Part shown: piece after piece, positions 1 to 64,000 of the stretch | Layout of the letters: every line of letters begins with the position of its first letter | Position numbering within the stretch: position 1 is the first letter of the stretch | NCBI RefSeq assembly: GCF_051105105.1 | Contig: NZ_CP185339.1 | Reading direction: 5' to 3' (one strand) | From: Nannocystis pusilla | GTDB lineage: Bacteria > Myxococcota_A > Polyangia > Nannocystales > Nannocystaceae | DNA length: 64,000 nucleotides | The notes under the pieces: model-generated | Databases searched by the model: none | Told to the model about the DNA's origin: nothing | Seen by the model: the letters and a program-made list of their open reading frames with translations, nothing else | Translations under genes and position numbers: made by a program

Positions 1-1658
1 AGTCGACGTTGTCGGCGTGTCGTGGATGGTCGCGCACCCCGACGGCGAGTCGGTGCTCGCGCTGGCCGGCGGCGCGAATGGGCGCGTCGTCGTGCGCGTG
101 TGGCCGGCGACCGGGCGCGTGGTCGAGGTGCTGGCGAGCGACCGCTTCGGCGAACACTTGTGTGCCGCCCTCTCGCCCGGCGGAGAGCGGCTGGTGTGGC
201 GCCGCGAGGGCACGCCGGTGGCGCTGTGCTCCGTCGATGCGATGACGGGCGCGCCCCTGGAAGAAGTGGCGCTGCCGCCGGAGATCGCAGGTGCGGGGTG
301 TTTGGCGGTGCGCCCGGACGGGGTGATGTATCTGCGTGGCGACGCGGTCGCGGCGATTCACCCCGGCGGAAAGATCGAGACGCTCGACGACTCGCCGTTC
401 TTCGGCGGCTTCGAGCCGTTCTTCGCCGACGCGCGCGGGCTATTGGGCGAGTCCGGGCAACGTGCCGCGTTCGTCGACGGTGCGATCGAACGCCTGGAGA
501 ACCTGCCCGAATGGGTCCGCGGCGGAACGATCGCGTACGACCGCAGCCGCGTCACCTTCTACGCGTCGCAGGGCGCGGTGCAGGTGTGGGACGTTCGAGG
601 AGCAGCGGGTGCAGTTCACGGCGCATCTGCAATCCGCGACCGGGCAGATGCCAGGCTGGACGGGCCAGGCCGCGGCAGCGAGCGCGACCCACGTCGCGGC
701 CATCGATCACGCGACCGCGGCGGTGCTGATCTGGCACGTCGACGATCCGAAGCGGCAGGTCGCGTCGTTGACCGACTACAGCCCAGGGGCTCAGCGCCTG
801 GCGGTCCGCGACGACGCGCTGACGCTGCAGAGATGCCAACCCGCCAACTCGATGCCGGCGGTGATGACGATCGCGCTAAGCAGCGGCGCGATGAAGCTGC
901 TGGAGCTGGACACCATCCACGACATCGCCGCCACCACGGACGGACAGCGCCTGCTCGTGTTCTACCAGCCCTACCCGCTGGGTTCGTTGAGGATCACCGA
1001 ATTCGACGCCGCCGGCGCGCCGGGCGAGTCGTTCGACGTCCAGAAAGGCGCGGGCGAGCTGGCGCTGGCGCCCGACGGCCGGACCTGGGGCGTCACGTCG
1101 TACAATCGACCCGCTTCGCGCGCGGTCGAGCCGACGACGCAGGCCCAGTGGCGCGCGTTCGGGGCGACGAAGTGGGCCAAGAACCTCAAGCTCAAGGGCT
1201 TCTGGTCGCGGATCGCCCTGTGCGACACAGCGGTGGTGATCGCCGTCGGCAAGGAGCTGGTCGTGGTCGCCCTCGCCAAGAACAAGACGCTGCTGACCCT
1301 GCAGCTTCCGACGATCGCCGTGAGCGTGGCGATCAGCCGCGACGGCGCGCGCGTGGGCGTGATCGGCGACGATCGCCCGCGGATCGTCGACGTGGCCACG
1401 GGGAGGATCGTCGAGCTGGCGCCGGAGCTGCACGGCGAGCCGGACCTCCACCGCTGCCTCTGCTTCGATGACGAGGGGCGCTGGCTGTTCATCGGCCACC
1501 CGGCGGGCCCGATCGTGCAGCACCGGGCGGCGGACGGCGCGACGCTGGCGACGCTGCGCTTCCACACGGATGCGGTCCGGGCGCTGACGTGGGCCGGCGG
1601 GGCGCTGTGGAGCAGCTCGGAGGACGGCACCATCATCCGCTGGGGCGATCTCGGCTGA
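1..1658 (+). CDS. WD40/beta-propeller repeat protein, 5'-truncated by window edge; +1 frameshift near 590-600 (frame of ORF 17.. switches to frame of ORF 336..)
   Basis: The upstream frame reads plausibly up to ...QGAVQVWD. Only the other frame reads plausibly from TFEEQRVQFTAHLQ... to the stop at 1658. The C-terminus has WD-like motifs (HTDAVRALTW...SSSEDGTIIRW). The open frame continues off the window start. Confidence 0.6.
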
Positions 1659-1685
1659 GTCTCCGGGTTTGAACGGGCATGCTCG

Positions 1686-1815
1686 ATGGGACATGCCCGA
1701 AAGGACATTTCGATACAGCATGACTGATGGAGCATGTCCGATGCGTCACGTCCGAGTCACCACATCCGCGCTTCGAGGCGGCCTCTTCTTCTTTCGAGGA
1801 CATGTCCGGCGCGGC
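1686..1815. repeat. intergenic array of 14-bp-periodic GGACATGYCC-core repeat units (convergent gene ends)
   Basis: Direct read: ggacatgcccgaaa/ggacatttcgatac/agcatgactgatgg/agcatgtccgatgc/... then gaggacatgtccgg at about 1797. Confidence 0.7.
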
Positions 1816-1847
1816 TTCATGCACGAATCAGCCTGAGGGGCGCGCTC

Positions 1848-2165
1848 TCACGAGAGGGACGCGAGCGCCGCGACGATCTCGGAGAGGTTCCGCTTCGGGC
1901 ACCGGACCACGGCCCCCTCTCGTCGCGAGTCGTTGCCGGCCTCGTGGAACAACACCACGATCGCTTGATACGCGTGATCGAGGACCTCGGAGCCGAGGCC
2001 GTCGGGCAGGACTTGATCGACCAGCACGACGTCATACCGCCGGGTCGTCAGCCGCCCCTGGGCCTCCGCGACGCTGGCCGCCAGCGTGACCTCGTGCTCG
2101 GCGAGAGACTGCTCGGCGAAGACGCGGACGAACGCTGGGTCGGCAGCGACGAACAGGACTCGCAT
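1848..2165 (-). CDS. single-domain response regulator (CheY-like receiver)
   Basis: 105 aa; MRVLFVAADP...YDVVLVDQVLPDG has receiver-domain acidic pocket and phospho-acceptor Asp context. Confidence 0.8.
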   Translation of the reverse strand: MRVLFVAADPAFVRVFAEQSLAEHEVTLAASVAEAQGRLTTRRYDVVLVDQVLPDGLGSEVLDHAYQAIVVLFHEAGNDSRREGAVVRCPKRNLSEIVAALASLS

Positions 2166-2206
2166 CCTGCGAGGCTAGCACTCCGACGCACGGCTCGCGT
2201 CGACCC

Positions 2207-2950
2207 CTAGCGGCCTGACAGGAAGCCGAGGCGCTGGAACAGCGGCTCGGGGGTGTGGCGGACGACGAACAGGATCGGGCGCCAGTACCACGGGACGAAC
2301 GCGACGACGGCCCGGCGGGCGATGGCGCGGTCGATATCACGGGCGGCGCGCTGCGGGGTGGCGAACAGGGCGTTCTTGGCGTGGCCGACGGTCATGGGCG
2401 TGTCGACCGGGCCGAGCTTGAGCGTGGTGACGCTGACGCCCGCGGGGTAGAGGCGGCTGCGCAGGCCCTGCAGGTAGACGTGCAGCGCCGCCTTGGCGGA
2501 GCCGTAGGTGTAGTTGCGCGGGCGGCCGCGCTCGCCGGCGACCGAGGTGATGACCGCGAGGGTGCCGCTGCGCTGGCGCTCGAGCACGCCCGCGAGCGGG
2601 ATCAGCACCGCGATCACCGAGAGGAAGTTGACTTGGACGATCCGCGCGGCCTCGGCGACGTCGTGCTCGCTGCGCTGCTGATCGCCGAGGTCGCCGTGGG
2701 CGACGAGGACGACGTTGACGCGGCCGCCGAGCGCGGCCACGGCCTCGTTCGCCAGCGCCTCGGCGCGCGCGAGGTCGGTGAAGTCGCCCGCCCCGGTGGT
2801 GACCTCGGCGCCGGCGCAGCGGGCGGCCACGGCCGCGAGCTTGTCGGGATCCCGGCCGACCAGGTGGAGCCGATCGCCGCGCGCGGCCCAGCGCGCGCAC
2901 ACCTCGGCGGCGATGGCGGAGGTGGCCCCGAAGACGATGATGTGGCGCAT
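2207..2950 (-). CDS. short-chain dehydrogenase/reductase (SDR) family oxidoreductase
   Basis: It is the C-terminal 247 aa of ORF 2207..4945, starting at MRHIIVFGATSAIAAE (Rossmann TGxxxGxG-like motif). YTYGSAKAAL contains the YxxxK catalytic motif. The upstream part of that ORF is a frame artefact over the kinase gene. Confidence 0.85.
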   Translation of the reverse strand: MRHIIVFGATSAIAAEVCARWAARGDRLHLVGRDPDKLAAVAARCAGAEVTTGAGDFTDLARAEALANEAVAALGGRVNVVLVAHGDLGDQQRSEHDVAEAARIVQVNFLSVIAVLIPLAGVLERQRSGTLAVITSVAGERGRPRNYTYGSAKAALHVYLQGLRSRLYPAGVSVTTLKLGPVDTPMTVGHAKNALFATPQRAARDIDRAIARRAVVAFVPWYWRPILFVVRHTPEPLFQRLGFLSGR

Positions 2951-3200
2951 CCGCGGAAGGTAGCGCGGCCCGGCCCGCGATGGCGAGAGGATGTTCGCGC
3001 CGGCGGTCGGCGGCTCGTGGCCTGGGCCGCTCGGGCAGGTCCGCGGCCGCCCGGCGCTCGCTGGCGGCTGCACCTGGCAGGCCGCGAGGCCGCGGCGAAC
3101 CTGCTCGTGACCCGCCGGCTGCGCATTCGGACATGCCCCCGACGACATGCTTCTAAAAGCATGGCGATTCGGACATGCTCGAACGAGCAGCCCGGTTCCC

Positions 3201-6093
3201 TCACCGCTTCGGCTGCGCCGACGCGGCGCCGCCGGGCGTGACGTTCTCGTCGCGCCAGGCGGCGGCCTCGGCGAGGTCGAGCGAGCCGGCGGGTCCCAGG
3301 GCGGTGAAGGTGGCGACGGCCTGCTCGACGAGCGCGCGCGCGCGGACGCGATCGCGCTCGGACAGCCACAGCGCGCGGGCCAGGCCGTACTCGGCGCGGC
3401 CGCGCAGGAGCGCGTGGACGTCGGTGCCGGCGCGGATGGCCAGGGCGCGTTCGAAGGCGGGGATGGCGGTCGCGTAGTCCTTGGCGTAGAGGCCCCACTC
3501 GCCCAGGCCCAGCAGCGAGCGCGCGACCTCGGCGTGGTCCTCGCCGAGGACGCGGCGGCGGATCGCCAGCGAGCGATCGATGACCGCGCGCGCCGGGTCG
3601 AGCTGGCCGGCCTCGAGGTACGACGCGGCGAGGTTGTCGAGCTGCGTGCACAGCTCGATGTGGTCGGGGCCGTGGCGGCGCTCGAGCGAGCGCACGACCG
3701 CCTCGAAGGCGGCGACGGCGTCGATGGAGCGGCGGGCGCGGGCCAGCGCCGCGGCGATGTTGCCCTGGAACACGACCACGAGCGGGTCGTCCTCGCCGCG
3801 GGTGCGGAGGATGATGTCGAGGCCGCGGCGCCAGGTCGCCAGCGCGGCGTCGAAGTCGGTGAGGACGAAGTAGAGGTTGCCCTCGTAGCGCAGGGCCGCG
3901 GCGACCTCGGGGTGCTCGGGGCCGAAGGCGCGCTCGAGGCGGGCGCGGCTGTCCGGAAGGACAGCCTTGGCGCGGTCGAACTCCTGGCGGGCCCACAGGG
4001 CGGTGCCGAACCACTGGCGGGCGCGCGCGGTGGCCGGGTTGTCGGCGCCGTGGAGGGCGTCGTAGGCGGCGACGCTGCGCTCGATGAGCGCCTCGGACTC
4101 GGCGTAGCGCCCGAGCGACCACAGCAGCTTGCTGCGGGCGAGGGCGAGCAAGGCGGCCGCGCCGTCGTCGGGGGCGCGGGTCTGGGCGGCGCCCGCGATC
4201 TCGAGCCAGACCTCGGCGTGGTCGAGGCGGCCGAGGGTGTTGAGGGTGTCGACGAGGGCGGCCGCGGCGTCGCGGGCGACCGCGTCCTGACGGCTGGCGG
4301 TGGCGGTGGTGAAGGCGGCGCGCAGGCTGGTCTCGGCCTCGGCGTCGCGCTGGACGAGCGCGAGCAAGCGGCCGCGTGCGAGCTGGGCCTCGGCGACCGC
4401 GGGGGCGTAGGCGGCGGCCTCGGCGGCGGCGACGGCCTGGTCGGCGCCGAGCAGGCCGGCCTCGTAGCGGCCGGTGTGCTCGAGCGCGGCGACGTTGGCG
4501 AGCGCGCGGCGGACGCCGTCGACGGCCAGCGCGGTGGCCGGATTGGCGGGCGGCGGCACCTCGGCGCGGAGCACCTCGACGTTGGCGCAGCGCTCGATCG
4601 GCGGCAGCGCGGCCACCGCGTCGACCGCCCGCTCGACCACGCCGGCGTCGGCGGCCACCAGCAGGTCGGTGACGGCCCTGACCTCATGGACATGTCGTGA
4701 AAGACAGGCCATGCGCAGGTCGAGCAGGTGCTCCGACTGCTCGCCGCGCGCGTGGGCCTCGCAGGCGTCGCGGTGCATGGCGACGATCGCCTCGGCGCGG
4801 GCATCGAGGCGGCCGGCCACGTGCGACCACGCCTCGTCGGCGAAGCCGAGCCCGCTGGCCTCGAAGGCGTCGGCGGCGGCGTCGCGGCGGGCCGGGTCCC
4901 ACACGCCGACCAGGCGCGCCTCGCCGCCGAGGCAGCGGCCCTCATCCTGGAGGCTCCACGCGGCCGCGGCCAGGCCGATCACCGCGCCGAGGCCGAGGCC
5001 GACCACGGCATGGCGCGCGCGCACCTGCGGGCCGGCGAGGTCGGCGAGCAGCGCGTCCATGCTCGGGTAGCGGGCGTCGGGGACGCGCGCGAGGCCGCGG
5101 GCGAGCACCCGGTAGAGCCGCTTGCCCACGCGCGGGCCGACCTGCACGCGCTCGGGCAGGTCGGCGACCAAGACCTGGTCGCGGAGCTCGTCGACGGTGG
5201 TGCCGGAGAACGGCCGCGAGCCCCACAGCGCCTCCCACAGCGCGACGCAGAAGCTGAACTGGTCGGTGCGGGCGTCGACCTGTCCGCCGAGCCATTGCTC
5301 CGGGGCCATGTACGCCGGGGTGCCGGCGAAGAAGACGGTGCGCTCGACGCCGACGTCGACGAGCTCGTCGCCGGCGGGCCGCTCGGCCTGCTCGGCGAGC
5401 GCGGCCAGGCCGAAGTCGACCACGCGGACGCGGCCCTCGAGGTCGACGAGGACGTTGCCGGGCTTGAAGTCGCGGTGCGTGAGGCCGACGCGGTGCGCCG
5501 CCGCCAGGCCGCGCCCGGCCTCCGAGAAGACGGTGAGGATGTCCTGCTGCGAGCGCTCGCGGTCCTCGAGCCAGGCCGACAGGGTGACGCCGCGGACGAA
5601 CTCCATGGCGATGAACAGCTCGTCGCCGATCGTGCCGGCCTCGTAGACCTGGACGACGTTGGGGTGCGACAGGCGGGCCAGCGCCTGCGCCTCGCGCAGC
5701 AGGCGGGCTTGCAGGCGCTCGTCCTGGCGGTGGTGCGAGCGCACGACCTTGATGGCGACGCGGCGCTCGAGCACCTCGTCGTAGCCCGAGAGGACGACGC
5801 CCATGCCGCCCTCGCCGAGCTCGCTCAGGATCGCGTAGCGGCCGATCCGGCGCGACTGGCGGATCAGCGAGTCTTCGAGCGGCGCCGCGGCGCCGCGCAG
5901 GCCGACACCCGAGGCCGCGTGGAGCGGCGTGCTGTCCCTTCGACCAGGTGCCGCGAGGGCCGTCTCTTCGATCGGGCTCGCGCGGGCCCGGGCGGTGACG
6001 TTCCAGCGCCGGCGACTTGGTGTCGGTAGTCGCGAGCAGGTCCGGGTCCGAGGGCCCGGAGCGCTTGTCGTCGGGCGAGTGGGCACCCACCAT
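3201..6093 (-). CDS. Ser/Thr protein kinase with C-terminal TPR repeats; N-terminus interrupted by +1 frameshift near 6000
   Basis: Kinase subdomains present (GEGGMGVV, AIKVV, HRDFKPGNVLV, DFGLA, GTPAYMAPEQ), then about 500 aa of TPR-like repeats. The kinase frame has no start codon between 5860 and 6000. The ATG at 6093 opens MVGAHSPDDKRSGPSDPDLL in the adjacent frame, which joins the kinase frame at GAACGTC around 6000. Confidence 0.8.
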
Positions 6094-6303
6094 GGAGGAC
6101 GGTACACGACCTGTGCCCGTGCGGCGAGGACGCTATCGCGCACGAGCGCGAGCGCCCCACCCCGCGTGCGCCGGGCCACGCGCGGACCTATGCCCGTCCC
6201 CGGCGGCCGGCGCACGAGATGTCTTTTCAGACAGGTCCGAGAGCCGACAGACGACCGCCCGGGCAGGTCGCCAGATCTGCCCGGGCGGTCCGGTGGGTGA
6301 GGA

Positions 6304-8145
6304 TTACTTGCAGGCCTTGGTGATGCCGACCTTGAGCTGGCAGATCGCGTCGCTGTAGGCGGCGGTGAACACGTCGCGGCGGACGCCGGTCTGGCTCTTG
6401 CCGAGGTCGTCGAGGTCGGGGCTCAGCTGCCCGAGCTTCTCGCGCAGGGTCGTCTCGGTGGTCCACAGCTCGGCGGCGGCGCGGCGGATCTCGACGTCCT
6501 CGTCGAAGGCGTTGAACACCGTGACGATCGGCTCCTTGTCGCCGCCGAGCGGCACGCCCGCCGACTTGACCGCGAGGTTGAAGCGGTCGGAGTCGAGCGC
6601 GAGCAGGACGTTGTAGTCATCACGCTTCGGGTAGAGCGCGCGGACGGCGTCGAGCTCGTTGTCGTCGAAGTCGCCCTCGCCGAGGTTGTTGTCGATCTCC
6701 CAGCGGAGGTCGTCTTCCTTGTTGATCATGCCGACGTTGTGGCAGCCCATGCACGACTTGCCGTTGCGGACCACGCCGTCCGGGGCGTTCTTGTCCTGCA
6801 CGATCTGGATCGGCGCGTCGTCGATGCGGACGCCGGCGGCGTCGACGATCATGTAGCCCTGGAGCCCGTTCGGCAGGCTGTAGATGATCTCGCTGCCGTC
6901 CTCGACGAAGTTGAACGGGTCGACGAACACGTTGGCGTCGCCGGCGTTGCTCTGGAAGTCGTAGCTGATCCAGTAGACGCGGTTGCTGGCGTTCGGGAAG
7001 TCGTGGCGCTCGATCACGCGGTGGTTCTCGGACACGCCCGACTCGTGGAACGCGGCGCGCGCGACCCGGTTCGGGTTGGTCTCGATCTCCTCGGTGACGT
7101 TGGCCTCCACGTCGATGCCGAAGCTCTGCTCGAGCTCGAAGCGGGTCCGCGGGATCCGCAGGATGTCGTGGTAGAGCGGCGGCTGCGCGGAGACCTCGAC
7201 GAACGCGTCGGCCTGCAGCAGGAAGAACTTGGTGTTGGTCGCCTGCTTCACGTCCTCGGCGCTGTCGCCGATGAACTCGATCGCGTACGGGTCCTTGTCG
7301 GCGATGAGCTCCCAGGTGTCGCGGAACTCCTCGACGAAGGTGTTGGTCTCGATGTCGAGCACGCGGCCCGGCGCGTCCCAGTCGTAGTCGCGGATGTCGA
7401 TGCGGAAGATCAGCTTGTCCGGATCGATCGCCACCGGCGGCACGACCTTGATCTCGTTCGACAGGCTGTTGGCCAGCTTCGACAGGGCGTGGCGGTAGAT
7501 CTCGATCTGGTCGTCGCACCAGCCGTAGTTGTAGAGGTGGACCAGGCTGAAGTAGCGGATGAAGGGCCGCGCGTCCGCCGAGATCTCCTGCGTGTTGAGG
7601 AGGTCGTTGCGGATCAGGTCGATCACCTGCGTGCGGGTCATCCACGGGTTCTCGCCGCACCCGGTCACGCCGGCGCACTCGGCGATCCACTGCTCGACCG
7701 CGCGGATGTCGTCCTCGGTCGGCCGCGGCTCCTGGCCCTCGGGCGGCATCGGCAGCATGGTCGCGGCCATGCGGCGATAGATCGCCGAGTTGTTCGGCTC
7801 GCCGGGCACGACCTTGCCGTTCGAGATCAGCGCGTCGAGGTTGGTGATGTAGTTGATGCTGCCGAGGGCCGCGCTGTCGGCCCCGTGACACTGCTTGCAG
7901 TTCTTGTCGAGGATGTTGAGGGTCTGCGCCGACAGCTCGCCGCAGTTGGCCTCGCCCTGCTCGCCGTCACCGCCGGTGCTGCTGCCGCCGTCAGTGCCGC
8001 CGCCGGCGGTCGAGCCCCCGGTGCCCTCGGTCTCGTCGCCGCTGTCGTTGCCCGGCAGGACGACGGTCTTGCAAGCGCCGCCCACCATCAGCGCGAGCGC
8101 TGCGGCGGAGATCAGCGGGATCGATGAGTAGAATCGTTGAGTCAT
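6304..8145 (-). CDS. secreted protein with two CXXCH haem-binding motifs, planctomycete-type cytochrome-c domain / DUF1592-like architecture
   Basis: 613 aa with an N-terminal signal or lipoprotein-like peptide. CKQCH near the N-terminus is followed by VVPGEPNNSAIYRRMAATMLPMPP, which is PSCyt1-like. A second CMGCH lies near the C-terminus. Confidence 0.75.
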   Translation of the reverse strand: MTQRFYSSIPLISAAALALMVGGACKTVVLPGNDSGDETEGTGGSTAGGGTDGGSSTGGDGEQGEANCGELSAQTLNILDKNCKQCHGADSAALGSINYITNLDALISNGKVVPGEPNNSAIYRRMAATMLPMPPEGQEPRPTEDDIRAVEQWIAECAGVTGCGENPWMTRTQVIDLIRNDLLNTQEISADARPFIRYFSLVHLYNYGWCDDQIEIYRHALSKLANSLSNEIKVVPPVAIDPDKLIFRIDIRDYDWDAPGRVLDIETNTFVEEFRDTWELIADKDPYAIEFIGDSAEDVKQATNTKFFLLQADAFVEVSAQPPLYHDILRIPRTRFELEQSFGIDVEANVTEEIETNPNRVARAAFHESGVSENHRVIERHDFPNASNRVYWISYDFQSNAGDANVFVDPFNFVEDGSEIIYSLPNGLQGYMIVDAAGVRIDDAPIQIVQDKNAPDGVVRNGKSCMGCHNVGMINKEDDLRWEIDNNLGEGDFDDNELDAVRALYPKRDDYNVLLALDSDRFNLAVKSAGVPLGGDKEPIVTVFNAFDEDVEIRRAAAELWTTETTLREKLGQLSPDLDDLGKSQTGVRRDVFTAAYSDAICQLKVGITKACK

Positions 8146-8239
8146 GGTCGAAGGTGCTCCTGGAACATGTGGCCCGTAGGACAGGTGGGGGATCGCGGGG
8201 CCCGGGCCGGGGCGACGATCGGCGGCCTCGGGCCAGGGG

Positions 8240-9238
8240 TCAGAAGCGCGCGGACAGGAACATGCCGCCGAAGGTCGGCGAGACGGCGGGCGCGACGCGG
8301 ACGCGCGAGAGCTGCTCCTGGCGCGCCTTCTTGAAGTCGGTCGCGCCGAGGGCGACCAGGGTGACGCCGAGCGCGACGCCGAGGACGCCGGCGACCGCGC
8401 CCGCGGCGGTCATCGTGTCGCCCTGCTTCTTCTGCGCCTCGAGCGGGGCGAGGTACTCGGGGTTGTTTCCGGCCTTGGGCAGCTCGCGGTCGGCCGACTT
8501 GCTGAGGTAGATGCCGCCGCCCATGACGCCGAGGGCCGCGAGGCCGCCGGCGAGGAAGATCGAGCCGGCGATCAGCTCGCCGCGGGCGTTACGACGGACC
8601 GGGTTGGTGCGCCGCACGAGGTCCGGCAGCGCGCTGTCGGCCGCGGTCCGCAGCTCGGTGCTCCACGCGTGCATCGTCTCGAGGTCGTCCGGGTTGACGC
8701 GGATGCCGTCGACCGCCCCGCCGCTGTTGGCGGCGAGCAGCGCGTCCGCGCGGTCGATGTGGCGCAAGCTGGCCTCCCACTCGGCCTTGGCCTGGTCGGC
8801 GCTGCGCTTGCGCGCGAGCTTCTGCCGGGCGTCGGCGGCCGCGAGGTGCAGCACCGGGTCGCGCAGGGCCTCGGCACCGCCGGCGAGCAGGCCGACGGCG
8901 CCCTCGAGGTTGCCGGCGTCGGACAGCTGCTGCGCCTGGTCCTGCAGCGGCGCGCGCTCGGCCTCGGCCTTCTCGACCTGGGCCTTGATCATCGCCTCGC
9001 GCGGCTGGGCCTTCGCGGCCTTCTTCTTGCCGCTCCCGCTCTTCTTCTTCGCGGGCCCGGGCGAATCGTCGAGGACGACGGTGTCGTCATCTGCGGCCGG
9101 CGCGGCCGACGATTCGGTCTTCCATCCATTCGTGGATTCCCCCGGCTGGCCGGCCCACGCGGGCGCCGGCATCGCCAGGGACAATGCGATCCCCACCATC
9201 AGGAGCGAACGGCGCCCCTGCGATCGTACTGTCGACAT
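8240..9238 (-). CDS. hypothetical secreted/membrane-anchored protein (Lys/Ala-rich, C-terminal TM segment)
   Basis: 332 aa ORF with a signal peptide (LLMVGIALSLAMPAPAWA) and a hydrophobic C-terminal segment. No recognisable domain. Confidence 0.6.
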   Translation of the reverse strand: MSTVRSQGRRSLLMVGIALSLAMPAPAWAGQPGESTNGWKTESSAAPAADDDTVVLDDSPGPAKKKSGSGKKKAAKAQPREAMIKAQVEKAEAERAPLQDQAQQLSDAGNLEGAVGLLAGGAEALRDPVLHLAAADARQKLARKRSADQAKAEWEASLRHIDRADALLAANSGGAVDGIRVNPDDLETMHAWSTELRTAADSALPDLVRRTNPVRRNARGELIAGSIFLAGGLAALGVMGGGIYLSKSADRELPKAGNNPEYLAPLEAQKKQGDTMTAAGAVAGVLGVALGVTLVALGATDFKKARQEQLSRVRVAPAVSPTFGGMFLSARF

Positions 9239-9651
9239 GTGCTCTCCTTGAGGGCCGCGGCCGCGTCATTGCGGCGCGCGGCGACGTTGCTGTCCTACAG
9301 GCCGGCCTTGTATGGGACATACAAGGCTGGCGACGGCCTGGGCGGACCGCGAGAAATAGGATTGGCCATCCTGGCCTAAAAGACAGCCTCCGTGGCAGAG
9401 CACCTTCCGTGGCGCACGGGCGGGAAGTCCGCGGCGACCGCGGGACCCGACCTGTCACTCGAGTAACGGCGCCCGCCCGATCGATCACCGCCCCCGACAG
9501 AAAATTCGCGAAAGCTGTGTAACAGGCGTATGACGGCGATTTTTCCGCCGCGGTGCGTGGTTGCCCGGGTCGCTGACGAGCCTTGGGGGCGAGAGACCGC
9601 CGCGCGAACGACTGCACATATTGCAGCCGCAGGTGGGCCTCATTCGATCAT

Positions 9652-12600
9652 TTAGTAATTCGAATTACCAAATGAACGCTCGCAGGCGCCGGCCCGTGCC
9701 TCGGCCACGTCGTCGGCCTCTCCGAGGTGGCGCCGGCGCTCCGCCGGCAGCAGGCACGCGCGCGTGGCGGCGGCGAGGCGCGCGCGCAGGCCCTCGCCGG
9801 GCCGCGGCCACACGGCGACGCGGCCGTCGGCGCCGGCCGAGGCGAGGCGGTCGCCGCCGGCGTCGTACGCGAGGGCGTTGACGCCGCCGCCGTGGCCCGC
9901 GAGCAGTTCGGGCCCGGCGTCGCCCTGCAGGGACCAGAAGAGGAGCGCGCCGTCAGCCGCGCCGGCGACGATCCAGCCGTCGCGCGGGTCCCAGGCCACG
10001 CTCGTCAGCGCCGCCGAGGCCCGCCCCAGCTCGGTGCGCACGCCGGTGGCGGCCGCCACGCGGATCAGCGCCCTGCCCTCGCCCGCGACCGCGAGCGCGT
10101 CGCCAGCGGGGCTCCACGCCAGCGCGCGCAGCGGGTGGCCGAGCTCGATGAACACCGTCTGTTCGACGCGCACCAGCACGAAGCCGGAGGCGGTGACGGC
10201 CGCCAGCCGCTCGTCGACCGGCGACCACGCCATGCCGGTGATGGCCCCGCGGCTTTGCGGCGCGCGGGACGGATCGAGCATGTCCTTGAAGTCATGTCCC
10301 GAAGGCCAGAGGAAGAAGGCGCCCTCGCTGCCGCCGGCGGCCAGACGATCGGCGCGCGGATCCCAGGCCAGCGCGGACACCGGGCGGCGATCGACGCTGA
10401 CGCGCCGCGTCGCCCCCTCGCCGCGGGGGATCCAGGTGACCGCGCCGCTGTCGTCGGCGACCGCGAGCTCCTGCCCGTCGCGCCGCCAGGCCAGCGCCAG
10501 CGCGGTGCCGGCGTGGTCGCGCCGACGCACCGGGCCGTCGTCGGTCGGCAGCAGCCACACGCTGCGCGCGCCGGCGGCGGCCAGGGCGGTGCCGTCGGGG
10601 CTCCACGCGAGCGCGTGCACGGCCGCGCCGAGGTCGTGCTCCCGCAGGGCGGCCGGGGCGAGCCGCCACACCCGCGCGCTGCCGTCGTCGCTGCCGGTGA
10701 TGAGCCGGACCCCCACCGGCGCGAACGCCAGCGCCCGCACCGGCCCGGCGTGCCCGCGCAGCACGTAGGGGCGCGAGGTCCCGCCGATCTTCCACACCCG
10801 CGCGCTGCCGTCGTCGCTGCCGCTGGCGAACCACCCTGTCCCGAGAGCCAGGCCGGTGACGCCGCCGTCGCCGACCACCGCGGCGACCCGCCGCGGGGTG
10901 CCGTCGACCCGCCAGACCTCGACGCCGCCGTCATCGCGGCCGATCGCAAGCTGACGCCCGTTGCGATCCCAGGCCAGCGCGCCGACGGCCGCGCCGCGAG
11001 CGACGACCACGGCCGCGCGCCCCTCCGCGACCACCCACACCTCGCCGCGCGGGCCGGCCGCGGCCACGCGCGCGCCGTCGGGGCTCCAGGCGACCGCCGC
11101 GAGCGGACCCGCGACGCCGCGCAGCGGCGTGACCCAATCGACCGCGACCAGCGACACGCCGCCGCGCGCGTCGGTGCGGAGCTGCTCGCCGCCCGGGCCG
11201 CGGCGCGGGTCGGGCGCGGGGCCGCCGGTCCCTGGCGTCGGCGGCCCGCCGGCGAGCGCGAAGCGGCGGACGTTGCCGCCGGCGTCGACCGTCTCGACCG
11301 CGCCGCGCAGATCTTCGGCGGCCGCGGCGGGCCGCGGGCTGTCCTGGGGGACAGCCGACGTGTCCGCGGGGACAGCCGCGCCGGCGACCGGCACCGCGGC
11401 GCTCGCCAGCACGACCTCGCGCGGGTGCGCGTTCGACCTGTCCGCGAGGACAGGCGCAGCGACGACCGCCGCCAATCCGGCCCCGCTCGCCGGCACGACC
11501 TCGCGCCGGCGCGCATTCGACATGTCCACGGGGACAGGCGCAGCAGCGACCGCCGCGGAGCCGGCCGCGCTCGCCAGCACGACCTCGCGCAGGTGCGCGT
11601 TCGACCTGTCCGCGGGGACAGCTCCCGCCCCCGCGCTCGGCCTGCCCTCGCGGACAGCCCCCACCGCGCCCGGCACCGCGCCGGCCGCCGGCCGGCTCCT
11701 GTCCCCCGGGACAGCCTCGATCCAGCGCACCGCCGTCACCGCGCCGTCGTGGCCGCGCAGGATCGCCTGGCTGATCGGCTCGGCCAGCACGCGCTGGGCC
11801 AGCGCGCCCGGCTCGTCGAGCTCGCGCAGCAGCAGCGCGGCGGCGGTCGGGTCGCGCGGCAGCAGCGAGAACGCGGCGTCGCGGACCCGCAGCGCGTGGG
11901 CCTGGCGCTCCGCGGCCGCGCGCTCGGCCGCCAGCTCGCCGGCTCGCGCGTCCGCGGGGGCGCTGTCGGGCGCGGCAGCCTGCGGGGCCGCGGCCCCGCC
12001 TGCGCCCGCGTCGGGCTGCGCCAGCGACACCCCGAGCGCGACCAGCCCCGCCGCGGCGGCCGCGGCCCCGCCGGCGATCAGCCACGTCCGCGCGGGCACC
12101 GGCTCGGGGCCCTCGGCGAAGCGTCGCCGCGGCTGCAGAGCCGCGAGCAGCTCCTCCATCGTCGGCCAGCGCTCGGCTGGCTTTTCGGACAGCCCGCGGA
12201 TGATTGCGCGGCGCACGCGCAACGGCACGCGACTTTCGCGCGGAATGGGCGCGATCTCGACCTGCCCGAAGCGCGGAAGCGAGCCGAACGGCCGCAGACC
12301 GAACAAACCTTCGAACAGCGCCACGCAAAAGCTGAATTGGTCGGAGCGCGGCTCGGCGTTGCCGGTGCGCTGCTGCTCGGGCGCCATGTAGGCCGGCGTG
12401 CCGAGGATGCTGCCGGTGCGCGTCAGCGGCATCAGCTCGTCGTCGAGGGCCTCGCCGGCATCCATGGCGCAGGTGAGCCCGAAGTCGAGGACACGGGCGC
12501 GATCGCGGCTGTCGACGAGCACGTTCTCGGGCTTGAAGTCGCGGTGGAGCAGGTTGGCGTGATGCGCCGCGGCCAGCGCCCGCCCGGCCTGCAGGTACAC

Positions 12601-13065
12601 GGCGAGCACCTCCTGCCACGGCCGCGGGCGCTCGCGCAGCCACGCCTCGAGGGTCACGCCCTCGATGAGCTCCATGGCGATGTAAATTTGGTCGCCCCAC
12701 GCGCCGACCTCGTAGATCCGCGCCACGTGCTCGTGCTCGAGGCGTGCCATCGCCCGGGCCTCGCGCAGCAGGCGGGCGCGCCCCTGGTCGTCACCCTGGA
12801 GGTGCGGGTGCAGCAGCTTGATGGCGACGCGGCGATTGAGCTGGGCGTCGACGGCCGCATACACGACGCCCATGGCCCCCTCCCCGAGCCGGCGCTCGAC
12901 GTGAAAGCGCCCGATCATGGTGGGCGCGGCCGGCTCGCCGAACAGCCGGCCCATGACGCGCGCGTGGAGACGATGGACGTCAACGTCACCCCACGTGCCC
13001 GCACCTGCGCCGCGGGCGGCCCTCGAGTCGGGCGTGTCGGGCGGCGTGTGGGGCGGCGTCGACAT
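9652..13065 (-). CDS. Ser/Thr protein kinase with C-terminal WD40 beta-propeller (PkwA-like); linker contains in-frame 84-bp x3 tandem repeat
   Basis: Kinase motifs GEGAMGVVY, AIKLL, HRDFKPENVLV, DFGL and GTPAYMAPEQ. The C-terminal 600 aa carries many WSPDG/WD-like repeats. Start chosen at MSTPPHTPPD (13065) so that it does not overlap the divergent sigma gene. Confidence 0.85.
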   Translation of the reverse strand: MSTPPHTPPDTPDSRAARGAGAGTWGDVDVHRLHARVMGRLFGEPAAPTMIGRFHVERRLGEGAMGVVYAAVDAQLNRRVAIKLLHPHLQGDDQGRARLLREARAMARLEHEHVARIYEVGAWGDQIYIAMELIEGVTLEAWLRERPRPWQEVLAVYLQAGRALAAAHHANLLHRDFKPENVLVDSRDRARVLDFGLTCAMDAGEALDDELMPLTRTGSILGTPAYMAPEQQRTGNAEPRSDQFSFCVALFEGLFGLRPFGSLPRFGQVEIAPIPRESRVPLRVRRAIIRGLSEKPAERWPTMEELLAALQPRRRFAEGPEPVPARTWLIAGGAAAAAAGLVALGVSLAQPDAGAGGAAAPQAAAPDSAPADARAGELAAERAAAERQAHALRVRDAAFSLLPRDPTAAALLLRELDEPGALAQRVLAEPISQAILRGHDGAVTAVRWIEAVPGDRSRPAAGAVPGAVGAVREGRPSAGAGAVPADRSNAHLREVVLASAAGSAAVAAAPVPVDMSNARRREVVPASGAGLAAVVAAPVLADRSNAHPREVVLASAAVPVAGAAVPADTSAVPQDSPRPAAAAEDLRGAVETVDAGGNVRRFALAGGPPTPGTGGPAPDPRRGPGGEQLRTDARGGVSLVAVDWVTPLRGVAGPLAAVAWSPDGARVAAAGPRGEVWVVAEGRAAVVVARGAAVGALAWDRNGRQLAIGRDDGGVEVWRVDGTPRRVAAVVGDGGVTGLALGTGWFASGSDDGSARVWKIGGTSRPYVLRGHAGPVRALAFAPVGVRLITGSDDGSARVWRLAPAALREHDLGAAVHALAWSPDGTALAAAGARSVWLLPTDDGPVRRRDHAGTALALAWRRDGQELAVADDSGAVTWIPRGEGATRRVSVDRRPVSALAWDPRADRLAAGGSEGAFFLWPSGHDFKDMLDPSRAPQSRGAITGMAWSPVDERLAAVTASGFVLVRVEQTVFIELGHPLRALAWSPAGDALAVAGEGRALIRVAAATGVRTELGRASAALTSVAWDPRDGWIVAGAADGALLFWSLQGDAGPELLAGHGGGVNALAYDAGGDRLASAGADGRVAVWPRPGEGLRARLAAATRACLLPAERRRHLGEADDVAEARAGACERSFGNSNY
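11400..11635. repeat. tandem repeat, about 84 bp x 3, inside the kinase-WD40 CDS (encodes VPADRSNAHLREVVLASAAGSAAVAAAP x3); units contain TTCGAC(A/C)TGTCC motif
   Basis: Direct read: three near-identical units (gctcgccagcacgacctcgcgc...gttcgacctgtccgcg(a/g)ggacag...). Flanks from 11335 to 11720 carry further GTCC...GGGACAG palindromes. Confidence 0.8.
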
Positions 13066-13138
13066 CGTCGGATCGCAGTGAAGATAACAGGCGGAGTGGC
13101 CCCGCGGGCGGCGCGATCGGGGGTAAGATCGAGGCGCC
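13066..13138. promoter_or_regulatory. divergent promoter region between kinase-WD40 gene and ECF sigma gene
   Basis: A 73-bp gap separates the divergent starts. It contains a TAAGAT -10-like element. Assigned from position only. Confidence 0.3.
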
Positions 13139-13798
13139 ATGGACCCCGACTGGGAACTGCTCTCGGCCTGGCGCAGCGGCGATCGCGGCGCGGGAGAGCG
13201 GCTGGTGAAGCGACACTTCGGCGCGATCGCCCGCTTCTTCCGCAACAAGGTCTCGAGCGAGCACGACGCCGCCGACCTCGTCAGTCAGACCTTCCTCGAG
13301 TGCACCAAGGCGAAGGACGGCTTCCGCGGCGAGACCAGCTTCAAGCGGTTCGTCTTCGCCATCGCCCTCAACGTGCTGCGCCTCTACATCCGCACCAAGC
13401 ACAAGCGTCAGGGCGAGGCGCTCGACTTCGGGGCGCTGTGCGCCAAGGACCTGTCGCCGTCGTCGATGAGCTCGATCGTCATGCGCCGGCGCGAGGCCCA
13501 GCTGCTCGTGCTGGCGCTGCGAGAGATCCCGCTCGACCAGCAAATCGTGCTCGAGCTCAACATCTTCGAAGGCCTGTCGGGGCGCGAGATCAGCGAGCTG
13601 CTCAGCGTACCCGAGGGCACCGTGCGCGGCCGGTTGCGCCTCGGCAAGGACCAGCTGCGGGCCCGCCTCGCCGAGCTGGCCCGCTCGCCGGCCGAGCTCC
13701 AGGCCACCCTCACCGACCTCGAGGGCTGGGCCGCCAGCATCCGCCGCGCCCTCGACCGCGACGACGGCGACGCCGGCCCGGCCGCGACCGGCTCGTGA
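13139..13798 (+). CDS. ECF (sigma-70 family, group 4) RNA polymerase sigma factor
   Basis: 219 aa. Region 2 (FFRNKV...DLVSQTFLE) and region 4 (LSGREISELLSVPEGTVRGRL) signatures are present. It is divergent from the kinase gene. Confidence 0.85.
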   Translation: MDPDWELLSAWRSGDRGAGERLVKRHFGAIARFFRNKVSSEHDAADLVSQTFLECTKAKDGFRGETSFKRFVFAIALNVLRLYIRTKHKRQGEALDFGALCAKDLSPSSMSSIVMRRREAQLLVLALREIPLDQQIVLELNIFEGLSGREISELLSVPEGTVRGRLRLGKDQLRARLAELARSPAELQATLTDLEGWAASIRRALDRDDGDAGPAATGS

Positions 13799-13891
13799 GC
13801 GCGCGCGCCGGCGGCCGGCCGCGAGGCTGCTTCGCCGGCCTCCTGCGGAGGACCGCCGCGCTATAGTCGGGCCCCCCGAGGACCCCCCGAG

Positions 13892-15379
13892 ATGAACGCC
13901 ACCGGCACCCTCAGCCGTGCGACCCAGATCGTCTATCGCGTCGGCTCCCGCCACTCGAGCGAGGTCGACACGCTGACGCTCGAGCCCGACGGACGGGCGA
14001 CGTGGACCTCGCAGGGCCGTCACTGCGAGGTGCAGCTGCCGCCCGAGGTCTACGGCGACATCCTCGGCCGCCTGGCGCAGTACGGCTTCAAGGCGGCGAC
14101 CGGCCTGCACGGCGACGCGATGGCCGACTACCAGCACGAGATCGAGGTGCTCGAGGGCCCGAAGAAGAAGTCGCGCTGCACGCTGCGGCTCGGCCACGAG
14201 TTCGGCACCTACCTCGGCGACGCGCCGATCGGCATGAAGGAAGTGGTGGCCCTGCTCGACCGCGTCGCCAGCCGCGTCGAGTCCGGCGCCGACCTGTCCG
14301 AATCGCCAGACGCGCTGATGGGCGCCCTGCTGCGCAACATCGACTTCCCCTACGTCAACCCGCACGGCGAGCCGGGCGCGTTCCTGTTGATCGACCCGCA
14401 CGGGCAGGTGCTCGCCGCCTCGTCGCTGCGGTTCGCCTTGCCCCACGCCAGCGGCCTGCTCCCGTTCCGCGACGGCGACCGCTTCGGCTTCGTCCGTGCC
14501 GGCGGCGAGGTCGTCATCGCCCCGGCCTACGCGCTGACGCTCGGCTTCAGCGAGGGCCTCGCGGCGGTCAAGCTCGACGGCGGCTGGGGCTTCATCGACG
14601 TCCGCGGCGAGCTCGTCATCCCGGCCCGCTTCACCGCCGCCGCCAGCTTCGCCGACGGCCTCGCGTGCGTGCAGCTCGGCGACCAGACCGGCTACTGCGA
14701 CCGCGCCGGCGCGTTCGTCCCGGCCCCGCCGCAGGCCTCGCAGCTCGGCCGCTTCGCCGAGGGTCGGGCCCCGTTCCGCGCGCTGTCGCGGATGGGCGTG
14801 CCCGCGTGGGGCTACATCGATCGCGCCGGCCAGGTCGTCGTGCCCGCCGGCTTCGACTACGCCGGCGAGTTCTGCGAGGGCCTCGCCTGCGTCCAGCAGG
14901 ACGACCTGTTCGGCTTCGTCGACGTCAGCGGCGCCTGGGCCATCGAGCCGCGCTTCACCGACGCCGGCGACTTCCACGAGGACCTCGCCGCCGTCGGCGA
15001 CAGCGGCCAGTACGGCTACTGCGACAAGAGCGGCACCGCCGCCGTCGACTTCCGCTTCCTCCGCGCCGGCAACTTCGCCGAGGGCCTGGCCCCGGTCGGC
15101 GTCGGCGCCAAGACCGGCTTCATCGACCGCGAGGGCCGCATGGTCATCGAGCCGCGCTTCGACCTGGCCCAGAGCTTCAGCGAGGGCCTGGCGGCCGTGC
15201 GCGTCGACCACAAGTGGGGCTTCATCGACCGCGCCGGCCGCATCGTCATCGAGCCGATCTACGAGGGCGCGGGCCCGTTCGGCGACGGCGTCGCCTGCGT
15301 GCGCAAGTTCGCCGACCCGCGCCCGGTGATCCATACCGGGTCGAAGAAGGTCATCATCAACATGAGCAAAAAGACATGA
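13892..15379 (+). CDS. WG-repeat (KWG) containing protein
   Basis: 495 aa with repeated FxEGLAxVxxxGxWG(F/Y)ID units, about 9 copies. The stop overlaps the rsgA start (ATGA). Confidence 0.75.
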   Translation: MNATGTLSRATQIVYRVGSRHSSEVDTLTLEPDGRATWTSQGRHCEVQLPPEVYGDILGRLAQYGFKAATGLHGDAMADYQHEIEVLEGPKKKSRCTLRLGHEFGTYLGDAPIGMKEVVALLDRVASRVESGADLSESPDALMGALLRNIDFPYVNPHGEPGAFLLIDPHGQVLAASSLRFALPHASGLLPFRDGDRFGFVRAGGEVVIAPAYALTLGFSEGLAAVKLDGGWGFIDVRGELVIPARFTAAASFADGLACVQLGDQTGYCDRAGAFVPAPPQASQLGRFAEGRAPFRALSRMGVPAWGYIDRAGQVVVPAGFDYAGEFCEGLACVQQDDLFGFVDVSGAWAIEPRFTDAGDFHEDLAAVGDSGQYGYCDKSGTAAVDFRFLRAGNFAEGLAPVGVGAKTGFIDREGRMVIEPRFDLAQSFSEGLAAVRVDHKWGFIDRAGRIVIEPIYEGAGPFGDGVACVRKFADPRPVIHTGSKKVIINMSKKT

Positions 15380-16488
15380 CCGAAGCGCCAGATCCGCTGG
15401 CGCGCCTCGGCTGGGACGAGCACGCCGCCGCGGCTTGGGCGGCCCACCGCGGCGACGGCAACCTGCCCGGCCGCGTCGCCGCCGAGCACCGCGGCGGCTA
15501 CGTCGTCCTCGCCGCCGCCGGCGAGCTGCGCGGCGAGCTGGCCGGCAAGCTGCGCAAGGCCGCGGCCAAGGACGCCATGCAGAAGCCGGCCGTCGGCGAC
15601 TGGGTCGCGCTCAACGTCCACGCCGCCGCCGGCACCGCCACCATCCACGCCGTCCTGCCGCGCAAGACCGTCCTCACCCGCCGCGCCGCCGGTCGCGGCG
15701 CCGCCGCCCCGCAGATCGTCGCCGCCAACGTCGACAGCGTCTTCATCGTCCACCCGCTCGACCAGGCGCCCAACCTGCGCCGGCTCGAGCGCTACCTCGC
15801 CATCACCCTCGCCAGCGGCGCCGCCCCAGTGCTCGCCCTGACCAAGGCCGACCTGGTCGACAGCGCCGAACCTGTCCTTTCGGCCATCCGCCCGCTGCTC
15901 GCCCGCGTCGCCGGTGAGCGGACCATCCCGATCCACGTGCTCTCGAGCGTCAGCGGCCAGGGCCTGGGCGAGCTCGACGCCTACGTCGCCCGCCCGCAGA
16001 CCACCGCGCTGATCGGCGCCTCGGGCGTCGGCAAGAGCACCCTCATCAACCGCTGGCTCGGCGAAGAGCGGCTCAGCACCGGCGGCCTGCGCGACGACGG
16101 CAAGGGCCGCCACACCACCACCCACCGCGAGCTGCTGGTGCTGCCGCGCGGCGGCCTCGTCATCGACACCCCGGGCATGCGCGAGCTCGGGCTGTGGAAC
16201 GCCGACGAGAGCGTGCCCGAGGCGTTCGCCGACATCGCCGCGGTCGCCGAGGGCTGCCGCTTCCGCGACTGCACCCACGCCCACGAGCCCGGCTGCGCCG
16301 TGGTGGCCGCCGCCGCCGCCGGCCAGATCGAGCCCGAGCGCCTCGACAGCTACCGCAAGCTGGTCGCCGAGCTCGCCTCGCTGGCGCGCGACCGCGACAT
16401 CGCCGCGCGAAATCGCGCCCGCAAGGCCGATCACCGGATCCTGCGCGCCTACTACAAGGACCCGCGCACCCGCGGCCAGCGCGACTGA
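15376..16488 (+). CDS. rsgA: ribosome small-subunit-dependent GTPase A (RsgA/YjeQ/EngC)
   Basis: Circularly permuted GTPase motifs (NVDSVFIV, LTKADL, GASGVGKSTLIN) and a C-terminal zinc-finger CRFRDCTHAHEPGC. This is the true ORF within the longer 14002..16488 frame. Confidence 0.85.
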   Translation: MTEAPDPLARLGWDEHAAAAWAAHRGDGNLPGRVAAEHRGGYVVLAAAGELRGELAGKLRKAAAKDAMQKPAVGDWVALNVHAAAGTATIHAVLPRKTVLTRRAAGRGAAAPQIVAANVDSVFIVHPLDQAPNLRRLERYLAITLASGAAPVLALTKADLVDSAEPVLSAIRPLLARVAGERTIPIHVLSSVSGQGLGELDAYVARPQTTALIGASGVGKSTLINRWLGEERLSTGGLRDDGKGRHTTTHRELLVLPRGGLVIDTPGMRELGLWNADESVPEAFADIAAVAEGCRFRDCTHAHEPGCAVVAAAAAGQIEPERLDSYRKLVAELASLARDRDIAARNRARKADHRILRAYYKDPRTRGQRD

Positions 16489-16693
16489 ACCTCGCCCATC
16501 ACCGGCGAGCCACTTCGCCACGCACGATGGACCGCAACGTCCCTCGGTCCTCCGGCTCAGCCTCGCGCTCGCCAGCGATCTCCGCGCCGCTTTACAGCCG
16601 CCGCGTTCAGCGATGAACTCGAAGGGTCCACGCCCGGCGGCGACGACCGCAGAAATGCCGGCCCAGCCCGCCGTGTTGTGCCGGAGCTCGTCG

Positions 16694-17674
16694 ATGCGTC
16701 CGCGCCTTCCGCCCCTGCCCCGTCTCGTCCGCGCGAGCGCGCTCGTGCTGGGCCTGGCGGTCGCGCCGGACGTCGACGCCGCCCCGGCCAAGCTGCCGCC
16801 CAACATCCCGCGCCCCTCGGTCGACCTCGAGCCTGACGGCGCCGGTCGCCTGCGACACCGCGGCGACGGCTTCACCGCCATCATCTACCCCGACGGTTCG
16901 GTCGAGTTCCGCGACCACGGCGGCACCGCCGACATCAACTTCCTCGGCCTCGACCTGTGGCGCCGCCGCCTCCGCGAGCCCGAGCCCGAGCGTCACCCGC
17001 CGTGGTTCATGGGCGTCATCGAGGACGCGCTGTTCCCCCGGAACGCCGCCCCGTACGGCCGCGCGCCGATCCTCGCCGGCTTCGGCGCCCGCTTCGGCGG
17101 CCTCGCCGACGGCCGCCGCAAGAACCGCCACAAGAGCGCCAAGCAGGCGTTCATGATCGCCACCGAGCAGCTGCGCTTCCACCTCGCCAACGCCTGGTAC
17201 AAGCAGCGGCTGCGCAGCGAGCTCGCCGACCTCGGCGGCCAGCTGCTCGAGGTCTGGCGCGACGCCAAGCTGCCGCTTATCGAGCGCAAGCGGCGGATCT
17301 TCGAGCGCTGGGAGGAGTGCGAGGACCCGACCAGCACACGCCGCACCGAGGTCGACCGCATGCGCCTCGAGGTCGCCCGCACCGCCCGCGCCAAGATCGA
17401 GGCGTTCGTCCGCCAGGTCGCGCCGTACGGCTCGCCGCAGGCCTTCACCGACGCCGAGCTCGACCGCCTCAACGCCGGCCGCGCCGGCAAGACCCGCTTC
17501 CGCCCCTACGACGCCCCCGTGCTGCCCGAGGACGTCAGCGCCGAGACCGAGCTCGGCACCGCCGACGCCGCGCCGCAGACCGCCCCCGAGCCCCCGCCGC
17601 CCGATCCGCCGCCGAGCCCGACCCCGATCGGCCCCGACCCCGGCCCCGGCTTCTCGCCCGCGCGCGACCGCTGA
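16694..17674 (+). CDS. hypothetical secreted protein (Pro-rich C-terminus)
   Basis: Start taken at MRPRLPPLPRLVRASALVLGLAVAP (signal peptide) within ORF 16613..17674. No known domain. Confidence 0.55.
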   Translation: MRPRLPPLPRLVRASALVLGLAVAPDVDAAPAKLPPNIPRPSVDLEPDGAGRLRHRGDGFTAIIYPDGSVEFRDHGGTADINFLGLDLWRRRLREPEPERHPPWFMGVIEDALFPRNAAPYGRAPILAGFGARFGGLADGRRKNRHKSAKQAFMIATEQLRFHLANAWYKQRLRSELADLGGQLLEVWRDAKLPLIERKRRIFERWEECEDPTSTRRTEVDRMRLEVARTARAKIEAFVRQVAPYGSPQAFTDAELDRLNAGRAGKTRFRPYDAPVLPEDVSAETELGTADAAPQTAPEPPPPDPPPSPTPIGPDPGPGFSPARDR

Positions 17675-17699
17675 GCCGCGAGCCTGCGGCAATCACATG

Positions 17700-17960
17700 G
17701 CTGCGAGAGCATGTTTATAAAAACATGCTTCATGAGACATGTCCTCCGAATCACCCGGATCGGCGCCGCGGCCCGACCGTGCTCGCTCGGCGAACGCATC
17801 CTCGGCCCGTTCCCTGGTCGCTCGACGCTGCTGCGCGCCGCGTAGTTCGCCAAGCGGGAGCCGCTCCGCACAGTTCGCCCGTCCCGCCTCGAAGACATGT
17901 CGTATCGGACATGCCTGATGTGACATGTCCCGATCGCAATGGCCGATCCGCCATGTCTTC
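17700..17960. repeat. intergenic cluster of GACATGTCC-core units plus AT-rich hairpin AGCATGTTTATAAAAACATGCT
   Basis: Direct read at 17715-17736 (perfect 9-bp arms), then gagacatgtcctcc. At 17888 the units gacatgtcgtatcg/gacatgcctgatgt/gacatgtcccgatcg follow. Confidence 0.7.
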
Positions 17961-18176
17961 CACGCACCCCGCGTCGTCGCCCCGGTCGACCGGACCCGCC
18001 GCACGGCCGAGCTCGCTCGCCGCCATCCGCGCCCTCGCCGCTACCGATTCGGTCGACGCCGCTGCGGCCGGCGCCAGGGCCATGCGGCTGGGCGTCATCG
18101 CTGTGCGTGCTATCCCGAGGCGCGACGGAATGCGCCGCCGGCCGCCGCCGTTGTCGTGACGCTCCGCCTCTTCCTC

Positions 18177-18767
18177 ATGAGCGCCCGCATCGACCTCCTC
18201 GTCACCCTCGGCCTGTCCGTCCTCGCCTGCACCGCGCCGGCCGCGGTCCCCTCGCCCGCGCCCGCGAAGGTCGAGCCCACGCCCGCCGCGCCGCCGCCGC
18301 CGCCGCCGGCTCAGGACGACGCCGCGCTCGCCGATCGCCTCGGCGACGCCAACACCCCGCCCGAGCTGCTCGAGCGCGGCGCCGCCGCCAAGATCTGGGC
18401 CGACCACGCCATCGATCGCGGCATCAACCCGTTCTACCTGCGCGGCGACTTCGACGGCGACGCCGCCCCCGACTACCTGGTGAGCGTCGTGTCCAAGCTC
18501 GGCGCCGGCGCGTTGCCGCGGCTGGTCGTGCTGCGCGGCGGCGGGCGCCCCGCGGTCTGGCTCGACGACGCTCCCAAGGCCGGCCTCACCTTGCCCGCGC
18601 GCGACGCCTGGTACGTCCACGACCGCGGCACCTCCGTGCCTGCGGGGCCCGGCGGCAAGGCCCCGACGCTCCAGGGCGACGGCATCGTCATGATGAAGCT
18701 CGAGTCCTCGAGCGCCCTCCTCTACTGGGACGGCGCCCGTTTCCGCAGCCACTGGCTGTCGGACTGA
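18177..18767 (+). CDS. hypothetical lipoprotein
   Basis: MSARIDLLVTLGLSVLAC has a lipobox-like signal. It is the in-frame C-terminal part of ORF 17925..18767. The preceding 480 bp is repeat-rich intergenic DNA. Confidence 0.6.
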   Translation: MSARIDLLVTLGLSVLACTAPAAVPSPAPAKVEPTPAAPPPPPPAQDDAALADRLGDANTPPELLERGAAAKIWADHAIDRGINPFYLRGDFDGDAAPDYLVSVVSKLGAGALPRLVVLRGGGRPAVWLDDAPKAGLTLPARDAWYVHDRGTSVPAGPGGKAPTLQGDGIVMMKLESSSALLYWDGARFRSHWLSD

Positions 18768-18781
18768 GCGGCGAGATCGGC

Positions 18782-19192
18782 CTACTGCAATCCGCCCTCG
18801 CGCTCGAAGTCGAGGCTCAGCGAGTTGATGCAATAACGCAGACGTGTCGGCTGCGGACCATCGGGGAACATATGGCCCAGGTGGCCGCCGCAGCGGCGAC
18901 ACAGCACCTCGACGCGGCGCATCCCGTGGCTGGTGTCGACCCGCTCCTCGATGGCCGAGCGATCGACCGCGTCGAAGAAGCTGGGCCAGCCGCAGCCCGA
19001 GTCGAACTTCGTCGTCGCGTCGAACAGCAGCGCCTTGCAGCCGGCGCAGCGGTACTGGCCCGGCGCCTTCTCGTCCCAGTAAGCGCCCGTGAACGCGCGC
19101 TCGGTCCCCGCCTGACGCAGCACCCGGTACTGCTCCGGGCTCAGCGTCGCGCGCCACTCCGCGTCGGTCTTCTCTACCTCTCGTTCGGACAT
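18782..19192 (-). CDS. msrB: peptide-methionine (R)-S-oxide reductase MsrB
   Basis: [36 protein letters not shown]...CAGC...[12 protein letters not shown] carries the SelR fold with two CxxC zinc motifs and the catalytic RC(G)GHLGHVF. Confidence 0.9.
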
Positions 19193-19335
19193 GCCCGGAC
19201 CATAGCGCGTCTGCGCCCTCGGGGCCGCCTGCCGTGGCCTCGACGCCGGCCGCGTGGGGGTTGCCTGCCCCCCGCCGATTGTGCGTTGCAAGCCCTCTGG
19301 CCGGCCTCTACCGTGGCTTCCCAGGAGGCGACCGA

Positions 19336-21114
19336 GTGTCACGATCCCTACCACGATACCTGGCCGCGCTGGCCCTGTTCGCGCCGGCGATCGGCTGCGG
19401 CGGCGGAGGCGGAGGCGGTAACGACGATGCCGGCGCGACCGTCGGCGCCACGGAGAACCCCGGGCCGACCCAGGGTTCTGCCGGGACCGACGGCGGCGAT
19501 CCGACCGAAGGCGGCACCGACACCAGCGACGATCCGACCGGCGGCAGCCAGCCCGTCTCGTGCGACGAGGGCCCGCAGCCGGGGCCGATGCCGCGGCTCG
19601 TCCGGCTCACGCACGCGCAGTACGACCTCACCGTCGCCGACCTCCTGAAGTTGAACCTCGATCCGCTGCCCTCGGCCGAGTTCCTGGCCGACCCTGCGGT
19701 CGCCGGCTTCGACAACAACGCCCAGCAGATGGTCGTCAAGGATCGCCTCGGCCGCGACTATCGCCGCGCCGCCGAGCGCCTCGCCGGCGAGGCCACCAAG
19801 CCCGACGCCCTCGCCGCCTTGCTGCCGTGCCAGCCCGAGGGCGACGGCTCGCAGTGCGCCGCGCAGTTCGTCGCCGAGTTCGGCCGCCGCGCCTTCCGTC
19901 GCCCGCTCACCCCGAGCGAGCAGACCACCTACAGCGGCCTGTTCAGCCAGGGCGCCGGCCTCTACCCCGAGGGCACCCCGTTCGAGCAGGGCATCCGCTT
20001 CATCATCGAGGCCATGCTGCAGTCGGGTCACTTCCTCTACCGCGTCGAGCTGAGCGACAGCGTCGACAGCGATCAGGTCATCCCGCTCGGCGGCTACGAG
20101 CTCGCCTCGCGCCTGTCCTACTTGTTGTGGGGCAGCATGCCCGACGACGCCCTCCTCGCCGCCGCCGAGGCCGGTGAGCTCGACACCGCCGAGGGCGTCG
20201 AGGCCCAGGCGCGGCGCCTGCTCGACAGCCCCAAGGCCGAGGCCCCGGTCGCCGACTTCCACCGCCAGTGGCTCGAGCTCGACAAGGTCGACAACCTCCA
20301 GAAGAACGCCGACCTCTACCCCGAGTTCAACAAGGCCCTCGCCCACGCCATGCGCGAGGAGACCCAGCGGTTCGTGCGTCACGTCGTGTTCGAGCTCGAG
20401 GGCGACTACGCCGCCCTGCTCACCGCCCCGGTCACCTTCGTCAACGCCGAGCTCGCCGCGCTCTACGGCCTCCAGGGCCAGTTCGGCGCCGAATTCACCG
20501 AGGCCGCCCTCGACCCGCAGAAGCGCGCCGGCATCCTCACCCAGCCGAGCTTCCTCGCCACCCACGCCTACCAGAGCATGTCGTCGCCGATCTTCCGCGG
20601 CGCCTTCGTGCAGAAGCAGATCCTCTGCACCCCGCCGCCGCCCCCGCCCGGCGGCATCGACCCCAACCTGCCGCCGCTCGGCGACGACATCGTCACCACC
20701 CGCGACCAGGTCGAGGCTCACACCCAGCAGGACCCGTACTGCGCCGGCTGCCACAAGGGCATCATCAACCCGCCCGGCTTCGCCTTCGAGCACTACGACG
20801 CGCTCGGCAAGTGGCGCGACCTCGACAACGGCGCCCCCGTCGACGCCAGCGGCGAGGCCATCTCGGGCTCCTGGCTGGTCTCGTTCACCGACGCGGTCGA
20901 CATGGTCAATCAGATCGGCGAGTCCGCCAACGGCACCCGCTGCTACCTCACCAACTGGTTCCGCTACGGCTACGGCCGCGACGTCGCCCCGATCGATCGC
21001 TGCACGATCGACGCCCTCGACGCCGAGCTGGCGGCCTCGGGCTACAACATCAAGGAGCTGCTGGTGTCCCTCACCCTGACCCGAACCTTCCGCTTCCGCG
21101 CGGTGGAGGAGTGA
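19336..21114 (+). CDS. DUF1587/DUF1592/DUF1595/DUF1588/DUF1585-family lipoprotein (planctomycete-type), with C-terminal CXXCH
   Basis: GTG start after GGAGG. Lipobox at [10 protein letters not shown]. Characteristic blocks [41 protein letters not shown] and DPYCAGCH. Confidence 0.8.
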
Positions 21115-22532
21115 TGACCATGAGACGGCGCAACTTCCTGCGAGGCGCGTGCGGAGTCGCGGTCGCGCTGCCCTTCCTCGAGTCGCTCGGCTGGCGGCGC
21201 TTCATCAAGACCGCCAGGGCGGCCGATCCCGGCGGCAAGCGGCTGGTCGTGTTCTTCATGTGCAACGGCGTCAACATGGAGACCTTCTTCCCCGCCGCGC
21301 CCGGCCCGTTGACGGCCGCGTCGCTGATGGGCACCAGCATCGAGCCGCTGGCCGACTACGCCGGCAAGCTGCTGATCCCTCGCGGCATGCACATGGTGCC
21401 CAAGGGTTGGGGCCAGGACGCCGACACCCCCGGGGACGACCACGCCAAGGGCATGGGCCACAAGCTCACCGCCGAGGCCCTCGATCCGGGCACCCTCTAC
21501 GCCCGCGGGATCTCCGTCGACCAGCGCGCCGCCCAGGAGCTCAACAAAGACGGCAGCCCGTCGATGACGCTCTCGGTCGGCTGGCGCCACACCAACTGGC
21601 TCGGCCACATCTCCTACGCCGGCAACAACACGCCGGTCACGCCCGAGGGCAACCCGTGGCTGACCTACCAGGACCTCATGGGCCTGGGCGGCCTCGACGA
21701 GGCGGTCAAGATGCAGATCGCCACGCGCCGGCAGAGCGTGCTCGACCTCGTCGAGGAGGAATTCAAGGCGCTCAAGGCCAAGAACCTCAGCCAGGCCGAC
21801 GCCCAGAAGCTCGAGATGCACGCCGACTCGATCCGCGACCTCGAGATCGACATGGTCGGCAACGGCCTCATCGAGTGCGCCCTTGACCCGGCGCGGGCCG
21901 CCGAGATCGAGGCCATCGACCCCAACTCGGTGCTCGAGGACTGGCAGTTCAAGGCCATCGGCCTGATGCAGCTCGACATCCTGGCGATGGCGGTCGCCTG
22001 CGGGGCCACCAGCGTCGGCAGCATCCAGTGGGCCTCGGGCTCCGGCGGCCCGATCTACAAGTGGGACGGCATGAACCACGAGTTCAACCACCACAAGCTG
22101 TCGCACGGCAACACCAAGGACGACAACTCGGGCGAGGAGGTCGCCGGCTACCTCGAGATGCTGACCCAGATCGATCGCTGGCACGCCGAGCAGTACCGCC
22201 ACCTGCTCGACCGCCTCTCCTCGTACAGCGAGGGCGACGGCACCGTGCTCGACAACAGCGCGGTCGTCTGGTTCAACGAGCTGTCCGACGGCAAGGCCCA
22301 CTCGTACCTCGACCTGCCCGTCATCATCGCCGGCGGCGCCGGCGGCTACCTCAAGCAGGGCCACTACATCGACCTCATCGGCGGCCAGGACCCGTGGGTC
22401 CAGACCCACCCGCACAACCGCCTGCTCATCACCCTGCTCAACGCCGTCGGCTGCACCGACAACGGCGGCCCGGTCACCCAGTTCGGCCGCGCCGGCCTCG
22501 AACAGGGCGAGTACGCCGAACTGCTGGCCTGA
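21114..22532 (+). CDS. DUF1552-family protein (Tat signal), conserved partner of DUF1592 proteins
   Basis: [20 protein letters not shown] has a twin-arginine motif. Overlaps the upstream stop (GTGATGA), so a two-gene operon with 19336..21114 is likely. Confidence 0.85.
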   Translation: MTMRRRNFLRGACGVAVALPFLESLGWRRFIKTARAADPGGKRLVVFFMCNGVNMETFFPAAPGPLTAASLMGTSIEPLADYAGKLLIPRGMHMVPKGWGQDADTPGDDHAKGMGHKLTAEALDPGTLYARGISVDQRAAQELNKDGSPSMTLSVGWRHTNWLGHISYAGNNTPVTPEGNPWLTYQDLMGLGGLDEAVKMQIATRRQSVLDLVEEEFKALKAKNLSQADAQKLEMHADSIRDLEIDMVGNGLIECALDPARAAEIEAIDPNSVLEDWQFKAIGLMQLDILAMAVACGATSVGSIQWASGSGGPIYKWDGMNHEFNHHKLSHGNTKDDNSGEEVAGYLEMLTQIDRWHAEQYRHLLDRLSSYSEGDGTVLDNSAVVWFNELSDGKAHSYLDLPVIIAGGAGGYLKQGHYIDLIGGQDPWVQTHPHNRLLITLLNAVGCTDNGGPVTQFGRAGLEQGEYAELLA

Positions 22533-22596
22533 GAGACAGGTCCGCTGCTGTCCCGCTCGAGGACCCGCGCGCTCCGGCCCGCGGGTCCTCGCGCGT

Positions 22597-23088
22597 TCAC
22601 GCCAGCGGCTTTCGCATCTTCACGCACGCCATGGCCCGGCCGCTGCGCAGCGTGTGCATCGCCGGCCCCTCGCTCAAAAACCCGTGGGCCGCGTAGAACG
22701 ACGCCGCTACCAGCGACGCGTCGACGCGGATCTCCCTCGCACCGCCCGCGCGGGCCACGGCCTCGGCGGCCGCGAACAGCGACGAGCCGACCCCGCGACG
22801 ACTGGCGCGACCGCGGACGTAGACCGCGACGCGATGGTCCCCGGCCTCGACGCGATGGGCCGCGAAGCCGACGACCTGCGCGTCTCCGTCGACCGCCACG
22901 AAGAACTGCTCGCCCTGGCGCATCGCCTGCACATAGCGCTCTCCCGTCCGCGGGCTGGCCCAATCCGCCACCACCTCGCGCGCGTACGCCGACGGCCCCA
23001 GCGAGAGGATGGCGTCGACGTGCGCCTCGGCGATCGCCGCCGCGTCGTCGCAGCTCGCCGGACGAACCTGGAACCCGACCGCAGACAT
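22597..23088 (-). CDS. GNAT family N-acetyltransferase
   Basis: MSAVGFQVRPASCDDAAAIAEAH...VAVYVRGRASRRGVGSSLF carries the acetyl-CoA binding motif (R/Q-x-x-G-x-G/A). Confidence 0.75.
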   Translation of the reverse strand: MSAVGFQVRPASCDDAAAIAEAHVDAILSLGPSAYAREVVADWASPRTGERYVQAMRQGEQFFVAVDGDAQVVGFAAHRVEAGDHRVAVYVRGRASRRGVGSSLFAAAEAVARAGGAREIRVDASLVAASFYAAHGFLSEGPAMHTLRSGRAMACVKMRKPLA

Positions 23089-23186
23089 CGACCACCATGG
23101 TACCGCTGCAGCAGCACGCGGGCACGCATCGGCCCGAGCTGGCACGACGGCCATCGTCGCGCATGCTCACCGCGGAGACCTCCCCG

Positions 23187-23609
23187 ATGCCCACGACCTA
23201 CCACGGCAGCTGTCACTGCGGCGCCATCCGCTTCGAGGCCGACATCGACCTGTCCGCCGGCATTCGCAAGTGCAACTGCAGCTTCTGCTGGAAGCTCGGC
23301 TATCGCAAGGCGCTGGTGCCCTACGCCGCGGTGCGCATCACCGCCGGCCACGACGCCATGAAGGACTACCAGCCGACCCCGCTGCACTGGCCGCCCGGCG
23401 ACATCAACCATTATCACTGCGGCCGCTGCGGCGCGCACGTGTGCTCGCGCGGCTACCTCGAGAAGGAGATGGGCGGCGACTTCTGGGCCGTCAACGTCGC
23501 CTGCCTCGACGACGCCACCGAGGAGGCGCTGGCCGCCGCGCCCGTCATCTACGAGGACGGCAAGCGCGACCGCCAGGACCGCCCGCCGGCGATCACCGCG
23601 TACCTCTGA
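23187..23609 (+). CDS. GFA (glutathione-dependent formaldehyde-activating / CENP-V) family protein
   Basis: MPTTYHGSCHCGAIRFEA...CNCSFC...HYHCGRCG has the Cys-rich GFA zinc motifs. Confidence 0.8.
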   Translation: MPTTYHGSCHCGAIRFEADIDLSAGIRKCNCSFCWKLGYRKALVPYAAVRITAGHDAMKDYQPTPLHWPPGDINHYHCGRCGAHVCSRGYLEKEMGGDFWAVNVACLDDATEEALAAAPVIYEDGKRDRQDRPPAITAYL

Positions 23610-23958
23610 CCTGCCGCGTCAGAACCTCGCAAGCGACCCCGCGACGACGCCATCTTCCCGTCGCTCCGAACGCCGCACGCTTCCGGCTCCTCGCCACGGC
23701 GACATCGCTGCTACCTCTGATTCTGTTACGCGTTCGACCGCCGACCACCACCGCGTACTTGGGAACCTCCGCGACGTCGGCTCAGCGCTACCTACGCGAC
23801 GAGGACGCGTCCCAAGTCGGCGCTCGTGCGTCAGGAGCGGGGCGAAGACTCGCGAGAATCACGGCAGAGCTCTCGCTCGTCGGGCCGCTCGCACTCGCCG
23901 GCGGCACGTCGCCACAGCTGCGCATTCACGGCGCCGCCACCAGCCTGCCCCTACGCGC

Positions 23959-25662
23959 TCACGCTCGCGTGAATGCATCGAGCACGGCCAGCGGCGCCTC
24001 GTCGGCGATCACCCGCGCCAGCGCGGCCACCAGCTCGCCTTGCGGATGCCCCTCGCCTCGCGCCCGCGCCGCGTTCGCACTCAGGTCCCATCCGGGCGAG
24101 CGGACTCCGGCCCTCAGCGCCGCGAGCAGCTGCGGCAGCGCGTCCGGCCACAGCTCCGGCGCGTGCGCGAACGCGTAGAAGCACAGCTCGCAGCGCAGCG
24201 GCGACTCCGACTCCGACGCCGCCAGCGCGCGCGCCAGCAGCTCGCGACCCTCCGCCGCGCGGCCCTCCGCGAACAGCAGCCGGGCGAAGTTCCCGAGCAA
24301 GTTGCCGTCGTCCGGCTCGATCGCCAGCGCCCGGCGGTACAGCGCCTCCGCCCCGGTCGCGTCGGCGAACGCCCCCACACGGAAGTTCGCGTAGTTGCCC
24401 AGGTGATGCGCGTCCTCCGGCGCCAGCGCGATCGTCTCGCGGTAACACGCGTCGGCGCGCTCCCGATCGCCGCGGATCAGCGCGAGGAAGTTGGCGAAGT
24501 TGCCGCGATGATCGGCGTCCTCGCCGTCGGCCGCCAGCGCCCGCTCATAGTACGCCTCGGCCAGGTCGTGCTCGCCACACACGTCGCTGAGGAACGCCGC
24601 GAAGTTGCCGAGCATGTCCGCGTGCTCGGGCACCTCCGCCAAAAATTTCTCATAAAAGCCGCGCGCCAGCGGATTGCCGGCCCGGTGCAGCGCCGTGGCG
24701 AAGCTCGCGTGGACCGGCGCATCGCCCGGCAACGCCTCCACCAGCAGCGCGAACACCGGGTCGCCTGCGCCGGGTCCCGCGTGCTCGCGCAGCCAGCCCA
24801 GCGTCGCCGCCAGCGACTCGCCGCTCGGCTCGACCACCTTCGCCACCCGCACCAGCGACACCACGCGCGGCCACGCCTCTGCGGCGATCGCCGCTTCGAT
24901 CGCGCGGAGGATCGTTCGCACCTCGAACCCCGCGTCGATCAGCGACAGGCGCGCCAGCTCGACGTGCGCCGCGAGGATCGGCCCGCGCGCGCTCGCTCGC
25001 TCGTCCAGGGCCACGCGCGGGTGCTGCGGGATCACCAGCGACAGCTCGATCCCCGCCTCGCGCGCCGCCGCCTCGCGCGCCCCCCTCAGCTCGTCCTCGC
25101 CGATCGGCAGCGGGCTGCCCACCACCCGCGTCGCCAGCCCCGCGTCCTCGCAGCGGCGCAGCAGCTCGGCCGTGCCGGCCACGTGCTGGCGATCAAGGGC
25201 CATGAACAGCACCACGCGATCGGCGAGCGCCCGCACCACCCGCTCGGCCGCCCGCGATGCACCTGCGGCGACGTCGATCAGCACGACGTCGGCGACGTCG
25301 GCCGCCGCGATCGCCCGGCGCAGCTCGTCCCACGCCGCGCTTCGGTCACCGGCCGCCCACCCGTCCAGCCGATCCCAGTAAGCCGCATCGAGCCGCCCCG
25401 CCGGCAGCACCCGCAGCCCCTCGCCGATCGCCACGCACCGCTCGACGAGCGCCGGTTCATGGCCCCGACTGGCCGCCCACTCGACGACCCCTTCGCCGTC
25501 CACCGCCACGAGCCGCGTCAGCCCCGGCGACTCGAGCTCGAGGTCCACCAGCAACACCCGCAGCCCGCGCGCCGCCAGCACCCGCCCGACGCCCCACACG
25601 GCCAGCGTGCGCCCCACCCCGCCATGAGCCGACCAGCACGCGATGAACGACGGCGTCTGCAT
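23959..25662 (-). CDS. ParA/MinD-like P-loop NTPase domain fused to TPR repeats
   Basis: The N-terminus SAHGGVGRTLAVWGVGRVLAARGLRVLLVDLELESPG is a deviant Walker A with R in place of K. The C-terminal half has repeated HxxGNxAxFL TPR units. Confidence 0.7.
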   Translation of the reverse strand: MQTPSFIACWSAHGGVGRTLAVWGVGRVLAARGLRVLLVDLELESPGLTRLVAVDGEGVVEWAASRGHEPALVERCVAIGEGLRVLPAGRLDAAYWDRLDGWAAGDRSAAWDELRRAIAAADVADVVLIDVAAGASRAAERVVRALADRVVLFMALDRQHVAGTAELLRRCEDAGLATRVVGSPLPIGEDELRGAREAAAREAGIELSLVIPQHPRVALDERASARGPILAAHVELARLSLIDAGFEVRTILRAIEAAIAAEAWPRVVSLVRVAKVVEPSGESLAATLGWLREHAGPGAGDPVFALLVEALPGDAPVHASFATALHRAGNPLARGFYEKFLAEVPEHADMLGNFAAFLSDVCGEHDLAEAYYERALAADGEDADHRGNFANFLALIRGDRERADACYRETIALAPEDAHHLGNYANFRVGAFADATGAEALYRRALAIEPDDGNLLGNFARLLFAEGRAAEGRELLARALAASESESPLRCELCFYAFAHAPELWPDALPQLLAALRAGVRSPGWDLSANAARARGEGHPQGELVAALARVIADEAPLAVLDAFTRA

Positions 25663-25734
25663 GCCCGAGTCTTACCGCGCGAGACCCCCGCCGGGGCCCC
25701 CGCGCCAGCGTGCGATTCCCCCGGTCGCCCGTCC

Positions 25735-26110
25735 CGCCGACATGTCTTTAGAGCCAGGCTCACCCGCAACCCACGTCCAGCGCCGCCCATCGCCTCGCCG
25801 ATGCCCCGCCACACCTGAATGACATGTCCCTTGAGACATCCGCTTGCCCTCGTTCGCCCCTGCCGGATGCCCCCGTGCCTTTGAATGCTCTCGGCACGGC
25901 CCTCGCATCTGTCCGTCCGGGCATCACGAAAATCTCAGAACACGTCCTGCGAGACATCCATGATGCTCGCTTGTCCCTTGTCCGCACTCTCTGCTCTACC
26001 CTAAACCGTCTTTTAAGACATGTCCCTTCAAACATCTAAACTCCAGCCCTCGACTCTACCTTGCCCACTTAAAAAATGTCCTTTCAGCCATATCCTTCGA
26101 AGATCTCGAC
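25735..26110. repeat. long intergenic region densely seeded with (G)ACATGTCC(C)TT-type units
   Basis: catgtctttagagcc, tgacatgtcccttgagacatcc, gagacatccatgatg, taagacatgtcccttcaaacatc, aaaatgtcctttcagccatatccttcg. Confidence 0.65.
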
Positions 26111-26232
26111 CCAAGCCCTCACCTCTGCGGCGCCCCGACGCGTCCTTTCCGTCATCCGCAACCAGCCCTCGCTCTGTCTGGGCGTCCCAATCGCGCCCAT
26201 CGCCTCGCCCCGCCCCGCAAGAGCGCGCCCCT

Positions 26233-28677
26233 TCACCCCTGCGCCCGCTCCTCGGCCCGGGCCTCCGCCACCCGCGCCGCCACGCGAGCGCGGCGATCCT
26301 CGCGAGCCCACCGCGCCAGCGCCCCCAGCAGCCCCAGCGCCGCGAGCGGCCACAGCGGTGCCAGCCGGTCGCGCCGCGCCTGGCGTTCTGCCCACGTCGC
26401 CGGCCGCTCCCACGCGAACCGCCGCGTCTCCGTCGGCGCCGGCGCCAGCCCGTGTCGCGCGCGCACCTCCGGGTCCAGCTGCGCGAACGGTTCGTCCGCG
26501 CACGTCACCTGCGCCAGCACCCGCACCTGCTGTCGCGCCGCGAAGTGTTCGCGCGGGTCGCTGCCGGGCGGCGGCAGCGGAGCCCGCAGATGCTCGAGCA
26601 GCACCTCGCGCGGCGGCTCGCCTCCGTGCTCGAGCGCCCAGCGGCGGCACAGGTAGCGCGCGTGCCACGGCGCCAGCTTCTCGCGCTGCCCGAGCACGTT
26701 GTCGCCGATCTTCCGCCAGCGGTCGTGCCACAAGTGCGCCCGCGGCAGGTCGTCCTCGCGCTGCGGCTCCGCCCCGAAGCGATGCCGTTCCCCCGCCGCG
26801 TCGACCACCGTCGCCCGCAGCAGGTTCTGCTCGCGCGGCGGGTTGGGGGCGAACATCGCCCATACCTGGCTCGTGAAGCTCAGCTCGATCCACGGCCCCA
26901 CCAGCGCCCGCGCCTGCGCGCGCCACGGCACGCTCGGCCACGCCGGCAGCTGCCACATCAGCAGGGCAGCCACGTGGTACGCGACCAGGCCGCCCGCTGC
27001 GAGGCGTCCCGCCGGGCCGTGGGCCCACGGCTCGCGCAGCTCGATCATCGCGCCCCGATCGCGCCGGGCGATCCGCCAGCCGACGATCGTCAGACCTGTC
27101 CCTGCGGCCAGCCACGCCGCGTGCCAGGCCCGCGCCCCCACCCCGGCGATCAGCGCGATCGCCCCGCCGGCCAGCACCAGCCCGCCTGCCCCCGCGATCG
27201 CCCACCCCGGCAGCGCCGCCGCGTCGCGGTGCAGGTGCGGCAGCGACGGGTCCTCGCAAGCTGTCTCTTCGCGCAGGTTCTCGGGGACAGGCACGCCCCG
27301 CCGCGCCAGCCCGCGCAGCGCTCGCTGCAGCGTCGCCACCGCCCACGGACCTGCGCCACAGACCAGGTAGACGCTGATCGTCGCCGGCGCGAACGCCCCC
27401 ACCGCCAGCAGGGCGTGGTTGCCGAGGTGGAACAGCAGCCCGAACCCGAGCCACCACTTCGGCGCCAGAGGTCCCGCGGCCAGCCGTCGCGCCGCCGCCC
27501 CGGCCCGCGGCCCCGCGACCGCCGCCGCCGCGCACACGGCGGCCAGCACCGCCAGCGCCGCGGCCCGCTCCGGCGCGCCCGGAGTTCCTGGCTTTTCGAC
27601 CAGGTCCGCAGGGACAGCCGCGGCGATCGCCGCCGCCGCCGCCAGCCCGCCCCAGCACAGCCGGGCCGCCGCCGCCGCGGGCCCGCGCAGCGCCGGCGCC
27701 CCCGAGCGCCCGAGCGCCCGCGCGACCAGCCCGACCAGCACCAGCGGGAACAGCCGCTCCCACCACATCACGCCCCAGCTGGCCAGGCGCAGCGGCCACG
27801 GCCCCATCGCCGCGATCGCGGCCGACATGTCCCAACGGACATACGTGTCGCGCATCAACACGAACTGCAGCACGTCCCCCGTCTGCCACGACGTGCCCGC
27901 CTTGACCCAGCCGTTGGCCGCGTAGCACAGCGCCAATTGCCCGGCCATCAGCGCCTGCGGCCAGGCCGGGATCCGGCGGTAGATCGCCGCCAGCCCGTGC
28001 GGCGCCGCGGCCGACGGGGCCGCGCCCGCGCCCGCACCTGGCCCCGAGGTCATGCTCAAAAGGCCACGTCGTCGCAACGCCCGGCAGCGGCGCCAATTGT
28101 CGACGCTGTAGGCCGCCCCGCAGCGCGACCACATCAGCAGGAACAGGAACGCGCAGAACACCTGCTCCCCGCCCCAGTGGGCCTCGCCGCGGCGCAGCAG
28201 CCCGGCGTAGAGCGACCACGAGGCGATCGCGCTGAGCCGCGTGCGAAACCCCAGCGTGAGCGCCAGCGCGGCCGCGAAGAGCAGCCCGAGGTGAACTTCG
28301 ACCACACCCGGGCTGTCGGCGAAGTAAAGCGGCGACCACCGGCCGCTGATCACGAAGTCGAGGACCGCGGTCGCGTCGCGCGGGCCCGCGGGCTCGCGCA
28401 CCCCGTCGCCGAAGCCGATCAGCGCCCCCCGGCCCATCCGCTCCGGGACGGCGGCCCGGGGCAAGAGCCCCTCGTCGGAGAACAGATACGAGGCGAGCGG
28501 CGCGATCTCGAGCAAGTTGACGAGTAGACAGCACCCGAACGCGATCCGCAGCAGCGCCAGCGGCCGCGGATCGACCGCGCGCAGCAGCACCCGGCGCAGC
28601 CCCTCGCGGTATAGAGCGACGAGGCCGACAAGGCTCGCAGCCATCAGGGCGAGCGCCACCGCGAGTCCCGGAGACAC
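26233..28677 (-). CDS. HTTM-domain (vitamin K-dependent gamma-carboxylase-like) polytopic membrane protein
   Basis: 814 aa. N-terminal signature ALLRIAFGCCLLVNLLE...YLFSDEGLLPR. Many TM helices. Confidence 0.8.
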   Translation of the reverse strand: MSPGLAVALALMAASLVGLVALYREGLRRVLLRAVDPRPLALLRIAFGCCLLVNLLEIAPLASYLFSDEGLLPRAAVPERMGRGALIGFGDGVREPAGPRDATAVLDFVISGRWSPLYFADSPGVVEVHLGLLFAAALALTLGFRTRLSAIASWSLYAGLLRRGEAHWGGEQVFCAFLFLLMWSRCGAAYSVDNWRRCRALRRRGLLSMTSGPGAGAGAAPSAAAPHGLAAIYRRIPAWPQALMAGQLALCYAANGWVKAGTSWQTGDVLQFVLMRDTYVRWDMSAAIAAMGPWPLRLASWGVMWWERLFPLVLVGLVARALGRSGAPALRGPAAAAARLCWGGLAAAAAIAAAVPADLVEKPGTPGAPERAAALAVLAAVCAAAAVAGPRAGAAARRLAAGPLAPKWWLGFGLLFHLGNHALLAVGAFAPATISVYLVCGAGPWAVATLQRALRGLARRGVPVPENLREETACEDPSLPHLHRDAAALPGWAIAGAGGLVLAGGAIALIAGVGARAWHAAWLAAGTGLTIVGWRIARRDRGAMIELREPWAHGPAGRLAAGGLVAYHVAALLMWQLPAWPSVPWRAQARALVGPWIELSFTSQVWAMFAPNPPREQNLLRATVVDAAGERHRFGAEPQREDDLPRAHLWHDRWRKIGDNVLGQREKLAPWHARYLCRRWALEHGGEPPREVLLEHLRAPLPPPGSDPREHFAARQQVRVLAQVTCADEPFAQLDPEVRARHGLAPAPTETRRFAWERPATWAERQARRDRLAPLWPLAALGLLGALARWAREDRRARVAARVAEARAEERAQG

Positions 28678-28766
28678 CGGTTCAGTGTACCCGACGCCGG
28701 GCGCACCCGGTCCCGCGCTGGCAGATTTTCTGGTCGCCTGCGCCCTCGATCTGCTAAGGTCCGGGC

Positions 28767-29343
28767 ATGTCTTCGCTTATCGATTGCCCCGAATGCGCCT
28801 GTCTGTTCCGAGCCTCCGACGCGACCTGCCCGTTCTGCGGTCACGTTCAGCGTCACTCGCTCGGCGCGACATGGGCGGCCGTCGCCTTCACCGCCAGTCT
28901 GGGAGTGATGGGCGCCGCTTGCCAGGTCGACCGCGACATCGGCGACGAGACGTTGGCCACCGCCGGCGACACCGTCGACACCGCCGATACGGTCGACACC
29001 TCGATGGTCTCCGAATCGACCAACCCCGGCGGTGACACCGTCGACCCGACGATCACCACCACCTCCAGCGACGGCGCCACCTATGCCGGCCCCGACGAGG
29101 AGTGGACCACCTCGTGGGACACCACCACCACCACCGGTGACGAGAACGTCGACCACGACGAACACGACGCCGGGCACGACGACCACGACGACCAACAGCA
29201 CCAACGACTCGTCCGACGCCAGCACCTACGCCGGCCCCGACGAGGAGTGGAGCACGTCCGACTGGACGACCTCCGACGACTCGTCCGACGCCAGCACCTA
29301 CGCCGGCGCCGACTCGTGGGAGCCCAACGACCAGGGCCGCTGA
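28767..29343 (+). CDS. zinc-ribbon / single-TM / Thr-Asp-rich repeat protein, +1 frameshift near 29148 inside repetitive tract
   Basis: MSSLIDCPECACLF...CPFCG is a zinc ribbon, followed by the TM segment TWAAVAFTASLGVMGAA. The SSD(G/A)(A/S)TYAGPDEEW repeats are split between ORF 28767.. and ORF 29032..29343. Confidence 0.55.
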
Positions 29344-29376
29344 GTCCCGGACCGCTCGCCCGCACCCCGGCCGCGT

Positions 29377-29415
29377 GGCCGCACGAACCTGTCCGTGCGG
29401 CCATGCGGTTTTTCT
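29377..29415 (+). terminator. putative Rho-independent terminator (GGCCGCAC-loop-GTGCGGCC then TTTTTCT)
   Basis: Direct read: an 8-bp perfect stem with a 10-nt loop, then a T-run 6 nt downstream. It lies 35 bp after the stop at 29343. Confidence 0.5.
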
Positions 29416-39750: not shown

Positions 39751-41099
39751 CAGATTCGGTCGTCGATCACCTTGAGCGGCCCGAGCCCGAGCGGCTCGAC
39801 CTGGGCGCGGATCGTCGCGGGATCTCCGACCAGCACCACCTGCATCGCCGCCGGCTCGAACCACCGCGACAGCGCGCGCTCCACGTCGTCGTCGCGCACG
39901 CCCCCGAGCCGGCGCAGCTCGGCCGCCAGGGCGTCGTCGGGCCGCCCCGCCACGTGCAGCCGCGCCACCGCCTCCACGACGGCCCCCAGTCGCTGGTGCT
40001 CCAGCATGCGCTCGACCTGGAACGCGCGGCCGAGCAGGCGCAGCACGTCCCCGGTCAGGAAGCGCCCCTGCGCCGCCTTCAGCTGCGAGAGCAGCGCCCG
40101 CAGCGACGAGCCGGTGGCGGCCGCGTCGACTTGAGTCTCGATCGCCAGCAGGCCGCCGCTTCGGGCCGGCGCGTGGCTCACCGCCACGCTGTACGTGTCG
40201 CCGCGATCGCGCCGCAGCACCTCGCGCAGGGCCGAGCCGACCACGGCCGACGCCAGCTCGAGCGCGAGGTCGTCGGCGTCGCCGGCGATCGCTCGGCCCA
40301 CCACGATGGCCGTCTGGGCCAGGCCCGGTCGCGGCACCACCAGCACCTCGCGGCGCGCCGTGGCGAGCTCGAGCGCCGGCTCGGGCAGCTCGGACGATGC
40401 CGACCACTCGCCCAGCGCGCCCGCGGCCGCCCGCGCGAGCTCGGCCCGCGGCGCCTCACCGACGGCCACCAGCGCCGGCCGGGCCCGCAGCCACTGCTCT
40501 TGCGCCTTTCGGACATGTTCGATCGACCAGCCCACGGCCTGACGCGCCTCTCCCAGCGCGTCGAACCGCGGGGCCAGGCGGCGCTGCAGCAGATGCAGCC
40601 CGCGCCGCGCCGGATCGCCGTCGCGCCGCTGCATGGCCGCCAGCCGCTCGCGCCGCAGCGCCTCGACGTCCTCCGCCGTGAGCTCCGGGCTGCGCAGCCC
40701 CGCCGTCACGATCGTCAGCGCCTCGCGCCACGCCGACGCCTCGACCTCGACCCGCAGCAGCGCCCCGTCCCCGAGCCACACCACCTCGATCGCCCCGCCG
40801 AGCTCGCCGAGCGCGTCTTCGACGGCCCGATCGCGCCCGCGGGCCAGCAGCTCGAGGGTGAAGCTCGCCAGCGGCGGATCGATCTCCGCACCTGTCCGCA
40901 AGACCAGCCCGATCGCCGTCGTCGGCCCCGCCCGCCGCACGTGCAGCAGCGACGGCCCCGGCCGCTCGACCCGCGGCACGACCACCGACGGCGCGTTCGT
41001 GGGCAGCTCGGGCGCCGTGTGTCGCCACGACTGATTGCTCGCGCACGCGCCCAGCAGCCCCGCCAGCAACCATGCCCTTGCGATGCCCGCCCCCCTCAT
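39750..41099 (-). CDS. M16 family peptidase, non-catalytic (beta-like) subunit, lipoprotein signal
   Basis: Insulinase-like fold without HxxEH. The start MRGAGIARAWLLAGLLGAC overlaps the stop of the upstream M16 gene (ATGA). Confidence 0.8.
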   Translation of the reverse strand: MRGAGIARAWLLAGLLGACASNQSWRHTAPELPTNAPSVVVPRVERPGPSLLHVRRAGPTTAIGLVLRTGAEIDPPLASFTLELLARGRDRAVEDALGELGGAIEVVWLGDGALLRVEVEASAWREALTIVTAGLRSPELTAEDVEALRRERLAAMQRRDGDPARRGLHLLQRRLAPRFDALGEARQAVGWSIEHVRKAQEQWLRARPALVAVGEAPRAELARAAAGALGEWSASSELPEPALELATARREVLVVPRPGLAQTAIVVGRAIAGDADDLALELASAVVGSALREVLRRDRGDTYSVAVSHAPARSGGLLAIETQVDAAATGSSLRALLSQLKAAQGRFLTGDVLRLLGRAFQVERMLEHQRLGAVVEAVARLHVAGRPDDALAAELRRLGGVRDDDVERALSRWFEPAAMQVVLVGDPATIRAQVEPLGLGPLKVIDDRI

Positions 41100-42415
41100 G
41101 CCTCCCCCTCCGCCAGCACCGCAACGCGCCCGTCCGGCCGCAGCACCTCGCGCGCGAAGCGGGCCACCTCCGCGGGCGTCACCGCCAGCCACTCCTCGAC
41201 ATCCACCTCCCCGCCGAGCGGCTTGCCGGCCGCCGCCTCTGCCGCCAACACGGCCGCGCGGTCCTGCAGGTCTTGCAGCGCGCTGCGATGCTCCCGCGCG
41301 AGCCGCAGCCTGGCGCGTCGCACGGCAGGCTCCGCCAGCGCCCCCTCGGCCACGCGAGCGAGCACGCGATCGACCTCCGCGACCAGGCGCGCCGGATCGG
41401 CGCCGACGCGGCCGATCACTCGCACGAAGAACACCGACTGATGCGGCAGACTGCGCTGCGTCGCCTGGAATTCGGCCGCCTCCGGCGGACCCTCCGCGCG
41501 CGCCAGCCGGACATACCCGCCGCGCTCCAGCGCCTCGGCGAGCACGTCGGCGGCCGCGTCACCGTCGGCGTCGAGCGCCGGCGACGGCCAGGCCATCAAC
41601 ACCGCCGGCGCCGCCCCCACCGGTCGCTCGGCCGCCACGCGCAGCTCGGTCGTCCGCGTCACCTGCGGCACGGTGCGCGCCGGCGGCCGCGGCTGCCCTG
41701 GCAGGCCGCCGAACTGCCGCTCGATCCACGCTGGCGTCTCCGCCGGCAGATCGCCGACCAGCACCAGCGTCGCGTTGCCCGGATGGACATGTCGGCCGAG
41801 GAACGCGTCGACGTTGGCGATCGTCGCCGCCGCCAGGTCGTCGGCGCTGCCGATGATCGCCCCGTGATAGGGGTGCCCCGCCGGAAACAACGCGGTCAGC
41901 GCCTGGATCTCGAGCCGCGCCAGCGGATCTTGCTCGGCCCGCTGGCGCCGCTCGTTGAGCACGATCCGTCGCACGTTCGCCAGCGTCGGCGCGCCGTGTT
42001 GCCCGCGCACGAAGCCGAGGCGATCGGCCTCGATCCACAGCACGTGCTCGGTCGCCTGCGCCGGCGCCGTATAATAATACTCCGTGGCATAAAACCCGGT
42101 CTCCGCGTTGTTCGCGTGGGCCGACAGCGCGTACTCGAGGCCTTCGCGCCGGCTGCGATCGACGTGCGTCGATCCCTCGTGCGCCACGTGCTCGACCACG
42201 TGCGCCAGCCCGCTGCGACCGTGCGGATCGTCGACGCTGCCGGCGTGGACCCGCAGCCGCACCGCCACCAGCGGCGCCCGTCGATCGTGGCGGAGGATCA
42301 CCTCGAGCCCGTTGTCGAGCCGGTAGTGAGCGTCCTGCCCGGGCGTCACGACCGGGGCGGCGAGCAGCGCGAGCACGGCGGCGAGCATCACCGTCAACGT
42401 ACCGCGCGCCCGCAT
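41096..42415 (-). CDS. M16 family zinc metallopeptidase (insulinase-like), catalytic subunit
   Basis: Has a signal peptide. HVVEH is the inverted zincin HxxEH motif, with a downstream E. Confidence 0.85.
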   Translation of the reverse strand: MRARGTLTVMLAAVLALLAAPVVTPGQDAHYRLDNGLEVILRHDRRAPLVAVRLRVHAGSVDDPHGRSGLAHVVEHVAHEGSTHVDRSRREGLEYALSAHANNAETGFYATEYYYTAPAQATEHVLWIEADRLGFVRGQHGAPTLANVRRIVLNERRQRAEQDPLARLEIQALTALFPAGHPYHGAIIGSADDLAAATIANVDAFLGRHVHPGNATLVLVGDLPAETPAWIERQFGGLPGQPRPPARTVPQVTRTTELRVAAERPVGAAPAVLMAWPSPALDADGDAAADVLAEALERGGYVRLARAEGPPEAAEFQATQRSLPHQSVFFVRVIGRVGADPARLVAEVDRVLARVAEGALAEPAVRRARLRLAREHRSALQDLQDRAAVLAAEAAAGKPLGGEVDVEEWLAVTPAEVARFAREVLRPDGRVAVLAEGEA

Positions 42416-42486
42416 TGCGGCGCCGCGGTCGCCGATCGGACGCGGCGCCCGTCCTCACCCGCGGGCCGCGGCCACGCGCGCGCGCA

Positions 42487-43557
42487 TCACATCGGTCGCG
42501 GGCGGCACACCAGCAGCGTGTGGCTGACCCCGAGGTCGTCGTACTCGCGCTCGACCTCAAGGCCGGCCGCGTGGACGCACGCGAGGAACGTCGTCGAGCG
42601 GTACATCTGACTGGTGCCGTTGGCGACCGCGGTGAAGTACAGCGACGTCATCTGCAGGCAGAAGCTGGCGGCTTCGAAGCGCTGGCGGTCCCAGAACGCC
42701 TCGAGGATGTAGATCTTGCAATTCGGCCCGGCCGCGGCGATGCAGCGGCGCAGGATCGACACGATCTCCGCCTCGGAGAAGCAGTCGAGGAACTGGCTCA
42801 TCCAGATCGCGTCGAAGCCGGTCGGGATCGCCGAGTTCTCGTCGAGCAGGTCGGCCTCGTGGAAGCGCGCCCGCGCCAGCAGCCCCGCCTCGCGCAGGTT
42901 CTGCTCGGCGTTGCGGAGCTGCCCCGGCAGGTCCATCAGCGTCACCTCGACGTTGGGGTCGTGCCGCATGCACGCCGTCGCCCACTTGCCCGTGTTGCCG
43001 CCGATGTCGAGCAGCCGCTTCGGCTTGCCCGCGAACACCAGCGGCAGCGCCGCGCCGAACGCCCCGTCGGAATAGTAGTGGTCGAACTGAAACCACGACT
43101 TTCGCACCGACTCCGGCAATTGCGACAGCCCGGCGTAGACCGTCGGCCACTCGCCGAACACCTTGAGCCCCTCCGGCTTGCCCGACGCCACCGCCGCGTC
43201 GAGCCCCGCGATGCCGTGGTAATTCACGTCGCGCACGAAGTCGAAGTTGGCGCGCGTCATCGGATCGTGCTGCACGTACACGCCCGTCTTCGTGATGCGA
43301 TAGCGGCCGTCGACCTCGGTCACGAGCCCGATCCCCAGCCCCGCCTCGAGCACCACCCGCGTGCCGTAGATCGGCAGCTCCGCCGCCGCCGCGACCTCCT
43401 CGAGGGTGAGGCCCTCGCGGCTGCGCTCGATGGCGAGGAGGATCCCGCGGTCGCGCAGCACGCGGGTGGCCTGGAACACGAACGGGGCGAACGCGATCCA
43501 CTGCGCGCGCTCCAGCGCCTCGAGCGCGGTGATGGGCTTGGGAACGTTTACGGACAT
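42487..43557 (-). CDS. class I SAM-dependent O-methyltransferase (O-MT family 2)
   Basis: LLDIGGNTGKW is SAM-binding motif I. An N-terminal dimerisation/winged-helix region is present. 356 aa. Confidence 0.85.
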   Translation of the reverse strand: MSVNVPKPITALEALERAQWIAFAPFVFQATRVLRDRGILLAIERSREGLTLEEVAAAAELPIYGTRVVLEAGLGIGLVTEVDGRYRITKTGVYVQHDPMTRANFDFVRDVNYHGIAGLDAAVASGKPEGLKVFGEWPTVYAGLSQLPESVRKSWFQFDHYYSDGAFGAALPLVFAGKPKRLLDIGGNTGKWATACMRHDPNVEVTLMDLPGQLRNAEQNLREAGLLARARFHEADLLDENSAIPTGFDAIWMSQFLDCFSEAEIVSILRRCIAAAGPNCKIYILEAFWDRQRFEAASFCLQMTSLYFTAVANGTSQMYRSTTFLACVHAAGLEVEREYDDLGVSHTLLVCRPRPM

Positions 43558-43957
43558 GCCGAGGGCCCCGACTGTCGCTCACCGCGGCCCCGCCGACGAG
43601 TGGCAGATGACCCGGAGCGCAGCGCGCGCTTTCGCCCCGCGCCCGCAGCCGGACCCGCGGCTACGGCCCCCCAGGCGCGCAGCGAGCCGGTCTCTCGCAC
43701 TCGCGGGCGGCCCGGGCGCCCGATCTCCGCCGCACGCGACCCGGGCGATCTCCCTCGCCTCCGACGGCTGTCGAGATTGAAACACCGCGTCGCGTTTCTC
43801 GACACTCGAGTCACGCGGCGACGCCCCCCGCACGACTGCGAGGAACGTCGCGCCGCCCGGTCCGACCTCGCGCGCCTCGTCGGCCCATTCGTCGCGCGAT
43901 CGCGTCAGGCGGGAATCAGTACAGAGGGTCTCCGTCCCATTCGCGCCCGGGCTCGCA

Positions 43958-44401
43958 TCAGCGATCCTCGGGACCCGAGCTCACGTCCACGAGCAGCCTG
44001 GTGCCGGCCGTGCCGTCGGCGTTGATCATCGTCTGGACGTTGCATTGCAGCACCCGTCCCCGCACGCGCTCCTCGATCTCGACGTCCTCCGCTTGCCACG
44101 GCGGCGTCTCGCCCTCGTTGACCCATGGCATGTACACCACGCCGGTCACCCGATCGGTCAACACCGCGTACTTGACCTCCACGCTCAGGAAGCCCCGCGC
44201 CGGCTTCACGTAGGTCACGAACTCGATCTCGTGGCCGCGGGGAATGGCAGCAGTGCCGAGAATGAAGACGCTCACGGGGGCGGCGGCCGAGGACCTGGCA
44301 TGCTGCATGGCGGCGTCGAGGATGCCGCACGGGTCGACCGAAGTCACGTCGAGCCGCTCCTGCGAGTCGCTTCGCAACCTCGGCCTGGCGCGAGCGGACA
44401 C
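43958..44401 (-). CDS. PilZ-domain protein (putative c-di-GMP receptor)
   Basis: RARPRLR is an RxxxR motif at the N-terminus. LLVDVSSG near the C-terminus is (D/N)xSxxG-like. Confidence 0.55.
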   Translation of the reverse strand: MSARARPRLRSDSQERLDVTSVDPCGILDAAMQHARSSAAAPVSVFILGTAAIPRGHEIEFVTYVKPARGFLSVEVKYAVLTDRVTGVVYMPWVNEGETPPWQAEDVEIEERVRGRVLQCNVQTMINADGTAGTRLLVDVSSGPEDR

Positions 44402-44422
44402 CTTCGCGCCCGCTCGCGCCCC

Positions 44423-45643
44423 TCACACCGGCGGCGCGCAATGCCTTGCGATCTGTGCCACCGCCTGCGCGCGCGGCAGCACCTGCTGCTCGTCGCGGAT
44501 CCGCAGCGTCAGCGCCTCGCTGCTCGCCTCGCGCGCCCCGATCACCGCGAGCATCGGCACCCCTTGCGCGTGCGCCTCCGCCACGCGGCGGGCCAGCGTC
44601 TCGCGGCGGTCGTCGAGCTGGGCCCGGACCCCCGCCGCGCACAGCTCCGCCGTTGCCGCCTCTGCCGCCGCTTGCTGGGCCGGGGCCACCGGCGCCACCA
44701 CCACTTGCACGGGCGCCAACCAGGCCGGCAGCGCGCCTGCGTGGTGCTCGAGCACGATCGCCAGGAAGCGCTCGAGGCTGCCGTAGATCGCCCGGTGCAG
44801 CATCGCCGGGCGGCGGCGCTGACCGGCCTCGTCGATGTAATGCAGCCCGAAGCGCTCCGGCAGGTTGAAGTCGAGCTGGATCGTCCCGCACTGCCACGAG
44901 CGGCCGAGGCGGTCGCGCAGCGAGAACTCGAGCTTCGGCCCGTAGAACGCCCCCTCGCCCGGCTGCACCACGTAATCGAGCCCTGCCTCGCGCGCCGCCG
45001 CTGCCAGCTGCGCCTCCGCGCGGTCCCACAGCGCATCGTCGCCGACCCGCTCCGGCGGGCGCGTCGACAGCCCGACCGCGAAGTCTTCGAACCCGAAGCC
45101 TGCGTAGAACCTGCGGGCGCCCTGGCAGAAGCGCACGATCTCGGCCGCGATCTGGTCAGGAGCGCAGAACACGTGGCCGTCGTCCTGCGTGAACTGGCGC
45201 AGGCGGAACAGCCCGTGCAGCGTCCCGCTCGGCTCGTCGCGGTGGCACAGCCCGAACTCGCACAGGCGCAGCGGCAGGTCGCGGTACGACAGCGCGCTGC
45301 GCTGGGCGATCTGGATGTGACCCGGGCAGCTCACCGGCTTTAGCGCCGAGCAGCAGCCCTCGTCGGCGACTGCGAACATTCCCTGGCGAAAATGCTGCCA
45401 GTGGCCGCTCTTCTCCCAGATCGGCTGTCGCAACAATTGCGGCGTGCGGACCTCGCTATAGCCGTCGGCGCTGGCGCGGCGGCGGGCCGCGTCTTCCAGC
45501 GCGCGGGCGAGGACCAGGCCGCGGGGGTGCCAGAACACCATCGCCGGCGCTTCTTCCTGCAGGTGGAACAGGCCGAGGCGAGGGCCGAGGGCGCGGTGGT
45601 CGTGGGCGTCGAGGACGGAATGGGGGCTGATGTCGTGGCTCAT
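44423..45643 (-). CDS. threonyl-tRNA synthetase-like protein comprising only the class II catalytic core and anticodon-binding domain (no N-terminal TGS/editing domains)
   Basis: HRALGPRLGLFHLQEEAPAMVFWHPRG matches ThrRS [29 protein letters not shown]. Motif 2 (FRLRQFTQDDGHVF) and motif 3 (GEGAFYGPKLEF) are present. The anticodon-binding C-terminus is LAPVQVVVAPV. About 406 aa, versus about 640 for canonical ThrRS. Confidence 0.8.
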   Translation of the reverse strand: MSHDISPHSVLDAHDHRALGPRLGLFHLQEEAPAMVFWHPRGLVLARALEDAARRRASADGYSEVRTPQLLRQPIWEKSGHWQHFRQGMFAVADEGCCSALKPVSCPGHIQIAQRSALSYRDLPLRLCEFGLCHRDEPSGTLHGLFRLRQFTQDDGHVFCAPDQIAAEIVRFCQGARRFYAGFGFEDFAVGLSTRPPERVGDDALWDRAEAQLAAAAREAGLDYVVQPGEGAFYGPKLEFSLRDRLGRSWQCGTIQLDFNLPERFGLHYIDEAGQRRRPAMLHRAIYGSLERFLAIVLEHHAGALPAWLAPVQVVVAPVAPAQQAAAEAATAELCAAGVRAQLDDRRETLARRVAEAHAQGVPMLAVIGAREASSEALTLRIRDEQQVLPRAQAVAQIARHCAPPV

Positions 45644-46492
45644 GGCGGCGGTCTCCGGGGGTGAAAGGACCGGCCGGACGGAGCGACGCCACCATGCGCG
45701 CAAAAGCCCCGCCGGCTCGGGCGGGGCTTCGCAGGGCGTGTGTCTCGAGGACTCTCAGCGCACGCGCACGCGACCGACCCCACCCGGAAGGGTGGTGGTA
45801 GTAGTCGCGGTGGTGGCGCGCCGGAGCATCGATTTGGGGATACACGCGGCCTGTGGAGCGGTCAAGCCGAACGCTCGTGCGGAAGCTCGTGGGCACGTGA
45901 ATCCTACACCTGCGATTGCGATCACCTTCTGCTTTCGGTCGCGTGTCGCCGACCATCGCTGCGCCCGCGACGACCTGTCCCTTCAGACATGCTTTAAGTA
46001 TTCGTGCGTCGACCTCGGAGGGCGCTCGCCCCGGACCTGACCCTTCGGCCAGCCGCAGCGCGCCCGCCGAACACCGCCATCCCGCAGCTCGGCCCGCCGC
46101 GCGGGCGAGCTCCGGCCCGCCTCGCCGCCGCGCCGGCCCGGGGCCCGACGCTCGCGGCCGTCGCGTCGCCCGCCTCGCCGCTGCAGCCGCCGCGACATGT
46201 CTCTTCGGCCAGCCTCGATCGCCGCGCCGGCGATCGCCCCTCGCCGACCTCCGCGCCGCGCACCCCGCCGCTGCAGACCGCCCCGGACATGTCCCTTCGG
46301 GCAGCTCGCCCTCCCTCGGGCCGCGGCCGAGCGCGCCGCCCCGGCGGCGCCCGGCGCCCGTGCGGAACACCGTCGCCGGGCGCCGCCAGGCCTGTCTCTT
46401 GGACCAGCCGAGGACGGAGCGCGAGCGATCGCGCGCCCCGCCTGCGTGCAGGCCCGCTTCCGGCCGTGGCCGCGCTGTCGTATCACTCCGCC

Positions 46493-47827
46493 ATGCCCAC
46501 CTCAGGCTCCGCGTCGGCGCCTCGCCGCGCGATCGTGATCGGCGCCGGGATCGCCGGCCTCCTCGCCGCCCGCGTGCTCACGCGTCACTTCGAGCGCGTC
46601 ACTCTCCTCGATCGCGACAGCTTGCCGGCCGGGCCCGAGCCGCGGGCCGGCGCGCCGCAGAGCCACCACGTCCACGTCTTGTTGACGCGCGGCTGGCAGA
46701 TCATGAGCGAGCAGTTCCCCGGCCTCGGCGACGCGCTCGCGGCCGCGGGCGCCCACGAGATCGACTGGCTCGACGACGTCGCCTGGCACACCCCGTTCGG
46801 TCAGGCGCCGCGGGTCCCCTCGCCGCTGCGCTCGCGCGCCTGCACCCGCGGCCTGCTCGAGTACCAGCTGCGCACCGCCCTGGTCGCCGACGAGCGCGTG
46901 CGCATCCACTCCGGCCTCGAGGTCACCGGCCTGCAGGCGGTCGGCGAGCGGATCGTCGGCGTCCAGGTCCACCGCCGCGCCGGCGCGCCCGAGCTCGCGG
47001 CCGACGAGCTGCGCGCCGACCTCGTCGTCGACGCCGGAGGGCGCGCCTCCAAGGCCCCGACCTGGCTGGCCGCGCTCGGCTACCCCGAGCCGCCCGAGAC
47101 CATCATCGACGCCCAGCTCGGCTACGCCACCCGCCTCTACGAGCTGAGCGCCCGGCCCGACTGGAAGGTCCTCTACGCCATGGGCAAGCCGGGCAAGAAC
47201 CCGCGCGGCGGCGTCGTCTACCCGGTCGAGGGCGGGCGTCACATCGTCACCCTCGTCGGCTACGGCGGCGTGTTCCCGCCGGTCGACGAGGCCGGCTTCC
47301 TCGAGTTCGCCGGCGCCCTCGAGACCCCCGCGCTGCGCAACGTCCTGGTCGGCGCCACCCCCTGCTCTGCCATCCACGGCTATCGCAGGACCGAGAACCG
47401 CCTGCGCCACTACGAGCGCCTGCGCCGCTGGCCCGACGGCTTCGTCGTCCTCGGCGACGCCGCCTGCGCGCTCAACCCCGTCTACGGCCAGGGCATGAGC
47501 GTCGCCGCCGTCGCCGCCACGGTCCTGGGCGCGGCCCTGCGCGCGCGGCCGTACGAGCCGCTCGGCCTGCGCTTCCAGAGGCGCCTCGCCGCCGGCAACC
47601 TCGCCGCCTTCATGACCGCCAGCAGCGACGACCTGCGCTGGCCGGGGACCACCGGCAAGGTCTCGCCGGGCCTCAAGCTCATGCACCGCTTCGTCGACCG
47701 AGTCTTCGCCGCCGCCACCCGCTCGCCCGAGCTCTACCTGCGCCTGATCGAGGTCCTGCACCTGATGCGCCCGAGCCGCGACCTGTTCCACCCGAGCGTG
47801 CTGCGCCGGGCCCTGCTGACGCGCTGA
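46493..47827 (+). CDS. FAD-dependent oxidoreductase/monooxygenase
   Basis: RRAIVIGAGIAGLLAARVL is a GxGxxG dinucleotide-binding motif. A second block is DLVVDAGGRAS. It lies in frame inside ORF 46004..47827. Confidence 0.75.
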   Translation: MPTSGSASAPRRAIVIGAGIAGLLAARVLTRHFERVTLLDRDSLPAGPEPRAGAPQSHHVHVLLTRGWQIMSEQFPGLGDALAAAGAHEIDWLDDVAWHTPFGQAPRVPSPLRSRACTRGLLEYQLRTALVADERVRIHSGLEVTGLQAVGERIVGVQVHRRAGAPELAADELRADLVVDAGGRASKAPTWLAALGYPEPPETIIDAQLGYATRLYELSARPDWKVLYAMGKPGKNPRGGVVYPVEGGRHIVTLVGYGGVFPPVDEAGFLEFAGALETPALRNVLVGATPCSAIHGYRRTENRLRHYERLRRWPDGFVVLGDAACALNPVYGQGMSVAAVAATVLGAALRARPYEPLGLRFQRRLAAGNLAAFMTASSDDLRWPGTTGKVSPGLKLMHRFVDRVFAAATRSPELYLRLIEVLHLMRPSRDLFHPSVLRRALLTR

Positions 47828-47905
47828 CCTGCCCCCGACGATGTCTCTTACGGCATGTCCTCGGAGACATGCACGTTTAGACATGCTCAAAAGGACATGT
47901 CCATC
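47828..47905. repeat. GACATG-core 13-14-bp unit array between convergent genes
   Basis: gatgtctcttacg/gcatgtcctcgga/gacatgcacgttta/gacatgctcaaaag/gacatgtccatcca. Confidence 0.7.
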
Positions 47906-48023
47906 CATTCATCGATCGCTCGTCCGCGGCTGCGCCCGGAATGCGAGACCGAGGCTCGTCGACGCGCCCGGCGGCGCTCAGCGTTTCGCGGGCGCCCGCC
48001 TCCGAGAGCCAGCCGACGCCCGC

Positions 48024-49094
48024 TCACGGCCGCAGGTCGACCAGCCACGACCAGCCGAGCGCCCCCGGTCGCGTCGTCAGGCTCAACGACTCGGGCGCTT
48101 TCGGCAATGTCCCGACGACCCTGTCCATCGGGACAGCCAGGCGCGTCGACGTGCGACCGACCTCGAGCCCGACCACGTCGACGACCACCAGCGTCTCGCT
48201 GCGGTCGACCAGCTCCACCGGCAGGCGGACGGCGACCTCGGGGCCGCGATCGAGCGCCGCGTTGGCCCACAGCGCCAGCTTCATCCCGGCGAACGGCGTC
48301 GTCAGCAGGAACGCCGCCGCGCTGAGCGTGAACCACCGCAGCGAGTCCGGCGCGCCGCGCAAGATCAGCCCCAGCGGAGCCAGCACCACCAACCATAACA
48401 GCCCGCCGAGGCCGAGCGCCCCGAACACCGGCCCCCACGCCAGCACCTGCGGCGGGCGCAGCAGCACCGCCAGGCCGAGGGTGACCAGCCACGCGAACGC
48501 GATCACGAAGATGTGGCCGACCGAGCGCCGGCGCACCAGCTCGCCGCGCGTCGGCATGTCCTTCGGGACAGCCATCGCCGCCGCCAGCGCGCGCAGCGAC
48601 GCGAGCAGCGCTTCCGCGACCGTCGCCTCCGCCAGCTGCGTCGCCGACAGCCGCGCTGTCACCCGGCCCTCGCCGAGCTGGACCTCGCGGGCCGGCCCGC
48701 GCACCAGCGCCACCGCGGCCGCCCGCGCGGCAGGTTCGGCCAGCACCCGGGCCACGAGCGCGTCCGGGGCCTCGGACTCGACGTAGACCGCCGCGTCGAA
48801 CGCCGGGTCGCCCAGCTGCAGCTCGCGGTTGAGGCCGACCGCCTTGCCGCCGCGGTCGAGCGCGTCCTCGGCCCGCAGCACGATCCGCGGCGTCTCGGCC
48901 GCGTCGGCGCGCAGCACCGCGAACACCGCCCCGACGCACGCGCCCTCCTCGAGCTCGGGATACACATGGACCTCGGGACCTGTCCCGGAGCGCAGCACGA
49001 ACGGCGCCAGCTCGCTCCGCCCGCCCGCCTCCGCCGCCAGGGTCTCGCCGCCGAGCGCCTCCGCGAGCCGTGCGAAGTCCATACGCCGGAGCAT
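48024..49094 (-). CDS. hypothetical membrane protein
   Basis: The ORF has a central multi-TM segment (IFVIAFAWLVTLGLAVLL...LGGLLWLVVLAPLGLIL). The start is uncertain: ATG at 49118, 49094 or 49082. Confidence 0.5.
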   Translation of the reverse strand: MLRRMDFARLAEALGGETLAAEAGGRSELAPFVLRSGTGPEVHVYPELEEGACVGAVFAVLRADAAETPRIVLRAEDALDRGGKAVGLNRELQLGDPAFDAAVYVESEAPDALVARVLAEPAARAAAVALVRGPAREVQLGEGRVTARLSATQLAEATVAEALLASLRALAAAMAVPKDMPTRGELVRRRSVGHIFVIAFAWLVTLGLAVLLRPPQVLAWGPVFGALGLGGLLWLVVLAPLGLILRGAPDSLRWFTLSAAAFLLTTPFAGMKLALWANAALDRGPEVAVRLPVELVDRSETLVVVDVVGLEVGRTSTRLAVPMDRVVGTLPKAPESLSLTTRPGALGWSWLVDLRP

Positions 49095-49503
49095 GGCCCG
49101 CGACGACCCGCCCGACAAGGGCCCCGCCCGCGCCGTGCCGGCCGGTGTGGCCGAACCCGCCCGTCATCGCCAAGGAAGGCCGCGACGGAACGCCGTTGCT
49201 CGTCCACCTCCCATCGCGGTTCAATTGAAGAAAAAACCGAGCTGCTCGCCGCGGGCGACACCTCGAGCGGCCGCTCCCCAGCCCAGGCGCAAAACGCTGG
49301 ACCGCTCGCCAGGCGCCCGCCGTGCCTCCGCCGGCGCGGGGCGCCCGTCGCTCCTGCGAAGCGGGACGGGCCCACGCGGCCGGTCACCCCGCCACGCTCA
49401 CCGCAGTCGCGCCGGCAGGTCTTGTGCCCCTCGCGCCATGTCCCGGGGGCCATGCCTTAAAGGGCATGTCTCCCGCGACATGCCCCTGGGGACCTGTCCC
49501 TCG

Positions 49504-50796
49504 CTACAGCCGCGTCTCGACCTCGACCACCTCGGGCGGCGTCGCCGTCTGCAAGAACTCGAGCGCCGCCGCGTTGCCGCGCAGGTGGTGGTCGAAGAAC
49601 GCGGCCGCGTAGGCGGCGACGATCGCCCGCGCCTGCAGCGGCTCGAGGTAGACGAACTCGGTGCCGTCGGTCTGGCGCGCGCCGGGGCCGCAGCCGGCGT
49701 CGAACTGCTCCGCCAGGCCGCAGATGTCGGTCGGGCCCCAGTGGCCGACGTCCTTCAGCCGCACCAGGTAGGCCGGCGTGGCCGCGGCGTCGAAGTTGGA
49801 CTCGATGAGCTGGTTGCCGATCTTGCCGATGCTGTTGTCCTCGGCGGCGAGCACGAACAGCTGCGGCTCGTCGATCTCCGCCAGCTTGGTGCCGGAGAAG
49901 ATCGGGTTCTGCACCGGCGCCGCGATCGGCAGCGCCGCCACGATCCGGTCGTCCTCCTGGGCCAGCCGCCCCGCGGTCGCGGCCCCGTAGCTGTGCCCCA
50001 TCGCGCCGATCCGGGCCGGGTCGATCGCGCCGCGGATGGCCTCGGGCACCGCCGAGTTGCCGGCGTCGAGCACCGCGTCGAGCACCGCGCTCTGGTCGGC
50101 CACGCGCACCTGCAAAAACGCCTCGTCGAGCGGCGCCTGCGGCTCGTCGAACAGGGTGTTGCCGGCGTGGTCGGGCGCGACGACCACGAACCCGTGGCTG
50201 GCCAGGTGCTCGGCGATCGTGAACATCGAGAAGCGCACGCACCCGTGGCAGTGCGAGAACATCACGAGCGGATACGGCCCCGTGCCCGCCGACGCGGCGT
50301 CGCGCGCCGAGCGGGTCTGCTCGCGCACGCCGACCTGCCCGTGCTCCGACAGCTTGGCGAGCAGCGCCACCATCATGTCGCGCTGCGGGCCCACCGGCAC
50401 GAACTCGGCGATCGGATGCCCGGCGTCGGCGGCCGCCTGCGCCGAGATGTCGGCCGGGTACCACGCCTCGACCAGCAGGGTGCGATCGCCGGCGACCACC
50501 GAGAACGTGGCGTTGCCGACCGGCGCCCCTCCTGGCGCGTCGTAGTCGTCCTCGGAGCCCTGGCCGGTGGTGGTCGCGTTCGGATCGAGCGTGCCGCCCT
50601 CGGTCGTCCCCACGCCGGTCGTCGGCGTATCCGTCGCCGCCGACGAACCGCCCGGGCCGGGTGGCTCACCGGACGTCGTCGACGAGATCGAAGAATCCGA
50701 GCCGTCGGTGCCGCCGGCGCCGTCACCGGGGCCGGAGGTGGCCGCCGCGGTGCTGCAGGCGGCGAGGAGGAGAGTAAGCGAAGCGAAGCGGCGCAT
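49504..50796 (-). CDS. secreted alpha/beta hydrolase lipoprotein (PAF-acetylhydrolase / dienelactone-hydrolase-like)
   Basis: Lipoprotein signal LTLLLAAC. Nucleophile elbow GHSYG. A Thr/Gly/Ser-rich linker after the signal. Confidence 0.75.
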   Translation of the reverse strand: MRRFASLTLLLAACSTAAATSGPGDGAGGTDGSDSSISSTTSGEPPGPGGSSAATDTPTTGVGTTEGGTLDPNATTTGQGSEDDYDAPGGAPVGNATFSVVAGDRTLLVEAWYPADISAQAAADAGHPIAEFVPVGPQRDMMVALLAKLSEHGQVGVREQTRSARDAASAGTGPYPLVMFSHCHGCVRFSMFTIAEHLASHGFVVVAPDHAGNTLFDEPQAPLDEAFLQVRVADQSAVLDAVLDAGNSAVPEAIRGAIDPARIGAMGHSYGAATAGRLAQEDDRIVAALPIAAPVQNPIFSGTKLAEIDEPQLFVLAAEDNSIGKIGNQLIESNFDAAATPAYLVRLKDVGHWGPTDICGLAEQFDAGCGPGARQTDGTEFVYLEPLQARAIVAAYAAAFFDHHLRGNAAALEFLQTATPPEVVEVETRL

Positions 50797-50805
50797 GCCG
50801 CCGTT

Positions 50806-51711
50806 TTACCCGACCTCGCGGCGCCCCGTGAGGCCCTCGCAGAACCGTTCGACCGCCGCCCCGATCTCCAGGTGGTGCTCGAACAGGCTGGTGTGGGTCC
50901 CGTGGGCCAGGCGGAGCAGCTGGCTGCCCGGGATCGCGCGATGCAGCGGCAGGCCGACCCGGGGCGCCGGCGCGAACACGTCGCGATCACCGGCCACCAC
51001 CAGCGTCGGCACGGCGATCCTCGGCAGCAGGTCGACCGCGCAGTGGCTCTGGGCCGCCAGCGCCATCGCCGCGAGCGTGCCCGGGTCGAGGTCGCGCACG
51101 AAGTGGTCGATGTAAAGCTTCACGTCGGCCGGCGTGGCCGCGGGGCCGATCAGCCCGAGCAGCTGCCCCAGCCGCCGGCTCCCCGGCAGGCCGACGATCG
51201 AGCGCACCCCGCGGAACGCCAGGCGGAACCCCGGCACCGGCAGGCGCGCGATGAGCCCGTGCAGCGCCGGCCCGACCGGACCGAGCGCCGTGTCGAACAC
51301 CCGCCCCGACGGCCCGAGCAGCAGCACCAGCCCCCGCACCCGCGCCGGCGCGGCGCGATAGATCTCGAGCGCCACCTGGCAGCCCATCGAGAAGCCGACC
51401 GGCACCGCCTCCGCCAGCCCCTCGGCGTCGAGGATCGCCAGGGCGTCGCGCGCCAGCGCCGGGATCTCGACGCCCGCGGCCGTGCGGGCCGGGTCGCTGC
51501 GCCCGTGGCCCTTGAGGTCCCACGTGATCACCGTGAACCGCTCGGCCCAGCGCGGCGCCAGGTGGGTCCAGAAGAACCGCGACGTGGTGATGCCATTGCA
51601 CAGCAGCAGCGCCGGCCCCTCGCCCTCGCGGCGGTAGACCACGCGGGTGCCGTCGGCGGCGACGATGGTGCGATCGGGAGCGGTCATGCGCGGCCGCGGC
51701 GAGGATGCCAC
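50806..51711 (-). CDS. alpha/beta-fold hydrolase
   Basis: The nucleophile elbow is GFSMG, with HGRSD after beta-strand 4. A C-terminal His is present. An alternative start exists at 51687. Confidence 0.75.
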   Translation of the reverse strand: MASSPRPRMTAPDRTIVAADGTRVVYRREGEGPALLLCNGITTSRFFWTHLAPRWAERFTVITWDLKGHGRSDPARTAAGVEIPALARDALAILDAEGLAEAVPVGFSMGCQVALEIYRAAPARVRGLVLLLGPSGRVFDTALGPVGPALHGLIARLPVPGFRLAFRGVRSIVGLPGSRRLGQLLGLIGPAATPADVKLYIDHFVRDLDPGTLAAMALAAQSHCAVDLLPRIAVPTLVVAGDRDVFAPAPRVGLPLHRAIPGSQLLRLAHGTHTSLFEHHLEIGAAVERFCEGLTGRREVG

Positions 51712-51825
51712 GACCTCGGCAAAAGAAAACCCGCCGGCCGCGGCAGAGGGGGGAAGGCCGGGCCGGCGGGTCGAGTGGATGTCTTTTCGGTCATGTGCGA
51801 ACGGACACGTGACCTCGCGCCGCGC

Positions 51826-52863
51826 TCACCAGCGGAGCCGCACCAGCCCGTCGCCCGCGCGCACCGCGGGTAGCCCGCTGCTGGCCGGGTCGGCGCCGAG
51901 GAGCGACGACCCGCCGCCCCCGCCGGCCGCGTGGGCCGAGCCGCCGCCGAACCAGCCGCCTCCGCCGCCCGCCACGTGATAGACCCCGCCGCCCCCGCCC
52001 TCGCCGAACCCGCCGGGCTCGCCGGGCGTCGAGCCCTCGGCCCCGCCGTGGCTCTGCGTCCCGCCGCCGGCCGCCTGCCACTCGGGCAGCAGCGCCACCC
52101 CGGGGCCGCCGATCGCAAGCCCGCCCGGGCCGCCTGCGCCGTGGTCCGGGCAGCCGCACTGCCCGCCCCCGCCGCCGGCCGCGACGAAGATCCGATCGTC
52201 GAGCGTCCCGCCGTCCCGGCGCACGTCGCTGGCTCCGCCCCCACCGCCCGCGAACGCGCCGCCGAGGCCGCCGCCGTTGTAGCCCGCCGCGCCCTCGAGC
52301 CCGCCGCGTCCGCCGACGCGGATCTGCAGCGCCTCGCCGGGCTCCACCTCGAGCTCCGCCCGCACGTAGGCGCCGAGCCCTCCGTCCGCCTGATCGATCC
52401 CGTCGCAGCAGCGCGAACCGCCGCCCTGCGCGCCCCACAGCTCGACGGTGAGCCGCGACACGCACTCGGGCACCACGAACGTCTCCGGCGCGCCGGTGAA
52501 TTTGAACTCGCGCGCGCTCCCGTCGGGCGTCGCGCGCGTGCGGTCGACGCAGCGCCCGTCGCAGCGGATCTGGCCGGGCCCGCACTGCGCCTCGCAATAG
52601 CCCGCCGCACACGTGCCGGCGCACACGCGCCCGCAGCCGCCGCAGTGACGCGCGTCGCTCGCGACGTCGACGCACTCGGCCTCGCACACGTCGAGCGCCT
52701 CCGCCTCGCAGGCGAGCGCCAGCGCCTCGTCGGCCTCGGCCCCGGCACCGGCGACCGTGCTCGGCACCGGTCGCAGGTGGCGAGTGTCCGTGATCTCGTC
52801 GCAGCCGCCGGACACGATTGCGAGCATCACCGACACCGTACGCCACCGACCCTCGACGACCAT
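51826..52863 (-). CDS. Cys-rich / glycine-rich secreted protein (Gly_rich PF12810-like), paralog 1
   Basis: N-terminal Cys-rich modules come first. Then FKFTGAPETFVVPECVSRLTVELWGAQGG, followed by long GGxGG tracts. Confidence 0.65.
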   Translation of the reverse strand: MVVEGRWRTVSVMLAIVSGGCDEITDTRHLRPVPSTVAGAGAEADEALALACEAEALDVCEAECVDVASDARHCGGCGRVCAGTCAAGYCEAQCGPGQIRCDGRCVDRTRATPDGSAREFKFTGAPETFVVPECVSRLTVELWGAQGGGSRCCDGIDQADGGLGAYVRAELEVEPGEALQIRVGGRGGLEGAAGYNGGGLGGAFAGGGGGASDVRRDGGTLDDRIFVAAGGGGGQCGCPDHGAGGPGGLAIGGPGVALLPEWQAAGGGTQSHGGAEGSTPGEPGGFGEGGGGGVYHVAGGGGGWFGGGSAHAAGGGGGSSLLGADPASSGLPAVRAGDGLVRLRW

Positions 52864-53082
52864 CTGCGCGGCCTCCCCTGCGACCTGTAGGCATGATGCG
52901 CACGAGGCATCCACGCAAACACCCCTGTGTCGCCAGTCACGAGCGATCGTCATTCACATGTCCATCAAGACATGTCCAAAAGACCATTGTCCCATCACCG
53001 GGTCGTCCACCGCGATGCAGCGCCGTCTCGACGCGGCCCCGCTCGCGACCACGACCTCGCGTCGCGCCAGGCGGACCGCGGC

Positions 53083-53937
53083 TCACCAGTAGATCTGCAC
53101 CGCACCGTCGCCGCGGCGCGCTCCCGCCTCGAACTCCACCTCGTCCGCATCGACGCCGACGTACGACGAACCGCCGCCACCGCCCGCGCCGAAGGCTCCG
53201 CCGCCGCCGTACCAGCCGCCGCCGCCGCCGGCCACGTGATAGCGCGCCGCTCCGCCGCCGAGCCCGAACACGCCGGACTGGCCGGGCGACGAGCCGCCTG
53301 CGCCCCCTGCGTGTTGTCTGCCTCCGCCGCCGGCGTTCCAGTCGGCCTCGCCCACGATCCCGTCGTCGCCGACGAGCCCGCCGCCGTCGCCGCCCGCTCC
53401 GTGGTCCGGAAAGCCGCACGAGCCGCCGCCTCCGCCGCCTACCACCAGCGCGCGATCGATCAAGCTCGCGCCGCCGATCCGGATGTCCGATCCGCCGCCG
53501 CCGCCGCCGGCCCACACGCCGCCGCGTCCGCCTCCGTTCCACCCCGGCGCCCCGTCGATCCCCCCGCGCCCGCCGACCAGCACCAGCAGCACCTCGCCGG
53601 GTCGCACCGGCAGCTCGGCGCGCAGCCAGCCGCCGCGACCGCCGTCCATCTGCACGTCGGGCAGCCCGTGGATCTCGTCGATGCCGCAGCGGCTCGGACC
53701 GCCCTGCGCGCCCCACAGCTCGACCGACAGCGTCGTCACGCACTCCGGCACCACGAACACCTGCGGTCCGCCCGTGAACGCGAACCCGCGCCCGCCCGGA
53801 CCCGCGCACGCCGGCACCCCGTCCGGCACCATCCCGTCGAGCCCCACGATCTCGGGCGCGTGGCAGCCGAGCAGCGCCACGAGCGCCGCGGCCCGGAGTC
53901 CGGGTCCAATGTGTGAGCCGCTCCCCTGCATCGCCAC
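53083..53937 (-). CDS. glycine-rich lipoprotein (Gly_rich PF12810-like), paralog 2
   Basis: Lipobox ALLGC. FAFTGGPQVFVVPECVTTLSVELWGAQGG is followed by Gly tracts. Tandem with paralog 1. Confidence 0.7.
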   Translation of the reverse strand: MAMQGSGSHIGPGLRAAALVALLGCHAPEIVGLDGMVPDGVPACAGPGGRGFAFTGGPQVFVVPECVTTLSVELWGAQGGPSRCGIDEIHGLPDVQMDGGRGGWLRAELPVRPGEVLLVLVGGRGGIDGAPGWNGGGRGGVWAGGGGGGSDIRIGGASLIDRALVVGGGGGGSCGFPDHGAGGDGGGLVGDDGIVGEADWNAGGGGRQHAGGAGGSSPGQSGVFGLGGGAARYHVAGGGGGWYGGGGAFGAGGGGGSSYVGVDADEVEFEAGARRGDGAVQIYW

Positions 53938-53994
53938 CCCTTCCCCAGGGATGCGCGGCGCCGTCCGCGATGCAACCGCCGCCCGTGCTGCGCG

Positions 53995-54195
53995 TCACGC
54001 CTCGCATGATATGATCTCAAGGACATGTCCTATCAGTCAGATCATGAGGACAAAGGCGACGACGCCCGTCCTTCGAGACAGCCCTTCAAGCAGCGCCTGG
54101 CGAGGGTCGCATGCGCCTCGAGACATGCCCCTGAGGCCATATCCCTTCCGACATGCCCTCAAGGACATGCCATCCGGGACATGCCCCTTCATCCG
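53995..54195. repeat. intergenic arrays of GACATGCCC units with about 14-15 bp spacing
   Basis: ctcaaggacatgtcctatcagtcagatcatgaggac. Then gacatgcccctgag/gccatatcccttcc/gacatgccctcaag/gacatgccatccgg/gacatgccccttca. Confidence 0.7.
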
Positions 54196-54217
54196 CACCA
54201 GCAGCGCGCCGACCCGC

Positions 54218-57124
<2,907 letters not shown>

Positions 57125-57217
57125 AAGCCGGCCTGCTGCCGGACGGCGTTCCCGGCGCGGCCGGGTTGCGCGGAAGCGGCAGGGCGGTTAGGGTGCCGCC
57201 CACCCGAAGGAAGCGCT

Positions 57218-57778
57218 GTGAAGCCGATCGAGATCTGTCAACACCTGGGCCAAGGCCACATCGACGCGTACTACGACGAGCTCTCCGGCAAGGAAGTCCG
57301 CGAGGTGCTCAAGGCCGGCGGCTGCAGCGTCAACGTCCCGCCGACCGCGTACACGCAGGCCGCCCGCCGCCGCGCGTGGCGCCGCCGCTTCGACGCCGAG
57401 CTGACCGGCGGCAACGACAACCTCGCGCTCGCGCTCCTGCTCGAGTGGCTCATGCGCCACCACCGCCAGATGCTGGTCGACTACCTCGACTTCCTCGGCG
57501 TGAAGCACACCATGGGCGAGACCGACGAGGATTTCTGCGTCACCAACCCGCCCGAGAAGCTGCGCGAGGGCGTCGCCGAGCTGCTCAAGAAGTACCCGCC
57601 GGCCCACGTCGCCAGCTACCTGCTGCTCGTCGGCCACCTGCAGGACACCCCGGTGTTCGACCAGACCCCCGAGGTCCTCAAGGCCCTCGGCGTCGAGGAC
57701 GCGGCCGCCAGCGAGTACATCGAGAAGCACAAGCAGACCTACAAGCCGCGCATGCGCCAGCAGCAGGCCGCTTCCTGA
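57218..57778 (+). CDS. hypothetical protein
   Basis: GTG start preceded by GAAGGAAG RBS. The frame is clean and matches the in-frame C-terminal end of the 53483..57778 artefact ORF. Confidence 0.55.
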   Translation: MKPIEICQHLGQGHIDAYYDELSGKEVREVLKAGGCSVNVPPTAYTQAARRRAWRRRFDAELTGGNDNLALALLLEWLMRHHRQMLVDYLDFLGVKHTMGETDEDFCVTNPPEKLREGVAELLKKYPPAHVASYLLLVGHLQDTPVFDQTPEVLKALGVEDAAASEYIEKHKQTYKPRMRQQQAAS

Positions 57779-57787
57779 GGTCCCGCC

Positions 57788-58099
57788 GTGGATCGCCTGG
57801 CGATGCTCCGACAGTTCGTGGCCCAAAAGCCAGGTGAGGCGTTCCCGCGCTACGGCCTGGCCATGGAGCTGAAGCGCCGCGGGCAGCTCGCCGAGGCGAT
57901 CGTCGAGTTCCGCGAGCTCATCGCCAAGATCCCCGAGTACGTGCCCGCCTACCTGATGGCCGGCAACACCCTGGTCGAGGCCGGCGACCGCGACGGCGCC
58001 CTGCAGGTCCTCGATCAGGGCGTCCAGGCCGCGCGCGCGGCCGGCGACGCGCACGCGCTCGGCGAGCTCGAATCCGCCCGCACCGCGCTGGAAGGGTGA
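57788..58099 (+). CDS. small TPR-like protein
   Basis: 103 aa. Helical repeats of the form ...AIVEFRELIAKIPEYVPAYLMAGNTLVEAGDRDGA... Confidence 0.55.
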   Translation: MDRLAMLRQFVAQKPGEAFPRYGLAMELKRRGQLAEAIVEFRELIAKIPEYVPAYLMAGNTLVEAGDRDGALQVLDQGVQAARAAGDAHALGELESARTALEG

Positions 58100-59016
58100 G
58101 CGCCACGTCCAGGCTCGCCGACGCCGCCGCGATCGACCTGGTGTTCGCCAGTCCGCGGCGGCTGCCCAAGCCCGCGAACCTGCGCGGCCGCGTGGTCGTG
58201 CTCAACGTCGCCTTCGCGGCCGAGGGCATCGGCAGCGGCTTCGAGAAGATCACGGGCAAGTTCCTCACCGGCCTGGGCGCGCGCCTGGCCCGGTGGGTCG
58301 ACCACCACGATCACGAGCGCCACGCCCAGTTCCGCGGCGACCCGCGCTTCGTGCTCCACACCAAGGCCGAGCACGGCGCCTGCCCCGAGATCATCACGCC
58401 CCAGATGGTCGAAGAGACAGGTCCTGTCGACACCATCGTCGCCCACTTCGACCTCGACGGCCTCTACTCGGCCGCCAAGTGGCTGCTCCGCGGCGTCGAG
58501 CCCTACCCCGGCGCCGACGCCGACGCCCGCGCCGTCGACACCCGGATCGGCGAGGTCGGCCCGATCGGCGCCCTCGTCGACAAGGCGCTGCGGGCCCACT
58601 ACGAGGACACCGTCCTCCTCAACAAGATCGTCCGCTGGCTGGTCGCCGGCCGCCCGCGCGGCGCCGAGCAGGAGGCGATCGCCGCCGCCGCCGCCGACTT
58701 CGACGCCATGGCCGCCGAGGCCGCCGCGCTGGCCCGCGCCTACGTCGTCGAGGACGGCGTCGCCCTCGTGCGCGTGCCCGGCAACGCGCGCTCGTTCGAC
58801 AAGACCGAGCTGCTGCTGCTCGGCCAGGAGCGCGCCCCCGTGGCGGTCGTCATCGACGGCCAGACCCTGAACATCGCCGCCAGCTTCGCCAGCGGCCTCG
58901 ACTTCGTCGCCCTGCTCGGCCTCGGCGGCGGCATGCCGACGCGCGTCAGCGTGCCCGCCTCGCGCCTCGACGACACCCTCGTCAAGATCCGCGCGGCCCT
59001 GCGCGCGCGCGGCTGA
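58096..59016 (+). CDS. hypothetical protein
   Basis: 306 aa ORF. The start overlaps the upstream stop. No recognisable domain. Confidence 0.5.
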   Translation: MSATSRLADAAAIDLVFASPRRLPKPANLRGRVVVLNVAFAAEGIGSGFEKITGKFLTGLGARLARWVDHHDHERHAQFRGDPRFVLHTKAEHGACPEIITPQMVEETGPVDTIVAHFDLDGLYSAAKWLLRGVEPYPGADADARAVDTRIGEVGPIGALVDKALRAHYEDTVLLNKIVRWLVAGRPRGAEQEAIAAAAADFDAMAAEAAALARAYVVEDGVALVRVPGNARSFDKTELLLLGQERAPVAVVIDGQTLNIAASFASGLDFVALLGLGGGMPTRVSVPASRLDDTLVKIRAALRARG

Positions 59017-59043
59017 GCTGCCCCTCGGGACACTGTCGCATTC

Positions 59044-59280
59044 GACATGTCCCGAGAGACATTTTTGTCTCCGGGCGGGTCGGCTGTCCGCCGCGTGCCG
59101 GCGACATGTCCCGAGAGACACTCTCGTCTCGCGCGGTCTCCCGGGCCCTGCACGCGATCAACCTGTCCCGAGAGACACTCTCCGCTCCGGCGGTCACGTG
59201 TCCCGGCGCGCGGGCGCGACATGTCCCGAGAGACATCTCTGTCTCCAGGCCGGCCCTGTCGCCGCTCGCCCGCAGGGGGC
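59044..59280. repeat. higher-order tandem repeat, 4 units of about 58 bp, each built as CGACATGTCCCGAGAGACA-N5-GTCTC...
   Basis: Direct read: cgacatgtcccgagagacatttttgtctcc..., cgacatgtcccgagagacactctcgtctcg..., ctgtcccgagagacactctccgctcc..., cgacatgtcccgagagacatctctgtctcc... Confidence 0.85.
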
Positions 59281-59414
59281 GCTGACGCGCCCTCGTCCCG
59301 CGATCTCGCCCAGATCGAGAGCTCACTGGGTGTTGCAGGTCGGGGACGCAAATAGGACCCTGGCGCCCGCAGTCCGAGTGCCCACCACGGGCCGACCCCC
59401 CAGGAGAATCACAC

Positions 59415-59774
59415 ATGTCGCAACGTCCTCGTCTGTCCCTCCTCGCCGCGCTGACCGCCTTGATGCTCCCCGGCGCCGCCTTCGCCGACTCCAGCGGCAC
59501 GGCCGGCAACGTCGAAGCCGTCACCCTCTACGAGAGCAGCAGCGACAACCACGCCATGTTCAACGGCTCGGTCTCGATCGAGGAGAAGACCGGGCAAAAG
59601 CGCGACTACAAGTGGGGCGGCTCGCTGTGCCCCGGCCGCGAGCTCAGCGCCAACTCGATCAACCTGCTGTTCGAGGCCCTGCGCGCCAGGAAGCAGGTCG
59701 AGGTCACGCCCACCTACAAGGCCGGCAACGGCGGCGAGCGCTGCCTCACCGGCTTCAAGCTCGAGAACCGCTGA
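59415..59774 (+). CDS. small secreted hypothetical protein
   Basis: GGAGAA RBS and a signal peptide (LSLLAALTALMLPGAAFA). 119 aa. Confidence 0.65.
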   Translation: MSQRPRLSLLAALTALMLPGAAFADSSGTAGNVEAVTLYESSSDNHAMFNGSVSIEEKTGQKRDYKWGGSLCPGRELSANSINLLFEALRARKQVEVTPTYKAGNGGERCLTGFKLENR

Positions 59775-59882
59775 GGCCCGGCCGGCCGCCGCCCGTCGTC
59801 ACTCCCCCCGGCGACGCGCGCCGACCGGCAAGCCCCATGTCTCTTCGGCCATGTCCTTCACGACATGGCCGTTCTTACGCGC

Positions 59883-60524
59883 TCACAGCGGCTGCCACTG
59901 CAGCGTCTCGACCGCGATCTCGTAGCCGAACCACCCGTTGACGAGCCGCAGGCGCGACGGCAGCGCGCCGTCCTTCATCCCGCCCTCGTAGGTGACGACG
60001 ATCTCCCCGCCCGGCTTGCCGTCCTTGCGCTCGAAGCGGCGCTCGAGCAGCGCCCCGCCCTGCCACACCTCGGTCACCCGCTCCTCGCCGACCTCGCCGC
60101 GGTGGGTCCCGTCGGCCAGCGGCGCCCCCGGCAGGCCGAGGAACTGCACCCGGTGGACGTCGAGCAGCATGAAGCGGGGCGGGAACGGCAGCTTGCCCTC
60201 GGGCGCGAACACGTCGACCTTGACCTCCGCGCCCTGCTGCTTGGCCACGAACGCCTTGGTAGCGAACGGCGTCAGCCCGATCAGCGTCAGCGCGTCGCCC
60301 TGCTTCTGCAGCACCACCTCGCCGCCGATCTCGCGCCCGCGGGCCGTCCCATGCAACCTCTGCCGGGCCATGAAGTCGGGCCCCGTCAGCGTCGTCGCCA
60401 GCGCCCCCGGGTAGTCGGCCTCCGACAGCTGCGGCGGCGCCGACTCGGCCTCCTGTCCCTTCGCACATGCCCCGAGGAGCATGGCTGCCACGACAGGACC
60501 GAAAGGCCATGCTCTCCGGTTCAT
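59883..60524 (-). CDS. lipoprotein (DUF3261-like), downstream of MMPL exporter
   Basis: Lipobox MLLGAC. 213 aa. Translationally coupled to the MMPL gene, whose stop overlaps its start. Confidence 0.65.
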   Translation of the reverse strand: MNRRAWPFGPVVAAMLLGACAKGQEAESAPPQLSEADYPGALATTLTGPDFMARQRLHGTARGREIGGEVVLQKQGDALTLIGLTPFATKAFVAKQQGAEVKVDVFAPEGKLPFPPRFMLLDVHRVQFLGLPGAPLADGTHRGEVGEERVTEVWQGGALLERRFERKDGKPGGEIVVTYEGGMKDGALPSRLRLVNGWFGYEIAVETLQWQPL

Positions 60525-62905
60525 CCGCGCTCCTTCCCCTCGCCCGCGCCGGCCAGCACCAGGGCCGCGGGGGCCAGCACCAGGCTGAGCAGCACCCCGA
60601 GCCCGACGGTCACCCCGATCGCCTGCAGCGCCGGGCTCTGCGACATCGCCAGCAGCCCGAACGCCAGCACCGTCGACAGGCACGCCAGCAGCACGCTGAG
60701 CACCGTCGCGTCGAAGCCGCCCGGGTCGCGCCGGCTCTCGGCCAAGAACACCCCGTAGTCGACGCCCATGCTGAGCACCAGCAGCAGCGCGACCACGTGG
60801 AGGATGCCGATCGTCGCCCCCGACAGCGCCACCAGCGACAGCGCCGTCGCGGCCGCCAGCACGGCCGGGGCGAACGCCGCCAGCGCCAGCCCGAACCGGC
60901 GGTAGCGGACCCACACCATCGCCAGCACCGCGAACAGGCCGAACACCACCAGCTCGAGCGTGCGCGCGCGGTAGCGGCCGAACGCCGCCTGCATCATGCC
61001 CTGCTGGTCGAAGTAGCGCACCTGCGGCAGATCGGAGAGGCGGGCCTGCAGCGCCGTCGCGTCGGCGACCCCGCGCAGCAGCGTCACCACGGCCACCTCG
61101 CCGCCGTCGAGCTCGGCCCGGAACGTCCGCGCCGCCTCGGCCAGCGGCGTCGCGGCCAGGTCGGCCGGCCGCATCACGTCTGGCCCATGGGACATGTCCG
61201 CGAAGAACTTGGCGAACGAGCCGGCGCGGAAACCCTCGGCCACGAACGCGGCGTCGAGCCGCGCCGGCAGGCTCGGATCGGCCAGCGCCGCCTGGTTGTC
61301 CTTCTGCAGCGCCGCCGACCACACCAGCGCGTGCAGGCTGCGGAACGCCTCGATCTCGCCGGCCGCCTGGGCCGCGCGCAGGCGCACCGCCGCCGCGTCG
61401 TTGCCGGCCAGCGCCTCCTCCTCGTCGGCCCCGAACGCGACCACGAAGCGCCCGCCGTCCATCCGCGACACCCGCGCCCGCACCCGCTCGTCCTCGGCCA
61501 GCATCCCCGGGTCGAGCGCCGTCAGCAGCCGCACGTCGTCCGACCACTCGATGCGCGGCAGCCCGACCACGCACAGGCCCAGCGCCACCGCCGGCAGCAC
61601 CGCCACCGCCGAGCGCCGGCGTCGCATCCCCGCGACCACCCGCGCCAGCCCGGCCGCGGCCCGCCGCTGCACCCAACCTGGCTTTGGAGCCATGGGCAAA
61701 AGGTCAGGTAGCCAGTAGCGCGTGGCCAGGGCCGCCACCAGCACCCCGATCGAGGCGAACAGCGCCACCTCGCGCAGCCCGGGGAAGCTGGTCCACGCGA
61801 GCCCCGCGAAGCCCGCCACGGTCGTCAGCGCCCCGAGCAGCAGGCCCGGCCAGATCTGCCGCGCGCTCTGGCGCGGGCCGCCGCGCGGGTCGAGCATGTG
61901 GTGGTTGAACAGGTGCACCGAGTAGTCGATGCACACGCCGATCAGCGTCGCCCCGAACGCCAGCGTCAGCCCGTGGACCGCCCCGAACAGCGCCAGGCAG
62001 GCCGCCAGCGCTGCCGCCACGCCCGCCATCAGCGGCGCCAGCGACAGCAGCACCAGCCGCGGCGAGCGGAACATCAGCAGGAACAGCGCGACGATGCCGA
62101 CCAGCGATACCGTGGAGATCCGGCCGATGTCCTCGCGCATGCTGGTCTCGGCCGCGAGGGCGAAGCGCGCCACGCCCGACTGCTCGAGCACCAGGCGCCC
62201 GCCCGACTGGGCGTCGACCTCGGCGAACGCCGCCTCGATGGCGGCCTGCAGCGGCGCCTGGTCGGTGGCGTCGAACGGCGAGCTGCGGGTCGCCAGCATC
62301 ACCAGCGCGTGCTGGTCGTCGGCGACGAAGTGCCCGTCGCGCAGCGCGACCCCGCCGCCCTGGGCCGCCTCGAGCCGGCGCAGCTGGGCCGGATAAGCCA
62401 GCAGCGGGTCGGCCGGCGCGATCTGCTTGATCACCCCCAACGTCGGCAGGCCGAGCTGGCGCCGCAGCTCGCGGGCCGCGGCGCGCAGGCCGTCGTCGGA
62501 CAACCTGTCCTGAAGGCCAGATGTCTCGTCGGCCAGGAGATAGAACCGCCGCGGGTAGTAGAGGTTGTGGATCGCCTCGGCGTGCAGCTCGCCCGGGCCG
62601 GTGCGCAGCCACGCCACCTCGGGTCGGTCCTGCAGCCGATCGGCCAGCGCCTGCGCCCCGGCGATGGCGACGTCCGGCTCGCCGCGCTCGTCCGAGACCG
62701 ACAGCACCAGCGTGCGCGTCAGCTCCGAGCTGGCCATCCCGCGCGACAGCGCCGCCAGCTTGGGGTCGGCAACGTCGGCCATGAACGCGGTGATGTCGGT
62801 AACCACCTGCAGGCGCAGCACGCAGAACGCCACCAGCCCGGCCACGAGCGCCGCGCCGAGGCCCGCCCGCCACGCGCTCGGCCTGTCTGATCGGGCAGGT
62901 TCCAT
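60521..62905 (-). CDS. MMPL-family RND-type exporter
   Basis: 794 aa with two clusters of six TM helices separated by periplasmic domains. The family architecture is typical of aryl-polyene and lipid export loci. Confidence 0.8.
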   Translation of the reverse strand: MEPARSDRPSAWRAGLGAALVAGLVAFCVLRLQVVTDITAFMADVADPKLAALSRGMASSELTRTLVLSVSDERGEPDVAIAGAQALADRLQDRPEVAWLRTGPGELHAEAIHNLYYPRRFYLLADETSGLQDRLSDDGLRAAARELRRQLGLPTLGVIKQIAPADPLLAYPAQLRRLEAAQGGGVALRDGHFVADDQHALVMLATRSSPFDATDQAPLQAAIEAAFAEVDAQSGGRLVLEQSGVARFALAAETSMREDIGRISTVSLVGIVALFLLMFRSPRLVLLSLAPLMAGVAAALAACLALFGAVHGLTLAFGATLIGVCIDYSVHLFNHHMLDPRGGPRQSARQIWPGLLLGALTTVAGFAGLAWTSFPGLREVALFASIGVLVAALATRYWLPDLLPMAPKPGWVQRRAAAGLARVVAGMRRRRSAVAVLPAVALGLCVVGLPRIEWSDDVRLLTALDPGMLAEDERVRARVSRMDGGRFVVAFGADEEEALAGNDAAAVRLRAAQAAGEIEAFRSLHALVWSAALQKDNQAALADPSLPARLDAAFVAEGFRAGSFAKFFADMSHGPDVMRPADLAATPLAEAARTFRAELDGGEVAVVTLLRGVADATALQARLSDLPQVRYFDQQGMMQAAFGRYRARTLELVVFGLFAVLAMVWVRYRRFGLALAAFAPAVLAAATALSLVALSGATIGILHVVALLLVLSMGVDYGVFLAESRRDPGGFDATVLSVLLACLSTVLAFGLLAMSQSPALQAIGVTVGLGVLLSLVLAPAALVLAGAGEGKERG

Positions 62906-62933
62906 GAAACAGGTGACCAGCGGAGGGCCGCGC

Positions 62934-63641
62934 TCAGCGGGCGGCCGGCGGGGCCGCGGCCGGCTTCGGCGGCAGGCTGAACAGCGAGCCCATCTCCTCG
63001 GCGGAGAACTTGCGCTTGGGGTCGACGGCCGAGAACGTGGTCACGGCCTCGTCGCCGCCGACCTCGACCACGCGCATGGTCGCGATCACCACCCCGTCGC
63101 CCGCGATCTCGACCCGCTCGATCAGCTTGTCGAGCGGCGCCAGCTTCGGCTTCAGCTTCAGCGTCCAGCGCTGGCCCTCGGCCTGCAGGTCCATCGCGTA
63201 CATGGTCGTCAGCGCCTCGCGGTCGCCGGCGAAGATCTTGACGAACGAGTCGACGAACAGCCGCACCGCCGGGCTCTTGTCGAGCGCGATCTCCTCGCGC
63301 CCGGCGTCGTCGGCCAGCTTGAGCGCGCTGCCGTCGATCACCACCACCGAGCGGGCCGGCTTGGCCGTGTGCCGGGCCAGGCGCGGCTTCTTGCCGTTCG
63401 GCACGAAGTAGATGGTGCCCTCGTTGACGAGCGGCGCGGCCAGCAGCGCCATCCGCTTCTCCTCGCGGAAGCTGGCCTGCAGCCCGCTCATCCCGGCGAA
63501 CTGCCCGAGCAGCTGGTCGAGCGTGATGCTGGCGACCACCGGCGCGGCGACGGTGATGGGCAGCGGCTCGGCCGCGCTCGCCTGGCCGATCGGACCGGTC
63601 ATGGCGAGCATGACCAAGAGGACGAACGGACCTGTCCTCAT
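62934..63641 (-). CDS. LolA-like outer-membrane lipoprotein carrier family protein
   Basis: Signal peptide. FREEKRMALLAAPLVNEGTIYFVPNGK...WTLKLKPK is a LolA-like beta-barrel signature. Confidence 0.65.
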   Translation of the reverse strand: MRTGPFVLLVMLAMTGPIGQASAAEPLPITVAAPVVASITLDQLLGQFAGMSGLQASFREEKRMALLAAPLVNEGTIYFVPNGKKPRLARHTAKPARSVVVIDGSALKLADDAGREEIALDKSPAVRLFVDSFVKIFAGDREALTTMYAMDLQAEGQRWTLKLKPKLAPLDKLIERVEIAGDGVVIATMRVVEVGGDEAVTTFSAVDPKRKFSAEEMGSLFSLPPKPAAAPPAAR

Positions 63642-63672
63642 GGACAGCCCCCGAATCATGGGCGGCAGCGAG

Positions 63673-64000
63673 CTACACCAGGTACTTGAGCAGCGCATCG
63701 GGCGTCTCCGGCAAGAGGCGACCTTCCGGGTCGGTGGTGACGAGGATCGTCTGCCCGCGGGCCGAGCAGCGATCCTGGTTCAGGTTGCGGATCCGGTAGG
63801 CCACCACCAGCCGCGGCGTGACCGACACGAACCACGCGTCGACGCGCACGCGGTCGGCGTAGCGCAGCGGCCAGGTGTAGCGGCAGTGGCTGTCGACCAG
63901 CAGCGAGGCGTAGCCGAGCCGCTGCAGGTCGGGCACGTCGAGCCCGCGCGAGCGCATCAACGCGGTCCGGCCGTACTCCATGTACTTGTAGTAGTGCCCG
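63673..64000 (-). CDS. 4HBT-fold acyl-CoA thioesterase (YbgC/FadM-like), N-terminus beyond window
   Basis: HYYKYMEYGRTALMRSRG...DAWFVSVTPRLVVAYRI is a hotdog-fold thioesterase pattern. The ORF is open to the window edge. Confidence 0.6.
   Translation of the reverse strand, partial: GHYYKYMEYGRTALMRSRGLDVPDLQRLGYASLLVDSHCRYTWPLRYADRVRVDAWFVSVTPRLVVAYRIRNLNQDRCSARGQTILVTTDPEGRLLPETPDALLKYLV

What the first reader, a model, noticed from the sequence alone, without database searches (positions are those of the whole stretch)
1686..59870. Pervasive, hugely over-represented 14-bp-periodic repeat family built on the palindrome GGACATGTCC
GACATGTCC has an expected count of about 0.3 in this window given the base composition, yet exact copies number at least 15 and near-copies run to dozens. 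The units form short tandem arrays with a 13-15-bp period (RGACATGYCCNNNN). They occur in nearly every intergenic space, whether the flanking genes are convergent, divergent or co-directional. Sites include about 1690, 3125, 6220, 17700-17960, 25740-26110, 29525, 35443, 38100, 39668, 45980-46400, 47830, 49430, 51780, 52945, 54000-54190, 59044-59280 and 59830. Several arrays include perfect hairpins: AGGACATGTT-N6-AACATGTCCT, AGCATGTTTATAAAAACATGCT, and TGAGGTCATGACCTCA at 29508. Two start codons sit inside units (msrB ggacATGccc, the 60524 lipoprotein gccATGctc). This pattern fits a REP/MITE-like genome-wide element, or an array-type binding site for an abundant DNA-binding protein, better than it fits individual promoters or terminators.
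Basis: seen in the sequence. Interest (0 to 1): 0.7.

Follow-up and report, generated by a model that had tools for sequence, protein, structure and literature searches.

The report
Phased 14-bp palindrome arrays at gene ends
In this Nannocystis (myxobacterial) genome, short arrays of a 14-bp palindrome (core GGACATGTCC) in strict register sit just after the stop codons of many genes, which looks like a lineage-specific, sequence-read "end of transcription unit" mark in a genome with almost no classical terminators.

Summary
GACATGTCC occurs 27 times against 0.25 expected. CATG-to-CATG distances are exactly 14, 28, 42 or 56 bp (30, 16, 10 and 5 pairs) and never 13 or 15.

The unit is a 14-bp palindrome, roughly AAGGACATGTCCTT, made of alternating half-sites GGACA/TGTCC. 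The window comes from a Nannocystis species. The arrays are also present in N. pusilla, N. exedens (including a region 5.5 Mb away), N. punicea, strain SCPEA4 and eight high-GC metagenome contigs. They are absent from a deeper "Nannocystis" MAG, Sorangium, Myxococcus and Kofleriaceae.

Multi-unit arrays lie 5-35 bp after stop codons, in co-directional and convergent gaps, and none lies in a divergent gap.

Orthologous arrays keep the core (74-80% identity) while the 4-nt spacers drift (38-53%). I found no compensatory covariation, no spacer complementarity and no clear strand bias.

Best reading: a REP/BIME- or TRIT-like 3'-end punctuation element read by a sequence-specific symmetric factor, most likely a dimeric DNA-binding protein. 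Neither the factor nor termination itself is shown here. I class it as a new variant of a known kind.

The parts
1673..1741 (.). Array of 4-5 phased units in the convergent gap, 15 bp after the stop of 609-1658(+). An isolated perfect GGACATGTCC lies at 1798-1807.
3127..3182 (.). 4-unit array, 19 bp after the stop of the kinase-TPR gene 3201-5804(-) and 177 bp before the next start.
6216..6251 (.). Degenerate phased array (GATG / CAGG cores, TGTC-N6-GACA), about 55 bp after the stop of 6304-8088(-).
10274..10301 (.). 2-unit array inside the kinase-WD40 ORF. This is one of the few in-gene copies.
17705..17746 (.). 3-unit array (includes AGCATGTTTATAAAAACATGCT), 31 bp after the stop of 16655-17674(+).
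17891..17960 (.). 5-unit array in the same long gap. It lies mid-gap and is an outlier for distance to the stop (217 bp).
19185..19198 (.). Single unit GGACATGCCC containing the msrB start codon (19190-19192, minus strand).
25739..26156 (+). Six dispersed, same-orientation copies of a 20-nt 1.5-unit element GACATGTCCCTTSAGACATC, spaced 56-118 bp, in a 570-bp gap.
29506..29535 (.). 2-unit array (TGAGGTCATGACCTCA plus GGGACATGTCCC), 88 bp after the stop of 29623-30915(-).
35429..35468 (.). 2-3-unit array about 20-29 bp after the stop of 33502-35412(+). Conserved in L002 and L004.
38098..38125 (.). Single unit plus a half unit (GACATGTCCTTCGAGTCATTGTGA), 57 bp after the stop of 35723-38041(+). 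Conserved in all four species.
39676..39745 (.). 5-unit array in the convergent gap, 5 bp from the stop of 39750-41069(-). Orthologous arrays have 4-5 units with different spacers.
45972..46410 (+). Five dispersed, same-orientation 1.5-unit elements (GACMTGTCYCTTCRGNCAGC) in the 891-bp divergent gap. Conserved in L001 and L002.
47849..47904 (.). 4-unit array in the convergent gap, 22 bp after the stop of 46535-47827(+).
49432..49501 (.). 4-5-unit array ending about 2-17 bp from the stop of 49504-50613(-) (17 bp for the PWM-scored units) and 328 bp before the next start.
51777..51814 (.). Degenerate 3-unit array (GATG / CATG / CACG), 12 bp after the stop of 51826-52953(-). It is followed on the minus strand by a canonical hairpin plus T-run at 51747-51730.
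52952..52979 (.). 2-unit array between two co-directional glycine-rich-domain genes.
54019..54193 (.). Perfect single unit at 54021-54030, plus a 5-6-unit array at 54105-54193 that lies 25-30 bp after the stop of 54218-57043(-).
59043..59253 (+). Four copies of a 37-nt composite repeat (GACATGTCCCGAGAGACA plus a GAGACA-N4-6-TGTCTC hairpin), spaced 57-59 bp. It starts 25 bp after the stop of 58096-59016(+).
59831..59874 (.). 3-unit array in the convergent gap, 11 bp from the stop of 59883-60482(-).
60461..60516 (.). 3-4 phased, partly degenerate units spanning the 38-bp gap after the stop of 60521-62845(-) and overlapping the start of the next gene.

Best explanation
A Nannocystis-clade-specific family of phased 14-bp palindromic units (ideal unit AAGGACATGTCCTT, equivalent to alternating half-sites GGACA/TGTCC) marks the 3' ends of genes and operons. 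Arrays of 2-6 abutting units (up to 11 in a relative) lie 5-35 bp past stop codons and work in either orientation.

The units are read by sequence, not merely as a hairpin, by a symmetric factor. I think this is most likely a dimeric DNA-binding protein. It would occupy each 14-bp register (TGTCC-N4-GGACA, a 5-4-5 operator geometry) and load side by side along the array. That would form a boundary that stops or insulates transcription between neighbouring units, in a genome with almost no hairpin-plus-U-tract terminators.

Shown here: the family, its register, its placement, its conservation pattern and its taxonomic range. Inferred: that a protein binds, that it binds DNA rather than RNA, and that the outcome is termination or insulation.
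For: Over-representation and exact 14-bp register.

The PWM is symmetric. TGTC-N6-GACA occurs 65 times and GACATGTC 46 times. AAGGACAT is among the top over-represented 8-mers in all four Nannocystis sequences and in no other Myxococcota locus.

Placement. Window arrays lie 15, 19, 31, 29, 5, 22, 17, 30, 25 and 11 bp from stops. The median relative position in co-directional gaps is 0.10 (P=2.5e-4). Multi-unit arrays occupy 12 of 23 gaps that contain a 3' end and 0 of 5 divergent gaps. This was replicated with database gene calls in SCPEA4, where 7 of 7 arrays lie 7-33 bp after a stop. An unlinked N. exedens region shows the same, as do 9 of 11 arrays on metagenome contigs.

Constraint on sequence rather than pairing. 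Core identity between orthologues is 0.80/0.75/0.74, against 0.53/0.48/0.38 for spacers and 0.75/0.65/0.55 for other intergenic DNA. Watson-Crick pairs between mirrored halves number 119 against 112.7±6 expected (p=0.17), and uncompensated C/A (11) outnumbers compensated C/G (5). Spacers show no complementarity and no direct identity. RNAalifold covariation terms are +2 and -0.33. Sense versus antisense folding energy is not significantly different (19 versus 11, p=0.12).

Canonical terminators are near chance level in three of four segments (5 vs 2.9, 6 vs 3.1, 0 vs 1.7; 12 vs 3.8 in the first 20 kb), and few of them lie at gene ends.

ATGT-N8-ACAT, which the array junctions spell out, is the reported consensus operator of PadR-type winged-helix dimers (PMC5050560). 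This is a lead only.
Against: No binding protein was identified, and no DNA-binding gene is linked to the arrays in any locus examined.

No transcript data exist, so termination is inferred from position alone.

Arrays can fold into stable hairpins (-12 to -43 kcal/mol). An RNA- or ssDNA-level reading with a sequence-specific partner would give the same conservation pattern.

Some arrays sit in very short co-directional gaps and overlap the next start codon (window 60461-60516; L213 9398-9425). That is awkward for a full terminator.

One degenerate array is followed by a canonical terminator.

Dispersed 1.5-unit copies occur in a divergent gap.

Units are about 2-fold enriched, not depleted, inside coding sequence (10 observed against 4.8±1.5 after synonymous shuffling).

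The covariation tests have limited power: 63 junctions, many of them orthologous.
Confidence: 0.4

Rival explanations
1. RNA-level element. The arrays are transcribed as 3' UTRs, and neighbouring palindromic units pair into stem-loops. These act as factor-independent (U-tract-less, bidirectional) terminators and/or barriers to 3'-to-5' exonucleases, as E. coli REP/BIME elements do. Sequence conservation would then reflect a hairpin-binding protein or RNase, as proposed for mycobacterial TRIT.
For: Placement just after stop codons and in convergent gaps. Only arrays of 2 or more units, the minimum for a hairpin, show this placement, while single units are scattered. Predicted hairpins range from -12 to -43 kcal/mol. 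The sense strand folds slightly better (19 of 30; mean -2.4 kcal/mol). Arrays in very short intercistronic gaps fit a stabiliser better than a terminator. TRIT is a precedent: 147 copies, palindromic, at gene termini, genus-restricted (PMC3152330).
Against: There are no compensatory changes, no spacer complementarity, and a zero or positive covariation term. The sense/antisense difference is not significant (p=0.12). Hairpin loops would tolerate 3-8 nt, yet the spacing is exactly 14 with none at 13 or 15. The 11-unit array in L101 carries GACATGCCCC in the sense strand, which gives A·C mismatches. A U-tract is generally absent.
Confidence: 0.27
2. Selfish, non-autonomous mobile repeat of the REP/REPIN type, spread by a trans-acting transposase (RAYT or other). 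It would be tolerated mainly where insertion is harmless, downstream of genes, and would have no host function.
For: The family is extragenic, palindromic, highly over-represented and lineage-specific. Unit number varies between orthologous arrays. Some relatives show recent unit amplification with identical spacers (L101, L111). Composite longer repeats contain the motif. REPs are known to form tandem arrays (PMC3116915).
Against: Arrays are retained at orthologous sites in all four species, with the core evolving more slowly than spacers and flanking intergenic DNA. That indicates purifying selection rather than decay of dead copies. REPIN hairpins commonly show compensatory changes (PMC3116915), and none were seen here. 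Units of 14 bp are much shorter than REPs. No Y1 or other transposase domain turned up in the Pfam scans of the window ORFs. Tolerance alone does not explain the tight 5-35 bp offset from stops.
Confidence: 0.12
3. Operator arrays of a global transcription factor, or binding sites of a nucleoid-associated protein, that regulate the downstream promoters rather than marking 3' ends.
For: Strict register and a symmetric core suit a DNA-binding dimer. Dispersed copies lie in one divergent promoter region and are conserved there. Several start codons lie in or beside units.
Against: Many arrays lie between convergent genes, where there is no promoter. In co-directional gaps they hug the upstream stop (median relative position 0.10) and lie 177-410 bp from the next start. 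No multi-unit array was found in any of the 5 divergent gaps over 100 bp.
Confidence: 0.08
4. A 'drive' signal rather than a functional site: a DNA-uptake-type sequence, or a product of biased repair or methylation-linked conversion, that accumulates genome-wide and happens to pair up at gene ends, as Neisseria DUS pairs do at terminators.
For: Genus-specific over-representation. Modest (about 2-fold) enrichment inside coding sequence beyond codon usage. The core is restored in orthologues.
Against: Intergenic density is roughly 20-fold higher than coding density. Exact 14-bp tandem register of up to 11 units is not a property of uptake sequences. The HIP1-like control GCGATCGC is not enriched. 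Competence in Nannocystis is unknown.
Confidence: 0.05

Closest known systems
E. coli/Pseudomonas REP elements, BIMEs and REPINs (with RAYT transposases)
   Same: Extragenic, palindromic, highly over-represented and lineage-specific. Located after gene 3' ends in co-directional and convergent gaps. Can occur as regularly spaced arrays of alternately oriented palindromes. From my own knowledge, BIMEs are bound by abundant DNA proteins such as gyrase and IHF, and REPs stabilise upstream mRNA.
   Different: The units here are 14 bp (REPs are about 20-40 nt) and abut in an exact 14-bp register with unconstrained 4-nt spacers. No compensatory changes were seen, whereas they are common in REPINs (PMC3116915). 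No RAYT was found, though whole genomes were not searched. The core is under purifying selection at orthologous sites.
TRIT ('Tuberculosis Rho-independent terminator') motif of Mycobacterium (Gardner et al. 2011, PMC3152330)
   Same: A sequence-conserved, palindromic and therefore bidirectional motif tightly associated with gene termini. Restricted to one high-GC genus that is poor in canonical terminators. Its authors also inferred an unknown binding factor.
   Different: TRIT is a single longer stem-loop positioned around -8 relative to the stop codon. Here there are tandem arrays of 14-bp units at +5 to +35. The sequences are unrelated, and no Rfam family reached gathering score anywhere in the window.
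Canonical intrinsic (Rho-independent) terminators
   Same: Position downstream of stop codons, potential to form stable RNA hairpins, and bidirectional use between convergent genes.
   Different: There is no U-tract. The sequence is conserved rather than merely paired. The array is modular and phased.
Protein-roadblock terminators of eukaryotic and organellar systems (Reb1/TTF-I 'Sal box' repeats behind rRNA genes; mTERF). Cited from my own knowledge.
   Same: Repeated sequence-specific protein-binding sites placed just beyond the end of a transcription unit, working at the DNA level.
   Different: Those systems are eukaryotic or mitochondrial and serve a few loci. The present case would be bacterial and genome-wide. 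No protein or termination activity has been shown here.
Tandem-operator arrays of small dimeric repressors (MetJ met-boxes, omega heptads, 434-type 14-bp 5-4-5 operators, PadR ATGT-N8-ACAT boxes)
   Same: Short palindromic units in exact tandem register. The 5-4-5 half-site geometry (TGTCC-N4-GGACA) places half-sites about one helical turn apart. The junctions spell ATGT-N8-ACAT (PMC5050560).
   Different: Those arrays lie in a handful of promoters, not behind a large share of genes. The period differs for MetJ and omega (8 and 7 bp, from my own knowledge). No cognate regulator was identified.

Membership tests
REP / REPIN-RAYT system | Short palindromic repeat that is strongly over-represented and extragenic | tested here: met
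   27 copies against 0.25 expected. Density is about 20-fold higher in intergenic than in coding DNA.
REP / REPIN-RAYT system | Replicative unit is an inverted REP doublet with a spacer that forms a hairpin, with frequent compensatory changes (PMC3116915) | tested here: not met
   Units abut at exactly 14 bp. Mirrored positions pair no more often than expected under independence (119 against 112.7±6). Spacers are not complementary. Covariation term is about 0.
REP / REPIN-RAYT system | Cognate single-copy RAYT (IS200-like Y1 transposase) gene flanked by the repeats | not testable with these tools
   No Y1_Tnp or other transposase domain turned up in the Pfam scans of the window ORFs. Complete Nannocystis genomes could not be scanned.
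BIME-type arrays | Clusters of alternately oriented palindromic units with fixed linkers, located after gene 3' ends | tested here: met
   Alternating GGACA/TGTCC half-sites with a fixed 4-nt linker length. Placement is 5-35 bp after stops. This shows architectural resemblance only. Homology to E. coli BIMEs is excluded by sequence and unit size.
Intrinsic (Rho-independent) terminator | GC-rich hairpin immediately followed by a 7-9 nt U-rich tract | tested here: not met
   Hairpin potential is present. However, none of the 23 hairpin-plus-T-run hits coincides with an array; the nearest is the 51747-51730(-) site just downstream of the degenerate array at 51777-51814.
TRIT-like sequence-conserved 3'-end motif | Genus-restricted, sequence-conserved palindrome tightly positioned relative to stop codons | tested here: met
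   Restricted to the N. exedens/pusilla/punicea/SCPEA4 clade and relatives. Offset from stops is narrow. This is the same kind of object, not the same family: the sequence, the single-hairpin architecture and the -8 position of TRIT all differ.
MITE | Defined element of 50-500 bp with terminal inverted repeats and target-site duplication, and insertion polymorphism between relatives | tested here: inconclusive
   Arrays are made only of abutting 14-bp units, with no distinct terminal-repeat ends. They are present at the same orthologous positions in all species compared. Target-site duplications were not looked for specifically.
PadR-type operator | Inverted repeat ATGT-N8-ACAT bound by a PadR-family winged-helix dimer | tested here: inconclusive
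   Array junctions read cATGTcc-N4-ggACATg, which is ATGT-N8-ACAT (PMC5050560). No PadR gene was found in the window or loci, and binding was not tested. This is a 4+4-nt resemblance and may be coincidental.
DNA uptake sequence (DUS/USS) | Over-represented 9-12-mer spread through coding and non-coding DNA, recognised by a competence receptor | tested here: inconclusive
   There is only about 2-fold enrichment in coding DNA against a very large intergenic excess. Tandem 14-bp register is not a DUS trait. Competence could not be tested.

The most novel reading that the evidence does not exclude
Nannocystis uses a dedicated sequence-specific DNA-binding protein that polymerises on phased 14-bp arrays just beyond stop codons. 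The protein would act as a genome-wide, orientation-independent roadblock terminator or insulator. That would make it a bacterial counterpart of Reb1/TTF-I/mTERF-type termination, which has not been described as a general mechanism in bacteria.
Probability: 0.25. Interest if true: 0.85.

Novelty: new variant of a known kind. Interest (0 to 1): 0.6.

Why it matters
How transcription units are ended in very high-GC bacteria, which have few hairpin-plus-U-tract terminators, is an open question. A genus-wide, sequence-defined 3'-end mark makes that question directly testable in Nannocystis by Term-seq, DNA or RNA pull-down, and reporter insulation assays.

If a protein reads the arrays on DNA, this would be a new general termination or insulation mechanism for bacteria.

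There are also practical uses:
- The arrays flag true gene ends in a 73%-GC genome where ORF calling is ambiguous.
- They could supply portable bidirectional terminators or insulators for engineering myxobacterial natural-product producers.
- They serve as a signature for recognising Nannocystis-clade contigs in metagenomes.

Tried and rejected
- **Chance or composition.** Rejected.
- **Local duplication.** Rejected. Arrays are spread over 64 kb. They also occur in an unlinked N. exedens region, in SCPEA4, and on metagenome contigs carrying different genes.
- **Recent slippage arrays.** Spacers of neighbouring units are unrelated in the window, so these arrays are old. Slippage is visible only in some relatives (L101, L111).
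- **Known RNA families.** No Rfam hit at gathering score, and no tRNA or tmRNA.
- **Sigma-70 promoters.** None were predicted, and array geometry does not match -35/-10, sigma-54 or ECF spacing (inspection).
- **Start-codon or Shine-Dalgarno role.** The ORF starting at the in-unit ATG at 17925 translates to an Arg-rich N-terminus that looks spurious. The likely start lies downstream at a lipoprotein-like signal sequence. A few real starts do lie in units, but the enrichment is unproven.
- **HIP1-like palindrome (GCGATCGC).** Not enriched (21 against 12.4±3.7).
- **Viral collection scan.** Found only 10 single, isolated matches in contigs of 44-66% GC. No phage link.
- **Metagenome scan.** Mostly unrelated low-GC tandem repeats. 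Only 8 high-GC contigs were relevant.
- **Source genome.** Exact-protein look-ups for window proteins failed, so the source genome is not in that collection.
- **Literature.** Searches for this motif or for Nannocystis/myxobacterial repeats returned nothing relevant.
- **Candidate binder genes next to dense arrays.** Neighbouring genes are ordinary enzymes, secreted proteins and kinases.

Full report
**1. Source and context**

The window has 73% GC. It encodes Ser/Thr kinases fused to TPR or WD40 repeats, planctomycete-type DUF1592/DUF1552 pairs, an ECF sigma factor and similar genes.

A class-II aminoacyl-tRNA synthetase gene at 44423-45643(-) is 97% identical to that of Nannocystis pusilla Na p29. 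It is 94% identical to those of N. exedens DSM 71 and N. punicea FL3. The surrounding 21 kb is syntenic in all three. The window is therefore from a Nannocystis species (Myxococcota). Its own genome is not in the protein-to-contig collection.

Every frame is open in such DNA. I therefore called genes by a GC3-based likelihood. Where possible I re-checked conclusions with database gene calls.

**2.

- GACATGTCC occurs 27 times on both strands, which is 20 distinct sites, against 0.25 expected.
- GGACATGTCC with up to 1 mismatch occurs 30 times against 1.8 expected.
- The decisive statistic is the spacing of CATG cores. There are 30 pairs at exactly 14 bp, 16 at 28, 10 at 42 and 5 at 56. There are none at 13 or 15. 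Other distances average 0.85 pairs, with a maximum of 4.
- Sixteen chains of 2-5 in-register cores are present.
- A PWM scan finds 75 units in 45 clusters, against about 7 in shuffles.

**3. Anatomy**

A PWM from 100 in-array units is two-fold symmetric. It reads r-G-G-A-C-A-T-G-T-C-C-y plus two weak positions. AAGGACAT is among the most over-represented 8-mers, so the ideal unit is the 14-bp palindrome AAGGACATGTCCTT.

The arrays can equally be seen as alternating half-sites. TGTC-N6-GACA (that is, TGTCC-N4-GGACA) occurs 65 times, and GACATGTC occurs 46 times.

Two arrangements exist:
- **Abutting arrays** of 2-6 units.
- **Dispersed, same-orientation copies** of a 20-37-nt '1.5-unit' element (GACATGTCCCTTSAGACA...). 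These lie in three long gaps: 25739-26156, 45972-46410 and 59043-59253.

**4.

Multi-unit arrays in the window lie 15, 19, 31, 29, 5, 22, 17, 30, 25 and 11 bp from the nearest stop codon. There are four outliers at 88-217 bp.

In co-directional gaps the arrays hug the upstream stop. The median relative position is 0.10, and 6 of 10 are at or below 0.11 (P=2.5e-4). They lie 177-410 bp from the next start.

Among gaps over 100 bp, 12 of 23 that contain a gene 3' end carry a multi-unit array, against 0 of 5 divergent gaps (Fisher p=0.044). Sixteen of the 23 carry at least one unit. Two more hold degenerate arrays below my threshold.

Replication:
- In Nannocystis sp. SCPEA4, using database gene calls, 7 of 7 arrays lie 7-33 bp after a stop, and three fill convergent gaps.
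- In N. exedens, 5.5 Mb from the syntenic locus, a 4-unit array fills a convergent gap.
- On eight high-GC metagenome contigs, 9 of 11 arrays follow a stop.

Canonical hairpin-plus-T-run terminators are near chance level in three of four segments (5 vs 2.9, 6 vs 3.1, 0 vs 1.7), and the first 20 kb has 12 against 3.8. Only two convincing ones lie at gene ends.

**5. Taxonomic range**

The 14-bp signal is present in N. pusilla (13 pairs), N. exedens (12) and N. punicea (8) at the syntenic locus, and in SCPEA4 (11).

It is absent (0 pairs) from two separate loci of MAG GCA_016714285.1, which is labelled Nannocystis sp. but shares only 73% amino-acid identity. It is also absent from Sorangium, Myxococcus, Byssovorax, Kofleriaceae and all more distant loci. 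None of those shows an analogous over-represented word.

One metagenome contig with arrays encodes a cytochrome c peroxidase. Its named relatives are Nannocystis or Nannocystaceae proteins at 68-81% identity. The family is therefore genome-wide but confined to one clade of Nannocystaceae.

**6. Evolution of orthologous arrays**

All four species keep arrays at the same intergenic positions. Unit number varies (for example 5, 5, 4 and 4 at 39.7 kb), spacers vary, and flanking DNA is barely alignable.

| Class of position | vs N. pusilla | vs N. exedens | vs N. punicea |
|---|---|---|---|
| Array core | 0.80 | 0.75 | 0.74 |
| 4-nt spacers | 0.53 | 0.48 | 0.38 |
| Other intergenic | 0.75 | 0.65 | 0.55 |

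The A/T-containing core is thus held by selection in a genome under strong GC pressure. The arrays are not decaying dead copies.

**7. Is pairing or sequence conserved?**

If hairpin stability were the selected property, deviations in one half should be compensated in the half it pairs with. They are not.
- Across 63 junctions, Watson-Crick pairs number 119 against 112.7±6 expected under independence (p=0.17).
- At the T·A position, uncompensated C/A (11) outnumbers compensated C/G (5).
- Spacers that would pair in longer hairpins are not complementary (lag 1 p=0.89; lag 2 p=0.087).
- Neighbouring spacers are not alike either, so the arrays are not recent slippage products.
- RNAalifold on orthologous arrays gives covariation terms of +2 and -0.33 kcal/mol.
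- Sense RNA folds better than antisense in 19 of 30 arrays, which is not significant (p=0.12).
- An 11-unit array in a relative carries GACATGCCCC on the sense strand, which mispairs.

A hairpin would also tolerate variable loop lengths, yet the register is exact.

Taken together, these results point to recognition of the sequence by a two-fold symmetric factor. The 5-4-5 layout TGTCC-N4-GGACA places half-sites about 9 bp apart. From my own knowledge, that is the usual geometry for helix-turn-helix dimers, for example the 14-bp 434 operators. The junctions spell ATGT-N8-ACAT, the reported PadR-type consensus (PMC5050560). I treat this as a lead, not a test. At 14 bp, successive dimers would be rotated by about 120 degrees, so three sites span four helical turns.

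**8. Mechanism I commit to**

The arrays are 3'-end punctuation marks read by a sequence-specific symmetric factor, most likely a dimeric DNA-binding protein loading side by side. They would stop or insulate transcription between neighbouring units in either direction. My confidence is 0.40.

Steps that are shown: family, register, placement, clade restriction, core constraint and lack of covariation. Steps that are inferred: existence of the binder, DNA rather than RNA as substrate, and termination or insulation as the outcome.

Points against:
- No binder was found.
- Some arrays overlap the next start codon in short intercistronic gaps (60461-60516; L213 9398-9425).
- One degenerate array precedes a canonical terminator.
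- Dispersed copies lie in a divergent gap.
- Units are about 2-fold enriched, not depleted, within genes relative to synonymous shuffles (10 against 4.8±1.5).

**9. Rivals**

- **(a) RNA-level hairpins acting as U-less terminators or exonuclease barriers with a hairpin-specific partner (0.27).** Placement and folding energies fit. The exact register and missing covariation do not.
- **(b) REPIN/RAYT-type selfish repeat (0.12).** The extragenic palindromic abundance fits. Core constraint at orthologous sites and the absence of the compensatory changes typical of REPINs (PMC3116915) do not. The RAYT test could not be run.
- **(c) Promoter-operator or nucleoid-protein sites (0.08).** Contradicted by convergent-gap placement.
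- **(d) Uptake or repair 'drive' (0.05).**

**10. Comparison with known systems**

The closest known kinds are REP/BIME arrays and the mycobacterial TRIT motif. TRIT is a genus-restricted, sequence-conserved, palindromic motif at gene termini, for which a binding factor was also postulated (PMC3152330).

This family behaves like those elements but is not a member of either. The units are 14 bp in exact tandem register, the sequence is unrelated, the REPIN hairpin/covariation criterion is not met, and no Rfam family matches.

I found no description of this motif or of Nannocystis repeats in the searchable literature. I therefore rate it a new variant of a known kind, with interest 0.6. The unexcluded high-novelty reading, genome-wide protein-roadblock termination in a bacterium, gets probability 0.25.

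Noticed in passing
window 45701-45829 (minus strand), upstream of 44423-45643(-): There is a Thr-codon-rich leader ORF at 45829-45755(-): MLRRATTATTTTTLPGGVGRVRVR*, with 7 Thr among 8 consecutive codons. It is followed by a GC hairpin plus TTTT (about 45730-45701), then by the 406-aa class-II aaRS gene, which is ThrRS-like and lacks the N-terminal domains. This looks like a classical leader-peptide attenuator. The region is almost identical in all four Nannocystis species. Rfam gives only sub-threshold terminator-like hits.
   Followed up: partly
window 30939-32981 (minus strand): A 680-aa ORF matches Major Vault Protein shoulder and vault-repeat domains (PF11978 at 1.4e-27; PF17795), so it is a bacterial vault-protein homologue. 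My GC3 gene caller had truncated it to 31112-31741.
   Followed up: no
window 11356-11622: An 84-bp tandem repeat (3.3 copies, in frame at 28 aa) lies in the linker of the kinase-WD40 gene 9652-12954(-). Each copy carries GACCTGTCCGCGGGGACAGGC, which has the same TGTCC-N4-GGACA half-site pair as the intergenic family.
   Followed up: no
window coding regions (all called genes): High-scoring units (12 bits or more) are about 2-fold more frequent inside genes than after synonymous-codon shuffling (10 against 4.8±1.5; 0 of 60 shuffles reach 10). This may reflect gene-call errors, or a weak genome-wide drive toward the motif.
   Followed up: partly
window 19190, 43555, 59415, 60508; L213 9405: Several apparent start codons are the ATG of a unit (msrB GGACATGCCC; the methyltransferase GGACATGCCG; a secreted protein ACACATGTCG; a lipoprotein GGCCATGCTC). 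Whether this exceeds chance or ORF-calling bias is unresolved.
   Followed up: no
window 29369-29410(+) and 51747-51730(-): These are the only two convincing canonical hairpin-plus-T-run terminators at gene ends in 64 kb. The second lies immediately downstream of a degenerate phased array.
   Followed up: partly
L101 2781-2970; L111 8318-8374; L114 7600-7687: Metagenome relatives show recent unit amplification. L101 has an 11-unit array with recurring spacers (CTAC, TCAT). L111 has four near-identical GGGGACATGTCGCG units. L114 ends in a (CGACATG)n 7-bp microsatellite built from the same core.
   Followed up: no
L005 and L212 (MAG GCA_016714285.1, labelled Nannocystis sp.): Two separate 21-kb loci of this MAG have no 14-bp register at all, yet its cytochrome c peroxidase is 81% identical to that of an array-bearing metagenome contig (L142). 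The trait therefore appears to have been gained or lost within Nannocystaceae, which makes this a useful contrast for phylogenetic profiling.
   Followed up: partly
window 51826-52953(-) and 53083-53880(-): These are tandem paralogues carrying the ALK/LTK glycine-rich domain (PF12810), about 70% identical at the DNA level. That is an unusual domain for bacteria.
   Followed up: no

Follow-up and report, generated by a model that had tools for sequence, protein, structure and literature searches.

The window analysed here is a stretch of 64,000 nucleotides from the Nannocystis pusilla contig NZ_CP185339.1. Three of its genes, all on the minus strand, are central to this work. The first (3201..6215) encodes a Ser/Thr kinase with TPR repeats (Pfam Pkinase and TPR_12; GC3 0.95) and has an uncertain start codon. 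The second (9652..13068) encodes a Ser/Thr kinase-TM-WD40 protein (Pfam Pkinase and WD40; GC3 0.92) that is 100% identical to P0001 of N. pusilla. The third (26233..28677) encodes an HTTM-like membrane protein; its match to Pfam HTTM (E=1.2e-5) is below the gathering score, and its homologues carry PF05090. All sites within genes described below also lie on the minus strand.

A palindromic repeat family is found in the window. Its core is GGACATGTCC, equivalent to TGTCC-N4-GGACA, and its half-site is GGACA/TGTCC. The half-sites alternately abut or stand 4 bp apart, which creates a phase of 14 bp. The core is the most over-represented word of the window, with 7 sites compared with 0.1 expected from a Markov model, and GACATGTC has 24 sites compared with 2.7 expected. 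The spacing between CATG sequences peaks at 14, 28, 42 and 56 bp (30, 16, 10 and 5 pairs, respectively), with 0–4 pairs at all other spacings.

The family is mainly intergenic, and 18/38 site clusters lie inside genes. Arrays usually begin 4–45 bp past a stop codon and occupy 17/32 intergenic regions. They are found in 5/7 convergent, 1/4 divergent and 11/21 tandem regions, and the convergent-divergent contrast has no significance at these counts. The 14-bp-phased arrays at 17693..17945 (no strand assigned), which exemplify the parent family, are hypervariable between strains. Large indels distinguish the intergenic arrays of different strains, and one array is absent in N. bainbridge. All 11 perfect TGTCC-N4-GGACA palindromes of the window are located in genes, and the intergenic units are mostly nGACATGTCC. 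These two forms could be sub-classes. They stand side by side in the intergenic arrays of L025, L026 and L027, and those of L026 contain mixed forms, such as GGACATGTCC-N4-GGACATGTCA. A strand polarity in the window (11:2 for GACATGTCC-only versus GGACATGTC-only) was not reproduced in other loci and involves only ~5 independent arrays, so no claim is made for it. A search of Rfam returned no family match, and literature searches on the word itself or on repeats and palindromes of Nannocystis returned nothing relevant.

Family units within coding sequences

Chance levels within genes were derived from codon-shuffled CDS. TGTCC-N4-GGACA occurs 11 times in CDS compared with 0.03 expected, and GACATGTC occurs 5 times compared with 0.42 expected. 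A two-unit (24-nt) PWM trained on intergenic units yields 25 matches scoring 14 bits or more in the CDS as a whole, where 0.19 are expected. The sites at 4688 (23.7 bits), 10276 (25.4 bits), 11340–11713 (18.5 bits at 11518) and 27823 (25.4 bits) stand far above codon-shuffle chance and are genuine members of the family. The original prediction of in-frame units in genes holds at these sites and fails at 27255..27290 in the HTTM-like gene, where the score is below 12 bits. The peptide encoded by this non-family segment, VPENLREET, recurs as VPEH..ET in homologues with as little as ~37% identity, so the resemblance of the segment to the motif is coincidental.

In the kinase-TPR gene, two to three phased units lie in a conserved helix (LLDLRMACLSRHVHEV) at 4674..4711 (23.7 and 21.8 bits), and their rare codon run reads TGT CTT TCA CGA CAT GTC CAT GAG GTC AGG. 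The unit predicted at 4686–4715 was located at 4688–4711; it has the sequence GGACATGTCG tgaa AGACAGGCCA and encodes ...LDLRMACLSRHVHEV... An isolated perfect palindrome, TGTCCGGAAGGACA, is found at 3950..3963 of the same gene (GCT GTC CTT CCG GAC AGC = A V L P D S). In the kinase-WD40 gene, two CATG-centred units, 14 bp apart, occupy a WD40 blade loop at 10276..10299; the unit was correctly recognised from the outset, with a coordinate (10268) 8 bases too low. Its sequence, GAGCATGTCC ttga AGTCATGTCC, encodes G H D F K D M L D and uses the rare codons CCT, GGA, CAT and GAT. The HTTM-like gene contains the unit CGACATGTCC caac GGACATACGT at 27823..27846, within the predicted interval 27815–27850, which is read as TAT GTC CGT TGG GAC ATG TCG (Y V R W D M S). 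A near-perfect palindrome with one arm mismatch lies at 27603..27616 (GCT GTC CCT GCG GAC CTG = A V P A D L). Further sites include a perfect palindrome at 48122..48135 (A V P M D R) in an unannotated gene (48024..49118), the unit CGGCATGTCC ttcg GGACA at 48552..48575 (A V P K D M P; 19.3 bits) and an exact GGACATGTCC at 61190..61199 in an MMPL-family gene (A D M S H).

The motif had also been proposed to arise from a process indifferent to coding status. The core word is ~28-fold denser in non-coding DNA than in genes, 10/11 in-gene palindromes use a single reading frame and the in-gene copies mostly lie outside Pfam domains, all of which contradicts that proposal. The preferred frame, xxT GTC CNN NNG GAC A(T/G)G TCx, encodes x-V-[P/L/R]-x-D-[M/R]-S and is shown to be the one that yields tolerable codons. 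The in-gene sites leave the gaps between intergenic arrays unfilled (permutation, P ~0.8), which argues against a simple regular-spacing function, and this candidate was rejected.

Origin of the isolated units

Alignments with distant homologues contain no indels across 3950, 4688 and 27823, which indicates that codons already present were converted to the motif. By this comparison, the isolated copies arose in place via nucleotide substitution, and insertion, one of the routes originally envisaged, is not supported for them. At 27823, the ancestral TAC GCC CGC CTC GAC TGG CAC was changed to the present codons, and YARLDWH of the more distant orthologues became YVRWDMS by clustered in-place substitutions. 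Nucleotide substitution is also the route by which HIP1, a cyanobacterial repeat considered below, has been reported to spread.

Residues common to orthologues had been taken in advance as a sign that the resemblance to the motif is a coincidence. At 4688, the residues are indeed conserved family-wide, and yet coincidence is not implied, because the rare-codon run that carries the motif is kept as far as the 74% orthologue; the Arg codon at this site is CGA, AGA or CGC, depending on the species. The 3950 palindrome is invariant in six genomes and in L027. The 10276 site is also invariant in the six genomes. In the 74% orthologue, its CATG-N10-CATG is kept with four residues changed (GHVSENMPD), and in the family-lacking genome the position is without the motif and 5 aa shorter.

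The array in the kinase-WD40 gene

The in-frame module array at 11340..11713 encodes residues ~455–584 of P0001. It comprises six perfect TGTCC-N4-GGACA units, which start at 11340, 11361, 11439, 11523, 11607 and 11700, and one degenerate unit at 11643–11656. The units are read as xxT GTC CNN NNG GAC A(G/T)G TCG and encode x-V-[P/L]-x-D-[R/M/T]-S, with Arg and Met interchanging via AGG/ATG. The array had been described as three copies of an 84-bp repeat at 11335–11720, with 84 explained as 6 x 14. TRF confirms the period (84 bp, 3.3 copies, 81–86% matches over 11356–11622), but the three long modules measure 84, 84 and 78 bp and are non-identical. The modules of orthologous arrays measure 21, 24, 27, 36, 39, 42, 45, 54 and 57 bp, and longer ones measure 63, 69, 72, 78, 84, 114, 204 and 207 bp. 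Every module length is a multiple of three and the array is always in frame; with lengths so varied, the 6 x 14 relation is a coincidence.

The number of units between 11.4 and 11.7 kb, which the original prediction had singled out as worth checking, differs between genomes. No unit is present in the syntenic 44% orthologue (L028), whose genome is without the repeat family, or in P0009. Three units are present in the 74% orthologue (L027) and 5–9 in six closer genomes (5 and 7–9 being the counts recorded), and part of the array has decayed in N. punicea. Frame-tolerant expansion within coding linkers is thus confirmed for this array only. Judged from the alignments, the array is the sole lineage-specific insertion among the in-gene sites. 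Unit-headed modules are shown to have been amplified locally into an in-frame minisatellite, with whole modules gained and lost between species and strains. We rejected an origin by gene fusion, with an intergenic array trapped where a kinase gene joined a WD40 gene, because the array-less orthologues are already fused and the array lies inside a blade.

The residues of the array have pLDDT values below 50 and no secondary structure, and they are flanked by confident beta strands (443–449 and 589–594). The array is thereby modelled as a disordered surface loop of ~130 residues in the first WD40 blade. It resembles coding minisatellites in its head-to-tail, in-frame whole modules and strain-variable copy number, and it resembles coding tandem-repeat linkers in encoding a predicted disordered low-complexity segment. 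In contrast to a minisatellite, the conserved part of the module is a DNA palindrome of a genome-wide non-coding family and not a peptide.

A search for homologues of the 99-aa linker peptide gave no match, probably owing to low complexity; with nothing gained from this search, occurrence of the module elsewhere was checked at the DNA level. No other copy of the 84-bp module was found in the window or the fetched loci (~600 kb), where only a ~16-nt motif is common, and the module was ruled out as a dispersed element. This result bears on the quite improbable explanation that tiny MITE- or REP-like units transpose, also in frame into genes. A precedent is provided by the Rickettsia palindromic elements (RPE), which are palindromic repeats located in frame within unrelated genes and encode fold-tolerated peptide segments (review, PMC10969869). 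Transposition would be consistent with the insertion of the kinase-WD40 array relative to distant orthologues, with the strain indels and the array missing in N. bainbridge, and with the lineage-restricted distribution of the family. However, the isolated in-gene units are indel-free compared with homologues, a unit of 14 bp would shift the reading frame on insertion, and neither terminal repeats nor target duplications were seen. RPE form dispersed families of ~100–150 bp insertions with a conserved peptide, whereas 3950, 4688 and 27823 are no insertions and the long array, the only inserted site, is a local tandem amplification found nowhere else. Dispersed copies of at least 100 bp with terminal inverted repeats, as in RPE or in-frame MITEs, are not formed by the 84-bp module, and the modules of the array take many lengths.

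Conservation of the motif at the DNA level

Wobble bases were tested with matches to the inner GTCC-N4-GGAC, in which the arm T is not part of the selection. Among the in-frame GTC CNN NNG GAC matches (n=13), T stands at the wobble position before the match in 11 (T3 background 4.1%) and A directly after it in 10 (A1 background 13.7%). The kinase-WD40 genes of six genomes contain 41 perfect in-frame units, almost all of them within the linker array. The residue that precedes Val in these units is changeable (A, P, S, T, D or N), residue 2 is always encoded by CNN (P/L/R) and residue 3 always by NNG. In three positionally orthologous units, 0/30 arm columns vary compared with 6/12 loop columns (p=1.8e-4) and 27/42 loop-plus-flank columns. 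Of the rare A/T wobble bases, 12/17 inside the isolated sites and 98/307 outside them are the same in each of the six genomes (p=0.0024), a small sample from close genomes (89–96% nucleotide identity) that are phylogenetically non-independent, so the conservation tests have modest power. Overall, the isolated sites vary only a little less than the gene background does. Two sites have retained the DNA motif despite changes in the residues that it encodes. The constraint acts on the DNA, and the peptide is not its target. The in-gene motif is shown to be a DNA-level signal overlaid on the code, which forces rare codons and is preferentially conserved.

These observations already disfavour selection on the peptide, in which V-P-x-D-R-S would be a functional short linear motif, such as a phospho-site in the kinase linker, and the DNA likeness a by-product. 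Although the repeat lies in a Ser/Thr kinase, D-[R/M/T]-S/T is always present and the 4688 residues are conserved family-wide, this explanation is very improbable: T is fixed as the wobble base ahead of Val, as are the rare codons AGG, GCT and CCT, even though adjacent residues differ, the identical DNA word occurs in unrelated proteins and non-coding arrays, Arg and Met interchange at one position, and the motif at 10276 is kept with a changed peptide.

Persistent biased repair or gene conversion would leave a conservation signature identical to that of selection. Such a motif-directed bias would turn near-matches into the motif, selection on proteins would purge it from genes and the remaining in-gene copies would be functionless. 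Very-short-patch repair is an analogue and a bias was once proposed for HIP1; we know of no candidate enzyme. Several observations fit this neutral process: the clustered substitutions at isolated sites leave the length unchanged, the synonymous change among CGC, CGA and AGA at 4688 makes or breaks the match to the core, AGG and ATG interchange within units, the copies are depleted in genes and confined to one frame, and the permutation detected no spacing function. We nevertheless regard it as rather unlikely. It leaves unexplained the strict 14-bp phasing, the position after stop codons and the rapid turnover of intergenic arrays as opposed to the fixed in-gene sites, and site-specific conservation of this kind has been argued to favour selection in the case of HIP1 (Xu et al., 2018; PMC5861425).

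Folding of the units

Single units are able to fold at -5.5 to -9 kcal/mol, and the linker RNA folds better than shuffled sequences (z=-4.9). An RNA element was weighed, in which UGUCC-N4-GGACA hairpins in transcripts would serve as REP-like 3'-end stabilisers or terminators and the in-gene copies as internal structure or processing sites. The placement of arrays shortly after stop codons and their frequency in convergent compared with divergent regions agree with this explanation, although the latter contrast is not significant. However, mismatched units of the orthologous arrays show no compensatory change, their arm mismatches representing unpaired decay, and the abutting 10-bp palindrome GGACATGTCC is unable to form a hairpin. 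At 10276 and 4688, the CATG-phased units show no folding advantage over shuffled sequences, and the family lacks an Rfam match. An RNA element is thus unlikely; sequence, not structure, is what the units keep.

The RAYT-associated REP/BIME repeats are extragenic palindromes that cluster past the 3' ends of genes, including convergent pairs. The arrays of this family usually start shortly past stop codons, yet 18/38 of its site clusters are within genes; clusters that differ between strains are common to both. REP are imperfect hairpins of ~20–40 bp that are essentially excluded from genes, whereas the Nannocystis units also lie in frame inside genes, measure 14 bp with a 5-bp stem and are in many cases unfolded.

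Distribution and comparison with known repeat words

In-gene palindromes and intergenic phased arrays co-occur in the window and in L001–L005 and L025–L027. Both are absent from L024, L028, L007–L009, L012, L014, L016, L018 and L020, which include other Nannocystaceae and Polyangia loci. Across these loci, the repeat family appears to be Nannocystis-specific. Nannocystis-like metagenome contigs carry in-frame units in unrelated proteins, outside Pfam domains. A metagenome scan with TGTCCNNNNGGACAGGTCGAAC returned 48 single matches, mostly chance occurrences in unrelated GC contexts, with only ~8 Nannocystis-like contigs among them.

HIP1, the DNA uptake sequences, REP and the Rickettsia RPE are the closest analogues of the family. 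The uptake sequences USS of Pasteurellaceae and DUS of Neisseria are abundant, genus-specific words found in genes and between them; their copies within genes tend to lie in tolerant frames and in protein segments of low conservation. They are non-palindromic and without phased tandem arrays, whereas the Nannocystis family has both a palindrome and such arrays. HIP1 (GCGATCGC) of cyanobacteria is a hugely over-represented short perfect palindrome in and between genes, which uses non-preferred codons and is conserved more strongly than codon conservation alone would explain; no function has been assigned to it (Xu, Lawrence & Durand 2018, PMC5861425). The Nannocystis palindrome is similarly over-represented relative to the Markov expectation (GGACATGTCC, 7 versus 0.1; GACATGTC, 24 versus 2.7), and its wobble bases are more conserved inside the sites (12/17 versus 98/307, in a small sample of close genomes). 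It does not share the HIP1-like pattern of three frames and equal coding and non-coding enrichment, given its single frame in 10/11 copies and ~28x higher non-coding density, and its copies form 14-bp-phased tandem arrays.

Discussion

We propose that the in-gene units belong to a genuine repeat family and form a DNA signal overlaid on the code, that isolated copies arose in place and the kinase-WD40 array by local amplification, and that the sites are recognised by a factor. We give this explanation as a whole a probability of about one half. The putative factor would be sequence-specific and two-fold symmetric and would recognise the motif in duplex DNA, and the motif would be retained owing to this recognition. 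Selection for sites across the genome may then reach into genes wherever the protein tolerates the motif.

A broader proposal is more tentative. Possibly, a genus-specific, genome-wide system reads the phased GGACA/TGTCC arrays, and selection for its sites would be strong enough to rewrite codons of conserved proteins and to seed new disordered segments. The putative reader of phased half-site arrays may be a DNA-binding, nucleoid-organising or self-marking factor. If such genus-wide recognition is true, a non-coding DNA signal would directly drive innovation in protein sequence, and the 14-bp-phased palindrome array would represent an undescribed class of bacterial repeat.

The sites described here show concretely how a signal of non-coding DNA shapes protein sequences, via rare codons and non-conservative replacements (Arg/Met; YARLDWH to YVRWDMS). 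The outcome includes a strain-variable insert of ~130 residues, predicted to be disordered, which a signalling kinase carries within one of its WD40 blades. Such sites will distort codon-usage analyses, dN/dS and repeat annotation in Nannocystis genomes. If the constraint is genome-wide, Nannocystis would be a second, independent case of a palindromic word in genes besides cyanobacterial HIP1. Its architecture is more structured than that of HIP1, with 14-bp phasing, placement shortly behind stop codons and the use of one reading frame, which should ease finding the factor that recognises it.

The palindromic family within and between genes

The word GGACATGTCC shows the strongest over-representation in the window (G+C 73%), with 7 sites compared with 0.1 expected under an order-3 Markov model; under the same model, GACATGTC occurs at 24 sites vs 2.7 expected. 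Intergenic copies of the core word form head-to-tail arrays in strict 14-bp phase: CATG-to-CATG distances of 14, 28, 42 and 56 bp were observed 30, 16, 10 and 5 times, respectively, and every remaining distance up to 60 bp 0–4 times. Two readings of the same array are possible: 10-bp palindromes with 4 variable bases between them, or 14-bp TGTCC-N4-GGACA units that abut. Arrays are present in 17 of the 32 intergenic regions of at least 50 bp (5/7 convergent, 1/4 divergent and 11/21 tandem) and usually start 4–45 bp 3´ of a stop codon. The convergent vs divergent difference resembles the 3´-end bias of REP elements and is not significant at these numbers. The family has no match in Rfam, and no description of it was found in the literature searched.

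Further features of the family were observed in the window. Directly 3´ of the stop codon at 59016, four copies of a 37-nt composite unit, CGACATGTCCCGAGAGACA-N5-GTCTCC, lie at 57–59 bp spacing (59043–59253) and join the family core to a second hairpin (GAGACA/TGTCTC). On the + strand, hGACATGTCC occurs 11 times and GGACATGTCd twice irrespective of gene orientation, an apparent polarity of the asymmetric form that was not reproduced in the other loci; GC skew is negative across most of the window.

Family units also reside in coding sequence, as the original prediction held, at 4688 in the kinase-TPR gene (3201..6215), at 10276 and 11340–11713 in the kinase-TM-WD40 gene (9652..13068) and at 27823 in the HTTM-like membrane protein gene (26233..28677), all on the minus strand and assigned by GC3 frame analysis and Pfam. 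A 24-nt position weight matrix trained on intergenic units only scores 4688 at 23.7 bits, 10276 and 27823 at 25.4 bits and 11518 at 18.5 bits. Coding sequence contains 25 hits of at least 14 bits, compared with 0.19 after codon shuffling, and 11 perfect TGTCC-N4-GGACA palindromes, compared with 0.03 expected; six of them fall within 11340–11713. The unit placed near 10268 exists, with its coordinate corrected to 10276. In contrast, the segment at 27255–27290 gives no matrix hit, and distant homologues share the peptide it encodes; it is not a unit.

The motif had been suggested to be indifferent to coding status. This does not hold: the core word is approximately 28-fold denser outside genes (19 sites in 7.6 kb of non-coding DNA vs 5 in 56.5 kb of coding DNA), and in-gene copies are limited to a single frame. 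In Nannocystis-like metagenome contigs, in-gene units fall outside Pfam domains in unrelated proteins, including a ketoacyl-synthase-N protein, an amidohydrolase, a patatin and a 1240-residue proline-rich protein with a three-unit array. The last of these (metagenome contig Ga0075163_10023314, locus L062:500–800) has no Pfam domain and carries PVPRDIS, PVPADSS and PVPEDTS in frame at spacings of 21 and 36 bp, so motif-headed coding arrays are not unique to the kinase.

Three other segments of the window were noted. A two-unit match at 15358–15381 spans the ATGA stop/start junction of a WG_beta_rep gene (13892..15379) and an RsgA GTPase gene (15376..16488), and start-codon context may contribute part of its score. 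The former gene has an internal 102-bp tandem repeat (15053–15304, two copies, ~76% matches); WG_beta_rep is present in its syntenic orthologue, and the repeat is therefore of the common protein-domain kind, with no connection to the motif. A + strand ORF at 28767–29342, with weak codon periodicity and a Thr/Asp-rich low-complexity product with recurring YAGPDEEW segments, is uncertain as a real gene.

The constraint acts on DNA rather than on the peptide

The reading phase xxT GTC CNN NNG GAC Axx is shared by 10 of the 11 in-gene palindromes. A non-circular set comprised all in-frame GTC CNN NNG GAC in the window genes (13 cases, 8 independent loci). The wobble base preceding GTC is T in 11/13 (T3 background 4.1%) and the base following GAC is A in 10/13 (A1 background 13.7%). 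Across 41 perfect in-frame units of the kinase-WD40 gene from six genomes, nearly all from the linker array, the residue preceding Val varies (Ala, Pro, Ser, Thr, Asp or Asn), residue 2 is always Pro, Leu or Arg from a CNN codon, and the residue 3 codon always ends in G (GCG, GGG, GAG, CAG and similar). The Arg following Asp uses the rare AGG codon, replaced in some units by ATG (Met). For three positionally orthologous units in the six genomes, 0/30 arm columns are variable, compared with 6/12 loop columns (p=1.8e-4) and 27/42 loop-plus-flank columns (p=2e-9).

The isolated sites also use unusual codons: 4688 reads TGT CTT TCA CGA CAT GTC CAT GAG GTC AGG in a gene with a GC3 of 0.95, and 10276 contains the rare codons CCT, GGA, CAT and GAT. 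In a wobble-conservation test patterned on a HIP1 study (PMC5861425), rare A/T wobble bases were unchanged across six genomes at 12/17 positions in isolated in-gene sites vs 98/307 elsewhere (p=0.0024). The constraint thus acts on the DNA, and a purely peptide-level explanation of these codon patterns is highly improbable. Maintenance of the motif by a repair or conversion drive is a doubtful, somewhat less remote explanation.

Isolated units arose in place by substitution

Five syntenic loci (Nannocystis sp. RBIL2, N. exedens, N. bainbridge, N. punicea and N. pusilla Na p29; 89–96% nucleotide identity) and two more distant ones, L027 (74% protein identity) and L028 (44%), were compared. Sites 3950, 4688 and 10276 are kept in every close genome. 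In L027, the counterpart of 10276 retains CATG-N10-CATG although its peptide is GHVSENMPD instead of GHDFKDMLD, and that of 4688 is AGACATGTCC, with a different rare Arg codon. L028, a locus from a genome without the family, has no palindromes and none of the three sites; its sole CATG-N10-CATG match sits on the start-stop overlap of two genes.

Alignments with distant homologues contain no indels at 3950, 4688 or 27823. At 27823, the more distant orthologue L025 reads TAC GCC CGC CTC GAC TGG CAC (YARLDWH), and the window and orthologue L026 read TAT GTC CG(T/C) TGG GAC ATG TCG (YVRWDMS). Isolated units were therefore written on existing codons by substitution and were not, as the original prediction had entertained, inserted.

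Intergenic arrays turn over rapidly, strains differing by large indels and by units that cannot be aligned, whereas in-gene sites are fixed. The arrays at 17660–17970 and 3100–3215 are hypervariable in unit number, spacer sequence and large indels despite flanking genes at 89–96% identity, and the latter is wholly missing in N. bainbridge; the motif-poor intergenic region 8125–8250 is well conserved. Phased arrays and palindromes occur together in Nannocystis loci, and both are missing in a Nannocystis sp. MAG (L024) and in the other Nannocystaceae, Kofleriaceae and Polyangia loci sampled, which links the palindromes inside genes to the intergenic family and places the origin of the two in a single clade.

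Local amplification in the kinase-WD40 gene

The kinase-WD40 array is the sole true lineage-specific insertion among the sites. TRF confirmed a period-84 repeat at 11356–11622 (3.3 copies, 81–86% matches). The reading of 84 bp as 6 x 14 is coincidental, since modules of 21 to 207 bp occur and every length is divisible by three. In-frame expansion, one of the readings originally offered, holds for this array, and repeat number differs between genomes: the array is absent from the homologues P0009 and P0010 and from L028, consists in L027 of three perfect palindromes spaced 39 bp apart, and has five units with a decayed stretch in N. punicea and 7–9 units in N. pusilla, RBIL2, N. exedens and N. 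bainbridge. The module is absent elsewhere in ~600 kb of sampled DNA, with only the ~16-nt motif in common; the array therefore grew through local tandem amplification, and spread of the units by transposition is improbable.

The kinase-WD40 protein is 100% identical to a Nannocystis pusilla protein. Two orthologues from N. pusilla strains (P0005 and P0008) are truncated or frame-shifted, one immediately upstream of the array, which could reflect either pseudogenisation or indels introduced by long-read sequencing errors in GC-rich repeats. In the AlphaFold model (88 homologues, mean pLDDT 77), residues 455–584, exactly the array, have pLDDT below 50 and no secondary structure, and the flanking strands 443–449 and 589–594 are confident. 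A short loop joins the corresponding strands in array-less orthologues, and the linker is thus modelled as a surface loop within the first WD40 blade.

Candidate mechanism and related systems

Shuffled sequences fold as well as the CATG-phased units at 10276 and 4688, and single TGTCC-N4-GGACA units reach only -5.5 to -9 kcal/mol. A role at RNA 3´ ends is unlikely. A regular-spacing role of the motif was not supported. No compensating change was seen in arm-mismatched units.

Within genes, the Nannocystis motif behaves most like HIP1 and uptake sequences; compared with HIP1, it is restricted in frame, chiefly intergenic and phased. Between genes it is reminiscent of REP/BIME clusters, although with a much shorter unit that also occurs inside genes. 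The in-frame kinase-WD40 array recalls the Rickettsia RPEs (PMC10969869), although it reflects local amplification rather than dispersed insertion.

The in-gene motif is thus under DNA-level constraint, with isolated sites formed in place, in-frame units amplified locally within a tolerant loop, and restriction to one lineage. The motif would be recognised in duplex DNA by a putative two-fold-symmetric, sequence-specific factor, a reading supported by the inability of the 10-bp palindrome to form a hairpin, the lack of covariation between the arms and the folding values above.

What the first reader, a model, noticed from the sequence alone, without database searches (positions are those of the whole stretch)
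44423..45643. Stand-alone truncated threonyl-tRNA-synthetase paralog (catalytic core + anticodon domain only)
The protein aligns convincingly to the ThrRS class II catalytic domain, but the start is at most 20 aa upstream of the first catalytic-core motif. The N1/N2 TGS and editing domains are therefore absent. Such truncated ThrRS copies are known as antibiotic self-resistance genes (borrelidin, obafluorin) or as editing-deficient paralogs. Here it sits next to a PilZ protein and an O-methyltransferase, with no obvious biosynthetic cluster. The TTG/ATG start region is itself embedded in a GC-rich stretch and is uncertain.
Basis: partly seen in the sequence, partly recalled or inferred. Interest (0 to 1): 0.5.

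Follow-up and report, generated by a model that had tools for sequence, protein, structure and literature searches.

The report
Thr-starvation-switched, editing-less threonyl-tRNA synthetase
This Nannocystis gene encodes a working-looking threonyl-tRNA synthetase that lacks its proofreading half and is preceded by a tiny leader gene full of threonine codons, so it is probably switched on only when charged threonine-tRNA runs short.

Summary
Window 44423-45643 (minus strand) encodes a 406-aa ThrRS made only of the class II core and the anticodon-binding domain. There is no trace of the TGS or editing domains anywhere in the window. It is not a mis-start: it belongs to a 395-420 aa family found across Myxococcota. 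The window itself is Nannocystis (97% identical to N. pusilla).

Of 63 near-universal ThrRS positions, 62 are kept, including the zinc ligands. The only change is M332V, which is fixed in the whole family.

The self-resistance reading is not supported. There is no biosynthetic cluster and neighbours are conserved only within genera. The ObaO signature (G463S/L489M) is absent, and ObaO itself is full length. The "PilZ" neighbour is an unsupported, strain-specific ORF.

All 34 family loci examined carry a small ORF with a run of Thr codons; here it reads MLRRATTATTTTTLPGGVGRVRVR*. It is followed by mutually exclusive hairpins and, in this window, a GC hairpin with a U4 tract.

This is a leader-peptide attenuator that is absent from Rfam. 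The gene is most likely an auxiliary, editing-less ThrRS induced when Thr-tRNAThr is scarce.

A full-length thrS in the same genome is expected but could not be shown.

The parts
44423..45643 (-). Short thrS coding sequence, 406 aa: class II catalytic core plus anticodon-binding domain, with no TGS or editing domains.
   Evidence: Zn ligands C106/H157/H283 correspond to E. coli C334/H385/H511. 62 of 63 near-universal ThrRS positions are kept.
45653..45656 (-). Shine-Dalgarno GGAG of thrS, 9 nt before the ATG.
   Evidence: Sequence. The GGAGA block is conserved in leader alignment A2.
45641..45696 (-). Helix that buries the thrS SD and AUG. CAUGGUGGCG (45696-45687) pairs with CGCCGCCAUG (45650-45641). 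The anti-SD CUCCG (45683-45679) pairs with CGGAG (45657-45653).
   Evidence: MFE folds. The anti-SD:SD pairs are kept in 72% of alignment cells. The helix stays closed in both modelled states, so its role is unresolved.
45698..45732 (-). Terminator-like hairpin (segments 3:4). GCGAAGCCCCGCC (45732-45720) pairs with GGCGGGGC (45713-45706), followed by UUUU (45705-45702).
   Evidence: 3:4 duplex -23.8 kcal/mol. An equivalent GC hairpin is present in every family locus. The helix is 83% paired in A2, against 42-57% paired for the whole OFF-state structure when partners are slid.
45777..45785 (-). Segment 2 (GGGUGGGGU). It can pair either with the Thr codons (1:2) or with the 5' arm of the terminator (2:3, the antiterminator).
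   Evidence: Duplex energies are 1:2 -18.7 and 2:3 -21.9 kcal/mol. RNAalifold picks 2:3 as the consensus. The 2:3 helix is 98.7% paired across 30 leaders.
45755..45829 (-). Leader ORF MLRRATTATTTTTLPGGVGRVRVR*. The Thr run lies at 45814-45791, with 7 Thr in 9 codons. The ORF is in frame with thrS and ends 111 nt before it.
   Evidence: Thr-run ORFs occur in all 34 family loci, with a mean of 6.65 Thr per best 9-codon window against 2.24 in shuffles.
45837..45865 (-). Promoter-like TTGACC (45865-45860), 17 nt spacer, TATCCC (45842-45837). The leader AUG lies 8 nt after the -10 element, which suggests a leaderless leader transcript.
   Evidence: Nearly invariant in five Nannocystis sequences, with coordinates. 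This is inference only: the consensus promoter scan found nothing.
45680..45814 (-). Extent of the conserved leader RNA as matched by a covariance model built from 26 family leaders.
   Evidence: 99.1 bits, E 6e-20. This is the only strong hit in the window; the next best scores 19.5 bits.

Best explanation
The gene encodes an auxiliary, catalytically competent threonyl-tRNA synthetase that has no cis-editing domain. Its expression is gated by ribosome-mediated attenuation.

A promoter drives a short leader ORF with 7 Thr codons in a run of 9. When Thr-tRNAThr is plentiful, the ribosome runs through to the leader stop codon and covers segment 2. The GC hairpin with its U4 tract (segments 3:4) then forms and transcription stops before thrS. 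The thrS SD and AUG also sit in a helix.

When Thr-tRNAThr is scarce, the ribosome stalls on the Thr run. Scarcity could come from threonine starvation or from an inhibited or insufficient housekeeping ThrRS. Segment 2 is then free to pair with the 5' arm of the terminator (2:3), the terminator cannot form, and the short ThrRS is made.

Shown: the domain content, the conserved active site, the family-wide Thr-run leader, and the mutually exclusive complementarity.

Inferred: that the enzyme is active, that attenuation actually operates, and that a full-length, editing-proficient thrS exists elsewhere in the genome. That enzyme, or its free editing domain, could clear Ser-tRNAThr in trans.
For: Enzyme:
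- TIGR00418 scores 454 bits, above its cut-off.
- The alignment to E. coli 242-612 is gap-free.
- The Zn ligands, motif 2/3 arginines and Thr-binding residues are invariant in all 116 family members (R520 in 115).
- 62 of 63 positions that are at least 90% conserved in full-length ThrRS are kept, including all 8 in the anticodon-binding domain.

Family:
- Hundreds of 395-420 aa homologues occur in Nannocystis, Sorangium, Byssovorax, Kofleriaceae, Myxococcus, Stigmatella, Corallococcus and Archangium.
- 30 loci from named genomes all lack an N-terminal domain, with a positive control.
- In an NJ tree the family forms an all-short clade.

Leader:
- 34 of 34 loci have an upstream ORF with a Thr run. 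The mean is 6.65 Thr per best 9-codon window, against 2.24 in dinucleotide shuffles (1.2% of shuffles reach 5), 1.9 on the reverse strand, and 2.8 upstream of canonical betaproteobacterial thrS.
- The upstream ~230 nt are almost invariant among Nannocystis species.
- Every locus has a GC hairpin after the leader stop.
- Duplex energies are balanced: 1:2 -18.7, 2:3 -21.9, 3:4 -23.8 kcal/mol.
- OFF-state helices are 81.6% paired and ON-state helices 94% paired, against 42-63% when the partners are slid.
- The covariance model gives one hit in the window (99 bits), finds a held-out Polyangia MAG (34 bits), and finds nothing significant before 48 canonical thrS genes.
- Three more distant short-ThrRS lineages (GC 50-70%) also carry Thr-run leaders.

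Precedents:
- Leaderless leader peptides lie before thrS, leuS, trpS and alaS in Streptomyces lividans (PMC8079986).
- An attenuation-controlled auxiliary TrpRS and the coordinately controlled thrS/thrZ pair of Bacillus subtilis are cited in PMC4787780 (its refs 57 and 56).
Against: - No expression or enzymology data exist.
- Covariation is weak. The paired segments are nearly invariant, so support comes from conserved complementarity, not compensatory changes. Shuffle controls are not exceeded convincingly (28-64 of 500).
- A clear U-tract follows the hairpin in only about half of the lineages. It is present in Nannocystis and absent in Myxococcus, Kofleriaceae and some Sorangium.
- In the window, the helix over the SD and AUG stays closed in both modelled states, so full induction may need something else.
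- The leader start codon and the promoter are inferred.
- A full-length thrS in the same genome was not demonstrated.
Confidence: 0.7

Rival explanations
1. Inducible antibiotic-insensitive backup. The short ThrRS resists a ThrRS inhibitor made by soil competitors (for example a borrelidin- or obafluorin-like compound). It is induced through the attenuator when the housekeeping enzyme is poisoned, as described for the auxiliary indolmycin-resistant TrpRS of Streptomyces.
For: - The attenuator senses low charging whatever its cause.
- M332V is fixed in 116 of 116 family members and in 0 of 54 full-length ThrRS. Met332 lines the threonine/obafluorin pocket and moves when obafluorin binds (PMC9880928).
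- A precedent is cited in PMC4787780 (ref 57, Vecchione and Sello 2010).
Against: - Known resistance positions are of the sensitive type: G463, L489, Y462, P424 and G459 are conserved (PMC11252418).
- There is no linked biosynthetic cluster.
- Loss of the editing domain is not known to confer resistance.
Confidence: 0.15
2. Producer self-resistance gene of a BorO/ObaO type, belonging to a natural-product cluster.
For: Nearby genes include a FlxJ-family O-methyltransferase, two M16 peptidases and an FAD-dependent oxidoreductase. Myxobacteria are prolific producers of natural products.
Against: - Those neighbours are conserved only within Nannocystis. Sorangium, Myxococcus and Stigmatella have unrelated neighbours.
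- The 64 kb window holds no PKS or NRPS.
- ObaO is full length and carries G463S/L489M, which this protein lacks (PMC11252418).
- Phylum-wide vertical distribution does not fit a cluster-borne immunity gene.
Confidence: 0.03
3. It is the only ThrRS of the organism. The attenuator then acts as a plain homeostatic feedback loop, as with E. coli pheST or S. lividans thrS, and the cell lives without ThrRS editing.
For: I could not show a full-length thrS in any myxobacterial genome with the tools available. No myxobacterial full-length ThrRS appeared among the 150 best cluster representatives.
Against: - Absence from a top-150 list is weak evidence, because that list stops at 307 bits.
- From general knowledge, not tested here: free-living bacteria with large genomes carry a full-length thrS, and editing-less ThrRS as the sole enzyme is known only from reduced genomes and organelles. 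Consistent with that, a 410-aa ThrRS of the symbiont Ca. Providencia siddallii turned up.
- The gene lies among accessory genes next to a variable insertion hot-spot.
Confidence: 0.05
4. A non-translational role: a ThrRS-like enzyme that supplies Thr-tRNA or threonyl-adenylate to another pathway, such as a tRNA-dependent peptide or cell-envelope modification.
For: Truncated aaRS paralogues with new functions are known (review PMC9437257).
Against: - The anticodon-binding domain and all catalytic residues are intact.
- No partner gene is conserved.
- Regulation by Thr-codon stalling fits translation supply.
Confidence: 0.04

Closest known systems
E. coli delta-N ThrRS (residues 242-642, PDB 1EVK/1EVL), an engineered truncation
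   Same: Identical domain content and a gap-free alignment over 371 residues at about 48% identity. Catalytic and zinc residues are the same.
   Different: This one is a natural, phylum-wide gene with its own regulation. It carries M332V and V376L.
Yeast mitochondrial ThrRS MST1 (PDB 3UGQ) and crenarchaeal ThrRS-cat (PDB 3A31)
   Same: Natural ThrRS enzymes without a cis-editing domain.
   Different: They are much more distant in sequence, at 252 and 178 bits against 400-430 bits for bacterial ThrRS. They are the sole or obligate synthetic enzymes in their systems and are not attenuator-controlled.
Streptomyces coelicolor trpRS1, an auxiliary TrpRS under ribosome-mediated attenuation (Vecchione and Sello 2010, cited in PMC4787780)
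   Same: A second aaRS gene switched on by a leader peptide carrying codons for its own amino acid.
   Different: The amino acid and the phylum differ. TrpRS1 is full length and antibiotic resistant. Here the enzyme is truncated and resistance is unproven.
Streptomyces lividans thrL-thrS and the other leaderless leader peptides before aaRS genes (PMC8079986)
   Same: A leader ORF before thrS, a probably leaderless transcript, and a hairpin that often lacks a U-tract, all in a high-GC bacterium.
   Different: The S. lividans leader has only 2 Thr and controls the ordinary thrS. The myxobacterial leaders have 4-8 Thr and precede an editing-less enzyme.
Bacillus subtilis thrZ (T-box controlled) and Anabaena T2 (induced under zinc limitation) (PMC4787780, PMC9437257)
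   Same: Stress-induced second ThrRS genes. T2 is impaired in editing and relies on trans-editing by the first enzyme.
   Different: thrZ and T2 keep the N-terminal domains. Their control is by T-box or by zinc status, not by a leader peptide. No T-box or other Rfam family matches here.
E. coli thr operon leader (Rfam Thr_leader) and pheM-pheST
   Same: Classical architecture of 1:2, 2:3 and 3:4 pairings with a run of regulatory codons. pheM shows that aaRS genes can be controlled this way.
   Different: No Rfam match at E<=1. The sequence family and the downstream gene are different.
ObaO (obafluorin immunity ThrRS)
   Same: A second ThrRS copy.
   Different: ObaO is full length, sits inside the oba cluster, and is resistant through G463S (PMC11252418, bioRxiv 10.1101/704981). 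None of these applies here.

Membership tests
Threonine--tRNA ligase (class II, TIGR00418) | Class II core (tRNA-synt_2b) plus HGTP anticodon-binding domain, with a whole-protein score above the curated cut-off | tested here: met
   Pfam E 7.5e-45 and 7.4e-16. TIGR00418 scores 454 bits against a cut-off of 383.65.
Threonine--tRNA ligase (class II, TIGR00418) | Zinc ligands C334/H385/H511 and the Thr/ATP-binding residues R363, D383, Q381, Y462, K465, Q484 and R520 | tested here: met
   All are present in the window protein and invariant in all 116 family members (R520 in 115).
Threonine--tRNA ligase (class II, TIGR00418) | N-terminal TGS (N1) and editing (N2, tRNA_SAD) domains of the canonical bacterial enzyme | tested here: not met
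   No Pfam hit, and profile positions 1-169 are unmatched. tblastn finds nothing in the window or in 30 family loci, with 48 positive controls.
Threonine--tRNA ligase (class II, TIGR00418) | Aminoacylates tRNAThr with threonine | not testable with these tools
   Needs enzymology. It is inferred from 62 of 63 conserved positions.
BorO/ObaO-type self-resistance ThrRS | Encoded inside or next to the biosynthetic cluster of a ThrRS inhibitor | tested here: not met
   The window has no PKS, NRPS or oba-like genes. Neighbours are not conserved between genera.
BorO/ObaO-type self-resistance ThrRS | Resistance substitutions G463S (key) and L489M | tested here: not met
   The window has G235 (= G463) and L261 (= L489). 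The family has G in 114 of 116 and L in 105 of 116 (PMC11252418).
BorO/ObaO-type self-resistance ThrRS | A second copy beside a housekeeping thrS | not testable with these tools
   Only 64 kb of the genome is available. The attempts failed.
Leader-peptide (ribosome-mediated) attenuator | A short upstream ORF with a run of codons for the cognate amino acid | tested here: met
   7 Thr in 9 codons at 45814-45791. 34 of 34 loci carry such an ORF, and the controls are far lower.
Leader-peptide (ribosome-mediated) attenuator | An intrinsic terminator (GC hairpin plus U-tract) between the leader and the gene | tested here: met
   In the window the hairpin spans 45727-45706 and is followed by UUUU. 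Across the family the hairpin is always present, but a U-tract occurs in only about half of the lineages.
Leader-peptide (ribosome-mediated) attenuator | Mutually exclusive antiterminator pairing (2:3) that is supported by evolution | tested here: inconclusive
   Complementarity is kept in 98.7% of cells and was found de novo by RNAalifold. There are almost no compensatory changes, and the shuffle control is not clearly exceeded.
Leader-peptide (ribosome-mediated) attenuator | Read-through increases when the cognate aminoacyl-tRNA is scarce | not testable with these tools
   Needs Term-seq or reporter assays.
Rfam Thr_leader, T-box, or any curated cis-regulatory RNA | A match to the covariance model | tested here: not met
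   No Rfam 15 family matches at E<=1 in 43500-46600.

The most novel reading that the evidence does not exclude
The system is a programmed fidelity switch. When threonine runs out, the cell deliberately induces a ThrRS that cannot hydrolyse Ser-tRNAThr, so serine is inserted at Thr codons and translation can continue. This would be adaptive, regulated mistranslation. The family-wide M332V change in the amino-acid pocket may further relax Thr/Ser selection. The attenuator senses exactly the condition (uncharged tRNAThr) under which the Ser/Thr ratio is highest.
Probability: 0.12. Interest if true: 0.85.

Novelty: new variant of a known kind. Interest (0 to 1): 0.58.

Why it matters
ThrRS editing is a textbook example of translational quality control. 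Here a whole bacterial phylum keeps a natural editing-less ThrRS, and it is wired to a sensor of tRNAThr charging.

That makes three questions directly testable in culturable organisms such as Myxococcus xanthus, Sorangium and Nannocystis:
- Do cells trade accuracy for charging capacity under starvation?
- Does the housekeeping enzyme proofread for the backup enzyme in trans?
- Is the backup enzyme a hidden antibiotic-tolerance determinant?

The work also adds an undescribed, easily recognisable cis-regulatory RNA family, a Thr leader in high-GC deltaproteobacteria-like lineages. It also corrects genome annotation, where these genes are simply named 'threonine--tRNA ligase'.

Tried and rejected
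1. Looking for a full-length myxobacterial thrS, to prove 'paralog'. Every route failed.
   - The 150 best 50%-cluster representatives carry no myxobacterial full-length entry.
   - A GC-rich candidate, P0307, turned out to be Acidobacteriota. P0241 turned out to be Chloroflexota.
   - The single genome-contig scan returned the short family plus betaproteobacterial thrS only.
   - The ThrRS sheet of the duplicated-aaRS table in PMC4787780 is cut in the stored copy.
   - The M. xanthus developmental transcriptome tables (PMC6791715) are cut and could not be queried for 'threonine--tRNA ligase'.

2. Degraded N-terminal domains in the 850-bp upstream gap: none found.

3. Rfam families, sigma-70 promoters or terminators by consensus scan: none found. 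The terminator was found by eye and by folding.

4. PilZ identity of the downstream ORF: rejected.

5. A conserved operon or partner gene: rejected.

6. tRNA genes in the window: none.

7. An SD-release cascade (4:5 pairing). RNAalifold suggested it, but constrained folding of the window sequence does not support it, so it is left open.

8. Literature on short ThrRS or Thr leaders in myxobacteria: nothing in the held library.

9. 'FlxJ' in the literature: no relevant paper.
Full report
**What is there**

On the minus strand an ORF runs from ATG 45643 to the stop at 44423 (406 aa). Pfam finds only the class II core (tRNA-synt_2b, E 7.5e-45) and the HGTP anticodon-binding domain (E 7.4e-16). NCBIfam TIGR00418 (thrS) is passed, at 454 bits against a cut-off of 383.65, but only profile positions 170-548 of 565 are matched.

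Against solved structures, the protein aligns without a single gap to E. coli ThrRS residues 242-612. That region is exactly the delta-N construct that has been crystallised (1EVK/1EVL). The best hit is a 641-aa bacterial ThrRS (6vu9, 430 bits). Yeast mitochondrial MST1 (252 bits) and crenarchaeal ThrRS-cat (178 bits) are much more distant.

**The N-terminal domains are really absent**

tblastn with E. coli residues 1-241 finds nothing in the window; the best hit has E=1.2 and none lies in the 850-bp gap upstream. The same query detects the N-terminal domain immediately upstream of the catalytic part in 48 of 50 full-length thrS loci fetched from other genomes. The other two are cut by contig ends. 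It detects none in 30 loci of the short family.

The start codon is ATG 45643. GGAG lies 9 nt upstream, and the 94-97% identical Nannocystis proteins start at the same Met. The in-frame stop at 45757-45755 belongs to an upstream leader ORF. The alternative TTG at 45703 lies inside the T-run of a terminator.

**Organism and family**

The genome scan places the window in Nannocystis. The protein is 97% identical to N. pusilla Na p29 and 94% identical to N. exedens DSM 71 and N. punicea FL3.

Hundreds of proteins of 395-420 aa with the same two domains occur in Sorangium, Byssovorax, Polyangiaceae, Kofleriaceae, Myxococcus, Citreicoccus, Stigmatella, Corallococcus, Pyxidicoccus, Archangium and Melittangium. 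Their sources name them simply 'threonine--tRNA ligase'. A few MAGs labelled Holophagaceae, Steroidobacteraceae or Pseudomonadota, and a 2.9-kb contig of Desertibaculum, also carry the gene. This could be transfer or mis-binning; I did not resolve it.

In an NJ tree of the 150 best 50%-identity cluster representatives, the family sits in a clade made only of short forms. Other short forms scattered elsewhere look like independent truncations, for example in the symbiont Ca. Providencia siddallii.

**Is the enzyme intact?**

In an alignment of 116 family members with 54 full-length representatives, these residues are invariant (R520 in 115 of the 116 family members): the zinc ligands C334/H385/H511, and R363, E365, D383, Q381, Y462, K465, Q484 and R520.

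Of 63 positions that are at least 90% conserved in full-length ThrRS (55 in the catalytic domain, 8 in the anticodon-binding domain), the window protein keeps 62. The single exception is M332V. It is V in 116 of 116 short proteins and M in 54 of 54 full-length ones. V376L is a second family signature.

Met332 lines the threonine pocket and moves when obafluorin binds (PMC9880928). The meaning of the change is unknown. I conclude that the protein is very probably an active ThrRS for tRNAThr that cannot edit Ser-tRNAThr in cis. The mischarging phenotype of delta-N ThrRS is established knowledge, not tested here.

**The self-resistance idea**

ObaO is a full-length ThrRS: its catalytic construct is residues 241-637. 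It lies in the oba cluster, and its resistance is due to G463S, with L489M also substituted (PMC11252418; bioRxiv 10.1101/704981). The window protein has G463 and L489, as well as Y462, P424 and G459.

The 64-kb window encodes Ser/Thr kinases, an ECF sigma factor, PSD/PSCyt proteins, a radical SAM enzyme, a hybrid histidine kinase, an OmpA protein, hydrolases, a VWA protein and an MMPL protein. There is no PKS or NRPS.

The FlxJ-family O-methyltransferase, the two M16 peptidases and the FAD-dependent oxidoreductase beside the gene are syntenic only within Nannocystis. Sorangium, Stigmatella and Myxococcus have unrelated neighbours, and no neighbour family is shared across genera.

The 'PilZ' ORF (43958-44401) has no PilZ match even at E<=10. 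It lies in a segment that is missing or replaced in every other Nannocystis locus.

**The leader**

Aligning the upstream regions of five Nannocystis sequences showed about 230 nt that are almost invariant, more conserved than the flanks. The region contains, in order:
- TTGACC, a 17 nt spacer, and TATCCC (45865-45837).
- Eight nt later, the ORF ATG CTC CGG CGC GCC ACC ACC GCG ACT ACT ACC ACC ACC CTT CCG GGT GGG GTC GGT CGC GTG CGC GTG CGC TGA (45829-45755). This reads MLRRATTATTTTTLPGGVGRVRVR*.
- The hairpin GCCCCGCC-CGAGCC-GGCGGGGC followed by UUUU (45727-45702).
- A helix that buries the thrS SD and AUG.

Every one of the 34 family loci examined has such an ORF. Examples are TATTTTTTRTGGLGLVCMR in Sorangium, ITTTTTGTTTRFGGRGTVRVTW in M. 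xanthus and LTTTTTTTATGG in Kofleriaceae. The best 9-codon window holds on average 6.65 Thr (minimum 4). The controls are far lower: 2.24 in dinucleotide shuffles (1.2% reach 5), 1.9 on the opposite strand, and 2.8 upstream of 23 canonical betaproteobacterial thrS genes. No other amino acid is enriched like this.

Three more distant short-ThrRS lineages, with GC of 50-70%, also have Thr leaders: MASPCATTTCTTPHPGPRTAA*, MGAFSSTTTTTTMF* and MVSDSTTTTAL*.

**RNA switch**

In the window, the G-rich segment 2 (GGGUGGGGU, 45785-45777) can pair in two ways. It can pair with the last Thr codons (1:2, -18.7 kcal/mol) or with the 5' arm of the terminator (2:3, -21.9). The terminator itself (3:4) is -23.8.

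On an alignment of 30 leaders, RNAalifold chose the 2:3 pairing by itself. Counting pairs, the OFF-state helices (1:2, 3:4, anti-SD:SD) are 81.6% paired and the ON-state helices 94% paired. When the partners are slid, the figures fall to 42-63%.

Compensatory changes are few, because each segment has two partners and is nearly invariant. The support is therefore conserved complementarity, not covariation. The conserved 'GG.G.V' tail of the leader peptides is explained by this RNA constraint.

A covariance model built from 26 leaders gives a single strong hit in the window (45680-45814, 99 bits; the next best is 19.5). It finds a held-out Polyangia MAG (34 bits). It finds nothing significant upstream of the canonical thrS controls. 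Rfam has no match.

There are caveats:
- A U-tract follows the hairpin in Nannocystis, Byssovorax, several Sorangium and some MAGs, but not in Myxococcus or Kofleriaceae. The same is reported for Streptomyces leader peptides (PMC8079986).
- The SD/AUG helix of the window stays closed in both modelled states.
- The promoter and a leaderless leader mRNA are inferences.

**How it most likely works**

With enough Thr-tRNAThr, the ribosome finishes the leader, segment 2 is covered, the terminator forms and thrS stays off. With too little, the ribosome stalls on the Thr run, 2:3 forms, transcription reads through and the short ThrRS is made.

This makes it an auxiliary enzyme for times when charging of tRNAThr fails, whether through starvation or through an inhibited or insufficient housekeeping enzyme. 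Several systems work in an analogous way:
- the attenuation-controlled auxiliary TrpRS of Streptomyces and the thrS/thrZ pair of Bacillus (references 57 and 56 in PMC4787780);
- Anabaena T2, an editing-impaired backup that is proofread in trans by the first enzyme (PMC4787780);
- the leader peptides before aaRS genes in S. lividans (PMC8079986).

The new points are the combination with a natural loss of the whole editing half, its conservation across a phylum, and the distinct leader family.

**What remains open**

I could not show the expected full-length thrS in the same genome (see Tried and rejected). If it were absent, the finding would be more surprising, not less. It is also unknown why an enzyme without editing should be the one induced at low threonine, and what M332V does. 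The boldest reading is regulated Ser-for-Thr mistranslation.

Noticed in passing
window, e.g. 1688, 1797, 3128, 17734, 17920, 25819, 26015, 29523, 35442, 38099, 45972, 46034, 46194, 46286, 47892, 49433-49500, 54020-54187, 59042-59227: A dispersed intergenic repeat with a palindromic core GGGACATGTCCC (often GACATGTCCCTTCGG). There are 26 matches with up to 2 mismatches, against 2.7 expected. Four copies lie in the gap between the thrS leader and the divergent FAD-oxidoreductase gene. It could be a REP/MITE-like element or an operator of a global regulator.
   Followed up: partly
window 43826-44417 (includes ORF 43958-44401, minus strand): The segment right after the thrS stop is a variable hot-spot. 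The 147-aa ORF here has high GC3 but no Pfam family and no PilZ match. It has no counterpart in N. pusilla, N. exedens, N. punicea or the metagenomic relative, which carry 0.24-2.2 kb of unrelated sequence at this spot.
   Followed up: yes
window protein residue 104 (codon at about 45334-45332); E. coli numbering M332: M332V is the only departure from 63 near-universal ThrRS positions. It is fixed in all 116 family members and occurs in none of 54 full-length representatives. V376L accompanies it. Met332 lines the threonine/obafluorin pocket. The functional meaning is unknown.
   Followed up: partly
window 39750-43557 (minus) and 46494-47827 (plus): A FlxJ-family O-methyltransferase (NF053543, 494 bits, below its 560 cut-off), two M16 peptidase-like proteins and a divergent FAD-dependent oxidoreductase or halogenase-like gene are syntenic in all Nannocystis loci. 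They could be a small tailoring or processing module unrelated to thrS.
   Followed up: no
L099 6001-7242 (Myxococcaceae MAG, P0188); L100 (P0179); L102 (P0147): Separate, more distant lineages of short ThrRS (40-48% identity to the window protein; genomes with GC of 50-70%) also have Thr-run leader ORFs. The pairing of 'editing-less ThrRS plus Thr leader' is therefore older and wider than the main myxobacterial family.
   Followed up: partly
L035, L038, L041, L048, L050, L060: Family members complete with Thr leaders occur in MAGs or contigs labelled Pseudomonadota, Steroidobacteraceae, Holophagaceae (UBA706) and on a 2.9-kb contig of the alphaproteobacterium Desertibaculum subflavum. This is either horizontal transfer or contamination/mis-binning.
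   Followed up: no
L008 3001-4137 (IMG/VR contig IMGVR_UViG_3300034072_000758, 516805 bp): A contig of 516805 bp filed as viral encodes a ThrRS relative (49% identity over query residues 4-381) with no Thr leader. It is either a megaphage-encoded aaRS or a misclassified cellular contig.
   Followed up: no
window 28767-29633 (plus), next to the radical SAM gene 29623-30951 (minus): An ORF for a Cys-rich N-terminus followed by a long Thr/Asp/Ser-rich low-complexity region (TTSWDTTTT and similar). It was picked up only because of its Thr runs. It is coding low complexity, not a leader.
   Followed up: no
window 45641-45696 (minus): A long helix pairs CAUGGUGGCG with CGCCGCCAUG and CUCCG with CGGAG, burying both the SD and the start codon of thrS. 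The anti-SD block GCUCCGUCC is conserved across genera. RNAalifold suggests it could alternatively pair with the 3' arm of the terminator, but folding of the window sequence does not open it.
   Followed up: partly

What the first reader, a model, noticed from the sequence alone, without database searches (positions are those of the whole stretch)
59044..59280. Higher-order tandem array (4 x about 58 bp) of the GACATGTCC element with internal GAGAGACA...TGTCTC hairpins
This is the longest and most regular manifestation of the repeat family. Each 58-bp unit equals four 14-bp sub-units and begins CGACATGTCCCGAGAGACA-N5-GTCTC. It lies between an uncharacterised gene and a small secreted-protein gene. 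The structure is minisatellite-like and could be an expansion hotspot. It superficially resembles a CRISPR array but lacks unique spacers.
Basis: seen in the sequence. Interest (0 to 1): 0.5.

Follow-up and report, generated by a model that had tools for sequence, protein, structure and literature searches.

The report
Amplified REP-like palindrome cluster in Nannocystis
The four-copy array is real: it is a locally amplified, copy-number-variable cluster of a short palindromic repeat that litters the gene ends of one Nannocystis lineage, much like the REP/BIME clusters of other bacteria, and it is not a CRISPR array.

Summary
The window comes from a Nannocystis genome, closest to N. pusilla and sp. 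RBIL2. At 59043-59274 a 19-nt box, CGACATGTCCCGAGAGACA, recurs four times at 59/57/58-nt spacing. The rest of each unit has diverged so far that Tandem Repeats Finder does not call the array.

The box is one subtype of a dispersed family with a GGACATGTCC core. The core (GACATGTCC, one mismatch allowed) is about 9-fold over-represented in the window. It forms 22 clusters in strict 14-nt register, 20 of them non-coding. These clusters sit preferentially within 30 nt of stop codons. The family is dense in cultured Nannocystis and essentially absent from other Nannocystaceae and Polyangia sampled.

At the orthologous site the unit count runs 1, 2, about 4, 4, 4, 5 and 8 across seven Nannocystis genomes. 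More distant relatives carry only a post-stop hairpin. Other family sites show similar "box plus flank" reiterations.

There are no unique spacers, no cas genes, no Rfam match and no plasmid or phage similarity. The GAGACA/TGTCTC hairpin shows no covariation.

Best reading: a REP/BIME-like extragenic palindrome cluster that expands and contracts by slippage or unequal recombination. It lacks the GTAG/CGTC tags, and a RAYT partner could not be tested. I rate it of modest interest, as a new member of a known kind.

The parts
58096..59016 (+). Upstream gene of 306 aa, conserved across Myxococcota, with no Pfam or NCBIfam family. Its stop codon lies 7 nt before the hairpin.
59024..59056 (+). Post-stop-codon hairpin: CUCGGGACA-c-UGUCG / CAUU / CGACA-UGUCCCGAG, 14 bp with one bulge. 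It is built from inverted family units. Its 3' arm is the first A-box.
   Evidence: Inverted repeat I6; minimum-free-energy and centroid folds. A counterpart is present in all Nannocystis orthologous loci, and in L123 and L124.
59043..59101 (+). Unit 1 (59 nt): A-box at 59043-59061, hairpin GAGACA-UUUU-UGUCUC, then a B-like box GGTCGGCTGTCC.
59102..59158 (+). Unit 2 (57 nt): A-box at 59102-59120, with a 5-bp hairpin.
59159..59216 (+). Unit 3 (58 nt): A-box variant CAACCTGTCCCGAGAGACA at 59159-59177, a degenerate hairpin, and B-box GGTCACGTGTCCC.
59217..59274 (+). Unit 4 (58 nt), the gene-proximal copy. The stretch 59218-59252, GACATGTCCCGAGAGACATCTCTGTCTCCAGGCCG, is almost invariant in seven Nannocystis genomes.
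59328..59365 (+). Invariant block GGTGTTGCAGGTCGGGGACGCAAATAGGACCCTGGC, probably the promoter or leader of the downstream gene. The TTGCNN-N12-AATAG pattern recurs upstream of paralogues that carry no family repeat.
   Evidence: No sigma-70 consensus hit.
59415..59774 (+). Downstream gene of 119 aa with a signal-peptide-like N-terminus, preceded by the ribosome-binding site AGGAG. Its homologues are all from Nannocystis genomes or unnamed metagenome assemblies, and it has no Pfam family.
59831..59872 (.). Neighbouring family cluster between convergent genes, with a perfect 10-bp hairpin GGCCAUGUCC/GGACAUGGCC (z = -5.0). It shows the ordinary form of the family.

Best explanation
The array is a locally amplified cluster of a lineage-specific, REP/BIME-like extragenic palindromic repeat family of Nannocystis.

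The family unit is a self-complementary 10-mer, GGACATGTCC, plus about 4 nt. Because the 10-mer equals its own reverse complement, two neighbouring units are both an inverted repeat (a 10-bp stem with a 4-6-nt loop) and a direct repeat 14 nt apart. Slippage therefore adds or removes units in exact 14-nt steps (inferred).

Such elements sit mainly just after stop codons, where they form 3'-end hairpins. At this locus the ancestral state was one post-stop hairpin behind the 306-aa gene. Its 3' arm (the A-box) together with about 40 nt of flanking DNA was then reiterated head to tail. Unequal recombination or slippage between A-boxes now changes the copy number, from 1 to 8 among species.

Shown here: the anatomy, the family, its stop-codon association, its lineage restriction, the copy-number variation, and the selective conservation of the A-box. 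Inferred: the slippage or recombination mechanism; that the A-box is kept by sequence-specific recognition by an unidentified factor or by gene conversion; and any effect on the flanking genes.
For: The array is there and is non-random.

Family enrichment. The core motif gives 100 hits against 11 expected. CATG-to-CATG spacings are 14 nt (30 pairs), 28 (16), 42 (10) and 56 (5), with none at 13 or 15. There are 22 phased clusters, 20 of them in the 19% of the window that is non-coding.

3'-end association. 11 of 19 non-coding clusters lie within 30 nt of a stop codon, against 5.0 +/- 1.4 under random placement in the same intergenic regions; none of 5000 simulations reached 11. Clusters occupy 4 of 5 convergent but only 1 of 4 divergent intergenic regions. 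In metagenome contigs, single copies of the same 18-mer mostly lie 2-45 nt from a stop codon.

Hairpins. Dispersed clusters fold with z-scores of -2.8 to -5.0 (one of nine only -1.4). Post-stop hairpins appear behind many genes.

Lineage restriction. The motif occurs at 3.8-10 per 10 kb in the window and L001-L005, and at about 0-2 per 10 kb in the other 35 loci examined (L006-L040).

Copy-number series at the orthologous site. The N. pusilla Na p29 array scores as 58 nt x 5.4 copies, and better as 111 nt x 2.4, which suggests duplication of two-unit blocks.

Other reiterations of 'family box plus flank'. L003 has 4 copies at 101/89/101-nt spacing. L002 has about 4 copies. L005 has a 96-nt unit x 2.5 copies that includes a duplicated gene end. 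At 54119-54188 the 14-nt unit number is 5 in the window and 4 in RBIL2.

A-box conservation. Positions 3-19 are at least 90% conserved in 14 of 17 columns across 20 units, while the rest of the unit drifts.

Literature. [quoted passage not shown]
Against: The family lacks the GTAG or CGTC terminal tag that defines the two large REP super-families; units begin CGAC or GGAC.

No RAYT or any other transposase is encoded by the window genes scanned, and the whole genome could not be searched, so mobility is unproven.

Adjacent units are only modestly more often inverted than direct copies of each other (71 against 43, with 53 ties).

The four array units themselves fold unremarkably, with z-scores of -1.7, -0.2, -0.5 and -3.2.

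The near-invariance of the last copy in seven species, and one independent case of the same 18-mer upstream of a paralogue of the downstream gene (L081 and L115), could instead mean a gene-specific regulatory site.
Confidence: 0.6

Rival explanations
1. The array is a cis-regulatory set of protein-binding sites (operators or upstream activating sites) for the downstream small secreted-protein gene. A dimeric regulator would recognise the A-box (ATGTC-N6-GACAT), and copy number would tune expression.
For: The A-box is conserved far better than the rest of each unit. The gene-proximal copy and its 3' flank are almost invariant in seven species. The hairpin partner is not conserved, so the sequence rather than the fold is what is kept. 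The exact 18-mer, in the opposite orientation, lies about 200-250 nt upstream of a 41-44% identical homologue in two related metagenome contigs. One of these carries three family palindromes at roughly 48-nt spacing, the 18-mer being the middle one.
Against: The same box, and the family as a whole, occur next to many unrelated genes, mostly at their stop codons and in convergent intergenic regions. Paralogues of the gene in the same genomes keep the promoter-like TTGCAG-N12-AATAG block but have no family repeat upstream. Copy number ranges from 1 to 8 with no conservation of the inner copies. L081 and L115 are orthologous to each other, so they count as one event.
Confidence: 0.15
2. The family units are the host's own transcription terminators or mRNA 3'-end stabilisers. 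The array would then be a stack of such signals that insulates the upstream gene from the downstream promoter.
For: There is a strong association with stop codons and convergent gene pairs. Stable hairpins follow stop codons directly. The unit spacer is rich in A/T, pyrimidine-rich (C/T) on its 5' side and purine-rich (A/G) on its 3' side, which gives the A-tract / hairpin / T-tract layout of bidirectional terminators. Copy 1 carries a T5 run.
Against: The consensus terminator scan finds nothing in 58900-59950. T-runs are short or set off from the stem. Clusters also occur inside a probable operon (60461-60516) and in divergent regions. Generic terminators do not share one sequence genome-wide. 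Array units 2 and 3 fold no better than shuffled sequence.
Confidence: 0.18
3. The array is an orphan or degenerate CRISPR array.
For: Repeats are regularly spaced and partly palindromic, about 19-29 nt long, with intervening stretches of about 29-39 nt.
Against: The intervening stretches are related to one another and are conserved between species. They have no similarity to plasmids or phages. No cas genes occur in the window genes scanned. The repeat belongs to a dispersed family with dozens of loci in 64 kb.
Confidence: 0.01
4. The array is a structured non-coding RNA or a small-ORF-coding repeat of the MIRU type.
For: The whole intergenic region folds better than shuffled sequence (z = -4.0). 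An ATG-initiated ORF (59047-59355) runs through the array.
Against: There is no Rfam match at the gathering threshold, and only one chance-level hit at E <= 1. The hairpin shows no covariation. Unit lengths of 57-59 nt are not multiples of 3, so changes in copy number break any reading frame. The ORF's GC content by codon position is 0.67/0.74/0.67, against about 0.93 at the third position in real genes.
Confidence: 0.04

Closest known systems
REP / BIME clusters (repetitive extragenic palindromes of Enterobacteria, Pseudomonas, Stenotrophomonas and others) and REPINs
   Same: Both are short imperfect palindromes at high copy number. Both are almost exclusively extragenic and often abut stop codons. 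Both are lineage-specific and occur as singletons, doublets (hairpins) and larger clusters in which an element plus flanking DNA is reiterated in tandem. Both clusters vary between strains (PMC3733652).
   Different: This family has no GTAG or CGTC tag. Its arm is itself a perfect palindrome, so arrays run in strict 14-nt register. Its density is very high, about one phased cluster per 3 kb. No RAYT partner could be sought in the genome.
MIRU-VNTR and other bacterial intergenic minisatellites
   Same: Both have units of about 58 nt arranged head to tail in an intergenic region, with copy number differing between close relatives (1 to 8).
   Different: MIRUs lie between genes of an operon and carry small ORFs coupled to the flanking genes. 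Here there is no frame conservation and only one third of the unit is conserved. The unit also derives from a dispersed palindrome family.
Neisseria DUS or Haemophilus USS pairs in terminators
   Same: Both are genome-wide over-represented 9-12-mers that often occur as inverted pairs forming hairpins just downstream of genes.
   Different: Uptake sequences are also common inside genes and are not tandemly phased. No evidence bears on DNA uptake here. In this window 20 of 22 phased clusters are non-coding.
CRISPR arrays
   Same: Both show regular spacing of a short, partly palindromic repeat.
   Different: There are no unique spacers, no cas genes and no leader-polarised growth. The repeat is dispersed genome-wide.

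Membership tests
REP/BIME (RAYT-associated REP super-families) | Short (20-40 nt) imperfect palindrome, many copies, extragenic | tested here: met
   100 core hits against 11 expected. 20 of 22 phased clusters are non-coding. Doublets fold as 9-11-bp hairpins with z-scores of -3 to -5.
REP/BIME (RAYT-associated REP super-families) | GTAG or CGTC tetranucleotide tag at one end (PMC3733652) | tested here: not met
   Units begin CGAC, GGAC or AGAC. The position weight matrix shows no GTAG or CGTC flank.
REP/BIME (RAYT-associated REP super-families) | A cognate Y1 transposase (RAYT) gene flanked by the repeats | not testable with these tools
   No transposase among about 45 window ORFs scanned.
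REP/BIME (RAYT-associated REP super-families) | Clusters made of elements reiterated in tandem with flanking DNA, variable between strains | tested here: met
   This array has 1 to 8 units across species. Other arrays occur in L002, L003 and L005.
REP/BIME (RAYT-associated REP super-families) | Preference for gene 3' ends and stop codons | tested here: met
   11 of 19 clusters lie within 30 nt of a stop codon against 5.0 +/- 1.4 expected; none of 5000 simulations reached 11. Metagenome copies behave the same way.
CRISPR array | Unique spacers of foreign origin between near-identical repeats | tested here: not met
   The inter-box stretches share CGGTC...TGTCC motifs and are conserved between species. 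No plasmid or phage match.
CRISPR array | Associated cas genes or leader | tested here: not met
   No Cas domain in the window genes scanned.
Minisatellite / VNTR | Head-to-tail units of 10-100 bp | tested here: met
   Spacing is 59/57/58 nt. TRF fails on the window copy but nt x 5.4 in N. pusilla Na p29.
Minisatellite / VNTR | Copy-number polymorphism among related genomes | tested here: met
   1, 2, about 4, 4, 4, 5 and 8 units. No array in L123 or L124.
MIRU | Unit encodes a small ORF in frame with or coupled to the flanking genes | tested here: not met
   Units of 57-59 nt are not multiples of 3. The ORF through the array has GC content of 0.67/0.74/0.67 by codon position.
Intrinsic terminator | GC-rich hairpin immediately followed by a U-tract | tested here: inconclusive
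   The consensus scan finds none. A 14-bp post-stop hairpin exists, but the U5 run starts 6 nt after its stem.
Any Rfam RNA family | Match at the gathering score | tested here: not met
   0 hits in the window. Only one chance-level hit (E = 0.4) in 58950-59900.

The most novel reading that the evidence does not exclude
The 14-nt-phased GGACATGTCC family may be the recognition set of a dedicated, still unidentified sequence-specific factor that marks thousands of gene ends in one Nannocystis clade. That factor could be a RAYT-like transposase of a new type, or a protein that binds 3'-end hairpins or structures the nucleoid. On this reading the invariant A-boxes of the array form a multi-site landing pad whose copy number modulates read-through from the 306-aa gene or expression of the small secreted protein.
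Probability: 0.15. Interest if true: 0.55.

Novelty: new member of a known kind. Interest (0 to 1): 0.3.

Why it matters
Nannocystis genomes are among the largest bacterial genomes (the contigs seen here reach 11-13 Mb), and their intergenic DNA is essentially undescribed. Full-text searches found nothing on such repeats in Nannocystis.

Recognising this family has three practical uses. It prevents false CRISPR or sRNA calls. It explains hypervariable intergenic regions and assembly trouble. It offers ready-made VNTR markers for strain typing.

The family also provides a clean natural case for studying slippage. Because the unit is self-complementary, it is both an inverted and a direct repeat, and arrays stay in strict 14-nt register. 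If a cognate protein exists, the family would extend the REP/RAYT theme to Myxococcota.

Tried and rejected
CRISPR. Rejected: the spacers are related and conserved, there are no cas genes, and the repeat is dispersed.

Known RNA family. None at the gathering threshold or at E <= 1.

Sigma-70 promoter or canonical terminator in 58900-59950. None found. By eye I also looked for sigma-54 (-24/-12) spacing in the conserved block; it does not fit on either strand.

Conserved GAGACA/TGTCTC hairpin. No covariation, and pairing equals the shuffled control.

'Four 14-nt sub-units per unit'. Only two are in register.

Coding potential. Rejected on frame and on GC content at the third codon position.

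Mobile-element origin. No plasmid or phage similarity. Viral-contig scans gave two unrelated hits for the doublet and none for the A-box.

Operator of the small-protein gene family. Paralogue loci (L119-L121, L125-L127) keep the promoter-like block but have no family repeat. The L081/L115 association remains unexplained.

Analogous dispersed families in other Nannocystaceae MAGs. Not seen. L006 has only local TGTATCG palindromes.

Exact-protein look-up of the window's 119-aa product. Not on record.

Inverted versus direct relationship of adjacent units. Mixed, so not decisive for a hairpin-only model.

Full report
WHAT IS THERE

Reading 58700-59700 and running the repeat finder show four copies of a box starting at 59043, 59102, 59159 and 59217, spaced 59, 57 and 58 nt. 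The first 19 nt, CGACATGTCCCGAGAGACA, are identical in copies 1, 2 and 4; copy 3 has two changes. The 14-mer TGTCCCGAGAGACA is exact in all four copies and occurs exactly nowhere else in the window. With up to two mismatches there are 15 matches against 0.38 expected.

The remainder of each unit has diverged. The 37-nt copies are 70-89% identical, and Tandem Repeats Finder reports nothing here at score >=30. The GAGACA-N4-6-TGTCTC hairpin is perfect in copies 1 and 4, has 5 bp in copy 2 and is degenerate in copy 3.

The array lies in a 398-nt intergenic region. Upstream is a 306-aa gene (58096-59016) with no Pfam or NCBIfam family. Downstream is a 119-aa gene (59415-59774) with a signal-peptide-like N-terminus.

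Just after the upstream stop codon, 59024-59056 forms a 14-bp hairpin (CUCGGGACA-c-UGUCG / CAUU / CGACA-UGUCCCGAG). Its 3' arm is the first box.

THE ORGANISM AND THE FAMILY

The upstream protein places the window in Nannocystis. It is 97-98% identical to sp. RBIL2 and N. pusilla Na p29, and 90-94% identical to N. exedens, N. bainbridge and N. radixulma. GC content is 73%.

The box is one subtype of a dispersed family:
- GACATGTCC with up to one mismatch gives 100 matches against 11.0 +/- 4.3 expected.
- CATG-to-CATG distances are 14 nt (30 pairs), 28 (16), 42 (10) and 56 (5), with none at 13 or 15. The register is strictly 14 nt.
- The unit is roughly w-a-g-G-A-C-A-T-G-y-C-C-n-w: a self-complementary 10-12-mer plus a short A/T-enriched spacer, pyrimidine-rich (C/T) on its 5' side and purine-rich (A/G) on its 3' side.
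- A weight-matrix scan finds 22 phased clusters of two to five units. Twenty of them lie in the 19% of the window that is non-coding.
- Eleven of 19 non-coding clusters lie within 30 nt of a stop codon, against 5.0 +/- 1.4 if placed at random in the same intergenic regions. None of 5000 simulations reached 11. Four of five convergent intergenic regions carry a cluster, but only one of four divergent ones.
- Folded as RNA, typical clusters give long imperfect hairpins with z-scores of -2.8 to -5.0 in eight of nine, because two neighbouring 10-mers pair with each other. Such hairpins follow many stop codons directly.
- The motif is dense (3.8-10 per 10 kb) in the window and the five cultured Nannocystis genomes, and at about background level in other Nannocystaceae, Polyangia, Kofleriaceae and Haliangiales loci.

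No paper in the searchable library describes this family.

COMPARISON OF THE LOCUS ACROSS GENOMES

Aligning the orthologous intergenic regions gives these unit counts: 1 in N. radixulma, 2 in N. punicea, about 4 in N. exedens (inner ones decayed), 4 in the window and in RBIL2, 5 in N. bainbridge and 8 in N. pusilla Na p29.

In Na p29, TRF scores the array as 58 nt x 5.4 copies (76% matches) and better as 111 nt x 2.4 copies (84%). This suggests duplication of two-unit blocks.

Two more distant syntenic loci, whose downstream protein is 67-73% identical, have the post-stop family hairpin and at most one unit. The ancestral state was therefore a single stop-proximal element, and the array is a derived amplification.

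Across 20 units from six species, box positions 3-19 are at least 90% conserved in 14 of 17 columns. The rest drifts, apart from a weaker CGGTC..CTGTCC box. The gene-proximal unit (59218-59252) is almost invariant in seven species. So is a block at 59328-59365, which paralogues share as TTGCNN-N12-AATAG and which is probably the downstream gene's promoter or leader.

Only 64% of cells pair, the same as the shuffled control, and there are no compensatory changes.

THE SAME BEHAVIOUR ELSEWHERE

The intergenic region at 53980-54217 is hypervariable among the six genomes. The window has five 14-nt units where RBIL2 has four. N. exedens has a 32-nt family box four times at 101/89/101-nt spacing. 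Na p29 has about four copies at 48-71 nt. N. radixulma has a 96-nt unit x 2.5 copies that includes a duplicated gene 3' end. Reiteration of 'family element plus flank' is therefore a recurrent property of the family, not a peculiarity of this site.

A metagenome scan for the exact 18-mer returned 36 high-GC contigs, each with a single copy. In most intergenic cases the copy lies 2-45 nt from a stop codon.

INTERPRETATION

The anatomy matches published descriptions of REP/BIME elements. These are short extragenic palindromes, often next to stop codons and specific to a lineage. [quoted passage not shown]

I therefore read the array as a REP-like cluster that expands and contracts by slippage or unequal recombination between its A-boxes.

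The strict 14-nt register has a simple inferred cause. Because the arm is its own reverse complement, the two arms of a hairpin are also direct repeats 14 nt apart, which is an ideal slippage substrate.

Selective conservation of the A-box, irrespective of its hairpin partner, implies either sequence-specific recognition by some factor or continual gene conversion from the family. I cannot tell which.

Membership in the RAYT-associated REP super-families is not established. The GTAG/CGTC tag is absent. A RAYT gene could not be searched for genome-wide; none is in the window.

RIVALS

A gene-specific operator array is the most serious rival. In its favour are the invariant last copy and one independent case of the same 18-mer upstream of a 41-44% identical homologue (L081 and L115, which are orthologous to each other). 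Against it, the box and the family sit beside many unrelated genes. Paralogues in the same genomes lack any family repeat upstream although they keep the promoter-like block.

A terminator or stabiliser role is compatible with the main reading but unproven. The consensus terminator scan finds nothing.

CRISPR, known RNA families, coding potential, and plasmid, phage or viral origin were all tested and rejected.

VERDICT

The array is an ordinary kind of object, a REP/BIME-like cluster or VNTR, belonging to a previously undescribed Nannocystis-specific family with an unusually strict 14-nt phasing. Interest is modest.

Noticed in passing
window 11356-11622: An 84-nt (28-aa) x 3.3 tandem repeat lies inside the linker between the kinase and WD40 domains of a Ser/Thr kinase gene (9652-13248, minus strand). 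Each unit carries a family-like palindrome, CTGTCC-GCGG-GGACAG. It may be a family element taken up into coding sequence.
   Followed up: partly
window 59775-59882; L003 11733-12924; L005 11494-12652: The convergent intergenic region with the perfect family hairpin (59831-59872) is conserved in the three closest genomes and expanded in N. bainbridge. In N. exedens and N. radixulma it is interrupted by different inserts of about 1.1 kb. The region is a variable hot spot.
   Followed up: partly
L081 1455-1780 and L115 962-1300 (metagenome contigs): The exact 18-mer GACATGTCCCGAGAGACA, in the opposite orientation, lies about 200-250 nt upstream of a 41-44% identical homologue of the 119-aa gene. 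L081 has three family palindromes at roughly 48-nt spacing there, two of the form TGTCC-GAAA-GGACA with the 18-mer copy between them. Chance or a real link remains unresolved.
   Followed up: partly
window 59328-59365; L119-L121 about 2385-2420; L125-L127: A promoter-like block, TTGCAG-N12-AATAGG/C, is conserved upstream of both paralogue groups of the small secreted protein. It does not match the sigma-70 consensus and may belong to an alternative sigma factor. The paralogue group sits next to a divergent TetR gene and lon.
   Followed up: partly
window 51826-52953 and 53083-53994: Two adjacent paralogous genes are about 70% identical in nucleotide sequence. One has an MXAN_6577-like Cys-rich domain and the other an ALK/LTK glycine-rich domain. 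They are separated by a family doublet at 52952-52979.
   Followed up: no
L006 10995-11075: In a Nannocystis MAG where the GGACATGTCC motif is near background level, the same position behind the orthologous gene carries different, purely local palindromes (TGTATCGTTTTGAAACACA and TGTGTATCGTTTCGATACACA). This may be an operator for the different downstream gene.
   Followed up: partly
window 31729-33648: A roughly 2.5-kb stretch (31110-33606) is 80% identical in nucleotide sequence to L006, far above the neighbouring genes. It contains a 639-aa minus-strand ORF (31729-33648) with no Pfam hit. My GC3-based gene caller missed this ORF.
   Followed up: no
L117 5880-6040 (IMG/VR contig, GC 0.44): An unrelated low-GC viral contig carries 12 GGACATGTCC-like sites, including CGGACATGTCGGACAGGACATGTCATG. 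It is probably that phage's own operator repeats.
   Followed up: no
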